Shown here one piece after another: positions 1-64,000 of a stretch of DNA of 64,000 nt. The stretch lies in NCBI GenBank assembly GCA_004431415.1, contig QPMI01000684.1, forward strand, positions 9,517 through 73,516. The letters are read 5' to 3'. The notes beneath the pieces were generated by a model, which saw nothing but the letters and a program-made list of their open reading frames with translations, did no database searches and had not been told where the DNA came from. A program made the translations under genes and the position numbers. Every line of letters starts with the position of its first letter. Position 1 is the first letter of the stretch. The stretch comes from Cyanophora paradoxa CCMP329 (taxonomy: Eukaryota > Plantae > Glaucophyta).

Positions 1-3000
1 GACGCCCGCCACGTGATTCTGACGCGAGCGTCAGATTAAGAAGCTTCAGCGCGCATTGCACCTTGAATTGAACTCGAATTTCGGCAATCTCGCACCGAAA
101 CTGCTGGCCCGGGAGGAGGACGGGGACGGGGCCGACGTCGAGGCGGGGCCGGGCGGGGTTGGCGACTGCGAAGGACCGGCTGGTGCTGCTCAGCGCCCCG
201 CCCCCGACCGCCACCTCCACCGAGTACTCGCCCGCCGGCACCTCCGGCCCCACCGTGTACGCGTAGCTCCCCGTATTCGGCGCCGCCTCCGCGATTGTCT
301 AGCCCCGCAAACTCAGGAGGAACCCGCGGCCGGCGATTTTCGCGTGGTGATTTCGCACCCTGAGGCGGCCGGCGGAGTCGACGAGGCGAATGGAGGCGGC
401 GAGGGCGGCCACATTGGCGAAGTCCCAGCGGATGGGCACCCGGGCGCCGACCGAGTAGCCCGTGCGCCCGTCGGGCAGCCGAACCACCAGGTACGCTGCC
501 GGCACCTGCCGCAAATATCAAACCAAGGCAGTGCGCGCCTCGCGTGAGCGGGCGCCGCGCTCCGCGAAAATCGCTACTAGCCCTCGCTGAAGGCGCCCAC
601 GTCCTCGAAATAGCCACCACTGCCCGCGAAAAAGCCTACAGCTACCGCCCCGCGCTCCGTCCTCTCCGCGAAAAGCCCTATTCGATACCGGCCGCCCTAC
701 TGCCAATCGCTAAAATCGCCGCCTTCCTTGAATCAAGCCCAGGCCAGGGCTCCCCCCACGGTAAAAATGCCGACGGTCCGGTAGGGTCCGAAAGTACGTA
801 TACGAATCCGGAGGCGCACCTCGAGGAGGACCTCGGTGGAGGCGGAGCGGACGGGCCGGCCGGCCGCCTGCGCGCTGATCTCGAAGAAGAAGAGGCCGGT
901 GCCCAGCGAGGGTGCCGGCGTGAATGTGAAGCTTCCCGAGTTCTCCCGCACGCACACCTGCCCGCGGGCCCGCCGCCCGCCCGGTCACGCGAGTTCGAGC
1001 GCTAGCCCTAGGCTGTTCGAATTCGGCGTGCTCGGCTTCTCACCGGCATCGGCTTTCCGACGGCAACGTTCGTGATGGTGACCTGTACCATCGCGCTCCG
1101 CGGCACGCCGGCGCTCGCCCAGCGGATCGTGTACGGCCGCCCCACGTACAGCTTCGGCTGCTCGACGGTGCCCAGCAGCGGCGCCGGCGCACGAAACACG
1201 AAGCCCGCTGCGGAGGAACGTCGACTCAGCAAAAAAGCAATCGCAGTCCAGCTGTAGGCCTAGGGCCTCCGAATCAGAACGCACGCTCGCAGGACCCGCC
1301 GATGCAGAATGGGTCCGTCTGCCCGACCACAGCGTCGGACGGGATCTCGGCCTGCGCGTGCACGAGGGCGCTCGCGCTCGGTTGGGTTGCAGAAGAAAGG
1401 AAAGAAGAGGGAGGCGCCTGGAGAACGTAGAGGCCGGCCTTGAGTGAGTCGGGCAGGCGCCAGATGAAGTCGCCGAAGAGGGTGCGGGCCGCCCCGGGGC
1501 CCGGGCCGCTGGCGGGCGCGAGGAGGCTGCGACGGCGGCGGACCTCGACGGTGGCGTTGCCGCCGGAGGCCGAGAGGCGGAGGAGGGGGGCGACGGGGGC
1601 GGCGGGGGAGGCGTCGGGGAAGCGGAGGAGGGAGAGGCGGGCGAGGGAAGTCGCCGCCCCCGGCGTCGGGTTCGACGAGGCCACCGTCTGCCCGGGACCG
1701 AAGGCCTCGTGAGCAAATTAAACGGCATCGAGCAGAGCCGGAGAAGGCGCGCGCACCAGCGGGCGCTCCTCGCCGGGCTGCCAGGAGGACTCGGCCGTCG
1801 GCCCCTCGACCCAGACGCTGTACGGCGCGACCGTGAACGCGTCGGACTCGGCCGAGGCCGAGGCGCCCCCGGCGGAGCTCGAGGCGACGGTGAGGCGGAG
1901 AAAGAGGGGCGCGGCGGCGGCGACGTCGACGTCGACGGTCCACACGAGGGATCCCGAGGAGGTCGACCGCGTCCCGTTGGCGACACGCTGCGCCGGGACT
2001 GGAAGTGAGCCGGAGCGGAGCGGAGCGAGGCACCGGGCGGAAGACGAAGATCGCGAGGGCGGCGGACCTGGACGAAGGAGCCGGCGGAGGCGTCGAGCAG
2101 GTCGACCGCGACGGCGTGCGGGGGCGGCAGGCCCCGCGTCGTCCACTCCAGCCGCAGCGCCGCCCCCGCCAGCACCGGCCCGCCGGCCGCGAGCGCCGGC
2201 GCCGAGAGGGCGACGGCGGGGGCGACGGTCTCGAGGACGCGGGCCGACTCGCCGGCGACGACGCTGAAGAGCTCGCTCTCCAGGAGCAGCGGCCCCGCGG
2301 CGCGGCCCGAGAGGGACACGACGACCTGGTAGAGGCCGGGCGGGCTGAAGCGGGGCAGCGCCGCGAGGCAGGCCCCGCCGTTTGCGCCGCTGCAGACCTC
2401 CACGGGGCCCATGGAGCCGTCCACGGGGAACGCGGTGACGGAGGCGGAGTCAAACAGGGCGGCGTCGGAGGCCCAGGAGGCGCGGATCGGCCCGCCGGCC
2501 ACCAGCACCGTCCCCGCCGTCGGGTACAGCACCTGCGCCGGCAGGTCCGCCGCCCTCGGGGCCGGGAAGTAGGGCGCCGTGGCGCGCATGTTGGCGAGGG
2601 CGGGCGGGTAGGAGGGCAGGCGGCCCGAGGCCCAGCCGGAGAGGCCGCCGGGGCCGAGGACGTGGAGGTCCCCCTGGTAGAGGAAGGCGGCGCGGGCGCC
2701 CGGCGCGGGGCCGGCGCCGGCGGGGGCGAGGCGCGTCCACGAGGCGAGGGCGAGGTCGTAGACGAAGAGGGCGGAGGGGTCGACGGGCGCCTCCGCGGGG
2801 CCCACGCCCCCCGTCACGAACACCTGCCCCGCCCGCGCTTCAGCAGGCTGCAGAGGCTTCCGAACGCACCCGTGAGCTGTTTTCGCGCCTGGGTGCCGGC
2901 GGAGGAGACCTGCAGGGCGGCGAAGGCGCGCGGGGAGGGCGGCTCGCCGGCCGCAGCCCGGAGCGCCTCCGCCGCCCGCGACGGGCGCGCCAGCCCCTCC

Positions 3001-6000
3001 GCGTCCGCCCGCACTCTGAAGCTGCGGGGCGGGGGGGGCAGATCGAACCGAATGAGCGGAGGCGGCGGGCCCGATCGCGAGGCACGCGCGGCGGCGGTCG
3101 CTGGCGGACAGGTCGTTAAAGTAGCGAGCGCTGCCGCTCTCCGAGCCAGAGCGGGAGACGCCGCCAAAGGTGTAGAAGAACGGGGCTCCGGGGCGCTGCG
3201 CCGAGGAGGCGGCCCCCGCACGGGCCGGGGCCGTGAAGGGCGCGGCGGCGGCGGCCCGCGTCCACGCGAGGGAGGCGAGGTCGAGCAGCCAGACGTCCGA
3301 GAGCGCCCCGCCCTCCCCGCCCTCCCCGCCCCTGCGAGCCCCGGGTTGGAGGCACGCTTTCTTTAAGCTTCGAGCACCGACTCAATTGCGAGGGGCGCAC
3401 GCGAGGAGGAGGGCGGTGCCGCTGAGGGGCACGAGCGTGGCGCCGGAGCGCGGGGCGGGCGCGTCGCCCGTCACGTTCAGCACCGCCCAGGACGCACCCA
3501 GCGAGTCGTACACGCGGAGCGCGCTGGAGCCCGCGGGGACACCCCCAAAGACTGCGGCGCGCGCGTGCAGATACATTTACGTCAGCCGAATATGCGAAAT
3601 GATGCAATGCATATGGGAGGCGGGCGGGGGCATGCACCGAAGACGAAGGGCTCGAGGCAGGCGTACGCGGGGGGCCCGGGGGCCTGCGCGCCCCGGCCGG
3701 TCTCCGGCTCGGGCTCGGGCGCCGGCTCCGGGACGGGGTCGCCCCAGGCCCCCCGCTGGAGGTCGAAGGCGCGGGCGACGGGGCGGCCGCCCCCGCCGGC
3801 GGCGAAGGCGAGCACGGCGGGGCTGAAGGCGCAGGCGTGCTCGTAGGGGGCCTCCCCCGCCAGCACCCGCGTCCACACCCCCGCCGCCCCGGCCCCCGCC
3901 CCCGGGTTCACAGCCCTGCCAGGCGCCGTCGGGAGGGGCAGCGAGGGCGCCGAGCTCTCGATTTCCATAGTTTTCTCAGCGCACTCGTCGGTGCCGTCGA
4001 GGGTGACGCCGTGGATGAGGCCCGCGGAGGGCGCCCCGTCCTCCACCGCCTCCCACAGCTTGATCGCCGCCTGCAGTGAAGTTTCGCCGACTCGGTCGTC
4101 CACCGAGTCGAAGGCGCAGAACCCATGCCATAGAAGAGCGCACCAGCATTGCGGGAGGGCCGTAGCCGAGGCTGACGGCGACCTGACTCGAGCGTGTTGC
4201 CTGCTGCCCGCCACCGCTTTGGAGCAGCCTCCGGCCGGTAGCGGGTGTGGAGGCGGCCGCACGCTCGGCGAGGGCGGCGGGGCGGGCGAGCCCGGCGACC
4301 TCGCCGACTCGGTCGAGGAGCTGGTTGAGGCCGACCGAGGCGACGGGGGCGCGCACGCTCGCCCGCACGGCCTCGGCCTCCCCGCACGAGGCGGCGAGGG
4401 GCCCGCGCTCCTCGGGGCGCGCCTGGCGGAGGAGGCACGTGCGCTGCTCGGAGGCGGCGCCGCCGCACCCGAAGTCGCGGGGCGGGCCCGCGGGGGCCCC
4501 CAGCGCGAACATACGGAAGCTCGAGAACGCGACCTGCCACCCCGCACGCAAGTGCATGCGTGAGCAAGAGGGTGGACCGAATTCGAGGGGGTTGGGGGCG
4601 GGGGCCGGGGCGGGGGCGGGCCCATCCGCGGGGCCGGGCAGTGCCGGCGGTGGCGAGGGTGAGGTTGAGCAGGCCGCACTCGAGCGCCTCCCCGAGCCGC
4701 CCCGACGCCCCCGCCGCCTCCCCCGCATTCATCGACGCGTTTGCGCCCGCCCGCCACTCTACCAGCTCCTGCGAAATCCGCCGTGGTTCATGCACATGCC
4801 CGAAGATAGGAATGTCGGATGGGAGGTATTCCCACCCGATTGGGCACCCGCGCAGTACTGCGCGGGGCCGGCTCCCTGTGCTGGAGCAGCTGTAGATGCA
4901 GGCTGGTGTATTCACTGTGTACCCGGAAGACTACTGACTCTGTACCCCTAAGACAGGTAGAGGCAGGCCAGCGTAGGCTACCGAGAGGTAAGCCTACAGG
5001 AAGAGAGACTATGCTAAGCCACTCAGGCTACGTCAGGCACCAACTAGCTCTAGTCACTAAGTCACCGCAAGGCCAGGGAATCGAGCCAGGCGACAACTCC
5101 TCTTCCGCTGACGTCGCGTCCGCGCGACGTAGCAAGTCAAACCGTGACTCTCGTCGGCATAACCGCAAGAGGGCGTCCCCAACTCCGCCGATGGGTGCAC
5201 CGCTCGAGGGCACCGACAGGCCCCAAGACGAGGAACCTGAGCCACAGCCCGAGGACAGGAATGCAGACAGCTGCAGGCCAGGTAGAAGGCCAGGTAGCTG
5301 TAGATCGATCCAGTCCAGGTCGTACGCTGGGCATGGCTGGTGGGGGGCAAATGCGTGCATGCGGGAAAGCTCGAAAGAGAAAAGCATAAAAACTCGAAAG
5401 GTGTAAACGCTGGCCCAAACTCACTCCAAACGGCGAGGGCCGCTGGAGAGTGGCACGGATGGGAAGTTTCACCGCCTCGGGAAGAAACCAGCGAGGAGGT
5501 ATTCGGGCCACCCATCAAGCCCAACGAAAGGACAGGGCACGTCCAGGTGCCCCTACTCGCAAGCGCCCAGTCCCCCCAAGAGACTCGCACGCGCCCAGCA
5601 GGCCAACACCTGGACACTCTCCACGAGCGCCGGGCCCATGTCCCAGAAAAGTGAACGAAAGACCCAGATGGCGCCCGCGAACGGTCCCCCAACCGAATCG
5701 CGTCCCACCTCGCAAGTCAGGGTTGAGGCAAAGCTGGCAAAGAAATCTGCCCTGCGTCCGTCTCTTCTCATCTCTAGCGTCGCCCTCGGCGTCCCACACA
5801 GGAACCCTCGGCGCCGACGTATGGGGCAAGGTATAGATTTGGTTCGGGACGTTTGGTTGGGAGTAGGGTCTGCTGAGGCTCGTAGGAGGTCCGTTTCGCA
5901 CGTCAAGAAGACGGGATTTGCGACTGCACATGCAGGCTTCCGATCCACAGCCAGCTGCAGCGTGCAGCTGCGTCGAGCGGAATATTTGAATCCGAGCTCA

Positions 6001-9000
6001 GACGGCGTTGGCGCAGCTGATGTGGATTTATGAAGCGTGCAGTCGACGTCGATGTGAGCGGCGACCTTGTATGCACTTGCACGTGCGTCTCGAGCTCGAG
6101 CTCGCGACCAGGTGCACGCGATAAAGGTACGAGCCCTTGAGCCGCACATCATCGAAGAGTAGAAATGCTTCGACGATCCCGTGACTGCGTTGGCGCTCCT
6201 GTCGAGGTCGCGCAGCTTGCAGTGCAGGGTCCAATCCGCGCGGCTCCCGGTTCTGATCGCTGGGACCACAGGGTGCACAGCTCAGCAGCTGCACCCTCGT
6301 GGTTGGATCACGAGGCCGACGGGCGAGTTGCCGAGCTCAACGCCTCAGCTGATCGCGGGCGAGCAGCCCTTCGCGACTGTCGGTGGGAGCATGCAAGGTT
6401 GGAGCTCGTGAAGCATACGCCAGGCCGTCAAGCACGCGCTACGGCGTGATCATGAGGGCTGCAGTGTACGCGTGTACGTAGAGCCGCGGCGCGGGATTCC
6501 CTGGAGGAGGTCCGGGTCCCTTGGCGGACGTACATCAGTGTACGCTGGTACTGGCGCTGTGTGTGGCCTGGGGCGAGAGATGGGGCGAGGACCCGAGACC
6601 GAGCCCTCGCGTTCGCGACGTGCGTGACATCGCAGCGCTCAGCTGCTGGCGATGAAGCCAGGTGTCGACGTCGACGCTCCAGCTAGACGCGGCCGTCAAT
6701 CGAAGGCGCGCGTGCTGGCCGCGAATCCCATCAGTCGTTCCCTCGGCCTGGTCTTCCTGGGATCCGGCCGCAGCCAGGCTCGTTGGCGAGCTTGGCGGGT
6801 CATGATCACGGGAAGGGGTTCTGCAGCGATCCGCGAGACTGCATGTTCGCGGTGCCGAGACCCTCGGATTTGCGACCGATTCGCCAGCCTTCGCCGTGGG
6901 CTCGTTTCGATCGCATCCCAATACCAGGCGATCAGGCGAAGCTGACGAACGGCGAATCCTTCAGAGACTCAGATCTCTTGATCGGGGATCCGAATTCGTG
7001 TTCTGTGCGTAGCCGGACCGCGACACGGCGTGCAGTCGGCTGCTGAGATCCGATTCCGATCCTTAGGAGGCCGCATCGGTGAGTAGTGCGAGCGAGTGCA
7101 CTGGCCGTAGCTGGGCTCTCAAGCTCTGTCGAAACAGCACTTGCCGGTCCGTTCCGGACACGGTCACTGGCTGTGCACGTAACAACAGGGCCTGAGGGCC
7201 ATCAGCCCAGTAGCATCGCCACCGATGGGTTTCCGAGGCGGAATGTGGTTCGCCAACGGCGAGACCTGGATCCCGGCGAGCCGCCGCGTGAGGAGACCTC
7301 AAGGCGGTTGGCTAGGTTCGCTCGCTTGTGCTCGATCAGCCTGCAGACGGCAGCGCGCGCTGGGGCGTACTGCTCCACAGCAGGTCTAGGCGCGACGTCG
7401 ACTGCATGCTCGAGTCTGATCATGATCCCGACTCCTCTTCCGCTGAAGAGGGGAAGTCGGGGCGTGGCAGGCATACGCCGATCGAGGAGGGGCTCAGGCG
7501 TCGGGCCAAGAGGCAGCCTTCGGCTCGAGCGCTTGTGCGCGTACTCCTCTTCCGCTGAAGAGCGGAAGCCGTAGCACGGCAAACTGCCTCCGATGCCACT
7601 CCCTCTTCGGTTAAGCACCGTCCCCGGTGCTCCACCGTACGCGTCTTCCGCGAAAATTTGGGCACGCTGAGGCCGCTGGGCCCGGGATCCGTGATTGGAT
7701 CGGGACAGCATGGCCGTGGTGAAGAAATTCGCGAGTGTGGGTGGAAAGAACGGAGAGGCGTGATCGTACACGACCGTATCCGTCTTTCTTTCGTTGTATT
7801 CCATGGCGTCCCGGGCCGCTTTGCTCTCGATTCGGGCTCAATCGAGCTCGAGGGGCAAGCGTGAGCCGCGGGGCCAGAGCGAGGTTGAATGGATGCTGGC
7901 TTCGATTTGAATTGAGTTGTGGGCAACTGAGCAATTGCGTCGGCCGGCCACGATTGTGCCGGTCGCGAGTCAATCGCACTGCAGTGCTCGCCGTTCGAAT
8001 TTCGCGATTCGATCGGACGCCAGTCGTGTCGAGCACGAGGGCATCGAGCCTCGGAGCTTCGAGTCTCGAGCGGTCGTCGATCAGCTCAAGGCCTGGGCCG
8101 AGCTTCCGAAACACGATTTTGCATATATAGCGCTCGGCTGTGTATGCTCGTGTCTGTTGGCCCGTGTTGCCGCTTTTCGCGGTTTTTAGGCCAGGCGCCG
8201 GGGCGCCATGCCAGCACCCAGATTTATGGGAGCGGCCTCAGTGAATGAAGCTGGTGACGGTGGGTGCGCCACTGCCGGGAATAAGATCCCGGGTCGCCAC
8301 CGCCCAGCGCGAAACGAATTTGACAGCTATGTCGAACTCGTTCGCTCGCAGGAGCGCCAGCTGCATGCAGCCGGGCCCGCGTGACTTGGTACGTGCAAAC
8401 GTCCGATGGTCCGGGTTGCGGGGCAGAATTTGAGAAAATCCGCGCCGCTGCTCGGGACGAGAGCCCGGCCGGCGGGTCGCCAGAGAAAATCGACGACTTT
8501 CGCCATGCTGGGCCCTCGCGAAATTTCGCGAGCCGAGAGGTACGAAATCGGCCGTGCGTGCGCGGTCCGACGGTCTGGCCTTCTCGAGCGGGCCGCGTAC
8601 GCGTAGCCTACATCTCGGTTCCGAGCCGCGCGCGGCGTCGGGGCGGAATCGCGAGATCGAGGTCAACCGTCGGACTCGGGTGAGTCGCGAGAGCCGTGAC
8701 CGCTTTAGTAAGCGTCAGAACCAGGCTCAGCGGCTGGTCTGAGGCTGAGGATGATGCATATGCTTGGCCGAAGGGCCGTGCAATGGCCGGGCCACTTGGC
8801 ATGGCCACGCACACGTGGGCGCGAAATTAAATTGCCGCACTCTGGTGCTGCAAACTTTTCGTGGCGTCGCGAAGTGATTCGCATGCACAGATCTAGAGGG
8901 CCGGGAAACGTCCGGCGCGAAGATTGTGCACGCGGGCGCCCTCACGTCCGCTGGCGTGCGCCGTGACGGCCTCGCCACCGCAGCAGCCGGCCACGGGCGT

Positions 9001-12000
9001 GCACTGCGGCCGCCGGGCACAAGTGCGTGTGCAGGGCGCGGCTGCGCATGCCGTGGTATTGATGGCTGGGCGCCAGCCGCCGTACGTAGTGTAGCAGCAC
9101 CACAGGGATCGGCAGGTGGGCGCCGCGGCGTGCAACCGACGCGATTGGTTCCCAGCTGCAGGAGCGGGACCGGTAGCGGCCGGTTGCAGGAGCCGTGCTC
9201 GTGCATACGAGCGTCAATATCGTGCCGACGATATCATGCACGATCGCAAGCGTTCCCTTAGCGGACCGGGGGCCGGGCCCCGGTGCTCTCGAGAGAACTG
9301 ACGATAGAGCTCTCGCTCGCTGTCTCGCAGTGGGCCGTGGCGGCTTTTGAGAGAGCAGACGATGAAGCTCAGCGGCTTTTGCTCGCTGTCTCTCGTTGGC
9401 CGTGGCGGGTGTTCCGGAGTGTGAAGCCGGCAGATTCCACCAGCTAGGTGGGAACGGCTTTCCGAAAATTGGATACCGTACGCGTGGCTTGTGCACGGGC
9501 CAGCCACTAGGGCTCGCTGTCGCGCAGATCGAGAACGGGCTGGGGATCATCGGATCCGGCGCCGCGCCCACGGTCCCGAATCATTGAATTCCGAATTCGA
9601 ATTGCGATGCTTTCGAATTTGGGTGCCGCAGTGCGGTCGACAGGTTCGCTTCGCTCGGTAGCGAATTACGATTTCTGCAGCTCATGCAGTCTTCCCTGCC
9701 TCATCCTCTCTCCCACCGCGTTTTAGCGGGAGGTCGAGGCATGAGCGTGCCGCAAGGCGGGTGGGGCTGAAGGCCGCGTGCGCAGGCTTGGCGGCGAGCG
9801 GCCGTGCCGAGCCCTGGGCCTGCCGCCGTGCGGTCGCGTGTAAATTTTGCGGGCCGGTCTGCGAGCCCTGAAGGCTGCGCTACGGTGCGAAAAATGCCTG
9901 CAGCCAGCACCAGCTGCAGCATCGCCGGGTTTGGCGAAGTGGTGCACAGGTTCCGGCTCAGGGCGGCGGCAATGCTCTTTTCGAGCTAGCGCTGCCCTTG
10001 GCGGCGCAAATCGCGACCGTACATTCGATTGCTGGATCGGCGCTCTGTAGCACGGCGCTCCATTACAGCGCCTCATCAGCGCTCGCCGAGCGGCGTGCCG
10101 GCGTTGGCAGAGAGAGCCGGGCGCTGTTCAGCGCAGCCGATCGTCCGTTCGCGATCGCGAGTCGACGTCGTTTCGCGAGTCGGTCCGGGGCCGCGGCCGT
10201 AACAGCGAGGAGCCCGAGCCACGGGGCCGTGTGCGCAGCCTCTTTGGGAAAGCTACCGCATAAGGGCTCAGGCTTCGAATTTTTCGCTGCGCTCAGCTCG
10301 GCTGCTCAGCGGCTGCATCCGATATCCGGTCGCGATATCGATGCATATGCTGTACATGTGGGCCTGGCCGGGGCTGAGACCCGCGCCTGCAACACACACG
10401 TGCACGTGCACGCGGTTTATGCAAGGTAGGGCTAGCCGTTTAGTTTTGTTTAACGGTTGCAGCCTTTATTCCCGCTGGCCATGGTGGCTGCGGCTTGAAT
10501 ATTTGTGGCGCTCGCGATCGGTGTCCGTGTCCACGGCCACGCGATTGCACGTGCAAAGACTTCACGGGGCATACTGCCGTGAGAAGCCAGGACGTCGTGC
10601 GCGACTCGACAAGCGGCTCTGGGGCCCGCTGTACGTTGTAGCGCTGGCCCACGCGTGGGAGCCCGACATTCGATTCCAGTCGCTAGCTTGACGCTCGCAA
10701 TTGGCCTCGGTCTCCCTGGGACTCGGGAGGACGAGTCGAGCCCGTTGCGAGCTTCGATATCGATTCGCGTTTGGGCCGGGGGCCACAATCCGCGTTCTCG
10801 TAGGGGCGAGGCCCTAATTCACAGCTTTGCGACGTCCAGCGATCGAGCGTGATCGTGGATTCGCGACGCGGATATTCGCGGGGCCTAGGCTCGCCGCGAA
10901 TTTCGCTGGGCTCGTGGCCGTGCCGGTTTTCGCAGGGCAGGCCGGTGCGGCCCGGTGGGGCTGGAATTCCGATGCGGGTCGCCACAGGCGCTTACGAGGA
11001 GGCCCTGGGGCGAGAGGCTCGCGAGGGGACATGCCAGGCGAGGGCTGAGGGCGGCCTGAAATTGCGACTACTCCGATCTCAGGCCTCGCAATTGCGCGGG
11101 CTCGAATGTGACGGGCCGTCCGTCAGATACGGGCTGGCCGGGCACTCCGAGGCTCGGAATATTCGATCGCGAATCTTTAGTCCGGTCCCGATTATCGGAT
11201 TTTCGCGATATCGAACGGGCACGGCTTCCGCAGTGCCAGCCCGGCGGTGGGGGCGGTCTAGATCTGGCAGAAGGGAGCCTGAGCTGCGAGCCCGGGCAAC
11301 CTCAGACCTCAAAAGGGCCGAGGGCCGCCTGCGATCGCAGCTGCTCCAAACCCGATCGCGAAGCTCGCGATCATCGGATAGTCGTTCCTTGCGATCCAAA
11401 TTCGCAGGCCGGCACCCTGAATCGGGGCAACGATTGCAAATTGACGGATCTCGATTATCGGATTCTCGCGGGTCATTGGACCCCATATGCATGGCCAGGC
11501 ACGTGCACGGCAGCCACAGGCGGGCTGGAGCGCGTGCGGCGGGCTCTGGGTTTAAATCCGAGCGAGCTAGCGTAACTTTGATTGTGAGCTCGAGCTCGCC
11601 TTGGCCAGAGGCGGCTCGAGACGACTTCGAAGCGCAGTGCCCGAGCTCCGAGGCTCGTTCACTGGTCGGGCTCGGAATTGGCTTAATTGAACCGTTCAAC
11701 GGTGGGCAACGAGACCACCGTGGCACGATGTCGGCGATCGCGAGGCGCCCGCGCATCGGGGCGCCAGGCGCATTGGACGCTTCGGCGCGGGGCGCGGGTG
11801 CCGCTGTCAGCTTCGGCCGCGGGCCCTGCCAGGCTGAGGGCAGGGCCTCCGGGACGCTGCCGCCAGCTGTTCGCAGGCAATTGCAAGCGCCGATCGTAGG
11901 CTGAGCTCGTCCTCTGGATTCGAGGCCAGGGACCGCAGCTATTTGCAGAGGACTTCCAGGGCTCCGGGCCCAGCGGCAAGCCGCGGCCGGCCGTGGACTG

Positions 12001-15000
12001 CGGGGCCCCGGGCCGAGGGCGAGGCCGGGCGGCCGTTATTTAACGGGGCCGTATACGCATCGGCTTGAATGTTTACAGGCGTTCGCATGGCCGTGCGATC
12101 ACGATCTGCGCCCACCAGCTGCCGCGGTGCGGGTGGGGGGGCAGAGCCAATATGCCATGATGCCTGGGGCCGGGCCGGGTGCCTCCGCCTCTGAGAGAGG
12201 GCGAGACTCAACGGGCTCAACGGCTCCGAGGCTCGAGTTCGAGGTCACGAGGCAGGCGGTCGCGACGTCGACGTCGACAGCGGGCCGGCGCCGTGCCGCG
12301 TGCACGGCGCTGTCGTAAGCGTGTACGTACACGTGACCAGCTTCGATCTCGAGCCGAGGGCGATCCCACGTTCACGGATCGGAGGCCGAGGCCGGGTTGG
12401 AACTTCGGAATTCAAAGTTCGATTTCAAGGCCCGCGATTTTGCGATCGGTCACCCGGGTCGGCGTAGGGCTGTGACCCGGCTTTGCAGCGCTCCTTGCTC
12501 GCAGCGGCGCGAGAGACGCTGTTCTCAGGCCTCTGGAGGCTCGTAGCGGCGCGAGATACAGGGCCGAGGCCTGGGGGCCGCAGGCCGATATCGATCGTGA
12601 GGCACGGCATTGGACGCGCGCGCGGGAACTCGAAGGATCCCGACGTCGCAGCACGCGAGATCAGCCATGGGCTCGATCCGTGCGCTGTGATAAGCGCCCT
12701 TGGTCCGGGCGTGCTGCGCAGCTTCGCAATCGCTCCTCTGACCATGGGGCCGGGGCCCGGCCGGCTTGAACGGCAGCTCGGCGATGCGAACGGCAGCTCG
12801 GCGGTCGCGACCCTTGACCGCGAAGGCGAGGGCAACCGCGAGGGCGAGTCGCTGAGCGTAATTCGATGGGGCCCGGCGGCCGAGACCGCGACCGACGGGT
12901 GTCGGCGGCCGAGACCGGAACGGCTTCGAATTTGTGCCTGGCGAAGCTCCAGACTCAGTTCATAAATTGAAACCGGGCCTTGGCACTGCCAGTCGCTCGC
13001 AGGCCTAGGGCTCAGCGGCTGTGGAGCCTCGGGGGCCTAGGCTGGGCAGCTCTGAGCCGTACGCGTGGTACAGTGCACGTGCACGTGCTCGTGCACGTGA
13101 CTTCCGGCCCTCAGCTCGCGGCTGAGCTCGAGCTGTACCCGCTGGCCCATGGCACGTGCACGCAGCGGCAACGTTAACGGCGGGAGCCGAACTCGCAGTG
13201 CCAGCAGGTCCTGATCATGAGAGCCGAAATCGACTCGTAACCGGATCCAGGGCTCGGAAGCGAGCTCGAGCTCGATCGCGAGGCGCCGGGCCGGGCGGGC
13301 CGCCGGGCGTTTGAGCTGGCACAGTGGCGGCTTGCTCCGAGGCTTAGTCAACCGGGGCCCAGAGCGTCGACGTCTCGCTCGAAAAGCAAGCGTGAGCTTC
13401 GGGGTCCGGCCCGGCAGATCCGGGTCTCGGCCTGACAGCTTCCAGTCCGGATCGGAGAGCCTCGGGATCCGGAGTTGAGAGCTTGCATCGAGCAGGCCAT
13501 GGCCAGGCCAGGTGCTGGCTCGCAGTGAGAGGTGCGCCGCGCGGCGCCCTCAATCTTGGGCCAGGCCCGACTGCGCATGCGGGGCGTCTTGCGCTTTTTG
13601 CGACAGCTGTAGGCAGAGAGCCTCAGCAACTCGGGTCCCTTTCGAGCCTGGGGCTCGTGACGGCGTGATTACGGTTTGAGCCGCGGGCCGGAGCTCGCCT
13701 CTCGAGCTCGAATCCGCAGTTGATATCGCCGTCGGCGCTAGCGCTAGCGCTAGGCTCGAGCTCAAGCTCTCGAGGACCATGGGGCCCATGCTAGGTAGCC
13801 AGGTGAACCTCGAGCTCGGGGCCGCATGGGCCGGCTGTGCGTGAAACGCGCCACTCTCCGAGGCTCGACGAGCCTCAGAAGTGCAGGCCGGGCCTCTAGC
13901 TCCGGGCCTGGTCGGGTAGCGGCTCGAATTCGAGCATCAAGGCCTCAGGATGCCGACCGGCGCTCCCGAATGCAGCACGCAGTGCTGCGGGAAGACCGTC
14001 GGACAGGCCTAGGGGCCGGTTGCGAGGCCTGGCGGCCCTGATCCGAGCTTGAAGCTCGTGCGGGGTAAATTTCCAATTTCGCAGTCAAGGCCCCGAAGGA
14101 GCTTGCTGCGAAACCTAAACGCTCAGCCTGGCTCTCGATCGCGACTGCAGTCGAGCAGCCTGGCAGCTTCGAGGCAGGCAGTCGCAATCGCGATGGGGTT
14201 CGCCGGTCGTGCGTGGGCCCGGCATCAGGGCATCAGCTCTGGCCCTCTCGAGCGTCTGGCGCGCACCCTTGAGCTCGAGCTCTGAGCTCGAGGCTAGGGG
14301 CTCTAGCCGCCGGTCGCAAAGCCGGCTGGTAGCTCGATATGCGGTTCAGCACTAGCGGATTCCAAAGCGGCGATAGCGGCCGGATTGGAGCCGGATGCCA
14401 GTTGCAATCAGCCGGGGCCGACATTAGAGCTTAGCTCTGCGGCCCAAATTACAGCTGGAGCCGGAAGCCGGAAGTGGGCCCAAATTACAGCTGGCCGCTG
14501 GGCGTTCGAGGCGGCCGATGCCGCCCGACCCAGAGCTTACTTAGTGGAACTCAGTGTCCGGTGCCATGTGCATGGCGCCGGCCATGGGCTGGCCTGGCAC
14601 GGCAGACCCCGGAACTCCGGCTTCGAATTCCACCCGATGCGGATATCGATCGGGAGTCAGCCGGTCCTCGGGATCGGCCGGCGAGCGCCAGTGGCGCGTG
14701 TTGTACTCGTCCCAGGGCTGCCACCTCAGGGCAGGGCCGCGGGGAAAGATCTCGTCAGGGTGCAGGGCCGCGGCTCGGCGAACCCTCGAGCGCCCCACCG
14801 ACGAGGTCCAGTCTCTGAGCGCTTTGGGACTTCCTCGGCAAGCGCGAGGGGAAAGTCGTTGGCGTCACAGGCGTCCGGCGGGCGGGCCCACCAGGCGGCG
14901 ACTCGTCGCCGGCCTTGCCCGGAGCGTCCCCGGCCGGGGTCGTCGGGCATCCCCTCGTCAGAGGGAATTTCGCGCTCCTCAGCGGCGGGGGCCCGGCCGG

Positions 15001-18000
15001 GCCCGGCTCTCGTTGCTTCGGAGCTTGAGGCGGCGGGGCTGGCCCAGGCACCGTCGGCGCAAAGCGTTCTGGCCACAGGGCGGCCTGCGGCCGCGCCTGC
15101 TTGCACGTGGCGGGGGCCTTGGCCTTAAGCTTCGCGAACCCCGCAGACGCGGCGAGCTTGGCGAGCTCAGCGGCTCGCGGGGGAGGCGTTGCGAGGCGCG
15201 TTTGAATTCGATTTTACAGCTCGAGCTCGTGATCTTGCATATGCATGATCAGATGCATGATCATGATCAGCAGCTCGCGTACTGTGCACGTGCATACGCA
15301 TGCGGTACTGCCGCGGCTTGCCATCGATATCATGATCATGGCGTCACACCCCTTCTTGCTAGCACCGTCCGCGGTGCTCCGCGAGAGAAGGTGTCACGGT
15401 GTGCCAGGTACCGGCTAGCTGCAGCTGCCGCAAGCTTGAGCTCGAGGCAGACGGCTAGCGCATAGCTAGTGCACAGCGGAATGCGAAAGATAAAGCGGCT
15501 CGAGCCCCTGAGGGCCGCGCTATCGATATCGATATCGCTTCGCGGCTCAAGCTCTTGATCATGAAGTGAGCTCGAGACCGCGTCTCATAGCTAGGCCTTC
15601 AGCTTATAATTGATCAAGCTTGAGCCTTGCGTCGACGTTCGATGTGTGTGCCGCTGGCGCCGAGTGCATCACCGTCACCGCGGCGTTGCGTCGGATCCGA
15701 GGCCATGGCCAGCGTGCAGGCGCTCATGATCATGATCAAGAGTTGAGGCCGAGAGAAGCATCAGCCGAGGGAAGGCTAATGCTCTCAAGCTCGAGATCTT
15801 GGCCATGGCGGGGCAAGAGGGCCCTGCCTGCAGGCAAGGCAGCAGGTGGGTCCGCTCTGCAGTCGGTGCCCTTGAGCTCCAGGTCTTGAGGGCATTCTCA
15901 GGTCAAGCGACGGCGTAAAGCCACGCTAGTCCATGAGATAATGTGCCTCACTCGAGATCCGAGGCCGTCGTGGTCCACAGCAGCGGCGAGCAAGCTCGGC
16001 TGCGGCGATTCTGGAGACAGCTCGGGCGCGCACGCCTCAGCCATCGATCCGATCGCTCTTCCTCTCGCCCGGAAGGAACTCGGGCGCGCGGCCTCAGTTC
16101 TCAATCCGGTCCACTCGCCGGAAGGAACTCGGGCGCGCGGCCTCAGTTCTCGATCCGGTCCACTCGAGCTTGTCCAGCACGATCGCAGCAGCCGTAGAGG
16201 GCTGGCGTCGCGGCGAGTGACTGGCGACCGACCGGGAATAGCACCCTCGGGCTCGCACGGCAGCTCGCGCAGGCGGCGTCGACGAATCCGACCGGGAATA
16301 GCACCCTCGGGTATTCGCGCGCGGGCCTGGCTTCCACAGGACTAAGTTCTGGCCGTCGTAACCGCGCTGAGCCAGAACCTCAGCCCGCGGCCGTGGGCGC
16401 CAGGCTAAGCCACGCGGCTGCCCCCACGTCTCCTCCAGATCCGCTGAAGGATCTGCGGGCGAGCGGCTCGCCTGGCTCTCTATAGCTGGCCAGCGACCGC
16501 CCGCGCTTTGTGGGGCGCGCGCGGCGCAGGCGAGGTCCGAGCCCGTACGCGTCCAGTGCCAGGATCAAATCTGCCGACCCCAGCAGATCAAATCCCAAGG
16601 GCGAGGGCCAGGCGCGCACCCCGAGGGCCGTGCGCGTGCGCTGCGCCAGCACAGGCCGTGAAGAACTCCGGCGCGAAGCGCTGGGCTCGGAGTGCAAGGC
16701 TAGCGAGAGCCAGCACAGCCGATCGACCAGACTCATGCACGCCTCGGTCCAGGGCGAGGCTCGCCAGTCGCCGGTCGTCGTAAAGGTCTTCTTTTATCTG
16801 CTCGAGGCCGTACGCGCGGCGCTGCGCGGCGGGGCGCGCGTACGGGCATGGGCGTCGAGGTTGTCCCTCGGGGATCTGGACAAGATCTGCGGCGTCCGTC
16901 GGCGAGGGCGACGGGAGGGCGCGTCCGACCGCATTTATCGGTTCTCCAGAGCTAGTTCTACGTTTCCGGTGCGCTGACGGAGAGCCTGGCGGCTCGCTGA
17001 GGCTGATCGCTGTGTGCGTATCGATCGCACGCCGATCCGGGCCCGCCGGTGCGCGGGGGTCGCCGATCGGCACTGAAACGATGTTTCTAGAGCTACTAGC
17101 GATGCGTGCGCATCGCTGATGGTCGCCGAAGATGACGGGCTGATGCTGTCGGAGGCTGCCCACGGGCCCAGTTCCGTGAGCAGTGGCGCCTGTCGGATGG
17201 GAGGTATTCCCACCCGATTGGGCACCCGCGCAGTACTGCGCGGGGCCGGCTCCCTGTGCTGGAGCAGCTGTAGATGCAGGCTGGTGTATTCACTGTGTAC
17301 CCGGAAGACTACTGACTCTGTACCCCTAAGACAGGTAGAGGCAGGCCAGCGTAGGCTACCGAGAGGTAAGCCTACAGGAAGAGAGACTATGCTAAGCCAC
17401 TCAGGCTACGTCAGGCACCAACTAGCTCTAGTCACTAAGTCACCGCAAGGCCAGGGAATCGAGCCAGGCGACAAGGAACCAGATCTAGACCGGGCGCGCG
17501 CACCCCCGTCGCATCGGCGGCGAGCACCGAGACGAGCGCCCAGCGGCCGCCCGCGCTCCCGAACTGCATCCGCAGCGAGCGCGCCGGCCCAGCTGCGCGG
17601 CGATCGTTGTCAGCGTCCAGCTGCGAAACCGGATCTGATCATGAATTCGGAGGCGCACAGGCGGCATCCCATCGCGCGGGGCTGTTCCAGTCGACGGTCA
17701 CGTTGGCGAGCGCGTCGAAGACGCCGCTCGGGTCCGGCCCCGATGTCACCGCCGACTGCGGGAAATTAAACTCAAGATCAGCCGCTGGCCATGGCCAAGC
17801 GATAAATCACGATCGTGATCAAATCACGGGAGCCGTTGAGCGGCGCGCGCCTCGATCTGGCCGCGGCGCGGCTGCTCGACGCTGACGCCGTCGACGACGC
17901 ACTGCAGGCGCCCCGCGACGAGCGTCGACCCGTCCGCCGCCGCCGCCCGCAGCAGCACCGCACGCGGCGCCGGCGTCGCCGCCGGCCGCCCGCCGCCGCG

Positions 18001-21000
18001 CCGGCGCCGGCGGCCGTGTCGCGGTCGCGCACGGTGAACTCGGGCCCGGGCTCCGTGCAGCCCGAGGGCGACTCCTCGTCCTCCAGGAGGCACGCCACGA
18101 GGGCGTACTTGCCCCCGGCCGCGAAGGGCGGGGCGATCAGCGGAATGCGCGCCGAGTGCCGCCCGTTGCTGCTCCCGCTCGGGCTGCTCACGGCGATCGA
18201 CTGGACGACGCGGTGATTCGCGGCGCTCACAACGCTGATCTGCAAGCGGGGCGTCTCCATTGCGAAACACAAACGCGTGCCTACACCAGAAGGGCGCGCA
18301 CCTGGACGCTGCTGGCGAAGCCGCCGACCATGTAGCCCACCGTGAGAGAGGAGCCGAGCTTCGCCTCCGCCGCGTCGACGTCTCCTACGAGGCGGATCGT
18401 GCCTGGACGATTGCCAATGTACAATTAAAACGGCGAATCGAACTCGATTCAAGCGAATCGGAACACGAGCGCACTCTGGCCGATGTCGAGGAGGGCCATG
18501 TGGGCGCCGGCGACTACGTAGAACTGCCGCGGGGCCGGCCCGCCCCGCAGCACGACGGGCCCCAAGGCGTTCGAGGCGAGGCCCGGCAGCACCGCCGCGA
18601 GCTCCAGCAGCGTGCTCCGCTCCACCTTCCCCTCCGCCAGCGCCAGCAGGCCCAGTCGCGGCCCGGCCGGCTCGGAGCCGGCCAGGACCCGCCGCCGCGC
18701 TCCGCCCTTGTCGCCGTCGCGATCGATGGCGACGACGGCGTAGGAGCGGCTGACGAGGAGCAGGTCGGAGACGGCGCCGCCGCCGGGGAGCGCGGGGTCG
18801 CGCTCCTGCGGGACCTGCTCCCGGCCCGGCTCCGACGGGTCCGGGCGCAGCGGAAGGCGGAGGAGGCGGCCGGCGTCGGTCACGAGCACCGCGAAGCGCT
18901 CGTCGGGGCCACAGCGAGCGAGCGTGGGCACTCGCCCCGCGCCCGCACAACCACCGTCTCCACGCCGCCCGTCGCGTCCACCGCGTGCACGTGCACCGAC
19001 CCGCTCTCCGCGTTGCACCGCGTGCCGCCCGCCTCCGCCCGTGCATCCGACTGCAGGAACACGGCCCGCGTTGGGCGGGCCATCGGGGCCGTGCCCACGA
19101 GTACGATGGGCTTGGCGCTGGAGGCCGGGAGGGCGAGGCGCTGGGCGGCGAGGCCGCCGGGCGGAGGAGGACGCGGTAGACGGCGCCGGAGCGCGTGCCT
19201 ACGAAGACGGCGGCGGCATCGGCCCCGGCCCCGGCCCGGCGACGAGGGCGCAGGCGGAGGGCCCCGGCAGGTCGGCGGCGCTCAGCGTGCGGTTCGCGCC
19301 GCTGCTCGCGTTCATCGCCACGAATGTCACGTCGCCTGCAGAATTAGACGTGAGCGGCCGCGAAAATCGCGGTATCCGCCAGCGCTATAGTTGCGGCGCA
19401 CCTTCGGCGCCGTTCATGGCGAAGAAGAGGGTCTCGGCGCCGTCTGAGAGGGCGCAGGCGGCCTCGCCGGTGCGGGAGACGAGGACGGACCGGACGCCGG
19501 CGGCGCCGGCGGTGCCATTTGAATTTGCGCCCGGGGCGCCCACCGCGAGCAGGCGGGCGACGACGGGCTTCCGCGTCGCTGCGAGCCCGAGCCCGAGGCC
19601 GAGGCCGGAGAAGGCCGACCCGGCCCCAGCGCTCAGGAACGCGAAGGCCGCCCCGGGGCCCGCCGTCCCGTTCGGGTCGAGCGCGAGCGACGCGCGGCCC
19701 GCGGGCTGCGTGATGGCTGCGGCGCGCAGGGTCAGATCCAGATCTAGTCCGCCTTCATATTATTATTTCGTCCTGTGGTGTGCTCTCACTCGGGATGGGT
19801 ACGGCGTCGGTGGAGGCGGTGAGGCGCGGGTTGGTGGCGGTGCTCCCGTCGATCTCCAGAGTCAGGCTGTACACCGCCTCGATGTGACCCCGCGAAACCA
19901 TCTCCAGCGTCTGCGGAAATTTATGATCAGTTTGCGCAAAATACTGCAAAGTGAAGTGTAGGACAATCTGCTTCTGTCCGCTTGGCACCTTTCTCGCGGC
20001 GGCGAGGGCGCCGGTGGAGGAGCCGAAGTCGACGACAGCCGTCTCCTGCGCGAACTGCAGCAGCGCGCGGGCCGGCCGCCCGGTCCGCGCCTGCACCGAC
20101 ATCGCCGAGGGGAGGTGGCCCGTCACGTCCCGGATCGCCTCCGCCACCCTCGAGAATCGCTCTGCGCGAAGGCGCCTTCGGCTTTTGCTGCGCCGCAAAT
20201 TCGCGGGCCTGAAAGCAGTGTGTGCGGCGGACCGATCTCGGGGTCGTAAGTGAGTCTCGCGAGAACATTCTTGTCAAGCGGCGCCCCTGCGACCCCGCGA
20301 AAACGCGCGTGAAGAAACGGCTTCGTTGTCAGGCAATGCGCCGTTCGCGAGATCACGCACCGAGGAAGGGATAGGCGACGTTCGCGCGGGCCTGCAGCTC
20401 GGAACCCTGCAGGTAGACCTCGTAGATGCCGACGAGCGTGGGCGACGTCCCTGGGAGCGATCGCAGCAGCGAGTAGAACGTCTGATCGACGGATTAGTTA
20501 ACGTTGCTCGGAAATAAAAACCGGAAAAGAAGCCAATTGCAAGGCGCGCGGACAACGGAGTTTTGAGCATAGGAGGAAAGGAACGTGAAGCTAATGGTGG
20601 CTTCGGCCTTTCTGCTGCGGACGCTCGCGCCCCCCAACGAGCCGGAGCCCCGCTGCGCCAGGCGCCGCGCTGGGGATGCAGACGCAGAGCCGCCCTCCGC
20701 GACCGGCTCGTCCTTGAGGAGGACGGGGGCGATCGGGTAGGACGTGTAAGCCGCGATCCTCGAGACGAGGGCGGCACCATCAGGGACGACGCTCGGGTTG
20801 TAGGCGACAACCTCCACGACGCTCAGCAGCATCGGCGTCGGCGTTGGAGCCGGCGCCGTCGTGAAGGGCGCGGTCGCGGCGCGGGGCGACTCGCCGGCTG
20901 CGTTGATGACGGAGGCGCTGCAGACGTACACCGTACCGGCGCTCAGGCCGGTCACGTCGATGGTGGCCGCCTCGTCCCCGGGCAGGGCCGGGACGGCACC

Positions 21001-24000
21001 GGACCACGCGGCCGTCCCGGCGCCCGCGAGGACGCAGCTCGCTGAGACGCCCGTGATCCAGGACCCGCCATTGTAGCCAAAGGTGGCCTTCAGCAGCGCC
21101 TGGTCCCGCCGGATGGACGAGACGGTCACGGCGGACGGGGCCGCCGGCGCCTCCGCCGCCGTGAGAAACGGCGCCGATGCGTTCGCGCGGGATGTCCCCT
21201 GCGCGTTGCTGGAGTTTGCGGAGCAGAAGTAGGTCGCGTTGGGGAGGAGCCCGGTCGCCAGGAAGCTCCAGGTGGAGGTGCCGGCGGCCACTGGGCTGGA
21301 CCCCGTCCAGACGAGCGGGCCGCTGCCTCCGCTGCCGCTCGTGCAGGAGGCGGCGACCGACGTGATCCAGGCCCCGCCGCTGTAGCCCAAGACGATCCGG
21401 ACAGTCGCGTTTCTCGGATGGATGGCGGAGATGACGACGCTTGCCGGCGGTGCAGGCGGTTCCGCGCCCGTCGAGAATGGCTCCGATGCGTTTGAGGACG
21501 AGTTGCCGCCCGAGTTGCGCAGCACGACCGAGCAGGTGTAGCTGGTGTTTGGCGTCATGCCGTAGACGCCGAAGGTCACGGATGTCGCGACCTCGGGCGC
21601 GGCCACTGATCCGTAGCCCGACCCTTCGCTGGCGCCGGCGGCGGCCACTGCAGGAGCGCAGCGTGCCGAGGCCGACGTGATCCACCCGCCACCGTTGCCT
21701 CCAAAAAAGGCGGTCACGTTCGCGGAGCGCGCCGTCACGTCGAACATTGAGACGGTGCGGGGCGGGTCAGGCGGCTCGGCAGTCGTCACAAAGGCGGGCG
21801 ACGCAAAGTTCTGCGACGTGCCGACCCGCGTCGTTGTGTTTGCGGAGCAGACGTACGTCGTATTTGGTGTCAACCCCACGACATCGAACGTTGCCGAAGT
21901 TGCGTCTGGCGCGGAGGGGGCCGAGGCCGACCAGACTTCTGCTGACGTGTTGCCTGCGGGCGCACAGCTCGCCGCGGCCGAGACAATGAGGTCTCCGCCA
22001 GCAAAGCCGTAGGAGACGAGGATGGTGGCGTTTCGGGGCCGGACGCCCGTCGCGGCAACGGAGGGCGCCGCGGGTGGCTCGCGAAGCATGAGAAACGGCG
22101 CCGATGCGGCGTTCGAAGACGTCGTCCCGCTGCTCGTCGCGTTCGCCCGGCAGACGTACGTCGTGTTCGGGACGAGGCCGACGGCGATCAGGACCGACCA
22201 GCCCTCGTTGGCGGAGGGCGTCGCGACAGCGCCCCAGTGAGAGGGGCCGCCGGATGCGGGGGCGCAGCTGACGGAGGCACGCGCGATGGCCACGTCGCCA
22301 TTGTAGCGGTAGCGCACGAGGACGGTCGCGTTGCGGCTCTGCACGTCGTACACCAGCACCTCCGCCACGCCCGCCGCCGCTGATGCCCCCGCCGGATGCG
22401 AGCCTGGAGGGGGCCGGATCGGGACGGGAAGCCGATTAGTAGCTGCGGCGGGGCAAGAGGTTTGCACCGTTGATGCGGACGGCAAACGACGTTGCTGCGG
22501 AAGAGCTGTTCAGGCCCCCGACAGCAAAACTGTCCGCCGAAGCTCAGCCCCATCAGAGGCATCCGAAACGAATAATGTTGGAGCCGCAATCGGGCGCACG
22601 TGGTGCAGGTGAAGGAATCGGATCCCGAGGCGGCATACCGCAGGCTGTAGGCAGGCCCGGAGACCGCCGCATTTAGCTCGCTCGCGACCAAGCCCCCGGC
22701 TGGTTGGAATTCAGGGATTCCGCTACAAGAACGTGCAAAGAATTGCACACTCGTAGGGTCGATGAAGAGGGGCCGGTAGCCGTCGCCCACCCAGAGGAGA
22801 AGGTCGCCGCACGCACCGAGCACCGCACCCGCCTCGGCTGTGATCGGCCCGAGCGTTGTCGTGAGCCCAGCGTTCCAGTGGCGGGCCGCCACGACGCCCG
22901 CCAGCGACGTGACTAGCCGCCATGTCTTTGTTCCCGGCGCCGCCAGGTCGATTTCGCTGCAGGATCCGGAGGCATTCTCAGCGACAACACCCGGTCGTGC
23001 ACGCGATCGCAAGCAATCGATCGCGAGCTCAAAGCGGCCCGTGCGCACTAAATCGATGTCGAAGGTGCACCGTCGCCCCATCCGATAAACCACTTCGACG
23101 CGATGCGAGCGTGAGGGGCATGGAGGCCGAGGGAAACGGGCGACGAAACGTTGTCGAAAGCCCACCCTGCCGCCGCCGTCCACCTACAACCGAGCCCGAA
23201 CAGGGGTTAGATCGCATCTTTTCCACTCTATTTGCCACGTTACCATGTAGACCCGCGCACCTCAGCAGGTCGCCGGTCGCGAGGGCGCTCCCGCCCGTGA
23301 TCCACAGGACTCCGTTGTAGACGGTGCTCGCTGCGTGCGTGGCTGTCATCATCAAGCGACTTCGGCGAAGCAGTACCGGAAAAGCTTCGACTACGATTCT
23401 AGATCCGAAGAGATGCACCGTGCCCGTAGATAGGTACCGGCATTGCCGGGCCATCCACACGAGCGTCGAACGACACGGGAAATCTGCAGAACATGTCCTT
23501 GGCTGCCCCGTCGAAGCCACCTGTCTCCGACCGCAAAATTCAATCGATATCAGACTCGGACGTCCGGTTCGCGCGAAACTCACGCGCGGATGCGCACCGG
23601 TGCAAAAGACGGCGCTGTCTTCGTTGTAGGAGCACGACGCGCTCCGAACCGCGACCGGAAGCGTCGCACTTGCCACGGCCCACAAGAACGCGTTGGAGTC
23701 TGCGGAAAGACGATAGATTTGCAGATGACGATAGGCGTTCAGGGAACGCTCTCGCCTGCATTGAGAATCACGATTTCATTCATGGCGTTCGTGCCGTCCG
23801 CCAGTGACGCGCCGCCAAGGCTTGCCAGGTGCAAGCCTCCGCCTGCCCCGCGGAAAACCACCCCCGCGGCGAGCAGCCGGGCCGGGAAGGGGCCAGGCCC
23901 GCCCTGCACAGTCTCCAGCGCGTGCGGCAGCAGCGTGGAAAATTCGCCGGACGACACCGAGCTCGACGTCTGCCCGCCCTTCGTCGCATTGGCGGTGCAG

Positions 24001-27000
24001 CTGTACGTGGCGTTCGGCGAAAGGCCCGTCGCCATCAGCGTCGCGGCGCCCGTCGTGCTGTTGATCGCCGAAGTCTGCCCCGTCCATGCCGCGAGCCCGA
24101 CACCCTGACCTGAGGGGACGCAGCTCGCGGCGACGCTGTCGCCCGCGACGCCGCCCGTGTAGCGCAGCCGCACAGTCACGAGGGCGTGCCGGGCACCCAT
24201 CCCGCCCATGGTTACCGAGCTGACTCCGGCTTGACCGTCTGCGTGATACGATGCTGCATGCGTGCAAAAGTGATCGATGTGCGACACCGCGTATACGACT
24301 TCCGACGCACCAGAAAAACGATATGCGTCGGATTTTAGCGAGCCGGTCGCCGAAAACCCCCCAAAGGAGATGCTGCGCAGCAAGAGCAAGTCAGCAAGCG
24401 GCTTCGGGATTGTACATGTGAACGTGAAGTAATTCTATAACAGCTTGGAAGGGGGAAGAGCTTACACCGTGCAGGAGAAGGCTTCGAAGGAGGATGCCGG
24501 GGCGTAAAAGGGCAGGAAAGGGCCGATCTGCTCAGAGGTCGATGCGTCTGCCACGACCTGACCGCCTGCGAAAGCGACGCAGCCGTCGGCCGGCATCGTT
24601 AACGTGTGTCTCTCGCGAAACAGAACAGAAGCGTTTCCAATTCGCGCACTGACAGAGTCGATGAGAATGGGGCGGTGGTCCATCCCGGCCCACAGCAGGT
24701 GATAGCCGCAGCCTCCTAGGGCTGCAATCGGGGCGGCGCCGAGGCGAGAGGCATCCACGGATGGAAGGCTGGCTAACAGGCGCCATTGCTTGGTGCCAGT
24801 TGCAAAGAGAAGATCAAGCTCGCTGTAAGCGAAAGAATTAATGCAGAATGGCATGTGGTCGCCCTACATCGCGGACGCACAAGATTGCGGTGGCGTTGAA
24901 CAGTGCGAACCAGCGCGACCCGACGCGCGCATGAGGCGCGGATTGGGCGATGTTCAACGCCGGAGAGGGGGTTAAGAGGCTCTCGATGACCCAGCCAGTC
25001 AACGCGGACCATCTGCAAAAATACGTATGCAAATCATTGAATGCGACAAGCGTCCGCATCCAGTTTTCGAACCTCATTAATCTCCTTGAAGAAAAATCCG
25101 TTCCTCCGTGCCCAGTAACCCAAAGCGATCCCGCAAAGAACGTGCTACCTTTTCAGCGGTGTGAGGTGCGAAATTGCAATTCGTCACGTATGCGTCGCGC
25201 TCATAATTATGCACGCGCGCTTACAGTGGCCAGCGACTGTGGATGGCAACCTGCCAAGGTCCACGCGCCTTTCGAGCGTCGCCGGGAAGCTCCAAAAGAG
25301 GTCCAGGGCAGCGCCGGTCTCGTTGAACCCGCCTGACACGATTCAAATTACACGGTGCAGTAAAGCACGTGCATGCACGGCCACCGAAGCACCGGAGCAG
25401 TAAACGGTCGAGGCCTCATCGTACGTGCACGACGCGGAGTAGACCGCGGCAGGTGCTGTCACCGAGGCCAGGAACCACGCGTTGGAATCTGCGAGGAGTT
25501 GAAGTAGGTCTAGGAATGCATGTGCAGGGACTGCAGATCCCCTTCTGAAACAGCGCACCGGCATTGAACACGTGCACCTCGCTTGTAACGTTAACGGAAC
25601 CGGCAGAGGAACTTGTTGCCCCGCCGATCGCGGCAAGGAGCCTATCGCCCGTCGCGCCGGCCGAGCTGCGGAACACGACGGCTGCAGAAGCAAAGCGCGG
25701 CAAAATGCCGGACGCGGCAACCCGCACAGTCTCGAAACCTCTGGCATCTTACGCGCGCGCATGAGGCACTGAAAGCTCAAATGCTTATCATGGCATGCAA
25801 ATGCGACCGTCCCGGCGCACCTTTCGTCGTGAACGGCGGTGAGGCGGCATCCGCTGACGTCGCCGTCGCGGTGCTGATGTTCCCGGAACAGGTGTACGTG
25901 TTGTTAGGCACGAGCCCGGTCGCCCAAAAGAAGGCGTTCCCGCTGCCCGCGCGGACGGACACGCTCTCAGTCCACACCGCAGGCCCGCCCGCCACCAGGG
26001 CGCAGCTGGCCGCGGCGGCCGTGATCCAGTTGAAGCCGTTGAACTTGAACGCCAGGCGGATGCGCGCCTTGTCCCGTTCCACGGTGTCCACAAAGAGGGA
26101 TTGCACCACGGGCGATGTATTGGCCAACAGGGTGGCTGCTCGCAGAAGATGCGCATGCGTCGGCAGGCGGAAAATTAGACATGCTTGAAATCACGCATAC
26201 CGTTCACGCGGTATACTATTGCAGAGAATGACCCAGCTCCAGCATACCTGGGCGATCGCAGGCCGTAGTTATAAGCTTGAATATGCGCGCGTTCGGAGAG
26301 ACTCGGTGGCACTCACGCTGTGCAAGCATACGGCTCGGAGCCTCGAACGGATGCAGTGATTTCATACAGCGGGCCCGTGTTGCTTTTCGCCGTCTGCGCA
26401 TTTGCGACCACGCGTCCCGCTGTCGCGCGTGCGCGATGCATGTGCACACGTTCAGAAAGAGGAAGGGAAGAGATCACAGATATTGGTACCGTTCAGCGCA
26501 CCGGCCGCGTCCAGGAGCATGGGCCGCACTCGGATCGGCATTAAGAGGAGGAGGTCTCCGCAGCCGCCGAAGATCGGGTTGTCGACAGGAAAACCCGGAA
26601 GGACGGCGGGCGAAATAGCCTGTCACATGCACGCGCCCCCATTACGGTTGACGAGTGCGCCAAAGCATTGTGTGTCAACCCGAATTTTTATCGCACCGTG
26701 CGCCAAGTCTTTTGAAGAAACGGACGCGACAGGTCGATTTTGCTGCCCGGTACGGGAATAATGCAGAGAATAAGACCAGGAGGATATAAATAAATTAAAT
26801 GATTAAGCGCACCTTATTGTGTGGTCTTGGCTGGTTGAGCCCCAAGCGACGTACCACTTGCTCCCGAGCCTAGTGCAGGTCGCAAAGAGCTTGATGTTCA
26901 CCGTGTTCGTTGGCGATTCGATGACCCAGCCGGTCTCGTGCGAGTAACTGCCGTGAAGCCTCGGATGCGAGGGGCAGCGTGTTTAAAGCCACATGTTGAC

Positions 27001-27842
27001 GCGCACCGGAGAAGCTTTCCTTGCGTCCCAATACCCCATCCTAGGCATGCGTGAGCGCCATGCAAGCGGAAACATGTTTGAGGCCCGCGCGGACCTCCAG
27101 TTGCCCAGACGTATTTATCATAAACGGTTAAACCTGCGCGAACAGCATCGGGGCCGCGGCATGCTCCGTATACATCCACACAGATCGAAGCAGCTCACAG
27201 TGCCCGACGAGCTCTACTGGCATGTCCTGGAGGATCGAGCGCGTGTCGAGCGCCACGGAAAAGCTCCAGAAGGTGCGGAGCTGAAACGGCGTCGCCGTGT
27301 CGTCGTGCCCGCCTGTGCATGCAAGAGAAAGCTCGAGCTCGTTTTACGTGCGCCTGCAATTGCAAAGGGCGCTCAAGACGCACCCGAACAATATATCGTG
27401 TCAGCTTCGTCCCTGTAGAAAGTCAGTTCATGATATTTTATTTAAGGCCTGGAAGCGAAATTGATAAATGCCGCACGAACCAAGCGCAGGCGCCCTCTCT
27501 ACCAATGAAAGGCTGCTTGATGCTGGGCCAAATCCACGTCCCAGAATCGAAGTCGTAGTACTGAATCATATCCGTGTGGACAGCAGAACCGCCGACGACA
27601 GCATATCCCCCCACTACGGCCAGCTTCAAAGACCCCGAAATGTTCCGAAAAAGCGCTCCGGACGCCCAGGAGCGCCAGGCGACGTTCGTGTTGGGGGCAG
27701 CAGGAAGCGTGTCCACCTGGAGCTCGATCCAGTCTGGCTCAAGGTGTTCGTCGGCATAAGAAGGGCAGAGGAGCGGAAAGAGAAATCTTAAAAGTAAGCG
27801 CGTGTGTCTCACTGGACGTGGTGAAGGCTGTCGAGTTGACAT
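1..27842 (-). CDS. Very large multi-exon host gene: putative secreted/surface protein with Kelch-like propeller segments and FN3-like repeats; runs off the left edge; exon boundaries approximate
   Basis: Minus-strand exon fragments separated by ~60-90 bp GT..AG introns. N-terminal hydrophobic stretch RLLLRFLFPLLC after ATG 27842; Kelch-like motifs (LFVTGG..LFVYDLALASW, AVFGG..LRVYDSLGASW); FN3-like repeats. Apparent splice continuity at ~19790/19716 and 17503/4769 suggests one gene, but two genes cannot be excluded. Confidence 0.5.
4813..5095 (-). repeat. 3' LTR (283 bp)
   Basis: TGTCGGATGG...GCCAGGCGACA; identical by eye to 17191-17473; contains the perfect palindrome CCCGCGCAGTACTGCGCGGG (4847-4866). 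Confidence 0.95.
5096..5111 (-). promoter_or_regulatory. Polypurine tract (PPT) of the LTR element
   Basis: Minus strand reads TCAGCGGAAGAGGAGT immediately before the LTR's TG; this sets the element orientation. Confidence 0.7.
16064..16167. repeat. ~52-bp tandem duplication inside the LTR element
   Basis: CCGGAAGGAACTCGGGCGCGCGGCCTCAGTTCTC(A/G)ATCCGGTCCACTCG occurs twice; GACCGGGAATAGCACCCTCGGG is also repeated at ~16230 and ~16290. Confidence 0.85.
17191..17473 (-). repeat. 5' LTR (283 bp)
   Basis: Same sequence as 4813-5095; followed by TSD AGGAA. Confidence 0.95.
20560..22380 (-). CDS. Large exon of the host gene encoding about five tandem fibronectin type III-like repeats
   Basis: ORF 20494..22485 has a ~100-aa repeat: P.AP..V.....RNATV...YNGG.WITS..ASC....W......F.V.GL.PNTTY.C.AN....G.S..AS.PF.T. 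Confidence 0.7.
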
Positions 27843-27843
27843 T

Positions 27844-28127
27844 ACACATAGTAAAATGCGGAGTTTTAACCCTCGGCTTAATCTTAATTGATTTTGTTGA
27901 TATATATCGTATATTCTATTTCAATCAATCGATAATCTGTGTATATCTTATCGAATATTCATTTATTTCGATTATTTTGTATTCTTTTCGATATTTTATC
28001 GTAAATTTCTCTTATTTTCCGATTAGTCTTACTGAGTTAATCGATAATCTGTATATATTTCCGAATAATATAACTGAATCTCAATTAGATCTTGCCTCTG
28101 GTTAAAACTCCGCATTTTACTATGTGT
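27844..28127. repeat. 284-bp imperfect terminal palindrome (mirrored at 55480-55763)
   Basis: 28-bp perfect arms 27844-27871 and 28100-28127; internal TCG/CGA boxes are mirror-symmetric about ~27985. Confidence 0.85.
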
Positions 28128-28379
28128 GATTGGTCTTTTTGTTAATTGATTTAATCGATATTATATTCATGTACTTTCTCGATTAAATTTAATTAAATTT
28201 AATTCATTTAATCGGAAATATATCGCTTAACTCGATTAAGATCCATAAATGATTCATTTGTTTAATAAAACAAATAGATCTCTTATTGAATTCAATCGTA
28301 ATTATACATGAAACTTATATGATTTTATCATTGTTTTATTGAGTCTAAGGGGGACCCTTAGGATTTTTGAAATAATTGG

Positions 28380-28655
28380 GTGTCACAGGTGTCACAGGTC
28401 CATCCCAAACTTTTGAAAATTCATTCTTTATAGGAGAAACTTTGGGATAAACCTGTGACACCTGTGACACATACCATATTTAGTAAGGATCTCTTTTATA
28501 ATGAAAAACTCAGTAATAATCTTATCTATGTATTTCTAATTAAATGAATAAATGATTTAATCGAGTGTCACGGGTGTCACAGGTCCATCCCAAACTTTTG
28601 AAAATTCACTCTTTATAGGAGAAACTTTGGGATAAACCTGTGACACCTGTGACAC
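28380..28655. repeat. Two 91-bp iteron-like hairpins with 185-bp period (GTGTCACAGGTGTCACAGGT...ACCTGTGACACCTGTGACAC); copies at 54951-55041 and 55136-55226
   Basis: Read directly at 28380-28470 and 28565-28655. Confidence 0.9.
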
Positions 28656-29097
28656 ATACCATATTCAGTAAGGACCTCTTATATTGTGAAAATCTCAGTG
28701 TTAGTTGGTGTAGTTGATTCAAAAAATGCATTTTATACTCTGATTCATTGTTATTTCCTGTGAAATTTGAGTCAACTCAACCCACTTAGTCAACCCTTGC
28801 ATTGAATTCGTAACAAAATCCATATACTATTACTACTTTTACGATTAATATGAGTCAACCTTGAGTCCACTTTAATTATAGGGGGAATCTTGGGCAGATG
28901 CTGAGGTTTTAGTGTAAGGAAATCGAACATTATTCTAATTATTTGACATTGCTTAATGTAGGGTGCATTCATATTTCGGCTACATCATACAGTAGAATTT
29001 CTATCGTAAAGAATGACCGGAATCCGGAAAATAATCATTGTAGAAAGCTTTTGTAATAAAAAAGGTAAATTACCCTGATTATCATTATATAAACCTA

Positions 29098-29496
29098 TCA
29101 AAACGGGAATCTATCATGTTTATGTCTCTCAGTCTTCTCAAATGTGAGGAAATTCATTGTTTTATCGATCTCATCTGCAACTGCTTGTGTTTTATGCTGA
29201 GCTTCTTTACCACAACTGAATATATCAATTGCTAACATGCCTTCATTGGAATAACAATGAGCTGTACAATGGCTTTCATCTAATAGCAGAACCAATGCAA
29301 AACCAGGAGGTGATAGTTTCCCATCAAATATCTCACAGTGTTTATGAACAATCCTAATACCTTGTCTCAATATTGCTTGTTCAAGGGTTCTCATAATCCA
29401 ATTACCAAGAAAGCTAACATGCTCATAACCTGTTGCTATAGCTGTTTTAGCCTTGTAATCAAGCATTACATGAAAGCCTCTGTATTTAGTCTCCAT
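29098..29496 (-). CDS. speD: S-adenosylmethionine decarboxylase proenzyme (small prokaryotic-type, pyruvoyl-dependent)
   Basis: PPGFALVLLLDESHCTAHCY..EG.LAIDIFSCG matches the AdoMetDC ESH self-cleavage motif and the D.F.CG motif; N-terminal G.H.+LD. Confidence 0.88.
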   Translation of the reverse strand: METKYRGFHVMLDYKAKTAIATGYEHVSFLGNWIMRTLEQAILRQGIRIVHKHCEIFDGKLSPPGFALVLLLDESHCTAHCYSNEGMLAIDIFSCGKEAQHKTQAVADEIDKTMNFLTFEKTERHKHDRFPF

Positions 29497-29525
29497 TAAG
29501 AATACCTTAGAAAAATTAATTAATC

Positions 29526-29798
29526 CTAATCGAACCTAATGCAAATATCCCTGTACTCTACTTTGATTGATGAAGTAGCCCTTTTCCTGTAAGCCTGAGA
29601 ATGCTTTTTGTTGCATTCCCTACAACCTGATCCCTTCACATGATTAAAGGGATATGTAAGGATCACCTTGTTACACTGCAAACATCTAACAGATACTTTC
29701 TCTTGAGCTTTGATGTAATGTGTCTCACTGTAATCGAATTTATCTTTACCATGAACTGTCATAGCAGCATCAATAAACTTTTTTGTTTTACTATCCAT
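29526..29798 (-). CDS. Zn-ribbon protein (DUF723/CapR-like repeat seen in viral homing endonucleases); no nuclease domain
   Basis: FI..A..VHG.DKFDYS...YIKA..KV...C..C......P.NH.KGSGC..C. Confidence 0.7.
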   Translation of the reverse strand: MDSKTKKFIDAAMTVHGKDKFDYSETHYIKAQEKVSVRCLQCNKVILTYPFNHVKGSGCRECNKKHSQAYRKRATSSIKVEYRDICIRFD

Positions 29799-29820
29799 AC
29801 TCTATATATAACCAATATTC

Positions 29821-30654
29821 TTATGGAGCAGTATCCTGCCCAAAAATGGGGAAATATCGATTTGTCCCATAGTATTCAGCATAGGTATTCTGCTTTGCAA
29901 TAAAATCGGTTCTCTCTGCAAACATCACACACTTGTAGATACCAAACTTGGTGGCTCTCACTAAGAACTGATAGTCTTCCAAACCGAAATTGACTCCATG
30001 ATAAGCAATTCCGAAATTATCATATGGGGTGATCACTACTGCAAAGTTGGGAGTTCCACCTTCAACTTGGCATACAGCATAAACATCTGGTGGGATATCC
30101 ACAACAACCTTGTAGTGATCACCAATCTCAACAAGAGAGTCTACTACTGCTGTTTGTTCATTCACAACAATGGGGAATATCTTGATTATATAGGGGGCAT
30201 TCATGCTGGGGACATAGGTTCGAATTCTTGTGTTGGGATCAATGGGATTGGGTTGATCATTCACAAATAAAGGCGCTCCAACAGCCCCACCAACCCTAAG
30301 ACCATCACCAATATAAGCTCCCCCCGATTTGCAGTTAATAGCTCCCGACCTAGATTCAAAAGAATAAGTAGACAGAGGATCTCCATAGCTATCTGGGTCT
30401 CCATAATGAGCAGAAAAGTTTGCATTTGTGACAAGTAGCTTAGTTGTCTTAACTATTCCATTATTTTTATCACATCTGAGTTCCTGTAATCTCAGCTTGT
30501 GGGTGGAACCAAATGTATTCATTGTAGGTTGGACCTCTGTGGATTGGAGACCCTCAACATCATCAAAAGTAGCATGCTGCAGAACATGGTTTGCTGGTGC
30601 AGCTAATGAAAGCTGAGGTGTAATAATTCGTTCAAGTGGGGGTTGCTCAGCCAT
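29821..30654 (-). CDS. Putative virion fibre/spike-associated protein, paralog 1
   Basis: 277-aa intact ORF; shares ELR.DKN.G.VKTT.LLVTNANF and SGGA.IG.G.RV.G with the neighbouring ORF. Confidence 0.5.
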   Translation of the reverse strand: MAEQPPLERIITPQLSLAAPANHVLQHATFDDVEGLQSTEVQPTMNTFGSTHKLRLQELRCDKNNGIVKTTKLLVTNANFSAHYGDPDSYGDPLSTYSFESRSGAINCKSGGAYIGDGLRVGGAVGAPLFVNDQPNPIDPNTRIRTYVPSMNAPYIIKIFPIVVNEQTAVVDSLVEIGDHYKVVVDIPPDVYAVCQVEGGTPNFAVVITPYDNFGIAYHGVNFGLEDYQFLVRATKFGIYKCVMFAERTDFIAKQNTYAEYYGTNRYFPIFGQDTAP

Positions 30655-30677
30655 TTTACATTAAAGGGATATATCTT

Positions 30678-31523
30678 TTATGGGGTTGGGTCATCAATTA
30701 CATCTGGCTCCATGTAAAACCCTGTAACTGAAAGAGTATCAGGAGTTACACCTCTAAGAGCTGATACAGCGGCTATATCTGTTCTCAAACCGATAAGAGT
30801 TATAGTATATAACCCAATATCTGTAACAAACAAGTCAAAGGTGAAATTATTATTATAAACACAGTAGCCATAACCGAAATGATTGTATCCCTGAACATTG
30901 AAATAGTATTTATGACCTACTTGATTGTTGTTGGCTCTACAAAGGGAAAGCATTGCAGATGGAATCGCAAGACCTCTCAGTACTCTTTTGGTTCCTTCAA
31001 TTAATTCCGAGTTTTCAAGAGTAACAGTATATCCAATGTAAAATTGAATTAATGGCTGCTGTGCAACAGGAGTATATAATCGAATTCGTTGGGGGTCTTC
31101 AACATTCTGTTCAAGAGTATCTGGGACATCATTATACGAAATTGAGGATGAAAGCTGACCTGAAACTCTGCAACCTCCACCAATAAAAGCTCCTCCTGAT
31201 CTCACAGTAACAGCAGCAGAATTCTTATCGAAATCAAGGGCTTTCAGATCAACACTGAAAGCATCTGGACCTCCATTAGTAGGTTGGAAGAAGTTTGCAT
31301 TTGTGACAAGAAGTCGAGTTGTTTTCACCACACCTGAATTCTTATCAGCTCTCAGCTCTTTAACTCGAATAATCGAATTTTTATCAAAGGAGTTACCATT
31401 GGAGTTGGGTCTCTCTGTGGATTCTAAACCACGAACCTCATCATTAACTTCATGCTGGCGAAAATGCATTGCAGGGGATCCAAGGGAATATATAGGCAGT
31501 TGAACTCGATTATATTCACCCAT
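30678..31523 (-). CDS. Putative virion fibre/spike-associated protein, paralog 2
   Basis: Likely start MGEYNRVQ at 31523; clear paralog of 29821-30654. Confidence 0.5.
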   Translation of the reverse strand: MGEYNRVQLPIYSLGSPAMHFRQHEVNDEVRGLESTERPNSNGNSFDKNSIIRVKELRADKNSGVVKTTRLLVTNANFFQPTNGGPDAFSVDLKALDFDKNSAAVTVRSGGAFIGGGCRVSGQLSSSISYNDVPDTLEQNVEDPQRIRLYTPVAQQPLIQFYIGYTVTLENSELIEGTKRVLRGLAIPSAMLSLCRANNNQVGHKYYFNVQGYNHFGYGYCVYNNNFTFDLFVTDIGLYTITLIGLRTDIAAVSALRGVTPDTLSVTGFYMEPDVIDDPTP

Positions 31524-31562
31524 TGCTTCTTTTACTAAGAAGTAAAGAAAAATAAACTGCAA

Positions 31563-31868
31563 TCAAGCCAAAGTGATTAAATTCGATCCAAGGGATTGGT
31601 AGGCAACTGAAAGTGATTGAAGGTTGGATGTCATTGATTTGATGTTGTTATCACATTCAGTGTATTTAACAACAGGGTCACCATATGCAGATTTGGCAAG
31701 GACATTAACCAAGAGGTTTTTATACTCATTTACAACTGGTGAGAGCTTGTTAGTTTGCTGAATCGTTTTTTCAACTGTTTGTAATGCGTTTACAAGGGTG
31801 ATTGTGTCAAAAGAAAGCGCAACAGGCTCAGTTGAATAGGTGGTTCCACCAAGAGGATAGGTCGCCAT
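31563..31868 (-). CDS. Hypothetical protein (101 aa)
   Basis: ATG-initiated ORF packed tightly between co-oriented viral genes. Confidence 0.6.
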   Translation of the reverse strand: MATYPLGGTTYSTEPVALSFDTITLVNALQTVEKTIQQTNKLSPVVNEYKNLLVNVLAKSAYGDPVVKYTECDNNIKSMTSNLQSLSVAYQSLGSNLITLA

Positions 31869-31871
31869 TTA

Positions 31872-34800
31872 TTATACTTTGACATTTTTAATTTGGTCTA
31901 TTTGATCCTGTTGATCTTTGCATTTTTGGGACAACTCCTTCACAGCTTCAATGAGAACTGGAATTAAACCTGTGTATTCAAGAGATAGGTAGCCATCGTC
32001 TTTTTTAACATTAACTACCTCTGGTATTACCTTTTCTACATCTTGCGCAATTAAACCTAATTTCGTTCCATCTTTTTCGCTTCCAATTCGTTTAAAACTC
32101 ACTCCTTCTAATTTTTCGATTGCTGAAAGAGCGCCGGATATCTTTTTAATGTCGGTTTTGTATCTTATGTCACTTCCTTGTGTTAAATAACCTCCAATCC
32201 ACATCCATCCTCCATGATACATGTAACAAATATCAGTATCTTGTTCATTTCGGAATACAAGGGGAATATCTCCCCCTCCTTTCAAATATGTAGAAGTTTG
32301 GTTACCGAAATGGATACGATTATATCCATCACTGGAATTAAACCAAGTCCCCACAGTTCCTGTTAAGATATTGGGTTTGCTATAAACGTTATTCCAATGA
32401 ATATAGCCGGTGTGACCGCCATAACTATTTCCAACCCAAATTTTCATGTAACTAATACCCATAATATGAACTCTTCCAATCTTTGGTCTAATTCGAATTG
32501 TGAGGAATCGATTACCAAGATGTATTGGAACATTATTTATACCACTGTGGTTACCATCAGGAGATGTGCTGTATGGTTGATAACTATTTACTGATGTAAT
32601 AAAAACTTCATTCCCTTGTCGATTCAGTCCCCAAATTTCAAAAATTCGTGAGTTAGTCCAAGGTAAATAAGTTAAAAACGCTGTTCCTTTGTGGTATCCA
32701 TCAGGTATATCGAAGTCAATCCAAGCGGTAGATGTTTGATCATCCGTTTGATTATTATGAACATATGAACCATAATTATAATGTGGATCCCATGCTGAAC
32801 TCCATGCCCATGTCCAACCCTCAGAACATCTATTAAATTCAATACCTCCTACTGTTTTATCTGCTGTGTGAAACTTTGGAACAGCATTACCATTTATTTG
32901 AAGATCTGTTGTAGCATTAATAGTGGGTGCTGTAATAGTGTTTTTCACCCAAAAGTTACCATTGTTATAAGACTTTAAAATTGCTCCATCTGCTGAGTCT
33001 CTAAATTCAATTGACACACCGTCACCATTCGGTCTCCCTCGTATATATGTGCAATCGCCATTACCAAACCAAATTCGCTCGACTGCATCTACTGATTTTA
33101 ACCATGTATTTGTTGCCCATGTTGCGGTTTGTGGAAGGTCTGCGGCTGAGTAAAATGATGGTTTACTAAATACATTATCCCAAGAGATCATGCCCAATTC
33201 ATTATCAGTTGCTCTCTGTCTGCTCCACCCAAAAACACCTGTGAGATGAATGCGACCTTTTCGACCTTGGACATAAATATATTTGTAGAATTCGCAATTG
33301 ATAGAGACAAACAAGATTGTATTATGTGTTCCATCCTGATTCACCTGTTGAATTCCCTGATAGGCATTTACTCGTTTTAAGAAATGTTGATATCCATTGA
33401 CTGTTTGCCCATAGATATCAAAATATCTACAATTATACCAAGGCATGTGCTGGATATAAAATGATTTCATACCTGTGGGAATGAGCCATCTCATCCAACA
33501 ACCACTGCAATCTTCATCATTTTGTGGTGTGGTATGACATCCATTTTGCCCTGTTCTTGATGCCCATGTAACAGTCCAGTTATTTGGAGATCTGTCTGTT
33601 GAAATCACATCTAACTGATCAAAATCATAACCTTTTGGAATTGTGGTTCCACCAATTTGTAGAGTGGTAGCATTCACAGTTCCATTGACAGTCCCACCTG
33701 TAAGAGGTAAATAATTCCCAAGAGCTGCTGTTAATTCGTTATCTGTTACAACATCTGTAAGAGCTAATTGTAATTCTGTATTTGTTACATAATCTTTGTT
33801 TTCTAAATAATCATCTGTAACAACACCAGAGAGGGTCTCATTGTGTAAGTTTTTTGCTGCCATCCTCTGATTGACTTCTAAGGCTCCTCCTGCTAATGTT
33901 TTAATCCAGGACATTTCGCATTTCCCATAGTTATCTGATGGTTGTCCCACAAGTGGGACATAATTGAATTTGGATCGACTGAATATTATTTTAGGTCTGG
34001 AGCCATCAGTTGCACTGACATCTGTTACATTTACTTGCATAATGGCATCCTTATCATCATATGCTGCTGGATCAGATGGGAGAGGTGGTAATCCTGATGT
34101 CAATGTGATGTCCTCATTATAATAACTTGTTAAGAAGATGCCTGGTTTGGTATCAATCACCCCAACACCACCTGCTGAAATCATTTGGATTCTTGTTGGT
34201 TGTTTGATGTATAATTCACCTTCCATTGTGGTCCCTGCATCAATGCCTTTTCGATTGACATAATAATCATTTAGTTGTAGCCTTTCAGGTATGGTATTAC
34301 TCTGGTAGAGACTCACACCATTTGTAAAGTCTGTCAAAATATTGCCTGATGATGCAAAAGTTGGTTGTTCATCTATTTGACTCCAAGGGTGTCTGTGGTT
34401 GCTATTGGTTATTGTTGAGTAATCATGAGTGTGTGAATCAGGTGGGAAGGTTAATGGAGGATTTGTGATATGCTCCCATAAATGAGTATGGGCGAAATCT
34501 GTGATCTGATCTTTGGTGTGAGTATGGGCAAAATCTGTGATCTGATCTTTGGTGTGAGTATGGGCGAAATCTGTGATCTGATCTTTGGTGTGAGTATGGG
34601 CAAAATCTGTGATCTGATCTTTGGTGTGAGTATGGGCGAAATCTGTGATCTGATCTTTTGTGTGAGTATGGGCGAAATCTGTTATTTGGTCTTTTGTGTG
34701 AGTATGGGCGAAATCTGTTATTTGGTCTTTTGTGTGAGTATGGGCGAAATCTGTTATTTGGTCTTTTGTGTGAGTATGGGCAAAATCTGTAATCTGGGCT

Positions 34801-37800
34801 TTTGTGTGAGTGTGATTTTGAATCCAACCTTGAACCACATTAGAGGTTGGATGATGTGGTAAATTTGCATTGCTTGTAACTGTAAGGTAATCTATTACAG
34901 TATCAGGTGAGGTTATTTTTAATCCTCTGTAAATATTCAGAGTCTGGGTATGAGTGAATCCATATTTTTGTTGAATGTAATACCTCACAGCATTCTTTTC
35001 AGAAGTTGTCAAAGCCCTATTGAAAACAATCAACTCGGAAATACCACCATTCACAATATTACCAAATCCGAAATGATTGACAGTATTATCTGGTAGATAA
35101 TTTGTTCCTACAAGTGTTTCAATATCTACTCCATTTAACCCGACTGTGTAGCTGCTGGAAGTAATTGTTTGGTCAGTGTAATACCATGTATTTATTAAAG
35201 AAGGAACCGTAATAACTGGGCGGTTTTGGGATGCTCCATTAATAGTGAACTGGTTCATTCCAATAGCAGTAGAAGATGTTGCCCCATAATAACAATATCG
35301 TGATGGAAAGGCGCTTCTGTAAAGTCTCAAGTGAACTTGCATAGAAGAGGCAGTTGGATGATATTTTCCCACAAAGAAAAATGTAAGCCCATTTGAGAAA
35401 TCAATAGTTCTTGTAGCAGAGGTATATGCATAAAAAGTGCCTGTTGGGCTTGAAACACTAACTTGGTTGTTGATTTCGGGATTGGTGTAATAGGAACTGG
35501 CTCCGGAGATAAACAAGTCTGGAACAACTGAATTCGGGACTCTGCTTACTATAGTTGTATACATTGCTGATTGACCTGGTACTCCTGATGCCTTCCAAGC
35601 AAAAATGCAGTTCGAGATATTTGATGCTGGATCAAAGCTTGGTGGGACATCATACCATTCTTCGTAAACCTGATTCATGGTATTGAAATTGCAAGAGCCA
35701 ATTGTGAGGATTCCATTTACTTTCAAATTGCTGGTCTCTATATTGCTACTGTAAATATTACTATTAACTGTGAGGTTTCCTGTGATTGTCCCACCCACAA
35801 GAGGGAGATATTTGGATAGTTCTGCTGCAAGTTCAGCTTCTGTAATAAATTGATCAAGCATAGCAAGGGTTACAAAATTAACAAGGATTACTGCAGTAAG
35901 GTAATCCTCTGTGACCACTCTCGAAATATTTTCGTTGTGTATGTTTTTTGCAGCCATCCTCTGATTGGCTTCCAGAACCCCACCATAATCTGTTTTAATC
36001 CATGCAAGCTCTGCCCTCCCATAATTATCATTTGCAGTTCCCACTATGGGAATGTAGGAATATTTATCTCTGCTGAATACTATCATTGGTCTTGAGCCAT
36101 CTAAACTGCTTACATCTGCTACATGAACCTGTATAGCAGAGTTGTAATTTTGGTAGGTTGCTGGGTCTGTTGGGACTCTAAAAGTATCTGTGGGTATGTC
36201 AGCCTCCATGTAGCTTGACACAAAGATATTTGGTATGGTTGCTCCTGGTTCAGGTGGGGTTTCATAAGAGCCTGGTAATGTCCTAATATGAAGTGGTCCT
36301 CTCATAGCTGAATTCGCAAGTGTCCCATTCACATGAACATAGTGGTGATTCAAAAAGATCCTTTCAGGGACATTGCAAGTCTGGTAAAGAGAAACTCCCA
36401 GAGTAGCAAGAGGCTCAACTTTTGCAAATTCTGGTTGGTCATTGATCTCATCCCAGGTGTGTTCATGGTTGCTTGCTGCAAACTTATCTGGAATCCCATC
36501 AATATCACCCCAATCATGCCTGTGGTCTTCTGGTGGGTATTTCTGTGGTTTGCCTAAGATCTCATCCCAGTCATGGTTGTGATCCTCTGGTGGATATCTG
36601 GCTGGTTTATTGTTGATCTGCTCCCAATCAGGGAAGAATTCCCAAATCTCTGGGCGAAATCCATCTGGTAATAGTTCCTCATGGGGTTCATAAGGTTGCT
36701 CATAATCAACAGCTGGTGGATCATGCCCATCTGGCAAATACTCCTCATCAGGTTCATAGTTCTGCTCATACTCAAACTCTTGTGGATCTAAGCCATCTGG
36801 TAGTATCTCCTCCTCATTGGGGTCAAACTGATCATATTCATATTCTTGTGGGTCAAAACCATCTGGTAAATATTCTTCCTCATCTGGAACGAATTGATAT
36901 TCATCAAGCTCTAATATATCGACTTCAGGAGGTAAATACTGCTCATCTATTTGCTTTCTGGGTTCAATTATAGGTTTATTGCGAACTTGCTCCCAACTAA
37001 CAATATGCTGCCCAAAAGCAACTGTCTCATCTGCTGTGTACTCTCTGCCTGGTTGCTTTTTCGGTGTTAAATCCGGTGGATCCCATGGAAGAGGGAAGGG
37101 AACTGGGACAGGTCCATAATACTCAAAGATCTCTCTTATGGTCTTCTCACTTACAAGTTTCTCCCCATTTGCATACACATTGCTGCCATGGATATTTCGC
37201 CATTGCCTGGTTCTAATTCCAAGGTCTTTCACATTGCTATACAAAGGCAAAAGGTGCCTATCCATTTCGACTAAATCAGGATGTAAATGGATTGCTACTG
37301 GTTGACTGGGGCTACTGTTGATTGTAATTGATGGCTTTTTTTGATGGACATCTTTTGGAGTAAAGAACCCAAAAGGCTCATTCCTTGCAAAGTCATATGT
37401 AATATCCTTGGGGTAGACATCATTTGTGTAGGAGACCTGATTTGTATTGGCAATGGGACCCACTTGCAATACTTGGGGGACCTCAGCTTTTGCAGTGCTG
37501 CCCTCATTGTAAATTCGCAAAGCTGTGTTCTGTTTGCCCTGCTCATCTTGAACATTGAAAATCAATCGACCACTATCAAACCTGGAAGGTATATCTGGGT
37601 GAGTGCCACTGGTTTTTAGTTTCCTAGGTCTCCTTCTTGTTGCTTTGATCTCTGCCACTTGGTTTGCTTTCACATTACCCAAACTAAAGGCTACACTGAC
37701 ATCCTCTTTATCTGGATCGGTTTGATTCACAGATAAAGCATGCTCCCTTGATTGAGTCTTTGATGAATTATCAGAGCTGTGGTCAATTGAAACTGAACCC

Positions 37801-37892
37801 TTTACTTTAATATTATCAAAGTTCACATGCTTGGTGCTGCTTGCATTATCATCTTGAATGGTTTCTAGATTTGGTGGGTAATTGAAGCTCAT
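31872..37892 (-). CDS. Giant modular fibre protein (2006 aa): acidic repeats, HxH tail repeats, LamG/ConA-like domain, duplicated tip domains, C-terminal peptidase S74 chaperone
   Basis: C-terminus SDIRYKTDI...GLIAQDVEKVIPEVV...Y..LIPVLIEAVKEL plus coiled coil; YLPL.GGT+.G twice; GISELIVFNRALT..E...V..Y+..KYG; nine HTHTKDQITDFA repeats. Confidence 0.85.
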   Translation of the reverse strand: MSFNYPPNLETIQDDNASSTKHVNFDNIKVKGSVSIDHSSDNSSKTQSREHALSVNQTDPDKEDVSVAFSLGNVKANQVAEIKATRRRPRKLKTSGTHPDIPSRFDSGRLIFNVQDEQGKQNTALRIYNEGSTAKAEVPQVLQVGPIANTNQVSYTNDVYPKDITYDFARNEPFGFFTPKDVHQKKPSITINSSPSQPVAIHLHPDLVEMDRHLLPLYSNVKDLGIRTRQWRNIHGSNVYANGEKLVSEKTIREIFEYYGPVPVPFPLPWDPPDLTPKKQPGREYTADETVAFGQHIVSWEQVRNKPIIEPRKQIDEQYLPPEVDILELDEYQFVPDEEEYLPDGFDPQEYEYDQFDPNEEEILPDGLDPQEFEYEQNYEPDEEYLPDGHDPPAVDYEQPYEPHEELLPDGFRPEIWEFFPDWEQINNKPARYPPEDHNHDWDEILGKPQKYPPEDHRHDWGDIDGIPDKFAASNHEHTWDEINDQPEFAKVEPLATLGVSLYQTCNVPERIFLNHHYVHVNGTLANSAMRGPLHIRTLPGSYETPPEPGATIPNIFVSSYMEADIPTDTFRVPTDPATYQNYNSAIQVHVADVSSLDGSRPMIVFSRDKYSYIPIVGTANDNYGRAELAWIKTDYGGVLEANQRMAAKNIHNENISRVVTEDYLTAVILVNFVTLAMLDQFITEAELAAELSKYLPLVGGTITGNLTVNSNIYSSNIETSNLKVNGILTIGSCNFNTMNQVYEEWYDVPPSFDPASNISNCIFAWKASGVPGQSAMYTTIVSRVPNSVVPDLFISGASSYYTNPEINNQVSVSSPTGTFYAYTSATRTIDFSNGLTFFFVGKYHPTASSMQVHLRLYRSAFPSRYCYYGATSSTAIGMNQFTINGASQNRPVITVPSLINTWYYTDQTITSSSYTVGLNGVDIETLVGTNYLPDNTVNHFGFGNIVNGGISELIVFNRALTTSEKNAVRYYIQQKYGFTHTQTLNIYRGLKITSPDTVIDYLTVTSNANLPHHPTSNVVQGWIQNHTHTKAQITDFAHTHTKDQITDFAHTHTKDQITDFAHTHTKDQITDFAHTHTKDQITDFAHTHTKDQITDFAHTHTKDQITDFAHTHTKDQITDFAHTHTKDQITDFAHTHLWEHITNPPLTFPPDSHTHDYSTITNSNHRHPWSQIDEQPTFASSGNILTDFTNGVSLYQSNTIPERLQLNDYYVNRKGIDAGTTMEGELYIKQPTRIQMISAGGVGVIDTKPGIFLTSYYNEDITLTSGLPPLPSDPAAYDDKDAIMQVNVTDVSATDGSRPKIIFSRSKFNYVPLVGQPSDNYGKCEMSWIKTLAGGALEVNQRMAAKNLHNETLSGVVTDDYLENKDYVTNTELQLALTDVVTDNELTAALGNYLPLTGGTVNGTVNATTLQIGGTTIPKGYDFDQLDVISTDRSPNNWTVTWASRTGQNGCHTTPQNDEDCSGCWMRWLIPTGMKSFYIQHMPWYNCRYFDIYGQTVNGYQHFLKRVNAYQGIQQVNQDGTHNTILFVSINCEFYKYIYVQGRKGRIHLTGVFGWSRQRATDNELGMISWDNVFSKPSFYSAADLPQTATWATNTWLKSVDAVERIWFGNGDCTYIRGRPNGDGVSIEFRDSADGAILKSYNNGNFWVKNTITAPTINATTDLQINGNAVPKFHTADKTVGGIEFNRCSEGWTWAWSSAWDPHYNYGSYVHNNQTDDQTSTAWIDFDIPDGYHKGTAFLTYLPWTNSRIFEIWGLNRQGNEVFITSVNSYQPYSTSPDGNHSGINNVPIHLGNRFLTIRIRPKIGRVHIMGISYMKIWVGNSYGGHTGYIHWNNVYSKPNILTGTVGTWFNSSDGYNRIHFGNQTSTYLKGGGDIPLVFRNEQDTDICYMYHGGWMWIGGYLTQGSDIRYKTDIKKISGALSAIEKLEGVSFKRIGSEKDGTKLGLIAQDVEKVIPEVVNVKKDDGYLSLEYTGLIPVLIEAVKELSQKCKDQQDQIDQIKNVKV
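34491..34814 (-). repeat. Nine 36-bp in-frame tandem repeats (HTHTKDQITDFA)
   Basis: AAATCTGT recurs every 36 bp from 34495 to 34783. Confidence 0.95.
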
Positions 37893-37935
37893 GGCTTTTA
37901 CTATATGGATTTATAAAATTCCTGATAAGTAAAAG

Positions 37936-39492
37936 ATGCCCTTGAAAATCTGCCTGTCTTTATCAGGGGGAGGTGCAAGGGGCATTATCATAACCAGGCT
38001 GCTAAAAGAAATCGAAAATCGAACTGGCAGGAGAATAATCGATCTTGTGGATCTTGTGAGTGGAACTTCCACTGGTGGGATCATTGCAATAGGTTTGAAT
38101 ATAAGGCATCCTGATAAACCAGGTGAACCTAAACTCACAGCAAACGATTTACACAACATTTACCTAGCCCAACTGCCCTTGATTTTTGCAAATCCTCGAA
38201 ATATCATCGAAAATGCCCTTTTTAATACAAAATATGATGTGGGACCCTTGGAGACTGCAATCAATTCAGTTACTGGTGAATCACTAATACAGGATTCCCT
38301 AAAGGACATTGTGATTACATCCTTTGATACTCAGAATATGAAACCAATATTTATCACAAATGACAACAACTACAACTTTATGCCTTGTAAGATTGCTGCT
38401 AGGGCTACTTCTGCTGCTCCTACATATTTCTCTCCTGTAAGCATTGTTGATTTCAATCGGGGAGTATTTGTCTGTCTCATTGATGGTGCCATTTCTGGAA
38501 ACAATAATCCCAGTGTGTGTGGTTACAGCCATGCAAAGAAAATTTACAGTGATGATGATGATATTATAGTAATAAGTATATCTTGTGGAGAGGTGGACCC
38601 ACATTTAGAGTCTGATTATGTGGGTTATGCTTATGAGACTGTCAACAGCTGGGGCATTCTCTCATGGATTGCCTCAACAGATGGAAGCCCATTGATTAAC
38701 ATGCTCATGGCTGCAAGTGAGCTTTCTGCCCTTGATAAGATGGAGGAGTTGTTACCCTACAACTATGATCAGGATTATGGGAGATACTATAGGCTATCAG
38801 TCCCACTTCCAAATCATATAGTAAGCTCCCTGGATGACACTTCTAAAATCCCAGACATGCTTGCATTCACTGAAACATACATTGCAGCAAACAATGATAT
38901 GATCAATAAGCTTTGCAGCCTTCTAGTAGCAAACTACGAACTTAAGAACCCTACAAAGGCTTACATCTCATCCACTCTCACTACATCACCTCCTTTGGAT
39001 GCTAATTGGTATCAGCTTGCAGATGATGCCTTTACTGCCTCATCCTCTGTGACAGGTAAAGAGCCTTTCATGGCTAGACCTTCAGCATTTGGCTGGGAAG
39101 CTGGAGCCTTTGCTCCTGAACAGATATGGGAAACCCCCACTGAATACCTTCAAGTTGCTTTCCCATATACTTTTGAACTCTCTTCTGTGATTGCCTATGG
39201 ATCAGGGGACACCAATGCTTTTATTAAGACTTTCAATGTGGCAACATCCACTGATGGGATCAACTGGTCTTTTATTCGATCAGATGGGCAGAACAAAATA
39301 TATGTCTGTGAGAACATTAACAATGCTCACAACTCTGGTGATGTGGCTCTATTGAGTGGATTTCCTCTCAGCATCAAGGATGCTTTTTACATAGGTTTCT
39401 CTCTCAGAATTAAATATATTCGCATTTATCCCCTTGTGTATGTGAATGCTCCCACAATGAGAGTTGATTTCACAGGTGCCTTTATTCGATAA
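37936..39492 (+). CDS. Patatin-like phospholipase fused to a C-terminal F5/8 type C (discoidin) domain
   Basis: LSLSGGGARG, GTSTG nucleophile elbow, ATSAAPTYF, LIDGA; C-terminus FTASSS..EYLQV.F..FIKTF.+.TSTDGINW..KYIRIYP....MRVDF.G. Confidence 0.9.
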   Translation: MPLKICLSLSGGGARGIIITRLLKEIENRTGRRIIDLVDLVSGTSTGGIIAIGLNIRHPDKPGEPKLTANDLHNIYLAQLPLIFANPRNIIENALFNTKYDVGPLETAINSVTGESLIQDSLKDIVITSFDTQNMKPIFITNDNNYNFMPCKIAARATSAAPTYFSPVSIVDFNRGVFVCLIDGAISGNNNPSVCGYSHAKKIYSDDDDIIVISISCGEVDPHLESDYVGYAYETVNSWGILSWIASTDGSPLINMLMAASELSALDKMEELLPYNYDQDYGRYYRLSVPLPNHIVSSLDDTSKIPDMLAFTETYIAANNDMINKLCSLLVANYELKNPTKAYISSTLTTSPPLDANWYQLADDAFTASSSVTGKEPFMARPSAFGWEAGAFAPEQIWETPTEYLQVAFPYTFELSSVIAYGSGDTNAFIKTFNVATSTDGINWSFIRSDGQNKIYVCENINNAHNSGDVALLSGFPLSIKDAFYIGFSLRIKYIRIYPLVYVNAPTMRVDFTGAFIR

Positions 39493-40414
39493 ACTCCAAC
39501 TGAAAAGAATTATCGATTCCATTCATATCAATCAGTTCACCAAAGTAATCTTTAAACTCAACTGTGAGTTCCCTTATCACCAGGTTTCTGTCATTGATTT
39601 GAATAAATTCTGCATGTTCACCACTATGGTAAACATAGCCACCTATATCTTTACTCAATTGTAATCTAAGGATAGCTCCCTGGTTTTGTGGTTGCGATTT
39701 CGGAATTATATTGTGTCTACTTGCAAAGGGGGCAAGCTCTTTAATATGCATGTACAGATACTGCTCAGCATTCATATCAGACATCTTATTACTGGTGAAA
39801 TAATACTGCAAGGGCTTTGAGGAGAGTCTGGGTCCTGAGAAGGTGATTCCCCATGCTGGGTGATCAGGTGTAATAGGTTTGCCATCATACTTTAAAAGGT
39901 TCTCAGGTCGATATGGAGATCCACCAACAGGAGGAGTGCTATAATACCCAGTGGTGTATTCAGTAGAACTTACACCCAAAAGCTTCCCTATTCGCTTGTT
40001 GCTTGCAATAAAACGGAACTCATGGTTACTGTAAAACTCCACTTTATAGGTAGTTGGATTGTAGAATATCTTGAACTCAAAAAACACAGTTTTATCTGCA
40101 ATGGTTTTGAAGCTTGAATAGTTCAGCCCATAATTATAGGGATGTGTGACCCCAAAATGACCCTGGTTAATGTAGCCACTGGGAAGGGGATACACTTTCT
40201 GTGTGATGATTTCATTGTATGAACCATCTTGGTAGTTAAAATCAACTGTTAAATGATCAGTTCCCACACTGTTATAGATACTGTTTGGAATCTCTGCATA
40301 TAGAACCCTGCATTCCCTTGGTCTCTCTACTGGAGTTGTGAGAGTGACCCTGTAAGAGTTTTCATTTTGTCCTTGGCTTCTATCCCTGCTATCAATATTA
40401 ACAAGTCGATTCAT
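39482..40414 (-). CDS. Minor capsid (penton-like, single jelly-roll) protein 1
   Basis: N-terminal +NIDSRDR....N.Y.V.L..P......+..AEIPNS.YN; C-terminal YLY+.I.EL...I.EL.VEF.D..GELID.NG.D.SF.LEF, typical of PLV/NCLDV pentons. Confidence 0.8.
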   Translation of the reverse strand: MNRLVNIDSRDRSQGQNENSYRVTLTTPVERPRECRVLYAEIPNSIYNSVGTDHLTVDFNYQDGSYNEIITQKVYPLPSGYINQGHFGVTHPYNYGLNYSSFKTIADKTVFFEFKIFYNPTTYKVEFYSNHEFRFIASNKRIGKLLGVSSTEYTTGYYSTPPVGGSPYRPENLLKYDGKPITPDHPAWGITFSGPRLSSKPLQYYFTSNKMSDMNAEQYLYMHIKELAPFASRHNIIPKSQPQNQGAILRLQLSKDIGGYVYHSGEHAEFIQINDRNLVIRELTVEFKDYFGELIDMNGIDNSFQLEFIE

Positions 40415-40443
40415 TTTAATATATAAATATAGATAAAAGAAGA

Positions 40444-41454
40444 ATGCCTGTGGATTACATCGAGGTTAGCTCATTTAATACAATCTCTGGTGATGGTCCC
40501 ACATCAAGCTTTGTGGCTAGACTCCCCAGTAGTTATGAGAATGTGAGGGCTGTAAGACTGGTATCAGCCGAATTTTATAACAGCATCCCTATGGTGAGTG
40601 GGGAAACCAAAGTAGGAGATGTAACAATCGACAATTCATTTAGTATTTACTATTCTGAAGAACTTGCAGGAGCTGGAATTGATGGTATCCCCACAGTTCG
40701 CCCAGCTGAGGACTTTGAACAGTGGAAACAAATCATTATAAGTCGCAAAGCCCCCATCCAAAGCCACCAACAACTGGTGAATGTTATTAATGAAAAGTTC
40801 GATTTAAAAAATCCTAAACCATCTCTTCGCTGCAAATGGGATGAGTCACTGAAACGAATAGTATTCCATTCCGAAAAAAAGTTTTACCTGGCTTTCTCAC
40901 TTGCTGTAAATCCAAACCTGCAAACAATTCAAAAGCTATTGAGTTCAGGTAGACTGCTTGGTCTTGATCCTGGAAGATATGGCAATTCCTCAATCCAATC
41001 ACAAGTTTATGATGCTCTCACTGATGGTATCTTTACTGGAACTCGAGTGAACGGTATTCTATCTTCATTTGAGCCTGAAAAGACCAGAGATAGTGTTTTG
41101 TTTGTGAGAGTAAAGGAGCTGGGTGATCTGGTGCAATGTGGGGATGGTCTTCTGACTGGTTACTTCCATAAAATAGTGGTCCCTGACAAAGATTATGGTG
41201 AGCATGTAGTTTACAATTCGACAGAGGCTCATCCACTTTATAAATACTATAATAAGAAGGTTGGATTATCCACTTTCTCGGTTGATATTGTAAATGCTAT
41301 TAATGAACCAATTGATTTTGAGGGTCAACCTGTTCATCTGACCTTTGAAATTCGCTATGGTGATGAGCCAGCAGGCGACCCTGTTTATGAATACTTTAAG
41401 ATGCGAATGTCACAGCTTCACCCTTCCTATCCAGTTATTACAAGCTTCGCATAA
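40444..41454 (+). CDS. Minor capsid (penton-like) protein 2
   Basis: SSF..RLP..YENV..VRL.SAEF.NS ... LF+.+KEL ... LS.F.VDI......PIDF.G....LTFEI. Confidence 0.75.
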   Translation: MPVDYIEVSSFNTISGDGPTSSFVARLPSSYENVRAVRLVSAEFYNSIPMVSGETKVGDVTIDNSFSIYYSEELAGAGIDGIPTVRPAEDFEQWKQIIISRKAPIQSHQQLVNVINEKFDLKNPKPSLRCKWDESLKRIVFHSEKKFYLAFSLAVNPNLQTIQKLLSSGRLLGLDPGRYGNSSIQSQVYDALTDGIFTGTRVNGILSSFEPEKTRDSVLFVRVKELGDLVQCGDGLLTGYFHKIVVPDKDYGEHVVYNSTEAHPLYKYYNKKVGLSTFSVDIVNAINEPIDFEGQPVHLTFEIRYGDEPAGDPVYEYFKMRMSQLHPSYPVITSFA

Positions 41455-41507
41455 ATTAAGGATCATTGGTAGATTTTTTATGTTGCAGTATAATAAAAGA
41501 GAATATA

Positions 41508-42875
41508 ATGGATATCACTTCCACTCTTCAAAGACTTTCGCTGAAAGAAGCCCTAACAACCCCAGAGGAGGCGAAAGCCTTTTTCTTGGATAACTCCCTT
41601 ATGCTTGGTCTCGAATCCAAGTCTAAGCCAGTTCTAGTTGTTGTGAATCCCAGCAATACTTTTGAGAATAATGTAGGAAATCGCATTTCCTTCAAGCTAC
41701 CTCGCTACAATTTCTGTGGAAAACTCGAACTTGCTTTCGACCTTCCAGCCATCACTTTTGCTGGTGATACGGACCTTGTTCGCAATGGATACACTCGCCC
41801 TGTTGGTGCTTTAGTTCAGCGACTTGAAATTACCTATGGATCTTACACCTACCACATTCCTTCTGATTTCCTTGCTCATTTCCCCCTGGTCTATTATTCG
41901 GAGGATCAACTAGCTAAAAAGAAACGCTCAATGGGCATGGTTCATGGTATCCCTGCTCATGGAACCAACCGACTTGGTGGCTCATTTTTCGTTGAAATCC
42001 CTGTGCCTTGGCTAAATCACTATCTTCCCCTTGGTGCTTTATCTGGTGAAATGGTTGTTACTGTTTGGTTTAAGGATGCTGATAAGGGTTATGTTGAAAC
42101 TTCCTATGGTGGTCGTGAACTCACAACTGCTGTTGGAACTGTTGATGCAACTGCTGATGATGGTCTTGGAAACTTTACAGATGGAACCCTTGCCCATGTT
42201 GGTCAAAATATCACAACTTTCAGTCTTGGTGCAACAACCCCTGTCATTTCTATTACTTCTCCTCGCCTTTACATGCATGCTATTAATGTTTCTGATGAGC
42301 TTTTCGCTACTGTAATTGAAAAAGTAAAGACTACTGGCATGGCTATTCCTGCTCTAGACATTGGATTTGTAGATGCTAGTGCTTTCCCTGCCAAGGGCAA
42401 TGCCCAACCCAATCGAATTAACCTCTCTCAAATCTCAGGTCTTGTATATGCTCTGCTTGTTTCAGTTCGTGATAATGCAACTGTTGATAAATCCAATGGC
42501 TCCCACAGTGTTCTTAAGACCTATGCCAACTCCAAAGACATAACATTCACAACTGAAATAAATGGACAGCGACTTTTTGCCACTGAGCCAATTTCCCTAC
42601 TCAAAGGTGCTGAGCTAATTGCTGATGCCTTCAAATGCTCTAACATGGACAAGGTTGCTGATCGCTATGTCCTTTCAGGACTCCCATTCTGCCTTGATGG
42701 AGAAAAGGCAATTCGAAATATTGCCCAGTCTGGTTATGTTGATTTAACAAATTCCTCTTCTTCCTTCCTCACCCTCTACATGCCTTCAGATAAGGTAATC
42801 GATGTTAATGTTCGCGCTCTCATGCATTCGTTCATAATTGTAGACAAAGATGGATTACGTCGTATAAATTTGTAG
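41508..42875 (+). CDS. Major capsid protein (double jelly-roll, PLV-type)
   Basis: 455 aa from the first ATG; ISFKLPR....GKL.L.FDLP, LV..LEI..G, beta-rich; located between a penton and the ATPase. Confidence 0.75.
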   Translation: MDITSTLQRLSLKEALTTPEEAKAFFLDNSLMLGLESKSKPVLVVVNPSNTFENNVGNRISFKLPRYNFCGKLELAFDLPAITFAGDTDLVRNGYTRPVGALVQRLEITYGSYTYHIPSDFLAHFPLVYYSEDQLAKKKRSMGMVHGIPAHGTNRLGGSFFVEIPVPWLNHYLPLGALSGEMVVTVWFKDADKGYVETSYGGRELTTAVGTVDATADDGLGNFTDGTLAHVGQNITTFSLGATTPVISITSPRLYMHAINVSDELFATVIEKVKTTGMAIPALDIGFVDASAFPAKGNAQPNRINLSQISGLVYALLVSVRDNATVDKSNGSHSVLKTYANSKDITFTTEINGQRLFATEPISLLKGAELIADAFKCSNMDKVADRYVLSGLPFCLDGEKAIRNIAQSGYVDLTNSSSSFLTLYMPSDKVIDVNVRALMHSFIIVDKDGLRRINL

Positions 42876-42940
42876 ATTGTTACGATTTTCAGTCTCCCTG
42901 CATTATTTTTATCTGTCTTTATGTAGAAAGATATACAACA

Positions 42941-43723
42941 ATGAATGATCTGGAAGAATTTAATGCTGGTGAAATGATAGAACCACCATTTCGTGTATTG
43001 GCAATCGGGAAATCAGCCACTGGTAAATCAGAAGCTGTAAAGTATTGGTTAAAGCAGTTACATGATGCCAAAAAGATTGATGTTGTTTTAGTTGTGAGTG
43101 GAACCAGCTTCAATCATTTCTGGGATAAAGTGGCAACACTGCAACTGGGAAAATGGGATGCCCCTTACATTGCTAAATTGCTAGATGAGAGGCAAGAGAA
43201 AATAGAAAAGGGTGAGCCTGTTAACCAGTTATGTGTAGTTTTAGATGATTTAATCGATAATGAGATAGTCGATCTCACAAGGGATAAAATAATCGGATCT
43301 CTGTATTCCAGAGGTCGCCATTCGAAAATATCCATTATCTGCATCACACAAAAGCTAAGGAAAGTCTCGTCGACTATTCGAGTTAATTCTGACTATGCTA
43401 TGTTTCTCAGTGCTGCTAATCGCAAAGAACTTGAAGCCATAGAGGAAGAATACAATATAATGCGAAATAAAGAGGATTTCTACAAGATGTTTGAAGAGTA
43501 TGTTCACTCCTATCAATATATCATTTGGTCCTCTGCAAACTACTCAGTTAAATACTATGTAGATAAAGCTGAGCTTGTGAAAGATTTCCCATTTCCTCGC
43601 TTCCACAGGAAGCCAAAAAAGAAAGAGGATGAACTGAAACCACCAGAAAAAGAGGAAGCCCCCAAAGAAGTGAAAAGCCAAGTCCATAGCAATAAATTGA
43701 TGCGATATAAACGCGGTTTATAA
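42941..43723 (+). CDS. A32-like (FtsK-HerA) genome packaging ATPase
   Basis: Walker A GKSATGKS, Walker B VVLDDL, RGRH.KISII.ITQ, IR.N.DY. Confidence 0.93.
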   Translation: MNDLEEFNAGEMIEPPFRVLAIGKSATGKSEAVKYWLKQLHDAKKIDVVLVVSGTSFNHFWDKVATLQLGKWDAPYIAKLLDERQEKIEKGEPVNQLCVVLDDLIDNEIVDLTRDKIIGSLYSRGRHSKISIICITQKLRKVSSTIRVNSDYAMFLSAANRKELEAIEEEYNIMRNKEDFYKMFEEYVHSYQYIIWSSANYSVKYYVDKAELVKDFPFPRFHRKPKKKEDELKPPEKEEAPKEVKSQVHSNKLMRYKRGL

Positions 43724-43751
43724 AATTATCTCTCATTCTAATAAAGATACA

Positions 43752-44486
43752 ATGCCTCCCAAACGAAAAATAGGGATCCCTGCTGGGGCTGTTGGCTATT
43801 CAGGTGGTGGAAACAATGGATCCATTAACACAGACCCACTGAAATTCAATGGTATGAATGAAGTGAAGCCCTCTCAACAACAAGAAGACCCCCTCAATGC
43901 TGCCTATGAGGAATCATTTGATGACAAAGCCCCACAGGCTTCAACCAGTGACCAACTCAACATTTCACCTGAAGCCTCAAAGATGAAGGCTGTTGCTGAG
44001 GGAGCCAGGCGAATTATTGGTGCTGCTGATGATAAAGGTTTAGGCTTGCAAGATCTATCACTGGCTCGCAAAGGTGAAGGTCTAAGTAAAGAATCAGACA
44101 AGGTTATTCAGTCTATGGCTGGTGAAGTCACATACAAGACTGCTCCCACTCAAAATATTCATCGAATTCCCAAGGCTCAATGGGATGAGATGACTGCTAA
44201 ACTCAAAGACCTGGAAGCCAAATCAAGTGCCTTGGAGCAGTATGTTACTGAGAAGAAAGAGAGAGCCAAGCTAAAGGAGATGCTTCGAAAGGAAGTTTAT
44301 AAAATGGGAATCACTGGTGTCCCGGATAAACAGTTTATTGCTAAGAAAGAGAACCAAATCGATGAGCAGGCAGTAGATGAAATGAAAACAAAGACCCAAA
44401 AGGGAACCATTGAACCTGGTGCCACCAAAGCTGAAGTAGAAAAGGGAGTTGCCCCAACAGTATATAAAAGACGAGTTTGGCTTTAA
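43752..44486 (+). CDS. Hypothetical protein (244 aa; N-terminal basic motif, coiled coil)
   Basis: ATG ORF in the structural block; MPPKRK resembles an NLS. Confidence 0.65.
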   Translation: MPPKRKIGIPAGAVGYSGGGNNGSINTDPLKFNGMNEVKPSQQQEDPLNAAYEESFDDKAPQASTSDQLNISPEASKMKAVAEGARRIIGAADDKGLGLQDLSLARKGEGLSKESDKVIQSMAGEVTYKTAPTQNIHRIPKAQWDEMTAKLKDLEAKSSALEQYVTEKKERAKLKEMLRKEVYKMGITGVPDKQFIAKKENQIDEQAVDEMKTKTQKGTIEPGATKAEVEKGVAPTVYKRRVWL

Positions 44487-44508
44487 TTATCTCTGTTTTA
44501 TTAGAGAT

Positions 44509-44781
44509 ATGGACATAATACGAAAGTTCTTCGAGATGTTCAGTCTGCATGTGGTGAGCAATTGCCACAGTGGATGTTGTGAGACAACAGTGGAGTTTGA
44601 GATGTCAGATAATGAGGATAATGCCTCAGAAGCAAGAGAGAGAAGGAGATCAACAGTTTCTGTGGAGTCAATGCCAGCAGACCCCACAGAGTATACATAT
44701 GAGCAACAGGAGTATCCAAGGAGAAGTTCTTTGCCAGGCGAAAACGTTTTCTCAGCAAATATTAATGGAGGATACAATTAG
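44509..44781 (+). CDS. Small hypothetical protein
   Basis: MDIIRKFFEMF...SNCHSGCC, from the first ATG of ORF 44449..44781. Confidence 0.45.
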   Translation: MDIIRKFFEMFSLHVVSNCHSGCCETTVEFEMSDNEDNASEARERRRSTVSVESMPADPTEYTYEQQEYPRRSSLPGENVFSANINGGYN

Positions 44782-45010
44782 TTTGATCGAGTTTACCAGT
44801 GATGAGCCTTTAACTGAGGGTGCTATTAGACACATTCTAGCAAAGCAGAAACGATATAGAGAGGACCCAGAATATAGAGAGTATAAAAAGCAGCAAGCCC
44901 TGGCATCCTATTATCGCAGAAAAGCCCAAAAAGAGGAGCAGAGACCCAGAGGGAGACCGATTAAATATTATTTGCCTACTGATAGTAGCAATGGACCCCC
45001 AGGTCTATAA
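44765..45010 (+). CDS. Small basic protein with AT-hook-like RPRGRP
   Basis: MEDTISL...YREDPEYRE...YYRRK...RPRGRPIKY. Confidence 0.55.
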   Translation: MEDTISLIEFTSDEPLTEGAIRHILAKQKRYREDPEYREYKKQQALASYYRRKAQKEEQRPRGRPIKYYLPTDSSNGPPGL

Positions 45011-45097
45011 GATAATCGAGAAAAAGCGGTCTCAGTATGCTACTGAGGCAGCTATAAAAATATATACAAAGGAATTGGCTTTATACTTGCAATCAAG

Positions 45098-45319
45098 TCA
45101 CAGATAACTTTTGTAAATATGCTTTTGTTGTTTTTTGTTTGCATTCTCAGACACTGAAACAGTAATGTGAATGTTAACTGATCTATTTCTCTTTGGTTTA
45201 GCTGCATACATATTGTAACCTATCAATCTCTGTGACATTTCGATATATGCTCCAATATCTCCATGCTTAATGCATTTATCTAACTCAGTCATGGTCATCT
45301 CATCAAGAGTCTTTGCCAT
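45098..45319 (-). CDS. Small hypothetical protein
   Basis: MAKTLDEMTM..., from an internal ATG of ORF 45098..45394. Confidence 0.4.
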   Translation of the reverse strand: MAKTLDEMTMTELDKCIKHGDIGAYIEMSQRLIGYNMYAAKPKRNRSVNIHITVSVSENANKKQQKHIYKSYL

Positions 45320-45387
45320 TTTGTCTTCACTATACACAATCAAGTAAGCCTTAAGTATTCTTGTCAAATTTTGGTCTTTTCCGATAG

Positions 45388-45498
45388 GTGTCACAGGTGT
45401 TCACAGGTTTTTATCGTCCCCTGGTCATTTTTCTTTTTATAGCCCCCTAGATGGGATGGACCTGTGACACCTGTGAACAACACCATTTCCAGTAAGGC
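45388..45498. promoter_or_regulatory. Internal copy of the TIR iteron hairpin; candidate replication origin
   Basis: GTGTCACAGGTGTTCACAGGT...GGGATGGACCTGTGACACCTGTGAACA followed by ACCAT...CAGTAAGG, as in the TIR copies; ~40 bp from the helicase stop codon. Confidence 0.6.
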
Positions 45499-45539
45499 TA
45501 TAAAAAATACATATACATTTCAATCATAAATCGTTTTGT

Positions 45540-47866
45540 TTAATATTCAACATCCTCTCCATTGTCTTCTTGAACCCTTGTTATCTTTCGAAGTCCAATG
45601 TAGCCCCTTGCTCTGGTTCCCTGAATTCGTTTAACCTCTGATTTCACATTGAAGATTTCCCTTACTCTCTTCATCACAGAAACACATTCAACTTTATCAT
45701 CGACACTTCTGTATGATTTGTAAATGATATCACTCGAAACAAAGTCGTTTGCATTATGGGTAACTTCGAAATTATCCCTAAGCCATTCACCAATCTTATC
45801 ATTTTCAGCTATAAAGTTTATTCCCTGTTCAATAATCGATTGAGGGGGATTTCTTAAGATCTCTTCAACCTCTTTGTTCTTCCACATATCCAGTAATATC
45901 TTCATGTGAGCCATCTTATACTCATCATCATTGTGTAGAAGTGTGAACAGTGTTGGGTCAGCTTTCTTCTGACCAGCTTCAGGCTTCTCTCTGAATATAT
46001 TATTGAATCTCTGGTATGAAAGTCTTCTTTGAATTGCAAAGTCTGGTTTATTTATAGTCAAATTGTCATTAGTTGTAATGTAAACCTGGAACATTGGAGT
46101 GAGGATTACTGGGTCTTTGAACAAGGCTCTCACAGTCATTTCATTTCCACCTGTGACCTCCTTAATTTTGGAGATCTGCAGTTTATCACCATCTTCAGCC
46201 TCATTACTGAATACAAGTCGCTTTCCAAGGAGTTTGGCAAGTTCAGGAGTAGCATCTGATGAGTTCTTTTTAGGTTTGGTCCAATAGGATATTTCGAGAG
46301 GGCTATAATAAGCCCCTGAAATCTGTTTGCAGTATTCCTGAACAAGTGATTTACCATTTGCCCCAGCACCAGTCCACATGTAGAACTTCTGTGATTTTGT
46401 TGATCCACTGAGGGCAATTGCAATAGATGCCAGAAGGTAGTTTCGCTCTGCTGGATCATCTACAATCTCTCTATAAATCTGATTGAGATGGTCTACTTTC
46501 TTGGGGTCTACATTCTCAGTATAATCATAACCCACACTCTTGCTCACCATATCTTCCAGTTTCCCCTTTCTGAAAGTCATAGTTGTCAGATCAAATACAC
46601 CATTATCGAATCCAATTACATATGGAACTGTATCAATCTTTTCATAGAATTCATCATCATTCAGCAGAGGGAGCAGATCAGTCAGAAGGGATTTGCGATA
46701 TCCTGATTGTTTAAGATTTTTGGCAATAGAAATTAATGTTTTCGATTTCTCTTCGAAAGCTGTTCTATTCTCTTCATCCTTCAAAGCTCTTTGGCTATAA
46801 TGCACAGCCCTGCCAAGGTATTGAGGGACAACAAGGCAACTTATGTCTAGGTAAATCTTTTGGTTTGTGTCATCATGCTCCCAAATCCCAGTATCAGTAT
46901 TGAGTTTGAACCATGACTTTTTGGAGTATCTCCAAGTATGTTGTAGTACCTCTTTGCACACAAGACTGACATCATAATGAGCGCCTCCAGAACCAGCGGA
47001 CTTATCAATGAGATTGAAGATATCAGATTGCATTCCAATGAAGATAAATCGTTTTTTGCAATTGCCACTGTAGCTGGACACAATATACTTTTTATCTTCT
47101 CCTTTGGCTTTCATAACATACCAGTTATTCGATTCATGGGACCCATTGCAGCATGGGCAATTAAGTCCCTTATTAGCAGCATCAAAGTTAAAGCCCAGTT
47201 CAGTTTGAGAGATTATATTGGATGCATAAAGCCCATATCCACCAGCTCTTTAAGAATACTCTTTTCCAATGCATCATGTGAGGTAGCATTAGCAGTATAC
47301 TCACTCTTATAGATATAGTTCTCTGCAATCCACTTTTTAAACTCATCAGTAGGCTCATTGAAATCACAGGTATCATCCCATGGAGCAATTACCCAGGTCT
47401 TGTTGACACTGGGACAAACATTAATTAATCCAGAAGTTCCAGTTCCAGTGATTGTTTTCAGGTCAACCTTTTCAAAGCCTTTAAAGCCTGGAGCCTTATC
47501 GGTGATTTTGAGTTTAGTGAACTCCTCAGGTCGTTTAAAGTAGACATGATAGCCTTTTTTAGTTTTTGCCATGGGCTGATTGGCATCAAAGTCATCAGGA
47601 AACATATCCCGGAATTTCTCAAAGTTCTCCTCATCATCAAAGTCAATAACCATCATGTTGTCTGAGAGCAGAATGCCCCAAGATACATACTGATTAGTTG
47701 CCAGCGCTTCCTCATACTTTTCCCAGGACCAAGCACCTCCCTTATGCTTGAAAACTGGGTCTTTGCTGTCAGGTTTCACTGGGATAATCATGTTTTTGGC
47801 GAGTTCCTCATCAGAACGAAGCCAGTTAGCGAGCGATTTGATTAACTTGGTCTGTTTGGCGTTCAT
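45540..47866 (-). CDS. Prim-Pol primase + Zn finger + D5-like SF3 helicase; one gene split by a frameshift near 47215
   Basis: 47213..47866 has GILL...VIDFD and T.KGYHVYF; the helicase frame stays open upstream of 47114 through CPCCNGSHESNN; Walker A GAGANGKS, GKRLV..NE, IKE.TGG, RRL...F...F. Confidence 0.9.
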
Positions 47867-47884
47867 TTTCAGCGATTGGGGGTC

Positions 47885-47923
47885 CCTTTTATATATATAG
47901 AAGATTTTTCTTTAAGTAGTTTT
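47885..47923 (-). promoter_or_regulatory. Conserved upstream motif AAAACTACTTAAAGA-N-TATATATAAAAG (putative early promoter); copies at 48349-48384 and 49212-49250
   Basis: Near-identical 39-bp motif before the ATGs at 47866 and 49208, with a variant before 48333. Confidence 0.7.
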
Positions 47924-48078
47924 GGGTCCCCCAATCATTTTTGTTGGAAATCGAGAAAGTATCCCTACGAAATTTATCCACATGATATATCGAGTGGTTC
48001 AGATACAAAAAGGATGAATTGGTATTTCAGCGAATAAACAGCATATCCCCAGCCTAGTAATATGCTGGGAAAAATAAT

Positions 48079-48333
48079 TTAGACATGTTTCGATTTTCTC
48101 CCTCTGTTTGAGTAAGGGACATCATACAAATATTTGACAAAGCAGACTGCATTGGCTGCATACTTTCGCTGACATGAACTTGCTATTTTCATGGCTCTAT
48201 AGGTATCATCGGTTTGATATAGATCTCTTAGCTGTGTGGCTATTTTTTCGTTAAACTTTTTGATTTGAGCCTTACCTTTTTCAGTTTGCTGGTACCTCTT
48301 CATAGCTCTCTTCTGGGCTTCACTGAGTGGCAT
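48079..48333 (-). CDS. Small basic hypothetical protein
   Basis: MPLSEAQKRAMKRYQQTEKGK; preceded by the shared motif. Confidence 0.65.
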   Translation of the reverse strand: MPLSEAQKRAMKRYQQTEKGKAQIKKFNEKIATQLRDLYQTDDTYRAMKIASSCQRKYAANAVCFVKYLYDVPYSNRGRKSKHV

Positions 48334-48389
48334 TTTTCCTCTGTCTCTCTTAATATATATAGAGAATTCTTTAAATCATTTTTTGTTCT

Positions 48390-49208
48390 TTAACCTCTCT
48401 GTCCAAATCTCTCAATATACATAAGTTTGAAATGCTTACCTAGCAATGCTACAAATGGTTCGATTTCCAAGGTCTCCCATGTTTTCTTGTCCTTATTCCA
48501 TCTGCAATCTAATCCTTTTGCGATATCTTTTTTAAGAAAAGGCACCTGAAACCCAGCAACCAATGTGTTTGTTGTACTGAGTTCTGCATACATTTCAATC
48601 AATGCAGATCTACCCTCTCTGAACCTCTCTATATCATCTCTGCGAAGATTATCCATTTTTGGAATGAACTGGTTGCACCAAATCAGGAAAAGATTAACTG
48701 CATGTCTATTCCTTGCTCTTTCTTGTTCTAATTCTCTCTGCCTTCGCTCTCTTTCTTCTAATTCAAGTTGTTTCTTTCGCTCCTCTGCTTCTTTCTGGAT
48801 TTGCTTTTTTCTTTCCAATTCCTCCTCCTTTATGATAATCCTGCACTTATTGCAGAAATTATCCTTACGGTTTTTATGTCGATCTCCGCATTTCTTGCAT
48901 ATATCTTCCCTCCTTGCACCATTTGGCATAAATCGTTTAATGCAGCAGTTGCCAACAAGAACCACAATCTTTTTATCCACATGCAAGATGTAGCATTGTT
49001 CTTCAATATGATGCTTGCAAGCACAGCTGTTTGAGTGTGGAGGAAGGCTTTCGTGAGTCAAATCATACTTTGCAAGTTTCAAATACAAAGAGTTCATATA
49101 TTTGCTTCTCCCCAAAGCGACAAAGTCTTTAAAGTTATTAGATCCACAAAGAAACATTAATGTAGCCTTCAAGCGTTCCAGAGAAGATGTTGCTTTGTTC
49201 TCTGCCAT
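48390..49208 (-). CDS. Zn-binding protein with coiled coil and C-terminal DUF5710-like domain
   Basis: CACKH.I...C.I...VG.CCIKRF; C..CG..H.NRKDNFC..C; VPF..KD.AK....RW....K.W. Confidence 0.7.
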   Translation of the reverse strand: MAENKATSSLERLKATLMFLCGSNNFKDFVALGRSKYMNSLYLKLAKYDLTHESLPPHSNSCACKHHIEEQCYILHVDKKIVVLVGNCCIKRFMPNGARREDICKKCGDRHKNRKDNFCNKCRIIIKEEELERKKQIQKEAEERKKQLELEERERRQRELEQERARNRHAVNLFLIWCNQFIPKMDNLRRDDIERFREGRSALIEMYAELSTTNTLVAGFQVPFLKKDIAKGLDCRWNKDKKTWETLEIEPFVALLGKHFKLMYIERFGQRG

Positions 49209-49319
49209 TGTCCTTTTATATATATAGAAGATATTTCTTTAAGTAGTTTTCATCAAATTTTTGCGTTCGGAATATCCCCATTTAAAACCTCCCCTTTTAG
49301 TAGGAACAAGTTAGGAACT

Positions 49320-52300
49320 ATGCCCCGAATTAGCAACAGACTCATTAGAGAGAAGAAATGGGAACTCATGGGATTACTGGGAACACTGTATGCAGCCCAT
49401 GAAATTACAGAGGCTGAATATGACCGGGAAATCGGATTTATTTCAAGGGGCAGACCCACTTTAGCGAAATTAACCAGAAAAGCCAATAACCTCTATGATA
49501 AAGTTGAAACTCTTGATGAACTCGATCGCCTGAGGCAAATAGAACCAGAGGCAGAAGATGGTACAGCAATGAATGAATTATATCGCTGGCTCACTTACAG
49601 AGCCAGAAGGGAAGTTGTTGTTGATGTGATTGAATATTTAGATAGAATTGCAACCTCTCTACCAAAACGTTTAAGAGACAGTCTAGATCAATTCAGGGCA
49701 ATCAAAGTTCGCTTATCGTTTATCTGCAAGTTCGTAAAAGTCAGCAATCCACAGGTTTGGATATCGAAATACATTTACAGCGATTATTTTGTATTAACCA
49801 AATCGAGAAATATTCGAACTGAGCTGAATAAAGCAGCCCAAATGTGTCAGGAGCAGATGAATGTTGTTGATAGCTATCGATTGGAGAGAATCGAAATGCT
49901 CAGAGTTGCTATTATGAGTTATGCCCCAACTGGTGGTTGCTATGTTAAAACACCTGATTCAATTGCAGCCAAGAGAGCCACAGTGAATATTCGAAATATT
50001 GATGATTCTTGCTTCGAAAATGCAGTTTTGGCATGGATCCATAGGAAAGATGTGAATTCCCACAAGAGAAGTGAGCTAACACAATATCGCAAATGGAAAT
50101 ACTCACCAACTACATACAATCCTCTGGCTCTCAATTTCGATAACATCCCATTCCCTGTTCCCTGTGATGCTGAAATCATTGATAAATTCGAATCTCAAAA
50201 TGCAGGCATCAGCATAAACATATTTGGAATGGATCGAGATGTTATATATCCCCTACATCAATCCAGCAACCCAGGCAGAAAGCAAAAGATTAATCTCATG
50301 CTCATTCATGATGATGAAGGGAATGGTCACTATATTACAATCATGTCCCTTTCAAGACTTCTCAGAGTTGCCCTTGATAAAACCAAGGATCAAAAGTTAC
50401 ACTACTGTGACACATGCTTATCTCGATTCAGGTCTGAGGCTAAACTCACTGCTCATGTGGACTCAAACAGATGCATTGATTGGAGACTCTCAAAGGGAAT
50501 CACTCCTAAGCCTGAGACCACCATAGAGTTTGGACTGAAAAACCTCAGGAAAACTGTGTGGCTTCCTGTTGTGGTATACTGCAAGATTGAACATAGAAGC
50601 ATCCCCATTGATGCATCAAAATCCAAGAGAGAAGTCTCAGCAGTCAACATAAGAATAGTCACTGGGGCAGATGTTCAAGATTTTCGATTTGAGGGGCAGG
50701 ATCCAATGGGAGGTCTGTTTGAATGCTTGGAGTCCAAAGCAAGAGAACTAATCGATTTCCTGTTTACCAATATTCCCATGAATGAACTCACAGATGAGCA
50801 GAAAGCAATTTACAAGGCTACTAAACACTGTTACCTTTGCAGTGAGAGGTTCACTAAGGAAAACTTCAAATGCAGGGATCATGATCATCACACAGGCAAT
50901 TATATTGCTCCTGCATGCAGAAACTGTAATCTACATAGGAGAATCTCAAAGCAAACCAAAGTTGCAGTTGTTGTTGACCAAATGGATGAATGTGGGACAT
51001 TCATTTTCAGAAAAATAGCAGGCATGGGTGATAAAAAGCGAATCGAAATCCTTTCGAAAAACTTTGATCAATACCTTTCATTGCAATGGGGTCTTTACAA
51101 GTTCATTGATGCAAGTAATTTTATGGACTTTGGGGCTGCTGATGTAGATGACTTAATGGACAAATTCCAAGCCTTCAGAAGGCTTTCACACTCAGTATAT
51201 GGATTGGACCCAGTTCATTATGTATCTGCACCTGGGTTATCTTGGGATGCTATGCTTAGGACCACCAAGGCAAAAATAGAGCTTATAAGTGATGTAGAGC
51301 AATACGAATTTGTTGAGAGGGAATCAGGGGTGGCTTTGCAACAATGCCTTGTAGGTATGCTGAGGCTGATGGTGAGAACTCCCATATTATGCTGTTTGAT
51401 GCTAACAACTTGTATGGCTACTGCTTGAGTCAGCCTATTCCAGTTGGTGATTTTAGATGGGAGACCGAATTCAACCCACAAGATAACAGATCCAGTTTCC
51501 TGGAAGTTGATCTGGATTACCCAATTAGGCTGTTTCTAGATCACAGTGATTTCCCCCTAATTATAAACAAGAAAATAGTAGAATATGCAGAATTATCACA
51601 ATATCAAAAGAGCCTATTGGATCTCTCAGGAGAAGAGCTTGATAAGACCCCTAAGCTAACTGCAACCTTTGGTTCTGTGACAAACTATGTGATTTCTGAG
51701 CCTCTTCTACAGTATATTCTGACCAAAGGTGTGAAACTAAAGAAGTTCACAGGGTCCTATCATTTACTGTGGCTCCTGTAATGAAACCCTACATTGAGCT
51801 GAACACTGATATGAGAAGGAAAGCAGTGAATAAATTCGAGGCTGATTTCTATAAACTCATGAATAACTCAATCTATGGGAAATGCATTGAATCATGTAGA
51901 GGTAGATCTGTGGTTAAGATTGCCAACAGTGAGAAACTGTTTATGAAATATGCAGCCTCTCCTTTAGTGAAATCAACAAGTCCCATAAGTGAAAGGGCAG
52001 TTGCCTTTGAGTTTTACACAAAGCATGTGAAGCTAGATAAGCCTGTTGCAATTGGGGCTTATGTTTTGGATGCAGCCAAACTGCATAATTACAAGTTCTT
52101 CTATGATACTGTAGGTCCCAGTGGTCCAAAGCCAAGTTACTATTCCATGATACTGATTCCTTTTGTCTATACATCGAATCTAAGACCCTTGAAAAGATAT
52201 AGAGAATATATCCTATGCATTAGACCTTGGAGGGATTCAAGAATGACCCCAGGTAAATACAAAAATGAGATGCCAGGTTCTGCTATATTGGAGTATGTAG

Positions 52301-52560
52301 GTCTGAGAGCCAAAGTTTACAGTTTCAGAACTGCTGAGATTGAGAGAAGTAAGCTATCTGGGACTTCCACTGAGGAACTCCAATTCAATGATTTTAAGGA
52401 GTGTTTATTTGCAGGTATCAGCAAGACTGTGACTGCAAAGCAGAAAAGAAGGGCAGATCACACAATAATAGATACTGTGAGTAGAAGGGTTGCCCTAAAC
52501 TGCTTTGATGCAAAGAGATACATCTTACCAGATGGTATTAATTCTGTTCCTTTTAATTAA
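49320..52560 (+). pseudogene. Polinton-type protein-primed DNA polymerase B with EndoVII-like insert; about four frameshifts (real or consensus errors)
   Basis: C.LC..RDHDH.TG....AC..CNL; LDP.HY.SAPGLSWDAML; motif A DANNLYG; motif B KLMNNSIYGK; motif C HDTDS in a shifted frame at 52146-52160; PG..K.E, VGLR.K.YS, DAKRY. Confidence 0.9.
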
Positions 52561-52563
52561 GAG

Positions 52564-53948
52564 ATGCCAGCAACTGGAAGAATAGTAAGGAGAACCACTG
52601 AGCAACTGCAAGGTAACCTACTGCCTATCACAGTTCCAAAGGAGGAAAAAGGGGAATCTCGAATTGTCAAAAAGTCTGAGATGAAAGAGCTTGTCCCAGT
52701 AGAGATCCCAGTTGCTATTGCAGTGAAAGAAACTAGCAAGATTGCCAAGAGATTCTATGATGTGAGAACTGGTTACAAAGGGCTTCAAGCTATGAGGGCT
52801 GAGTTACCAGATGAATCCTATAAGCAGTTGCAAGAGTTCTATAAAAAACAGGAAGTTGTTCAGATCAATGCACCTGCTATATCTAGGAAGAGAGATCCCA
52901 TGGTTCCAATAAGGCAACCCCTTGATACCTATGTGATTGATTTGCTCTTTTTCCCAGCTTATAAGAAACAAAACAATGGCTATGATACCTTTATGACTGC
53001 AATGGAATCAACACTGAGAACTGGGTATATCATACCAATAAGAGATAAATCAGCTCTCACTACATTGGCTGCATTTAAACAGCTTGAGATGAGAGTAGCA
53101 AGACCCATAGTAAAGGTTCAATCAGATGCTGGGAGTGAATTCCAAAATCGAATATTCCAGGAGTATTTATCTAGTAAATACATAGAACACCAAGTGAGTG
53201 GAACTGCAGACCATAGGAGCCAAGGTCGAATTGAAGCCTTTAACAAGCAGATTAAGAGATTGATCACAAACTACTGCATTGCAATAATACAGCTAGATTC
53301 TTTGATGTGTTAGGTGATATTGAGTATAATTACAATAATACAGTTCACTCAGCTACTAAGATGAAGCCAGGTGAAACTACAGAGGAGCATTATAGGTATA
53401 TAGTAGGATTAGAAGATGAAAGATTCAAGAAATCAATAGCTTATCTTGATACCATGCAGCCTGGCATGTTTGTTAGAGTGAAAGTGGAGAAGAATCCCTT
53501 TGCTAAACAGGGTAACAATTGGTCTAGGATGGTTTACACTGTTGATAGTAGAGAAGGCTTTAAGTTTAAGCTAAAGAGTCCCACTGGAGAGATCATAGAT
53601 AACAGGTTTGCTTTCCATGAGCTGTTGCCTGTGAATGCAGTTGAGTATCTGGAAACCCCTACAGTAGATGCCTTAGAGCAAGCTAAAGAGGAAGCTAGGG
53701 TTGATGCTGCTATAAGAAGAGAGGGCATAGAAGCTGCTAATGAAGTCCCAGATAAGCCTTTGATAGAGGCTAGAAAGGAGAAGGCTGGCAAAGTTAACAG
53801 GGAACTCAAAAAGCTCACTATAGCAGGAACACAGAAACTTTCAGAAGTGAATAGCCAGAGATGGTATAATGACTTTCAGACTACTAAGGAGTCATATACA
53901 GCCCCTAAACCTCAAAGAACACTAAGAGAAAGGACCAAAACTAGCTAG
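52564..53948 (+). pseudogene. Retroviral-like (rve, DDE) integrase of Polinton type; one frameshift near 53283
   Basis: IDL, QSDAGSEF, IEAFNK.IK (D,D,E); continues YN.TVHSA..MKP and an SH3-like G..VRV...K..F.K...NWS..+Y.V; no chromodomain seen. Confidence 0.9.
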
Positions 53949-54427
53949 TTTGCTAGGCGAAAACTCGTTTTTTCCAAATATATGTATGACTGATATACAT
54001 ATATGCATATGATATACACATTGTCTTGTAGATCTTTTCAAGCGCTTCACAGCGATATGCAGAACGTTGCGATTTGATAATCTGGTGATGAGATACAAGC
54101 GTTTGAAGATGCCGATTATCGATTTTTCGAGATTTCGGAATGATGCATCATAATGATGTAATAATGATGTATCATAAACACATAACATATATATATCGCC
54201 GTGATCGTCATGATCTCCCGAGTTCGATGGTGTGTCATATATATCATATACATATGCATCGTCATTATGACATCATTTCGTAACATAACACGTCCGTCAT
54301 CGTCTTTTTTCCGCAGCGAACAGATAAGTGAACAGTTAACGAGACAACTATTGTAATAGTGTACTGCAACAACAATTGAAAACAAGATATGCGGGAAAGC
54401 TATTGAAAGACAATGAAGCAAATTGCG

Positions 54428-54526
54428 AACAATTAAGTGAACAGTTAAGTGGACACCTGTTGGGAGTAGGCAGTGTCTACTCGTTTATCGTGAAACGGTG
54501 TCCACTTAACTGTTCATTTAACTGTT
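54428..54526. repeat. Hairpin with 30-bp arms and a nested small stem
   Basis: AACAATTAAGTGAACAGTTAAGTGGACACC pairs with GGTGTCCACTTAACTGTTCATTTAACTGTT (2 mismatches); inner GAGTAGGC..GTCTACTC. Confidence 0.85.
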
Positions 54527-54701
54527 GACGAAAACCCATGCATTATGACATCATATCATTAAACCACATACAAAACACTAAAATGCATGTATCTCTTCAC
54601 CAACTCATCATGTGACAAAACCAAAAACAGATTCGGAATCCTCTTAACGAGGCCTGCCTGACGATGTAAGTATCATAGGCTCAATAATTCATATGTTTAT
54701 A

Positions 54702-55763
54702 AGCATCTCCCTTGATTCCCCCTATTATATAATATTTATATTAAAGTGGACTCAAGGTTGACTCATATTAATCGATAGTATAATGGATTTTGTTACGAAT
54801 TCAATGCAAGGGTTGACTAAGTGGGTTGAGTTGACTCAAATTTCACAGGAAATAACAATGAATCAGAGTATAAAATGCATTTTTTGAATCAACTACACCA
54901 ACTAACACTGAGATTTTCACAATATAAGAGGTCCTTACTGAATATGGTATGTGTCACAGGTGTCACAGGTTTATCCCAAAGTTTCTCCTATAAAGAGTGA
55001 ATTTTCAAAAGTTTGGGATGGACCTGTGACACCTGTGACACTCGATTAAATCATTTATTCATTTAATTAGAAATACATAGATAAGATTATTACTGAGTTT
55101 TTCATTATAAAAGAGATCCTTACTAAATATGGTATGTGTCACAGGTGTCACAGGTTTATCCCAAAGTTTCTCCTATAAAGAGTGAATTTTCAAAAGTTTG
55201 GGATGGACCTGTGACACCTGTGACACCCAATTATTTCAAAAATCCTAAGGGTCCCCCCTTAGACTCAATAAAACAATGATAAAATCATATAAGTTTCATG
55301 TATAATTACGATTGGATTCAATAAGAGATCTATTTGTTTTATTAAACAAATGAATCATTTATGGATCTTAATCGAGTTAAGCGATATATTTCCGATTAAA
55401 TGAATTAAATTTAATTAAATTTAATCGAGAAAGTACATGAATATAATATCGATTAAATCAATTAACTTTTAGACCAATCACACATAGTAAAATGCGGAGT
55501 TTTAACCAGAGGCAAGATCTAATTGAGATTCAGTTATATTATTCGGAAATATATACAGATTATCGATAGACTCAGTAAGACTAATCGGAAAATAAGAGAA
55601 ATTTACGATAAAATATCGAAAAGAATACAAAATAATCGAAATAAATGAATATTCGATAAGATATACACAGATTATCGATTGATTGAAATAGAATATACGA
55701 GATATATCAACAAAATCAATTAAGATTAAGCCGAGGGTTAAAACTCCGCATTTTACTATGTGT
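54702..55763 (-). repeat. Right TIR (~1.06 kb)
   Basis: Ends ...CCGCATTTTACTATGTGT, the reverse complement of 27844 onward. Confidence 0.95.
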
Positions 55764-56326
55764 CGGGGCCGAGCGCTGGGCGGCTGGAGCTGGGGGGCCT
55801 GGCGCCGCTCCCTCAGTCGGGCGGGTTCCAGGAGATGCGCTCGGGGCAGAGCACGCCCTCCGACCTCTCCAGCGCAGCCTCCCTCGCCGTCCGCCCGCAA
55901 CCCGCCGCCCAGGCCCTCTCAGGCCTCACGCGCCGTCCGGCGCAGGACGGCGAGTCGGGCTCGTGCTCGGGGACGACGCGAGCCCGCGGCCGCGCGCGGC
56001 GCGCTAGTAGTCGCCTCCGCCTCCACCGGAGGCGCCCTCGTCGCCCCCGGCTTCGACCCGAGGCGCGCCCGCCCCGCGCCGCCCGGCCGCCCGCCCCGTC
56101 CCGCCTGATGCGGGCTCCTGGTCCGCAGCCTCCACCCTGGGCCCTTCCCGCGTTCTGCGTGCGCTCCCTTGGCTTTCCCCCCGCGCCGCGTCGCCTGACC
56201 GGGCCCGACCGACCGGGCGCGGGCCGGCAGACGGCGCCGCCCCGGCGAGGACGACCTCTCCTGGATTTCGGCCGAGTGCGCCGCGCGGCCTCCGCCCCGC
56301 GGGAGAGCCGGCGCCGCTGACGCCGG

Positions 56327-57879
56327 AATGCGGCAGGGAGGCGCGCGGGCTCGTCGCGCGGTGCTCCACGCGGCCCCCGCCGCTGCTCCTGCGGGCCTCG
56401 GAGGACGCCGAGGCGCGCCGCCTCCCCCCCGGCCTCGCACCGTCCTCCCTCGCCCCTCCTCACGGCCCGGCCGGCGGCGGCGCAGCTGTGTGGCGCGTTC
56501 CGGCGGCTGGCGGAGCCGGCGGCGCTCCTCGCGTCGCGCGCCGCTGTCTGTGACCTCGTCGCCGTGCGCTCTGCCCCGCCCCGCCCGCCCCGCCCTCTGT
56601 GCCGGGGGCCCCGGCTGAGGCGGGTGCGTGGGGCGCAGCTGCTGCTCGACCCGCGCCTCCTCGCCTCGTCCGTGTACGCCACCCTCGAGGGCCGCTGCGC
56701 CTCCGCCGCGCCCTCGCCGCCCTCCGCGCCGCCGGCGCCGCCCCGCCGTGCGCCCGCCCACCTCGCGCCCCTTGGCGACCGCCCCGCGCCGACCGGCGCC
56801 GGCCCCGCCAGGTGGGGGCGATCCTGGAGGCCGCCGTCGATGCCGTCTGCGCCCTAGACCTCTCCGCCGCCTACGCCGACCCGTCCGCCCAGCCCCGCCC
56901 TCTCACGCAGGCCGCCCTCGCGCCGACGCCAGCCGCTTGCCGTTGCAGGGCTAACGCGACACTGATGCTCGACCGCTGCCACGGCCTCCTGCTCGCCGGT
57001 GCCCCGCCGCGGCGGCCGCCCCGCCCCGCCCCGCGCGGCCTCACCGTCGCCGGCGCGCGCGGGGCAGGCACGTCGGAGGTGGCGCTGTGCCCGCCGGGCT
57101 GCGCCGCCCTCCCTGGGCCTCCGCCAAGCGGGCGAGCCGCCCCCGCCCGCGGCCCCGCCGCCGCGCCCCGCGGGAGCTCGGGGGCTGACGGGGGCGCGGG
57201 GCGCGGGGGCAGCTGGTGGACTTTGGGGAGGCGGTGGCGGGGACGTGGCGGGGGCGCGACCGCGTCCTCCACTGCCGCGCCCTCCACCGCCGCGCCCTCG
57301 CCCTCTTCCACGTCCGCCCCGCCCCGCCCGCCCCGCGCCGCCCGCGGACGCCGGGGGCGCAGTTCGGCTTCGTGGAGGCCGCCCTCGAGCTCGCCTTCGA
57401 GTCCTGGAGCGGCGCGCCCGCCCGCCCCCGCCGCCGCCCCGCCCCGCTGAGGGCCCCCGCCCGCAGAGCTGCTCCGCATCCAGCACACGCCCTCCCGCCT
57501 CGAGGCCGCCGTCCTCCGCGACCTCGTCGAGATGCACCGTGCGCGCCCCTCCGCCCCGCCCGCCCTGCGGGGCGGCGCCCGAGGGCGGGGCCTGGCAGTG
57601 GAGGCGGGGCGGGGCGGGGAGGCGGGGCGGGGCCTGGCGGAGCGGCTCTACTACTTCCCGGGGGAGGTGGGGGGCGCCCCGAGGACGCCTTCCACGCCGC
57701 CCACGTTCTCCGCCTCCTCGGTCCGCCCCGCCCCGCCCCACCCCGCCCGCCCACTCCCACGCCTCACCGTCGCACTCGCGCACCCCGCCCGCCGCAGCCG
57801 CCGTCGGGGCGCCGGCGCCGAGCTCGGCCACGGGCGCGCGTGCGGCAAGCGCCGGCGGCTCGAGCACGGCATCTGCTAG
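56327..57879 (+). CDS. Hypothetical multi-exon host gene
   Basis: Coding-like fragments (LLLDPRLLASSVYATLEG, LVDFGEAVAGTWRG, FGFVEAALELAFESW) separated by GC-rich introns; family not recognised. Confidence 0.35.
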
Positions 57880-58817
57880 CGCCGGGCCCCGGCCCGCCCG
57901 CGCCCCCCGGAGGCCCGACATTCCTCTCGAACCTCGCGGCTCTGGTCCCCTCCTGCGCGCCGGCCGGACAGTCCGGCCGCACGCGCTCACGTGCTTTCGA
58001 ACTCGAAACTCTTTAGGTGCCTAGTTTCCCATAGATTAGTTGTCCGGGTCCCCCGCCAGCGCGGCGGTGAGCTGTAGGGGACTCCGCGCAGCAATTTACG
58101 GAGACATGCAGCATTTCATGGTGACTTTTTGTAATATTCCTGATTGTATACTAAGGATTCCGGGCCTGCCAGTTTGACGGCCCCCGTGTACATTCGATTT
58201 CTCTTTCATTTTTTAGATGCGCACTACGGTTTCACGTATCAGTAATTCGACAGTACGGAAACAACATTCGCGACCTTTGCCATTCTTCGGCGCACGCGGT
58301 GACACGATACGGTATAACGCGTTAAAAACACGTTCTATCGATATCGTAGCTATAGCCTGAATTTCGAACTCGGTAGGTGCGACAACGACCGATAGTCACA
58401 TAGCCGAAGCTTAAGCATCGTATTGTTGTGTCACAGTGTGCTTGAACTATAACTTCGTGCAACTTTTTCTTCGCGGTGCTGATGATGTACTTATAGCCAG
58501 TGCAGTACTAGTTGAATTTACTTTTTTTTTCGGTTACGAGCTTACAGCTTCTACTAGGTTGAATTAATCTACTCGATCGTTTATCAAAGAAATTAATATC
58601 CGCATCACTGACTCACGCGTTGAACGAGATATATGCATGAGCCCCGACCCTCGGAGATCGGTTGAGCTGCTTGTGCGCGCGGCGCCCGGCGAATCACAAT
58701 TGCAATTGCAATGGCCAGCGCCTGCAATGCCCTGCATGCGCACTGCATGCGCAGCATTGCATGCAGATCAACGGGCTCCAACTCTTCAGCACGCGCTACG
58801 CTTCGCGGCTCCGCGGC

Positions 58818-60460
58818 TAGGCCGGGCTAGGGGCGGAGCGCGGGGCCGGCGGGGCGGGGGCCGCGGAGGCGGCCGAGGGCCTGGCCGACGCGGAGGCGCT
58901 GGCCGGGGCGAGGGCGAACTCGAAGTCGTGGGGGCTGGAGACCAGCACGACGGTGGAGCCCATGTGGAAGACCACCAGCTCCTCCCCGCGCCCCGCCCGA
59001 CCCCCGGCCGGTACCGCCGCTCGTGCGCCGGCCCCGAACGGCGGCGGCGGTACTCGGGGAGCAGGTCCCCAGCTTCTTCACCCGGATCGTCTGCGGGGGT
59101 GCACGGGAGGGGGGTCAACCCGGACGGGGGTGGAGATCGCTGCGTGGGCCGGGGGAGTACGGGGTCGAAGGTGGCGGTGATGTGGCGCGACGTCGAGCGA
59201 CCCGACGGCGGCGAGCGCGATACCCCCGTACGCCAGTCGCCGACCACCACGAGGCGCTCGTTCATCTGCGCGTTTCTCCGCATGTGAGGGTACCGCCTTC
59301 GAGCGAAAGGCGCGAGGGCAAACCGCGAAGATGTGTGGTATGTAGCGCGAGAAGAAGGGTGGAGGGGGAAGAGTACCCTGCCGGCAGGTGAGGGGTACCC
59401 CGGGCGCCGGAAGGGGCGGGCGGGAAGGCACCGGGGAAGTGCCTGACTTGGTGATCTGCATGTCTGCGGGCGCGTGCACGCGGTGGTAGTCCCCGGCCCC
59501 AGGAAAATTGTAATAGAGTACCTGCGCCGAGCACGTCAGCGAGCGGCGAGGCGCAAGTTGGGGAGGGGGCGGAGGGCGGCCAGGGGAGGGTGTCGCCGGC
59601 TCGCGGGCGCGAGGCGCTCGATGCTGTCGGCGACGCGCCGCCGAAGAGGGCCGAGCGCTGTAGCTGAGGCCCTTGACCTGCTCAATCTGCCCCGCCCCGG
59701 CCCGGGGCGAGGCTCGAGGGGCGCGGGGGGCGGGGCGGGCCGGGGCCGGGCCGGGCCGGGCGGCACCTCCTCGTCGTTAGGGCGCGCCCGAAGTGCATCA
59801 CCTGCCCGTCCACCGGGCACACCTGCAGCCCGGCCGCCCGCCGGCGTGGGCCGGGGCGACGATGCGGGGGCTGGGAGCGGCAGCACCAGCTCCTCGGGGG
59901 CGACGGGCGGGCGCCGGGCGCAGGGGCCGGCGTAGAACTCGTTGATCGTCGCGAACGACTCCAGTGCGCGGCGACCTCCGACAGGTCCGCCCTGCCGCCC
60001 CGCGCCTCAGCGCGCCCGCGCGGAGGAGCGGGACGGCGGGGCGCGGCGCGCCGAAGAGGGCTGCGAAGCCTCTGTAGAGGTGCGGGCGGAGGCTGCGCGG
60101 CACCTCCGTCGACGCCACCGGCCCAGACCGCCCCGCCAGCCGCGCGGCAGCAGGCTCAGCGCCTGGATCTGCGCGCCGCGAGGCCGCTGAGGCGCGCCGG
60201 GCCGCGGCGGGGCGGGGCGGGCGGGGCGCGCGGCCTCCCACGGCTCGGGCATCGCCAGCATGCCCTTCTGCTTGGCCGCCTCGTCCTTGTACTCCGGTAC
60301 GCCACGTACGCCCCTGCCCGCCCGCCCGTCAGCGGTCGCCTTAAAAGTCGGCCGGCCGGGCGAGGCGCGGGCGCGCCCACGCCGGCGACGACGGCGAGCC
60401 CGCCGGCGAGCGCCGCGCGCAGCAGCAGCCGGAAGAGGCGCCGCGCGGAGGAGTCCCCGG
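58818..60460 (-). CDS. PSD1: Phosphatidylserine decarboxylase (mitochondrial PSD1-like), multi-exon, with apparent frameshifts
   Basis: Ordered fragments: EVPRSLRPHLYRGFAALFG, LESFATINEFY, CPVDGQVMHFG, IEQVKGLSYS, DYHRVHAPAD, RHFPG, NERLVVVGDW, AAVGSLDV, ITATFDP, FHMGSTVVLV (GST cleavage motif). Confidence 0.85.
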
Positions 60461-61056
60461 TCGGCGATGCCGTGCCGTGGTCGTCGCCGTCTGGTTCGTG
60501 CCTCGCCCGCCGGTGCTCCGACGTGCTGCTGCGTCCCGCCGAGCGCTCCGACGAGCTCCAGAAGGCTCGCAGTGATCGGCCTGCCGCCGCCGGTGCCGCG
60601 GCGGCCGGCTTCGGGATCCGGAGGGCTATGTCATGGCCACGACCAACGAGGACGGGCGGACGGAGGGCGGCGAGCGACGACGCCCCGGCCGGGCACGTGT
60701 ACGCTGAATGCCGTACACGTACATGCCGCGCCCGGGACGTCGACGACCGTACCGGGCGGCTGCGGAGTCCCGGGTCCGCTGGGGGGTAGACCCAACTAGC
60801 GCAAATTTGATCCGGCCAGCTGCATGCATGCGCAGCTGCTTGCGCAGACAGAATTGATCGCATGCCGCGAGTGCACTTCTAGCGAGCAAGCAACGCATGC
60901 AATCGATAACTGCAGCTGACATACAATGACCGTGATTGCGTGAGCCTCAGCTACGACTGCGAGGCTCGGATGCGACTGGCGGTCCCCGGTCCGCTGGAGC
61001 GTCGCGCGCCCCGGCGGGGAAGTCCCCGCCACCGCCCGCCACACCGCCGCCACGGG

Positions 61057-62300
61057 GTTACAGGAGGGACACCTCCGCGTCCGCCGCCGCCGCCTCGAAC
61101 TGCGCGCCGCGTCAGCGTTCGCGGGGGGCGGGGCGGGGGTGCGGGCGGGCCTCGAGGCGTCGTCGGCCTCCTCGGCGCCGCGGCAGCCGCACAGGGCCAC
61201 CTCCTCCGCCCCTCCTCGCCGAACAGCGGCGCCTCCTCGTCAACCTGCGCCCAACGGCGCCTGCGGGGCGAGCGCGCCGGCTCGGACCGGCGGCGGAGGG
61301 CGGGTCGCGAGGGCGGGGGGGGGGGGGAGTCGACGCACGGGGCCCTGGGCGCCGAAGCCCGAGGCGCCGGCGGGGGCGGCCCCGTACTGAGGCGCTGGGG
61401 GTAACCCGGCCCCGGCGCGGCGGCGGGCGCTTGGCGCCGTAGCCGGCGTTGGAGCCGCCGCCATGAGGCTGTTGGCGCGGTGCGAGAGGGCGGAGCCGAG
61501 GATGCCGGTGAGGCCGCCGCCGCTCGAGGGGGCGCCGTAGCTCGAGTTGCCGCCGCCGCCGAAGAGGCCGCCGAGCATTGCCGCCGCGCCGCCGCCCGAG
61601 CCGCCGCCGAGGAGGCCCCCGAGGAAGGACGAGGCCGCCCCGCCGTCGGGGCCTTGCCGCCGTAGCCGCCCTGGGCGCGTAGCCGCCCTGGGCCCCGCCG
61701 TAGCCGCCCATGCCGCCGTAGCCGGGGCCGGGTGCCGCCGCCCATGAGGCCGCCGAGGACGCTGGCACCCATGGACCGAGGAGGCTCTGGCCGGCGCCGC
61801 CGGCCGGCGCTGCCGCCCATCATGCTGCTCATCGCCCCGCCAGCAGCGCCGAGCCGAGCATGCCCCGAGGCTCGGGCCGCCGCCGCCCTGCGGCGCCCCG
61901 TAGCCGCCGCTGCCGTAGCTGCTGGCCGCCCCCGAACATGTTCCCATGAACTGCCCGCCCGCCGCCCCGGTCAGGGCGGGGCTCGAGCGGGCCGGGCGCG
62001 GCACGCGGAGGGCGCGCCTTGGACGCGGTGCCGCTGATGATTCCGAGAAGCCGCCACGCCGCCGCCCATGAACTGTCGAGCGTCCGGCCGTCAGCGGGGT
62101 CGCTCGAAGGCTAGGAGGCGGGCCGGGTGGCCACGTTGCGAAACGCGGCGTCCGCCTTGTCGGTCGGCACTCCCACGTTGCTGCGCTCGGATTGAATCAG
62201 CCCAGACGCGTGCGGTGGCTGCAACCGTGCCGCGTGCACGCCTCGAGCGAGTGGTCCTCATCGTGCCGTCGACGTCCGTCATGGTGAACTGCGCCCCCGC
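61057..62300 (-). CDS. Gly-rich hypothetical host gene, paralog A
   Basis: Gly/Ser/Tyr-rich exon; then VDEEAPLFGEEG.E..ALCGCRGAEEADD; ends EVSLL*. Confidence 0.45.
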
Positions 62301-62936
62301 GTGAGACTCGTTCGCCGATTTGAGCTCTAAAGGCTTCTAAAAAGGGGAAGAGGCGCCGCTGGAGCGGGCTGCGGCGGAGACGAGTCATTCGCGGTGCGTG
62401 CGTTACTTCCGATACGATCGATTCAGTCGCCGCTGCCGGCCCCGAAGCGCGCCAATGCTACCGCAATAAGTTAGGCATATATATCGAACCTGTTACGAAG
62501 GCCGAACGTTAACTTCGGAACCCGGGATCCGATTGCAGTCGTGCAAGGGGGGTACGTAAGGTCAGTCGTAAGGTCAGCTGCAGTGCGCACATGTACATGC
62601 AGCTGCAGGTTGCAAGCAGCGCCACCGTCGCACGTGTAACTCAACCCTCTAGCTATACTATGCTAGGCCGCAAATGCTCGAGCTAAGCTTAGCCTACAAG
62701 GCTACCGGCCTAGTACGCCTCGAGGACAGCAACTCCAATGCCGCAGTACTAGTGCGCCATAGCATGCAATCAAAAAGAGCTAGCGCTCGGGCGTAGAGTC
62801 GCCGTAGACGTCCCGGGCTGCCGGGCTGCCTGAGGCACGAATTTGAACGAATTCGAACGAGTCGATTGATTTGCATAAAATAGAAATTAATTTAGATTCG
62901 CCGCAGAAGGGCAGTGCGACCGGCGGCCGCGGCTCT

Positions 62937-63850
62937 CTACAGAAGGGCGAGGTCGATCTCCTCAGAGACGTCAGCCTGTGCGACGCGTCAGGGCGGCCAC
63001 GGGGGGCGGGGCGGCGGGGCGGGGGTGCGGGCGGGCCTCGAAAACGTCGTCGGCCTCCTCGGCTCCGCGGCAGCCGCAGAGGGCGATCACCTCCGCTCCC
63101 TCCTCGCCGAACAGGCCGACCTCCTGGTCCAGCTGCGGGCCCCCGAGGCGGCGATCGGGTCAGCTCGCGCCCCGAGCCCCTCGCGGCGGTGCCGGGGGTC
63201 GCCCAACCTCGGCGACGACGTTGGCCCGCGCCCTGAATGGCGCCCCCGGCGGCCTGCGGCGCGCGCGGCGTGAGCGGCCCGGCGGGGCGGGCGGGGCGGC
63301 GGCGGGGCGCGCCGAGTTGAGCGACTGGGTCATCGCGTTCAGCTTCTGGCCCACGAACTGCAGCGCGCGCCGAGGGGGCGTCCCCGGATCAGGGTGCGGG
63401 GCGCCGGCGGCGGGGCCCCGGCCCCGGGGCGGGCCCGGCGGGCGGCGCACGGCGGAGGCCTTGTTGGCGAGGGTCTGGCCCAGGTTCACGTCGCGGCCCT
63501 GGATCACGTTCGTGCGACCTGCCCGGCCCGGAGCCCGTGAGCGCCGCGCGCTGACGTGCCGTGCGCGCCGGCGGAGCCGGGGCTCGCGGTGGCCCGCTGC
63601 GCGCAGTCACCTCCGAAATCGTCGACTTGAGCGACTGAGGCAGCAGATCGAACTGCGGGGTGACGGCGGTCACAATCGGAGGGAGGCCAGGCTGCAATTG
63701 AAGAGAGAGGGGAGGGGGGGGCGCACGAGGCCCATGGTGAACTGTCGAACTGAGGAGGCGGAACACCTGTGTGGAATCCGACGGTTACAACCCGGCGCGG
63801 CGGGGAAAGACGATCTAGTCAATGATACGAGCTTTGATGTGCCGGCGGAA
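62937..63850 (-). CDS. Hypothetical host gene, paralog B
   Basis: LDQEVGLFGEEGAEVIALCGCRGAEEADDVFE; ends IDLALL*; exon and adjacent intron similar to 61118-61250. Confidence 0.45.
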
Positions 63851-64000
63851 GCTCAAAAGACGGTGACTGTCCGCTGCAGCTGGCTGCGTGCCCGAATGCA
63901 ACGCCAAACCGCGAGCTTACGTACGGGCGCGCACCCCCCGCGTTCTGATTACCAATAAACCACTGAATTAAAGCTCGTAATCGTTTCTAGAGAAAACGGA

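Follow-up and report, generated by a model that had tools for sequence, protein, structure and literature searches.

An AT-rich element of 27,920 bp (positions 27844..55763) in the 64,000-nucleotide window of Cyanophora paradoxa DNA that we analyzed is, with a probability of roughly 60%, an integrated copy of a multi-copy virus family that has a double-jelly-roll capsid, lacks a maturation protease and carries a proofreading-dead protein-primed polymerase (pPolB), likely partnered with a primase-helicase. The GC content of the element is 38.6%; the 2-kb stretches adjoining it on its two sides have 57.6% and 82%. Its TIRs (~1,030 bp) are 97.8% identical over 1,035 nt, with 1,016 matching bases out of 1,026 aligned. 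The TIR palindrome occurs a fifth time inside the element; this internal copy has a 25-bp exact arm in common with the TIRs and is a candidate origin or module boundary (Table 1). No part of the element matched Rfam, and none of 18 element proteins was present as an exact sequence in a collection of 15 billion proteins.

Table 1. Features of the element (window coordinates)
Feature	Position	Strand	Evidence or remark
Left TIR	27844..28876	+	subterminal end-motif copy; two 91-bp palindromes (28380-28470, 28565-28655)
Predicted AdoMetDC homologue, prokaryotic-type (class 1b), 132 aa	29098..29496	-	self-cleavage ESH motif
Zinc-finger protein, 90 aa	29526..29798	-	resembles phage endonuclease accessory domain; PHROGs E ~3e-9
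277-aa protein, likely structural	29821..30654	-	no family in Pfam/PHROGs; paralogue of 30678..31523 gene, 34% identity
281-aa protein	30678..31523	-	paralogue of 29821..30654 gene
101-aa ORF	31563..31868	-	ORF list
Fibre, 2,006 aa	31872..37892	-	Pfam/PHROGs S74 at C terminus
Patatin phospholipase-discoidin fusion	37936..39492	+	GGGARG, GTSTG and DGA motifs
Likely penton (minor capsid protein) 1	39482..40414	-	Atlas look-alikes; DUF5901 E 0.008
Probable penton 2	40444..41454	+	position; weak similarity to penton 1
Double-jelly-roll MCP	41508..42875	+	fold search; capsid relatives
A32-type packaging ATPase	42941..43723	+	Pox_A32 E 2e-11; Walker A/B and Arg motif
244-aa protein without Cys	43752..44486	+	ORF list
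Two small ORFs, 90 aa and ~80 aa	44509..45010	+	~80-aa ORF has PRGRP motif, presumably AT-hook-like
73-aa ORF	45098..45319	-	ORF scan
Fifth TIR-palindrome copy, internal	45386..45476	.	just downstream of helicase gene
Prim-Pol (AEP) and D5-like SF3 helicase	45540..47866	-	2 pieces, one frameshift near 47219
39-bp repeat	47885..47923	-	second copy 49212-49250; TATA-rich motif upstream of three leftward genes
Basic 84-aa ORF	48079..48333	-	ORF scan
Cys-rich 272-aa protein	48390..49208	-	DUF5710 match, weak
pPolB	49320..52560	+	4 pieces, five single-base gaps
rve integrase	52564..53948	+	D-D-E triad; 2 pieces, one frameshift near 53282
Strong non-coding palindrome	54428..54526	.	inside right end
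Right TIR	54740..55763	-	two palindromes (54951-55041, 55136-55226)

Pfam and PHROGs searches detected AdoMet_dc, Peptidase_S74, Patatin with F5_F8_type_C, Pox_A32, D5_N with DUF5906, and Prim-Pol domains, and gave weak matches for DNA_pol_B_2 and rve. Together with motifs and a fold model of the MCP, these results bear out much of the initial annotation, which had described a TIR-bounded 27.9-kb AT-rich element, with ends and genes where we find them, that encodes an MCP, ATPase, pPolB, rve integrase, AdoMetDC, patatin-discoidin protein and 6-kb fibre gene. It had also listed a fused Prim-Pol/SF3 protein; both domains are there, but a frameshift splits the gene in the element sequence. The predicted AdoMetDC homologue (Pfam E = 1.8e-11) matched AdoMetDC in the PDB, and we assign its substrate by homology alone. 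The fibre contains a 12-residue His-containing tandem repeat and an internal duplication, and ends in an S74 intramolecular chaperone.

The MCP model (pLDDT 45) matched double-jelly-roll capsids (Foldseek E = 2e-12; in VIA, Z 15.0, rmsd 8.9, 304 aligned). This low-confidence model was nearer to NCLDV-type capsids (Z 15) than to those of mavirus and Sputnik (Z 8.3 and 8.2). Its Atlas neighbours are mostly capsid clusters labeled Nucleocytoviricota, and they do not place the MCP. By sequence, the nearest capsid is another C. paradoxa protein (60% identity), and only two relatives were found among 1.84 billion representatives. A PDB sequence search with an MCP profile returned no match, scans of metagenome contigs with MCP and ATPase alignments gave nothing, and the viral contigs scanned contained no locus related to the MCP, ATPase, SF3 or pPolB piece. 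Relatives were too few to build a tree of the MCP and ATPase against the TsV, PgVV, Dino and Trimcap clades of Aquintoviricetes. In direct sequence searches, neither the MCP nor the ATPase gave a match that would place it in the Mavpol or GKS1 clusters. Almost without relatives outside C. paradoxa, the capsid could define an unplaced lineage.

The two pentons that had been proposed stand on different footings. Penton 1 is likely, with language-model look-alikes in the Atlas at 0.97-0.98, including DUF5901 and Sputnik V18/19 clusters, for which recognition was below threshold. Penton 2 is probable from its position and because it weakly resembles penton 1 (z 3.5, a score reached by one of 500 shuffles); its model (pLDDT 39) gave no fold match. 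A profile from six penton-like ORFs matched neither protein.

The reported absence of an adenain/Ulp1 protease holds in a controlled search. We built a profile from three protease-like ORFs, which recovered five further examples in other loci (E up to 6e-7); against the 559 six-frame pieces of the element, it reached a best E value of 0.15. A motif scan of the element was also negative, and the 244-aa protein was ruled out as a cysteine protease because it lacks Cys. A blank Pfam result was rejected as a test of absence, since two protease-like control ORFs escaped Pfam as well. A protease was present in 8 of the 14 loci gathered by polymerase similarity.

Run contigs and tables in published papers revealed many close copies, the sister copies for which the initial annotation had suggested a search of the assembly. 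At least half of the sampled element words occurred in each of 19 DNA or unlabeled runs under one species label, and contigs from three of these runs covered all 30 bins of the element, with hundreds of variant sites. Run X20, perhaps an RNA run, is labeled as a different species and has a share of 0.14; it covered 20 of the 30 bins, at a depth of 1-3, and was excluded as evidence. No RNA run was listed among those with element words, which has no bearing on expression. The ratio of one contig to two minor joints was ~11-12 in three runs, a rough hint of copy number that assumes single-copy joints. Published counts give 366 capsid hits in C. paradoxa, in two clusters (PMC10120064, PMC12220804). 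Among 40 rows listed, 30 of the 38 coding differences from sister copies are synonymous, compared to an expected 22%.

The element sequence might be a composite of collapsed or recombined sister copies that joins two host loci. This is a serious possibility, if short of an even chance, and is compatible with an integrated virus. The element had been called complete-looking; its ends and gene set agree with that, but frameshifts break three replication genes and a comparison of the junctions revealed no target-site duplication at the element ends. As the duplication is absent, left and right flank may derive from two loci. They differ sharply in GC content and have no similarity to each other, and a signal-peptide ORF begins one base from the end in the left flank, while the right flank looks unrelated. 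In addition, several element letters occur in none of the counted contigs, and no contig spans the full element. Against a composite, the TIRs pair end to end with 10 differing sites, and the compact gene order is colinear with intact relatives (P0004 across pPolB). Moreover, EMALE target-site duplications are sometimes only 1 bp, and end erosion could mask one. If the sequence is a composite, this exact gene order and complete copy might be found at no single locus.

The pPolB of the integrated virus consists of an N-terminal region that may serve as terminal protein, a vOTU domain with its Cys and His, an exonuclease domain, an endonuclease-VII-like insert, and polymerase motifs A-C. The Exo I-III residues are missing and ~95 aa are deleted from the exonuclease domain, although its scaffold remains. 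The intact, colinear relative P0004 has the same loss, while 17 of 17 outside relatives keep the Exo motifs. Judged from sequence, this is likely a further independent loss of proofreading among these small viruses. The closest relatives of both pPolB and integrase are of Polinton type (Maverick-Polintons/Gosseviruses). In a quick tree of 16 rows, in which P0006, P0008 and P0017 were left out and the element row was under half filled, the element and P0004 had a long stem and the donor was not picked out. Exonuclease loss goes with helicase gain in mavirus and PLVs, and Krupovic et al. (2024) proposed that the helicase compensates for the loss, on the basis of two cases in which the domain was already mostly or wholly gone (PMC11161782). 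The element family could represent an intermediate state of exonuclease loss, open to direct assay.

Alternatively, the Prim-Pol/SF3 gene could be a passenger: a replicase cassette, mobile in its own right and equipped with a copy of the origin hairpin, would have entered a pPolB-integrase virus, and the exonuclease loss would be unrelated to it. We consider this doubtful. The TIR-like palindrome at the 3′ end of the gene and the 39-bp direct repeats upstream of it fit such a cassette, as does its summed contig depth of about a quarter of that of the capsid genes, a weak hint. The Barth preprint describes second replicases bracketed by repeats, and one of its cases is a C. paradoxa contig that carries a lone AEP element. 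Among 156 glaucophyte elements (Bulzu 2025; PMC12220804), D5_N occurs in 40 and a PIF1 helicase in 34, and pairing with the AEP-SF3 helicase may therefore not be fixed. On the other side, the GC content (0.39) and CpG ratio (0.30) of the gene match the rest of the element and the hairpin shares its arm with the TIRs; the association is therefore not recent. A helicase relative detectable by BLAST was found in none of the 14 partial loci gathered by polymerase similarity.

CpG is strongly depleted in the element (observed/expected ratio 0.36; 0.26 across codon boundaries); the flanks are at 1.14-1.26, and 14 viral loci span 0.43-1.10. Methylation and silencing of viral genes are reported for C. 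paradoxa, whose genome also contains giant-virus insertions (PMC12344493). Of 19 ORFs, 8 have the motif TAAAAG, chosen by eye before testing, in the 30 nt upstream, against a mean of 0.6 in shuffled sequence (none of 5,000 shuffles reached 8). The mavirus motif TCTA was not enriched (5 of 19 ORFs; 582 of 5,000 shuffles). TAAAAG also resembles a host TATA box.

For an integrated virus, these features suggest the following life cycle. The rve integrase would insert the linear genome into host DNA, where it would stay silent under CpG methylation until activated, likely by a co-infecting giant virus transcribing from the short AT-rich TAAAAG promoters. pPolB would use its terminal-protein domain, which the vOTU protease would release, to prime at the TIR ends, and Prim-Pol/SF3, loaded at the 91-bp palindromes, would unwind the template. 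Driven by the ATPase, the genome would be packaged into a capsid built from the MCP, two pentons and a long fibre; the patatin-discoidin protein would help entry and AdoMetDC would boost polyamine supply. Selection and open structural frames indirectly suggest that virions may still form. Given an integrated virus, we lean slightly toward dependence on a giant virus, regard autonomous nuclear replication as possible, and consider it improbable that virions are no longer made.

It is on the whole unlikely that the family is an autonomous nuclear virus or self-synthesizing transposon that relies on host RNA polymerase II for transcription and needs no giant virus as helper. The element encodes its own polymerase, primase-helicase and integrase, a TATATATAAAAG-like motif common to three leftward genes resembles a TATA box, the CpG depletion shows a long nuclear history, and TsV is a nuclear lytic PLV. 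However, structural genes are separated by spacers of 3-65 bp, and only a few bases lie between the motif and the start codon, so that a Pol II promoter would have little space. Giant-virus insertions in the host also argue for a helper, and several PLVs depend on one.

All seven frameshifts fall within pPolB, the integrase and the primase-helicase, and each is one missing base; for those at 47219, 51318, 51744 and 53282, at least one run has the missing base in all of its counted contigs. Assembly error is the most likely cause. It is quite improbable that the frameshifts are true mutations in a fossil copy that is decaying: the breaks in three replication genes and the strong CpG loss, as expected after deamination, would fit, but short-read contigs carry all seven bases, no structural gene, the 6-kb fibre included, has an in-frame stop, and Bellas et al. 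call such breaks usual assembly artefacts (PMC10120064). The host grows axenically and carries 366 capsid hits, which it methylates, so one could try to induce and purify a glaucophyte virus and test whether it has a giant-virus helper.

The element is an endogenous Polinton-like virus with a divergent capsid, as had been proposed, but its lineage is not undescribed and its mix of modules is not unusual. Bellas 2023 Table S2 lists the 60%-identical capsid, P0001, and a closer sister for C. paradoxa; by eye, 67 of the first 79 residues of the sister match the element MCP (PMC10120064). Among the 156 glaucophyte elements of Bulzu 2025, rve occurs in 85, PF03175 in 49, lipase in 89, AdoMetDC in 66, S74 in 37 and a protease in none; two match the MCP-POL profile, and the text mentions patatin-discoidin fusions (PMC12220804). 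pPolB and rve without a protease are common in protist elements, as in Bulzu Table S6, where 1,850 Alveolata elements include 634 with PF03175, 607 with rve and four with a protease (PMC12220804). The gene mix is thus ordinary for protist PLVs. Polinton-type polymerase and integrase on a PLV capsid agrees with the relatives we found, but the Barth preprint now describes such mosaicism of replicase and capsid as the norm. The catalogued C. paradoxa elements have the same capsid family and gene inventory as ours (PMC10120064, PMC12220804); in gene content all genes thus fall within a described group, but not a named one. The earlier catalogue consists of supplements only; its heading is "Iterative HMM searches", and the head row gives no group name. 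We found no named clade for the capsid in the literature.

The initial annotation missed the exonuclease loss, the fifth hairpin copy, the CpG depletion and the mostly synonymous sister differences, and the accessible parts of Bellas 2023 and Bulzu 2025 contain no remark on a dead exonuclease, palindromes or CpG loss (PMC10120064, PMC12220804). We tentatively put forward, as possible rather than probable, a joint proposal: the family would be a glaucophyte-specific deep Polisuviricotina lineage outside all named classes and could still be induced from its hundreds of methylated copies in an alga that can be cultured; its pPolB would represent a third, independent proofreading loss, seen at a halfway stage, together with a captured primase-SF3 module that has its own copy of the origin hairpin.

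With its double-jelly-roll MCP, A32-like ATPase and terminal repeats on a genome within 14-40 kb, the element is a PLV in the broad, Polisuviricotina-type sense, and it has the pPolB and rve integrase that serve as a criterion for Polintoviricetes. None of its 26 ORFs had a Pfam match to Mriya48, HUH endonuclease or VLTF, genes of the NCLDV-related small viruses (Mriya, Zora, Zephyr, GKS2). Like Maverick-Polintons and Gosseviruses (Polintoviricetes), it has TIRs, a pPolB with vOTU and endonuclease-VII-like insert, rve, ATPase and a double-jelly-roll capsid. Unlike them, it lacks the adenain/Ulp1 protease and has lost the exonuclease, its capsid has no detectable similarity to theirs, and their 5-6 bp target-site duplication is absent, maybe from discordant flanks. 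With the Aquintoviricetes PLVs Gezel-14T and TsV-N1 and the Tlr1-type pPolB-S1H elements it shares a protease-less morphogenetic module, a lipase, a phage-like fibre and an exonuclease-less polymerase paired with a helicase; however, its helicase is a separate AEP-SF3 protein, its integrase is rve, and its capsid was not found in these groups by sequence (two matches in all). Mavirus and EMALEs (Virophaviricetes) differ in having a protease, the mavirus TCTA motif is not enriched in the element, and virophage capsids rank below NCLDV-type ones in comparisons with our poor MCP model. Nevertheless, they resemble the element in combining a pPolB that lacks a working exonuclease with an SF3 helicase and rve integrase, and in forming AT-rich multi-copy insertions in a GC-rich protist; mavirus has lost the greater part of its exonuclease domain, whereas the element keeps its scaffold.

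The element belongs to a glaucophyte virus family that is real, probably recently active, and catalogued but unnamed. The initial annotation's outline of a TIR-bounded, AT-rich element of 27.9 kb was borne out. The terminal inverted repeats (TIRs) of this 27,920-bp element are ~1,030 bp long and 97.8% alike. Its GC content is 38.6%, whereas the 2 kb on either side have 57.6% and 82%. Of the 25,863 bases that separate the TIRs, 23,806 lie in ORFs. As we found no target-site duplication at the element ends, and the left and right flanks are dissimilar to each other, this copy may join two loci.

One base outside the left TIR begins a host ORF whose start resembles a signal peptide and in which kelch-like repeats are visible by eye. 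It runs towards fibronectin-III repeats identified with Pfam, and its upstream region was removed by insertion or junction. Further left, an identical 284-bp direct repeat occurs twice, 12.4 kb apart, around a stretch with lower GC and few long ORFs, possibly marking the ends of another mobile element. The right flank contains two near-identical GC-rich stretches ~1.9 kb apart.

Features in the window
Feature	Position	Strand
Element	27844-55763	
Left TIR	27844-28876	
Host ORF beside left TIR	27438-27842	-
Fibronectin-III repeats	20494-24434	-
284-bp direct repeat, copy 1	4813-5096	
284-bp direct repeat, copy 2	17191-17474	
GC-rich stretch 1	61123-61212	
GC-rich stretch 2	63001-63099	
Fibre-gene tandem array	34389-34850	
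Internal palindrome adjoining helicase	45386-45476	
Skipped stretch 1	44493-44984	
Skipped stretch 2	49022-49198	
Skipped stretch 3	54254-54567	

Family scans, which covered 26 and 24 ORFs, confirmed the proposed AdoMetDC, S74-tipped fibre, patatin-discoidin, A32 ATPase, Prim-Pol, D5-like SF3 helicase, PolB (pPolB), and rve genes. The 455-aa ORF, the putative major capsid protein, had no Pfam match. Its structural model, although of low confidence (pLDDT 45), matches double-jelly-roll capsids, among them those of iridovirus and PBCV-1, and its Atlas neighbours agree. The capsid assignment stood; of the two pentons annotated with it, the first is likely and the second, whose fold search yielded no clear match, only probable. 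Within the fibre gene, a 36-nt tandem array encodes a 12-residue His-x-His repeat, and related H-x-H-x-W motifs occur elsewhere in the same protein. The repeat may bind metal, as in phage fibres.

Since Pfam missed control ORFs, Pfam alone was not a valid test for protease absence. We built a profile from three ORFs with His-Trp and Gln-Cys-Gly motifs, which we take to mark protease-like ORFs, and with this profile five more ORFs were detected at other loci. In the element, the best match among 559 six-frame pieces had an E value of 0.15, and gaps big enough for a protease gene held only small unrelated ORFs or low-complexity DNA. In this controlled search, the reported lack of an adenain/Ulp1 protease ORF held. 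Outside the element, one ORF (L005:2740-4248) apparently fuses a protease-like N terminus, an rve integrase, and a chromodomain.

The suggestion that the element may be undescribed did not survive. Only two capsid relatives were found among 1.84 billion representatives, a Cyanophora paradoxa EukProt protein (60%) and a 37% relative. In Bellas 2023 (PMC10120064), Table S2 contains the same C. paradoxa protein along with a closer sister; Table S4 gives 366 capsid hits for this species (272 + 94, 'Iterative HMM searches'). Table S6 of Bulzu 2025 lists 156 glaucophyte elements, with 0/156 in nine protease columns, 49 with PF03175, 85 with rve, 40 with D5_N, eight with Prim-Pol, 34 with PIF1, 37 with S74, 89 with lipase, and 66 with AdoMetDC; only two matched its Polinton/PLV capsid profile (PMC12220804). 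That paper also records AdoMetDC in cryptophyte Polinton-like viruses (PLVs). Given these tables, both the family and its gene mix were already catalogued, and the mix is ordinary. We found no dedicated description of the family in the literature; Cyanophora is absent from the main text of the 2026 framework preprint, whose supplements could place this capsid. What is of interest is the isolated capsid and the half-lost proofreading domain of pPolB.

In this polymerase the vOTU residues Cys and His are present, as are an endonuclease-VII-like insert and polymerase motifs A, B, and C; the Exo I and Exo II aspartates are missing. At the Exo III region the enzyme has 18 residues compared to 112-157 in relatives, a shortening that removes Exo III. 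Because all three losses are common to P0004, an intact pPolB relative (1,083 aa, 46%), exonuclease loss is a lineage trait. The motifs were retained in 17/17 outside relatives, three of which are near-duplicates, the viral loci having been gathered with non-exonuclease patterns. Other cases of a lost exonuclease, mavirus (with SF3) and pPolB-S1H fusions, are covered by Krupovic 2024, where compensation by helicases is proposed (PMC11161782). In the titles and abstract openings of four papers on the subject, no case of an inactivated but retained exonuclease is apparent. We count the loss in this pPolB as new.

Seven frameshifts split the Prim-Pol/SF3, pPolB, and integrase genes; the structural genes contain no internal stops. 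At each frameshift, short-read contigs carry one extra base, and at four of the seven this base is present in all counted contigs of one or more runs. These breaks may be damage specific to this copy; assembly error, reported as the cause in comparable elements by Bellas et al. (PMC10120064), is the likely explanation. Sister copies, which the initial annotation had proposed seeking, are represented in contigs of sequencing runs. Of the 24 runs listed, 19 contain at least half of the sampled sequence words, all 19 under one species label. Among the best-supported 40 of 694 differences from the sister copies, 38 are coding and 30 of those synonymous (one being stop-to-stop), a sequence pattern that points to purifying selection, capsid-side genes included. 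Low-depth contigs skip three stretches of the element, which shows that in some sister copies these stretches are deleted or replaced.

Each TIR carries two copies of a 91-bp palindrome, and a fifth copy lies beside the helicase; its folding stability was reached by 0/200 shuffles. Internal repeats around second replicases, including a C. paradoxa example, were described by Barth 2026, and thus partly anticipate the internal copy. For the whole element, the observed/expected CpG ratio is 0.36; it is 0.20 in pPolB-integrase and 0.26 across codon boundaries, and TpG/CpA is in excess. The flanks have ratios of 1.14-1.26, and 14 viral loci range from 0.43 to 1.10. This depletion is consistent with a long history in a host in which viral genes are methylated, as happens in C. 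paradoxa (PMC12344493). In contrast to the depleted coding part, the left TIR is undepleted (0.98), which suggests that CpG-containing motifs are kept for function. TAAAAG, a motif chosen by eye, lies upstream of 8/19 ORFs.

The component genes and their motifs are observed. By analogy with known families, the rve integrase would mediate integration, replication would be protein-primed at the genome ends with vOTU freeing the terminal protein, the ATPase would package the genome, and the fibre would mediate attachment, with the lipase aiding entry. More tentatively, the helicase might load at the palindromes and compensate for lost proofreading, a giant virus might drive transcription, and AdoMetDC might supply polyamines; some viral homologues are described as acting on ornithine or arginine instead. 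Against this scheme we counted the lower contig depth over the helicase, the variable helicase inventory within the family, and the locus structure, possibly a join of two loci.

Polintons and mavirus both carry a protease, in which the element differs from the two. It shares pPolB plus rve with Polintons and an exonuclease-less pPolB plus SF3 with mavirus; broadly defined, it is a PLV.
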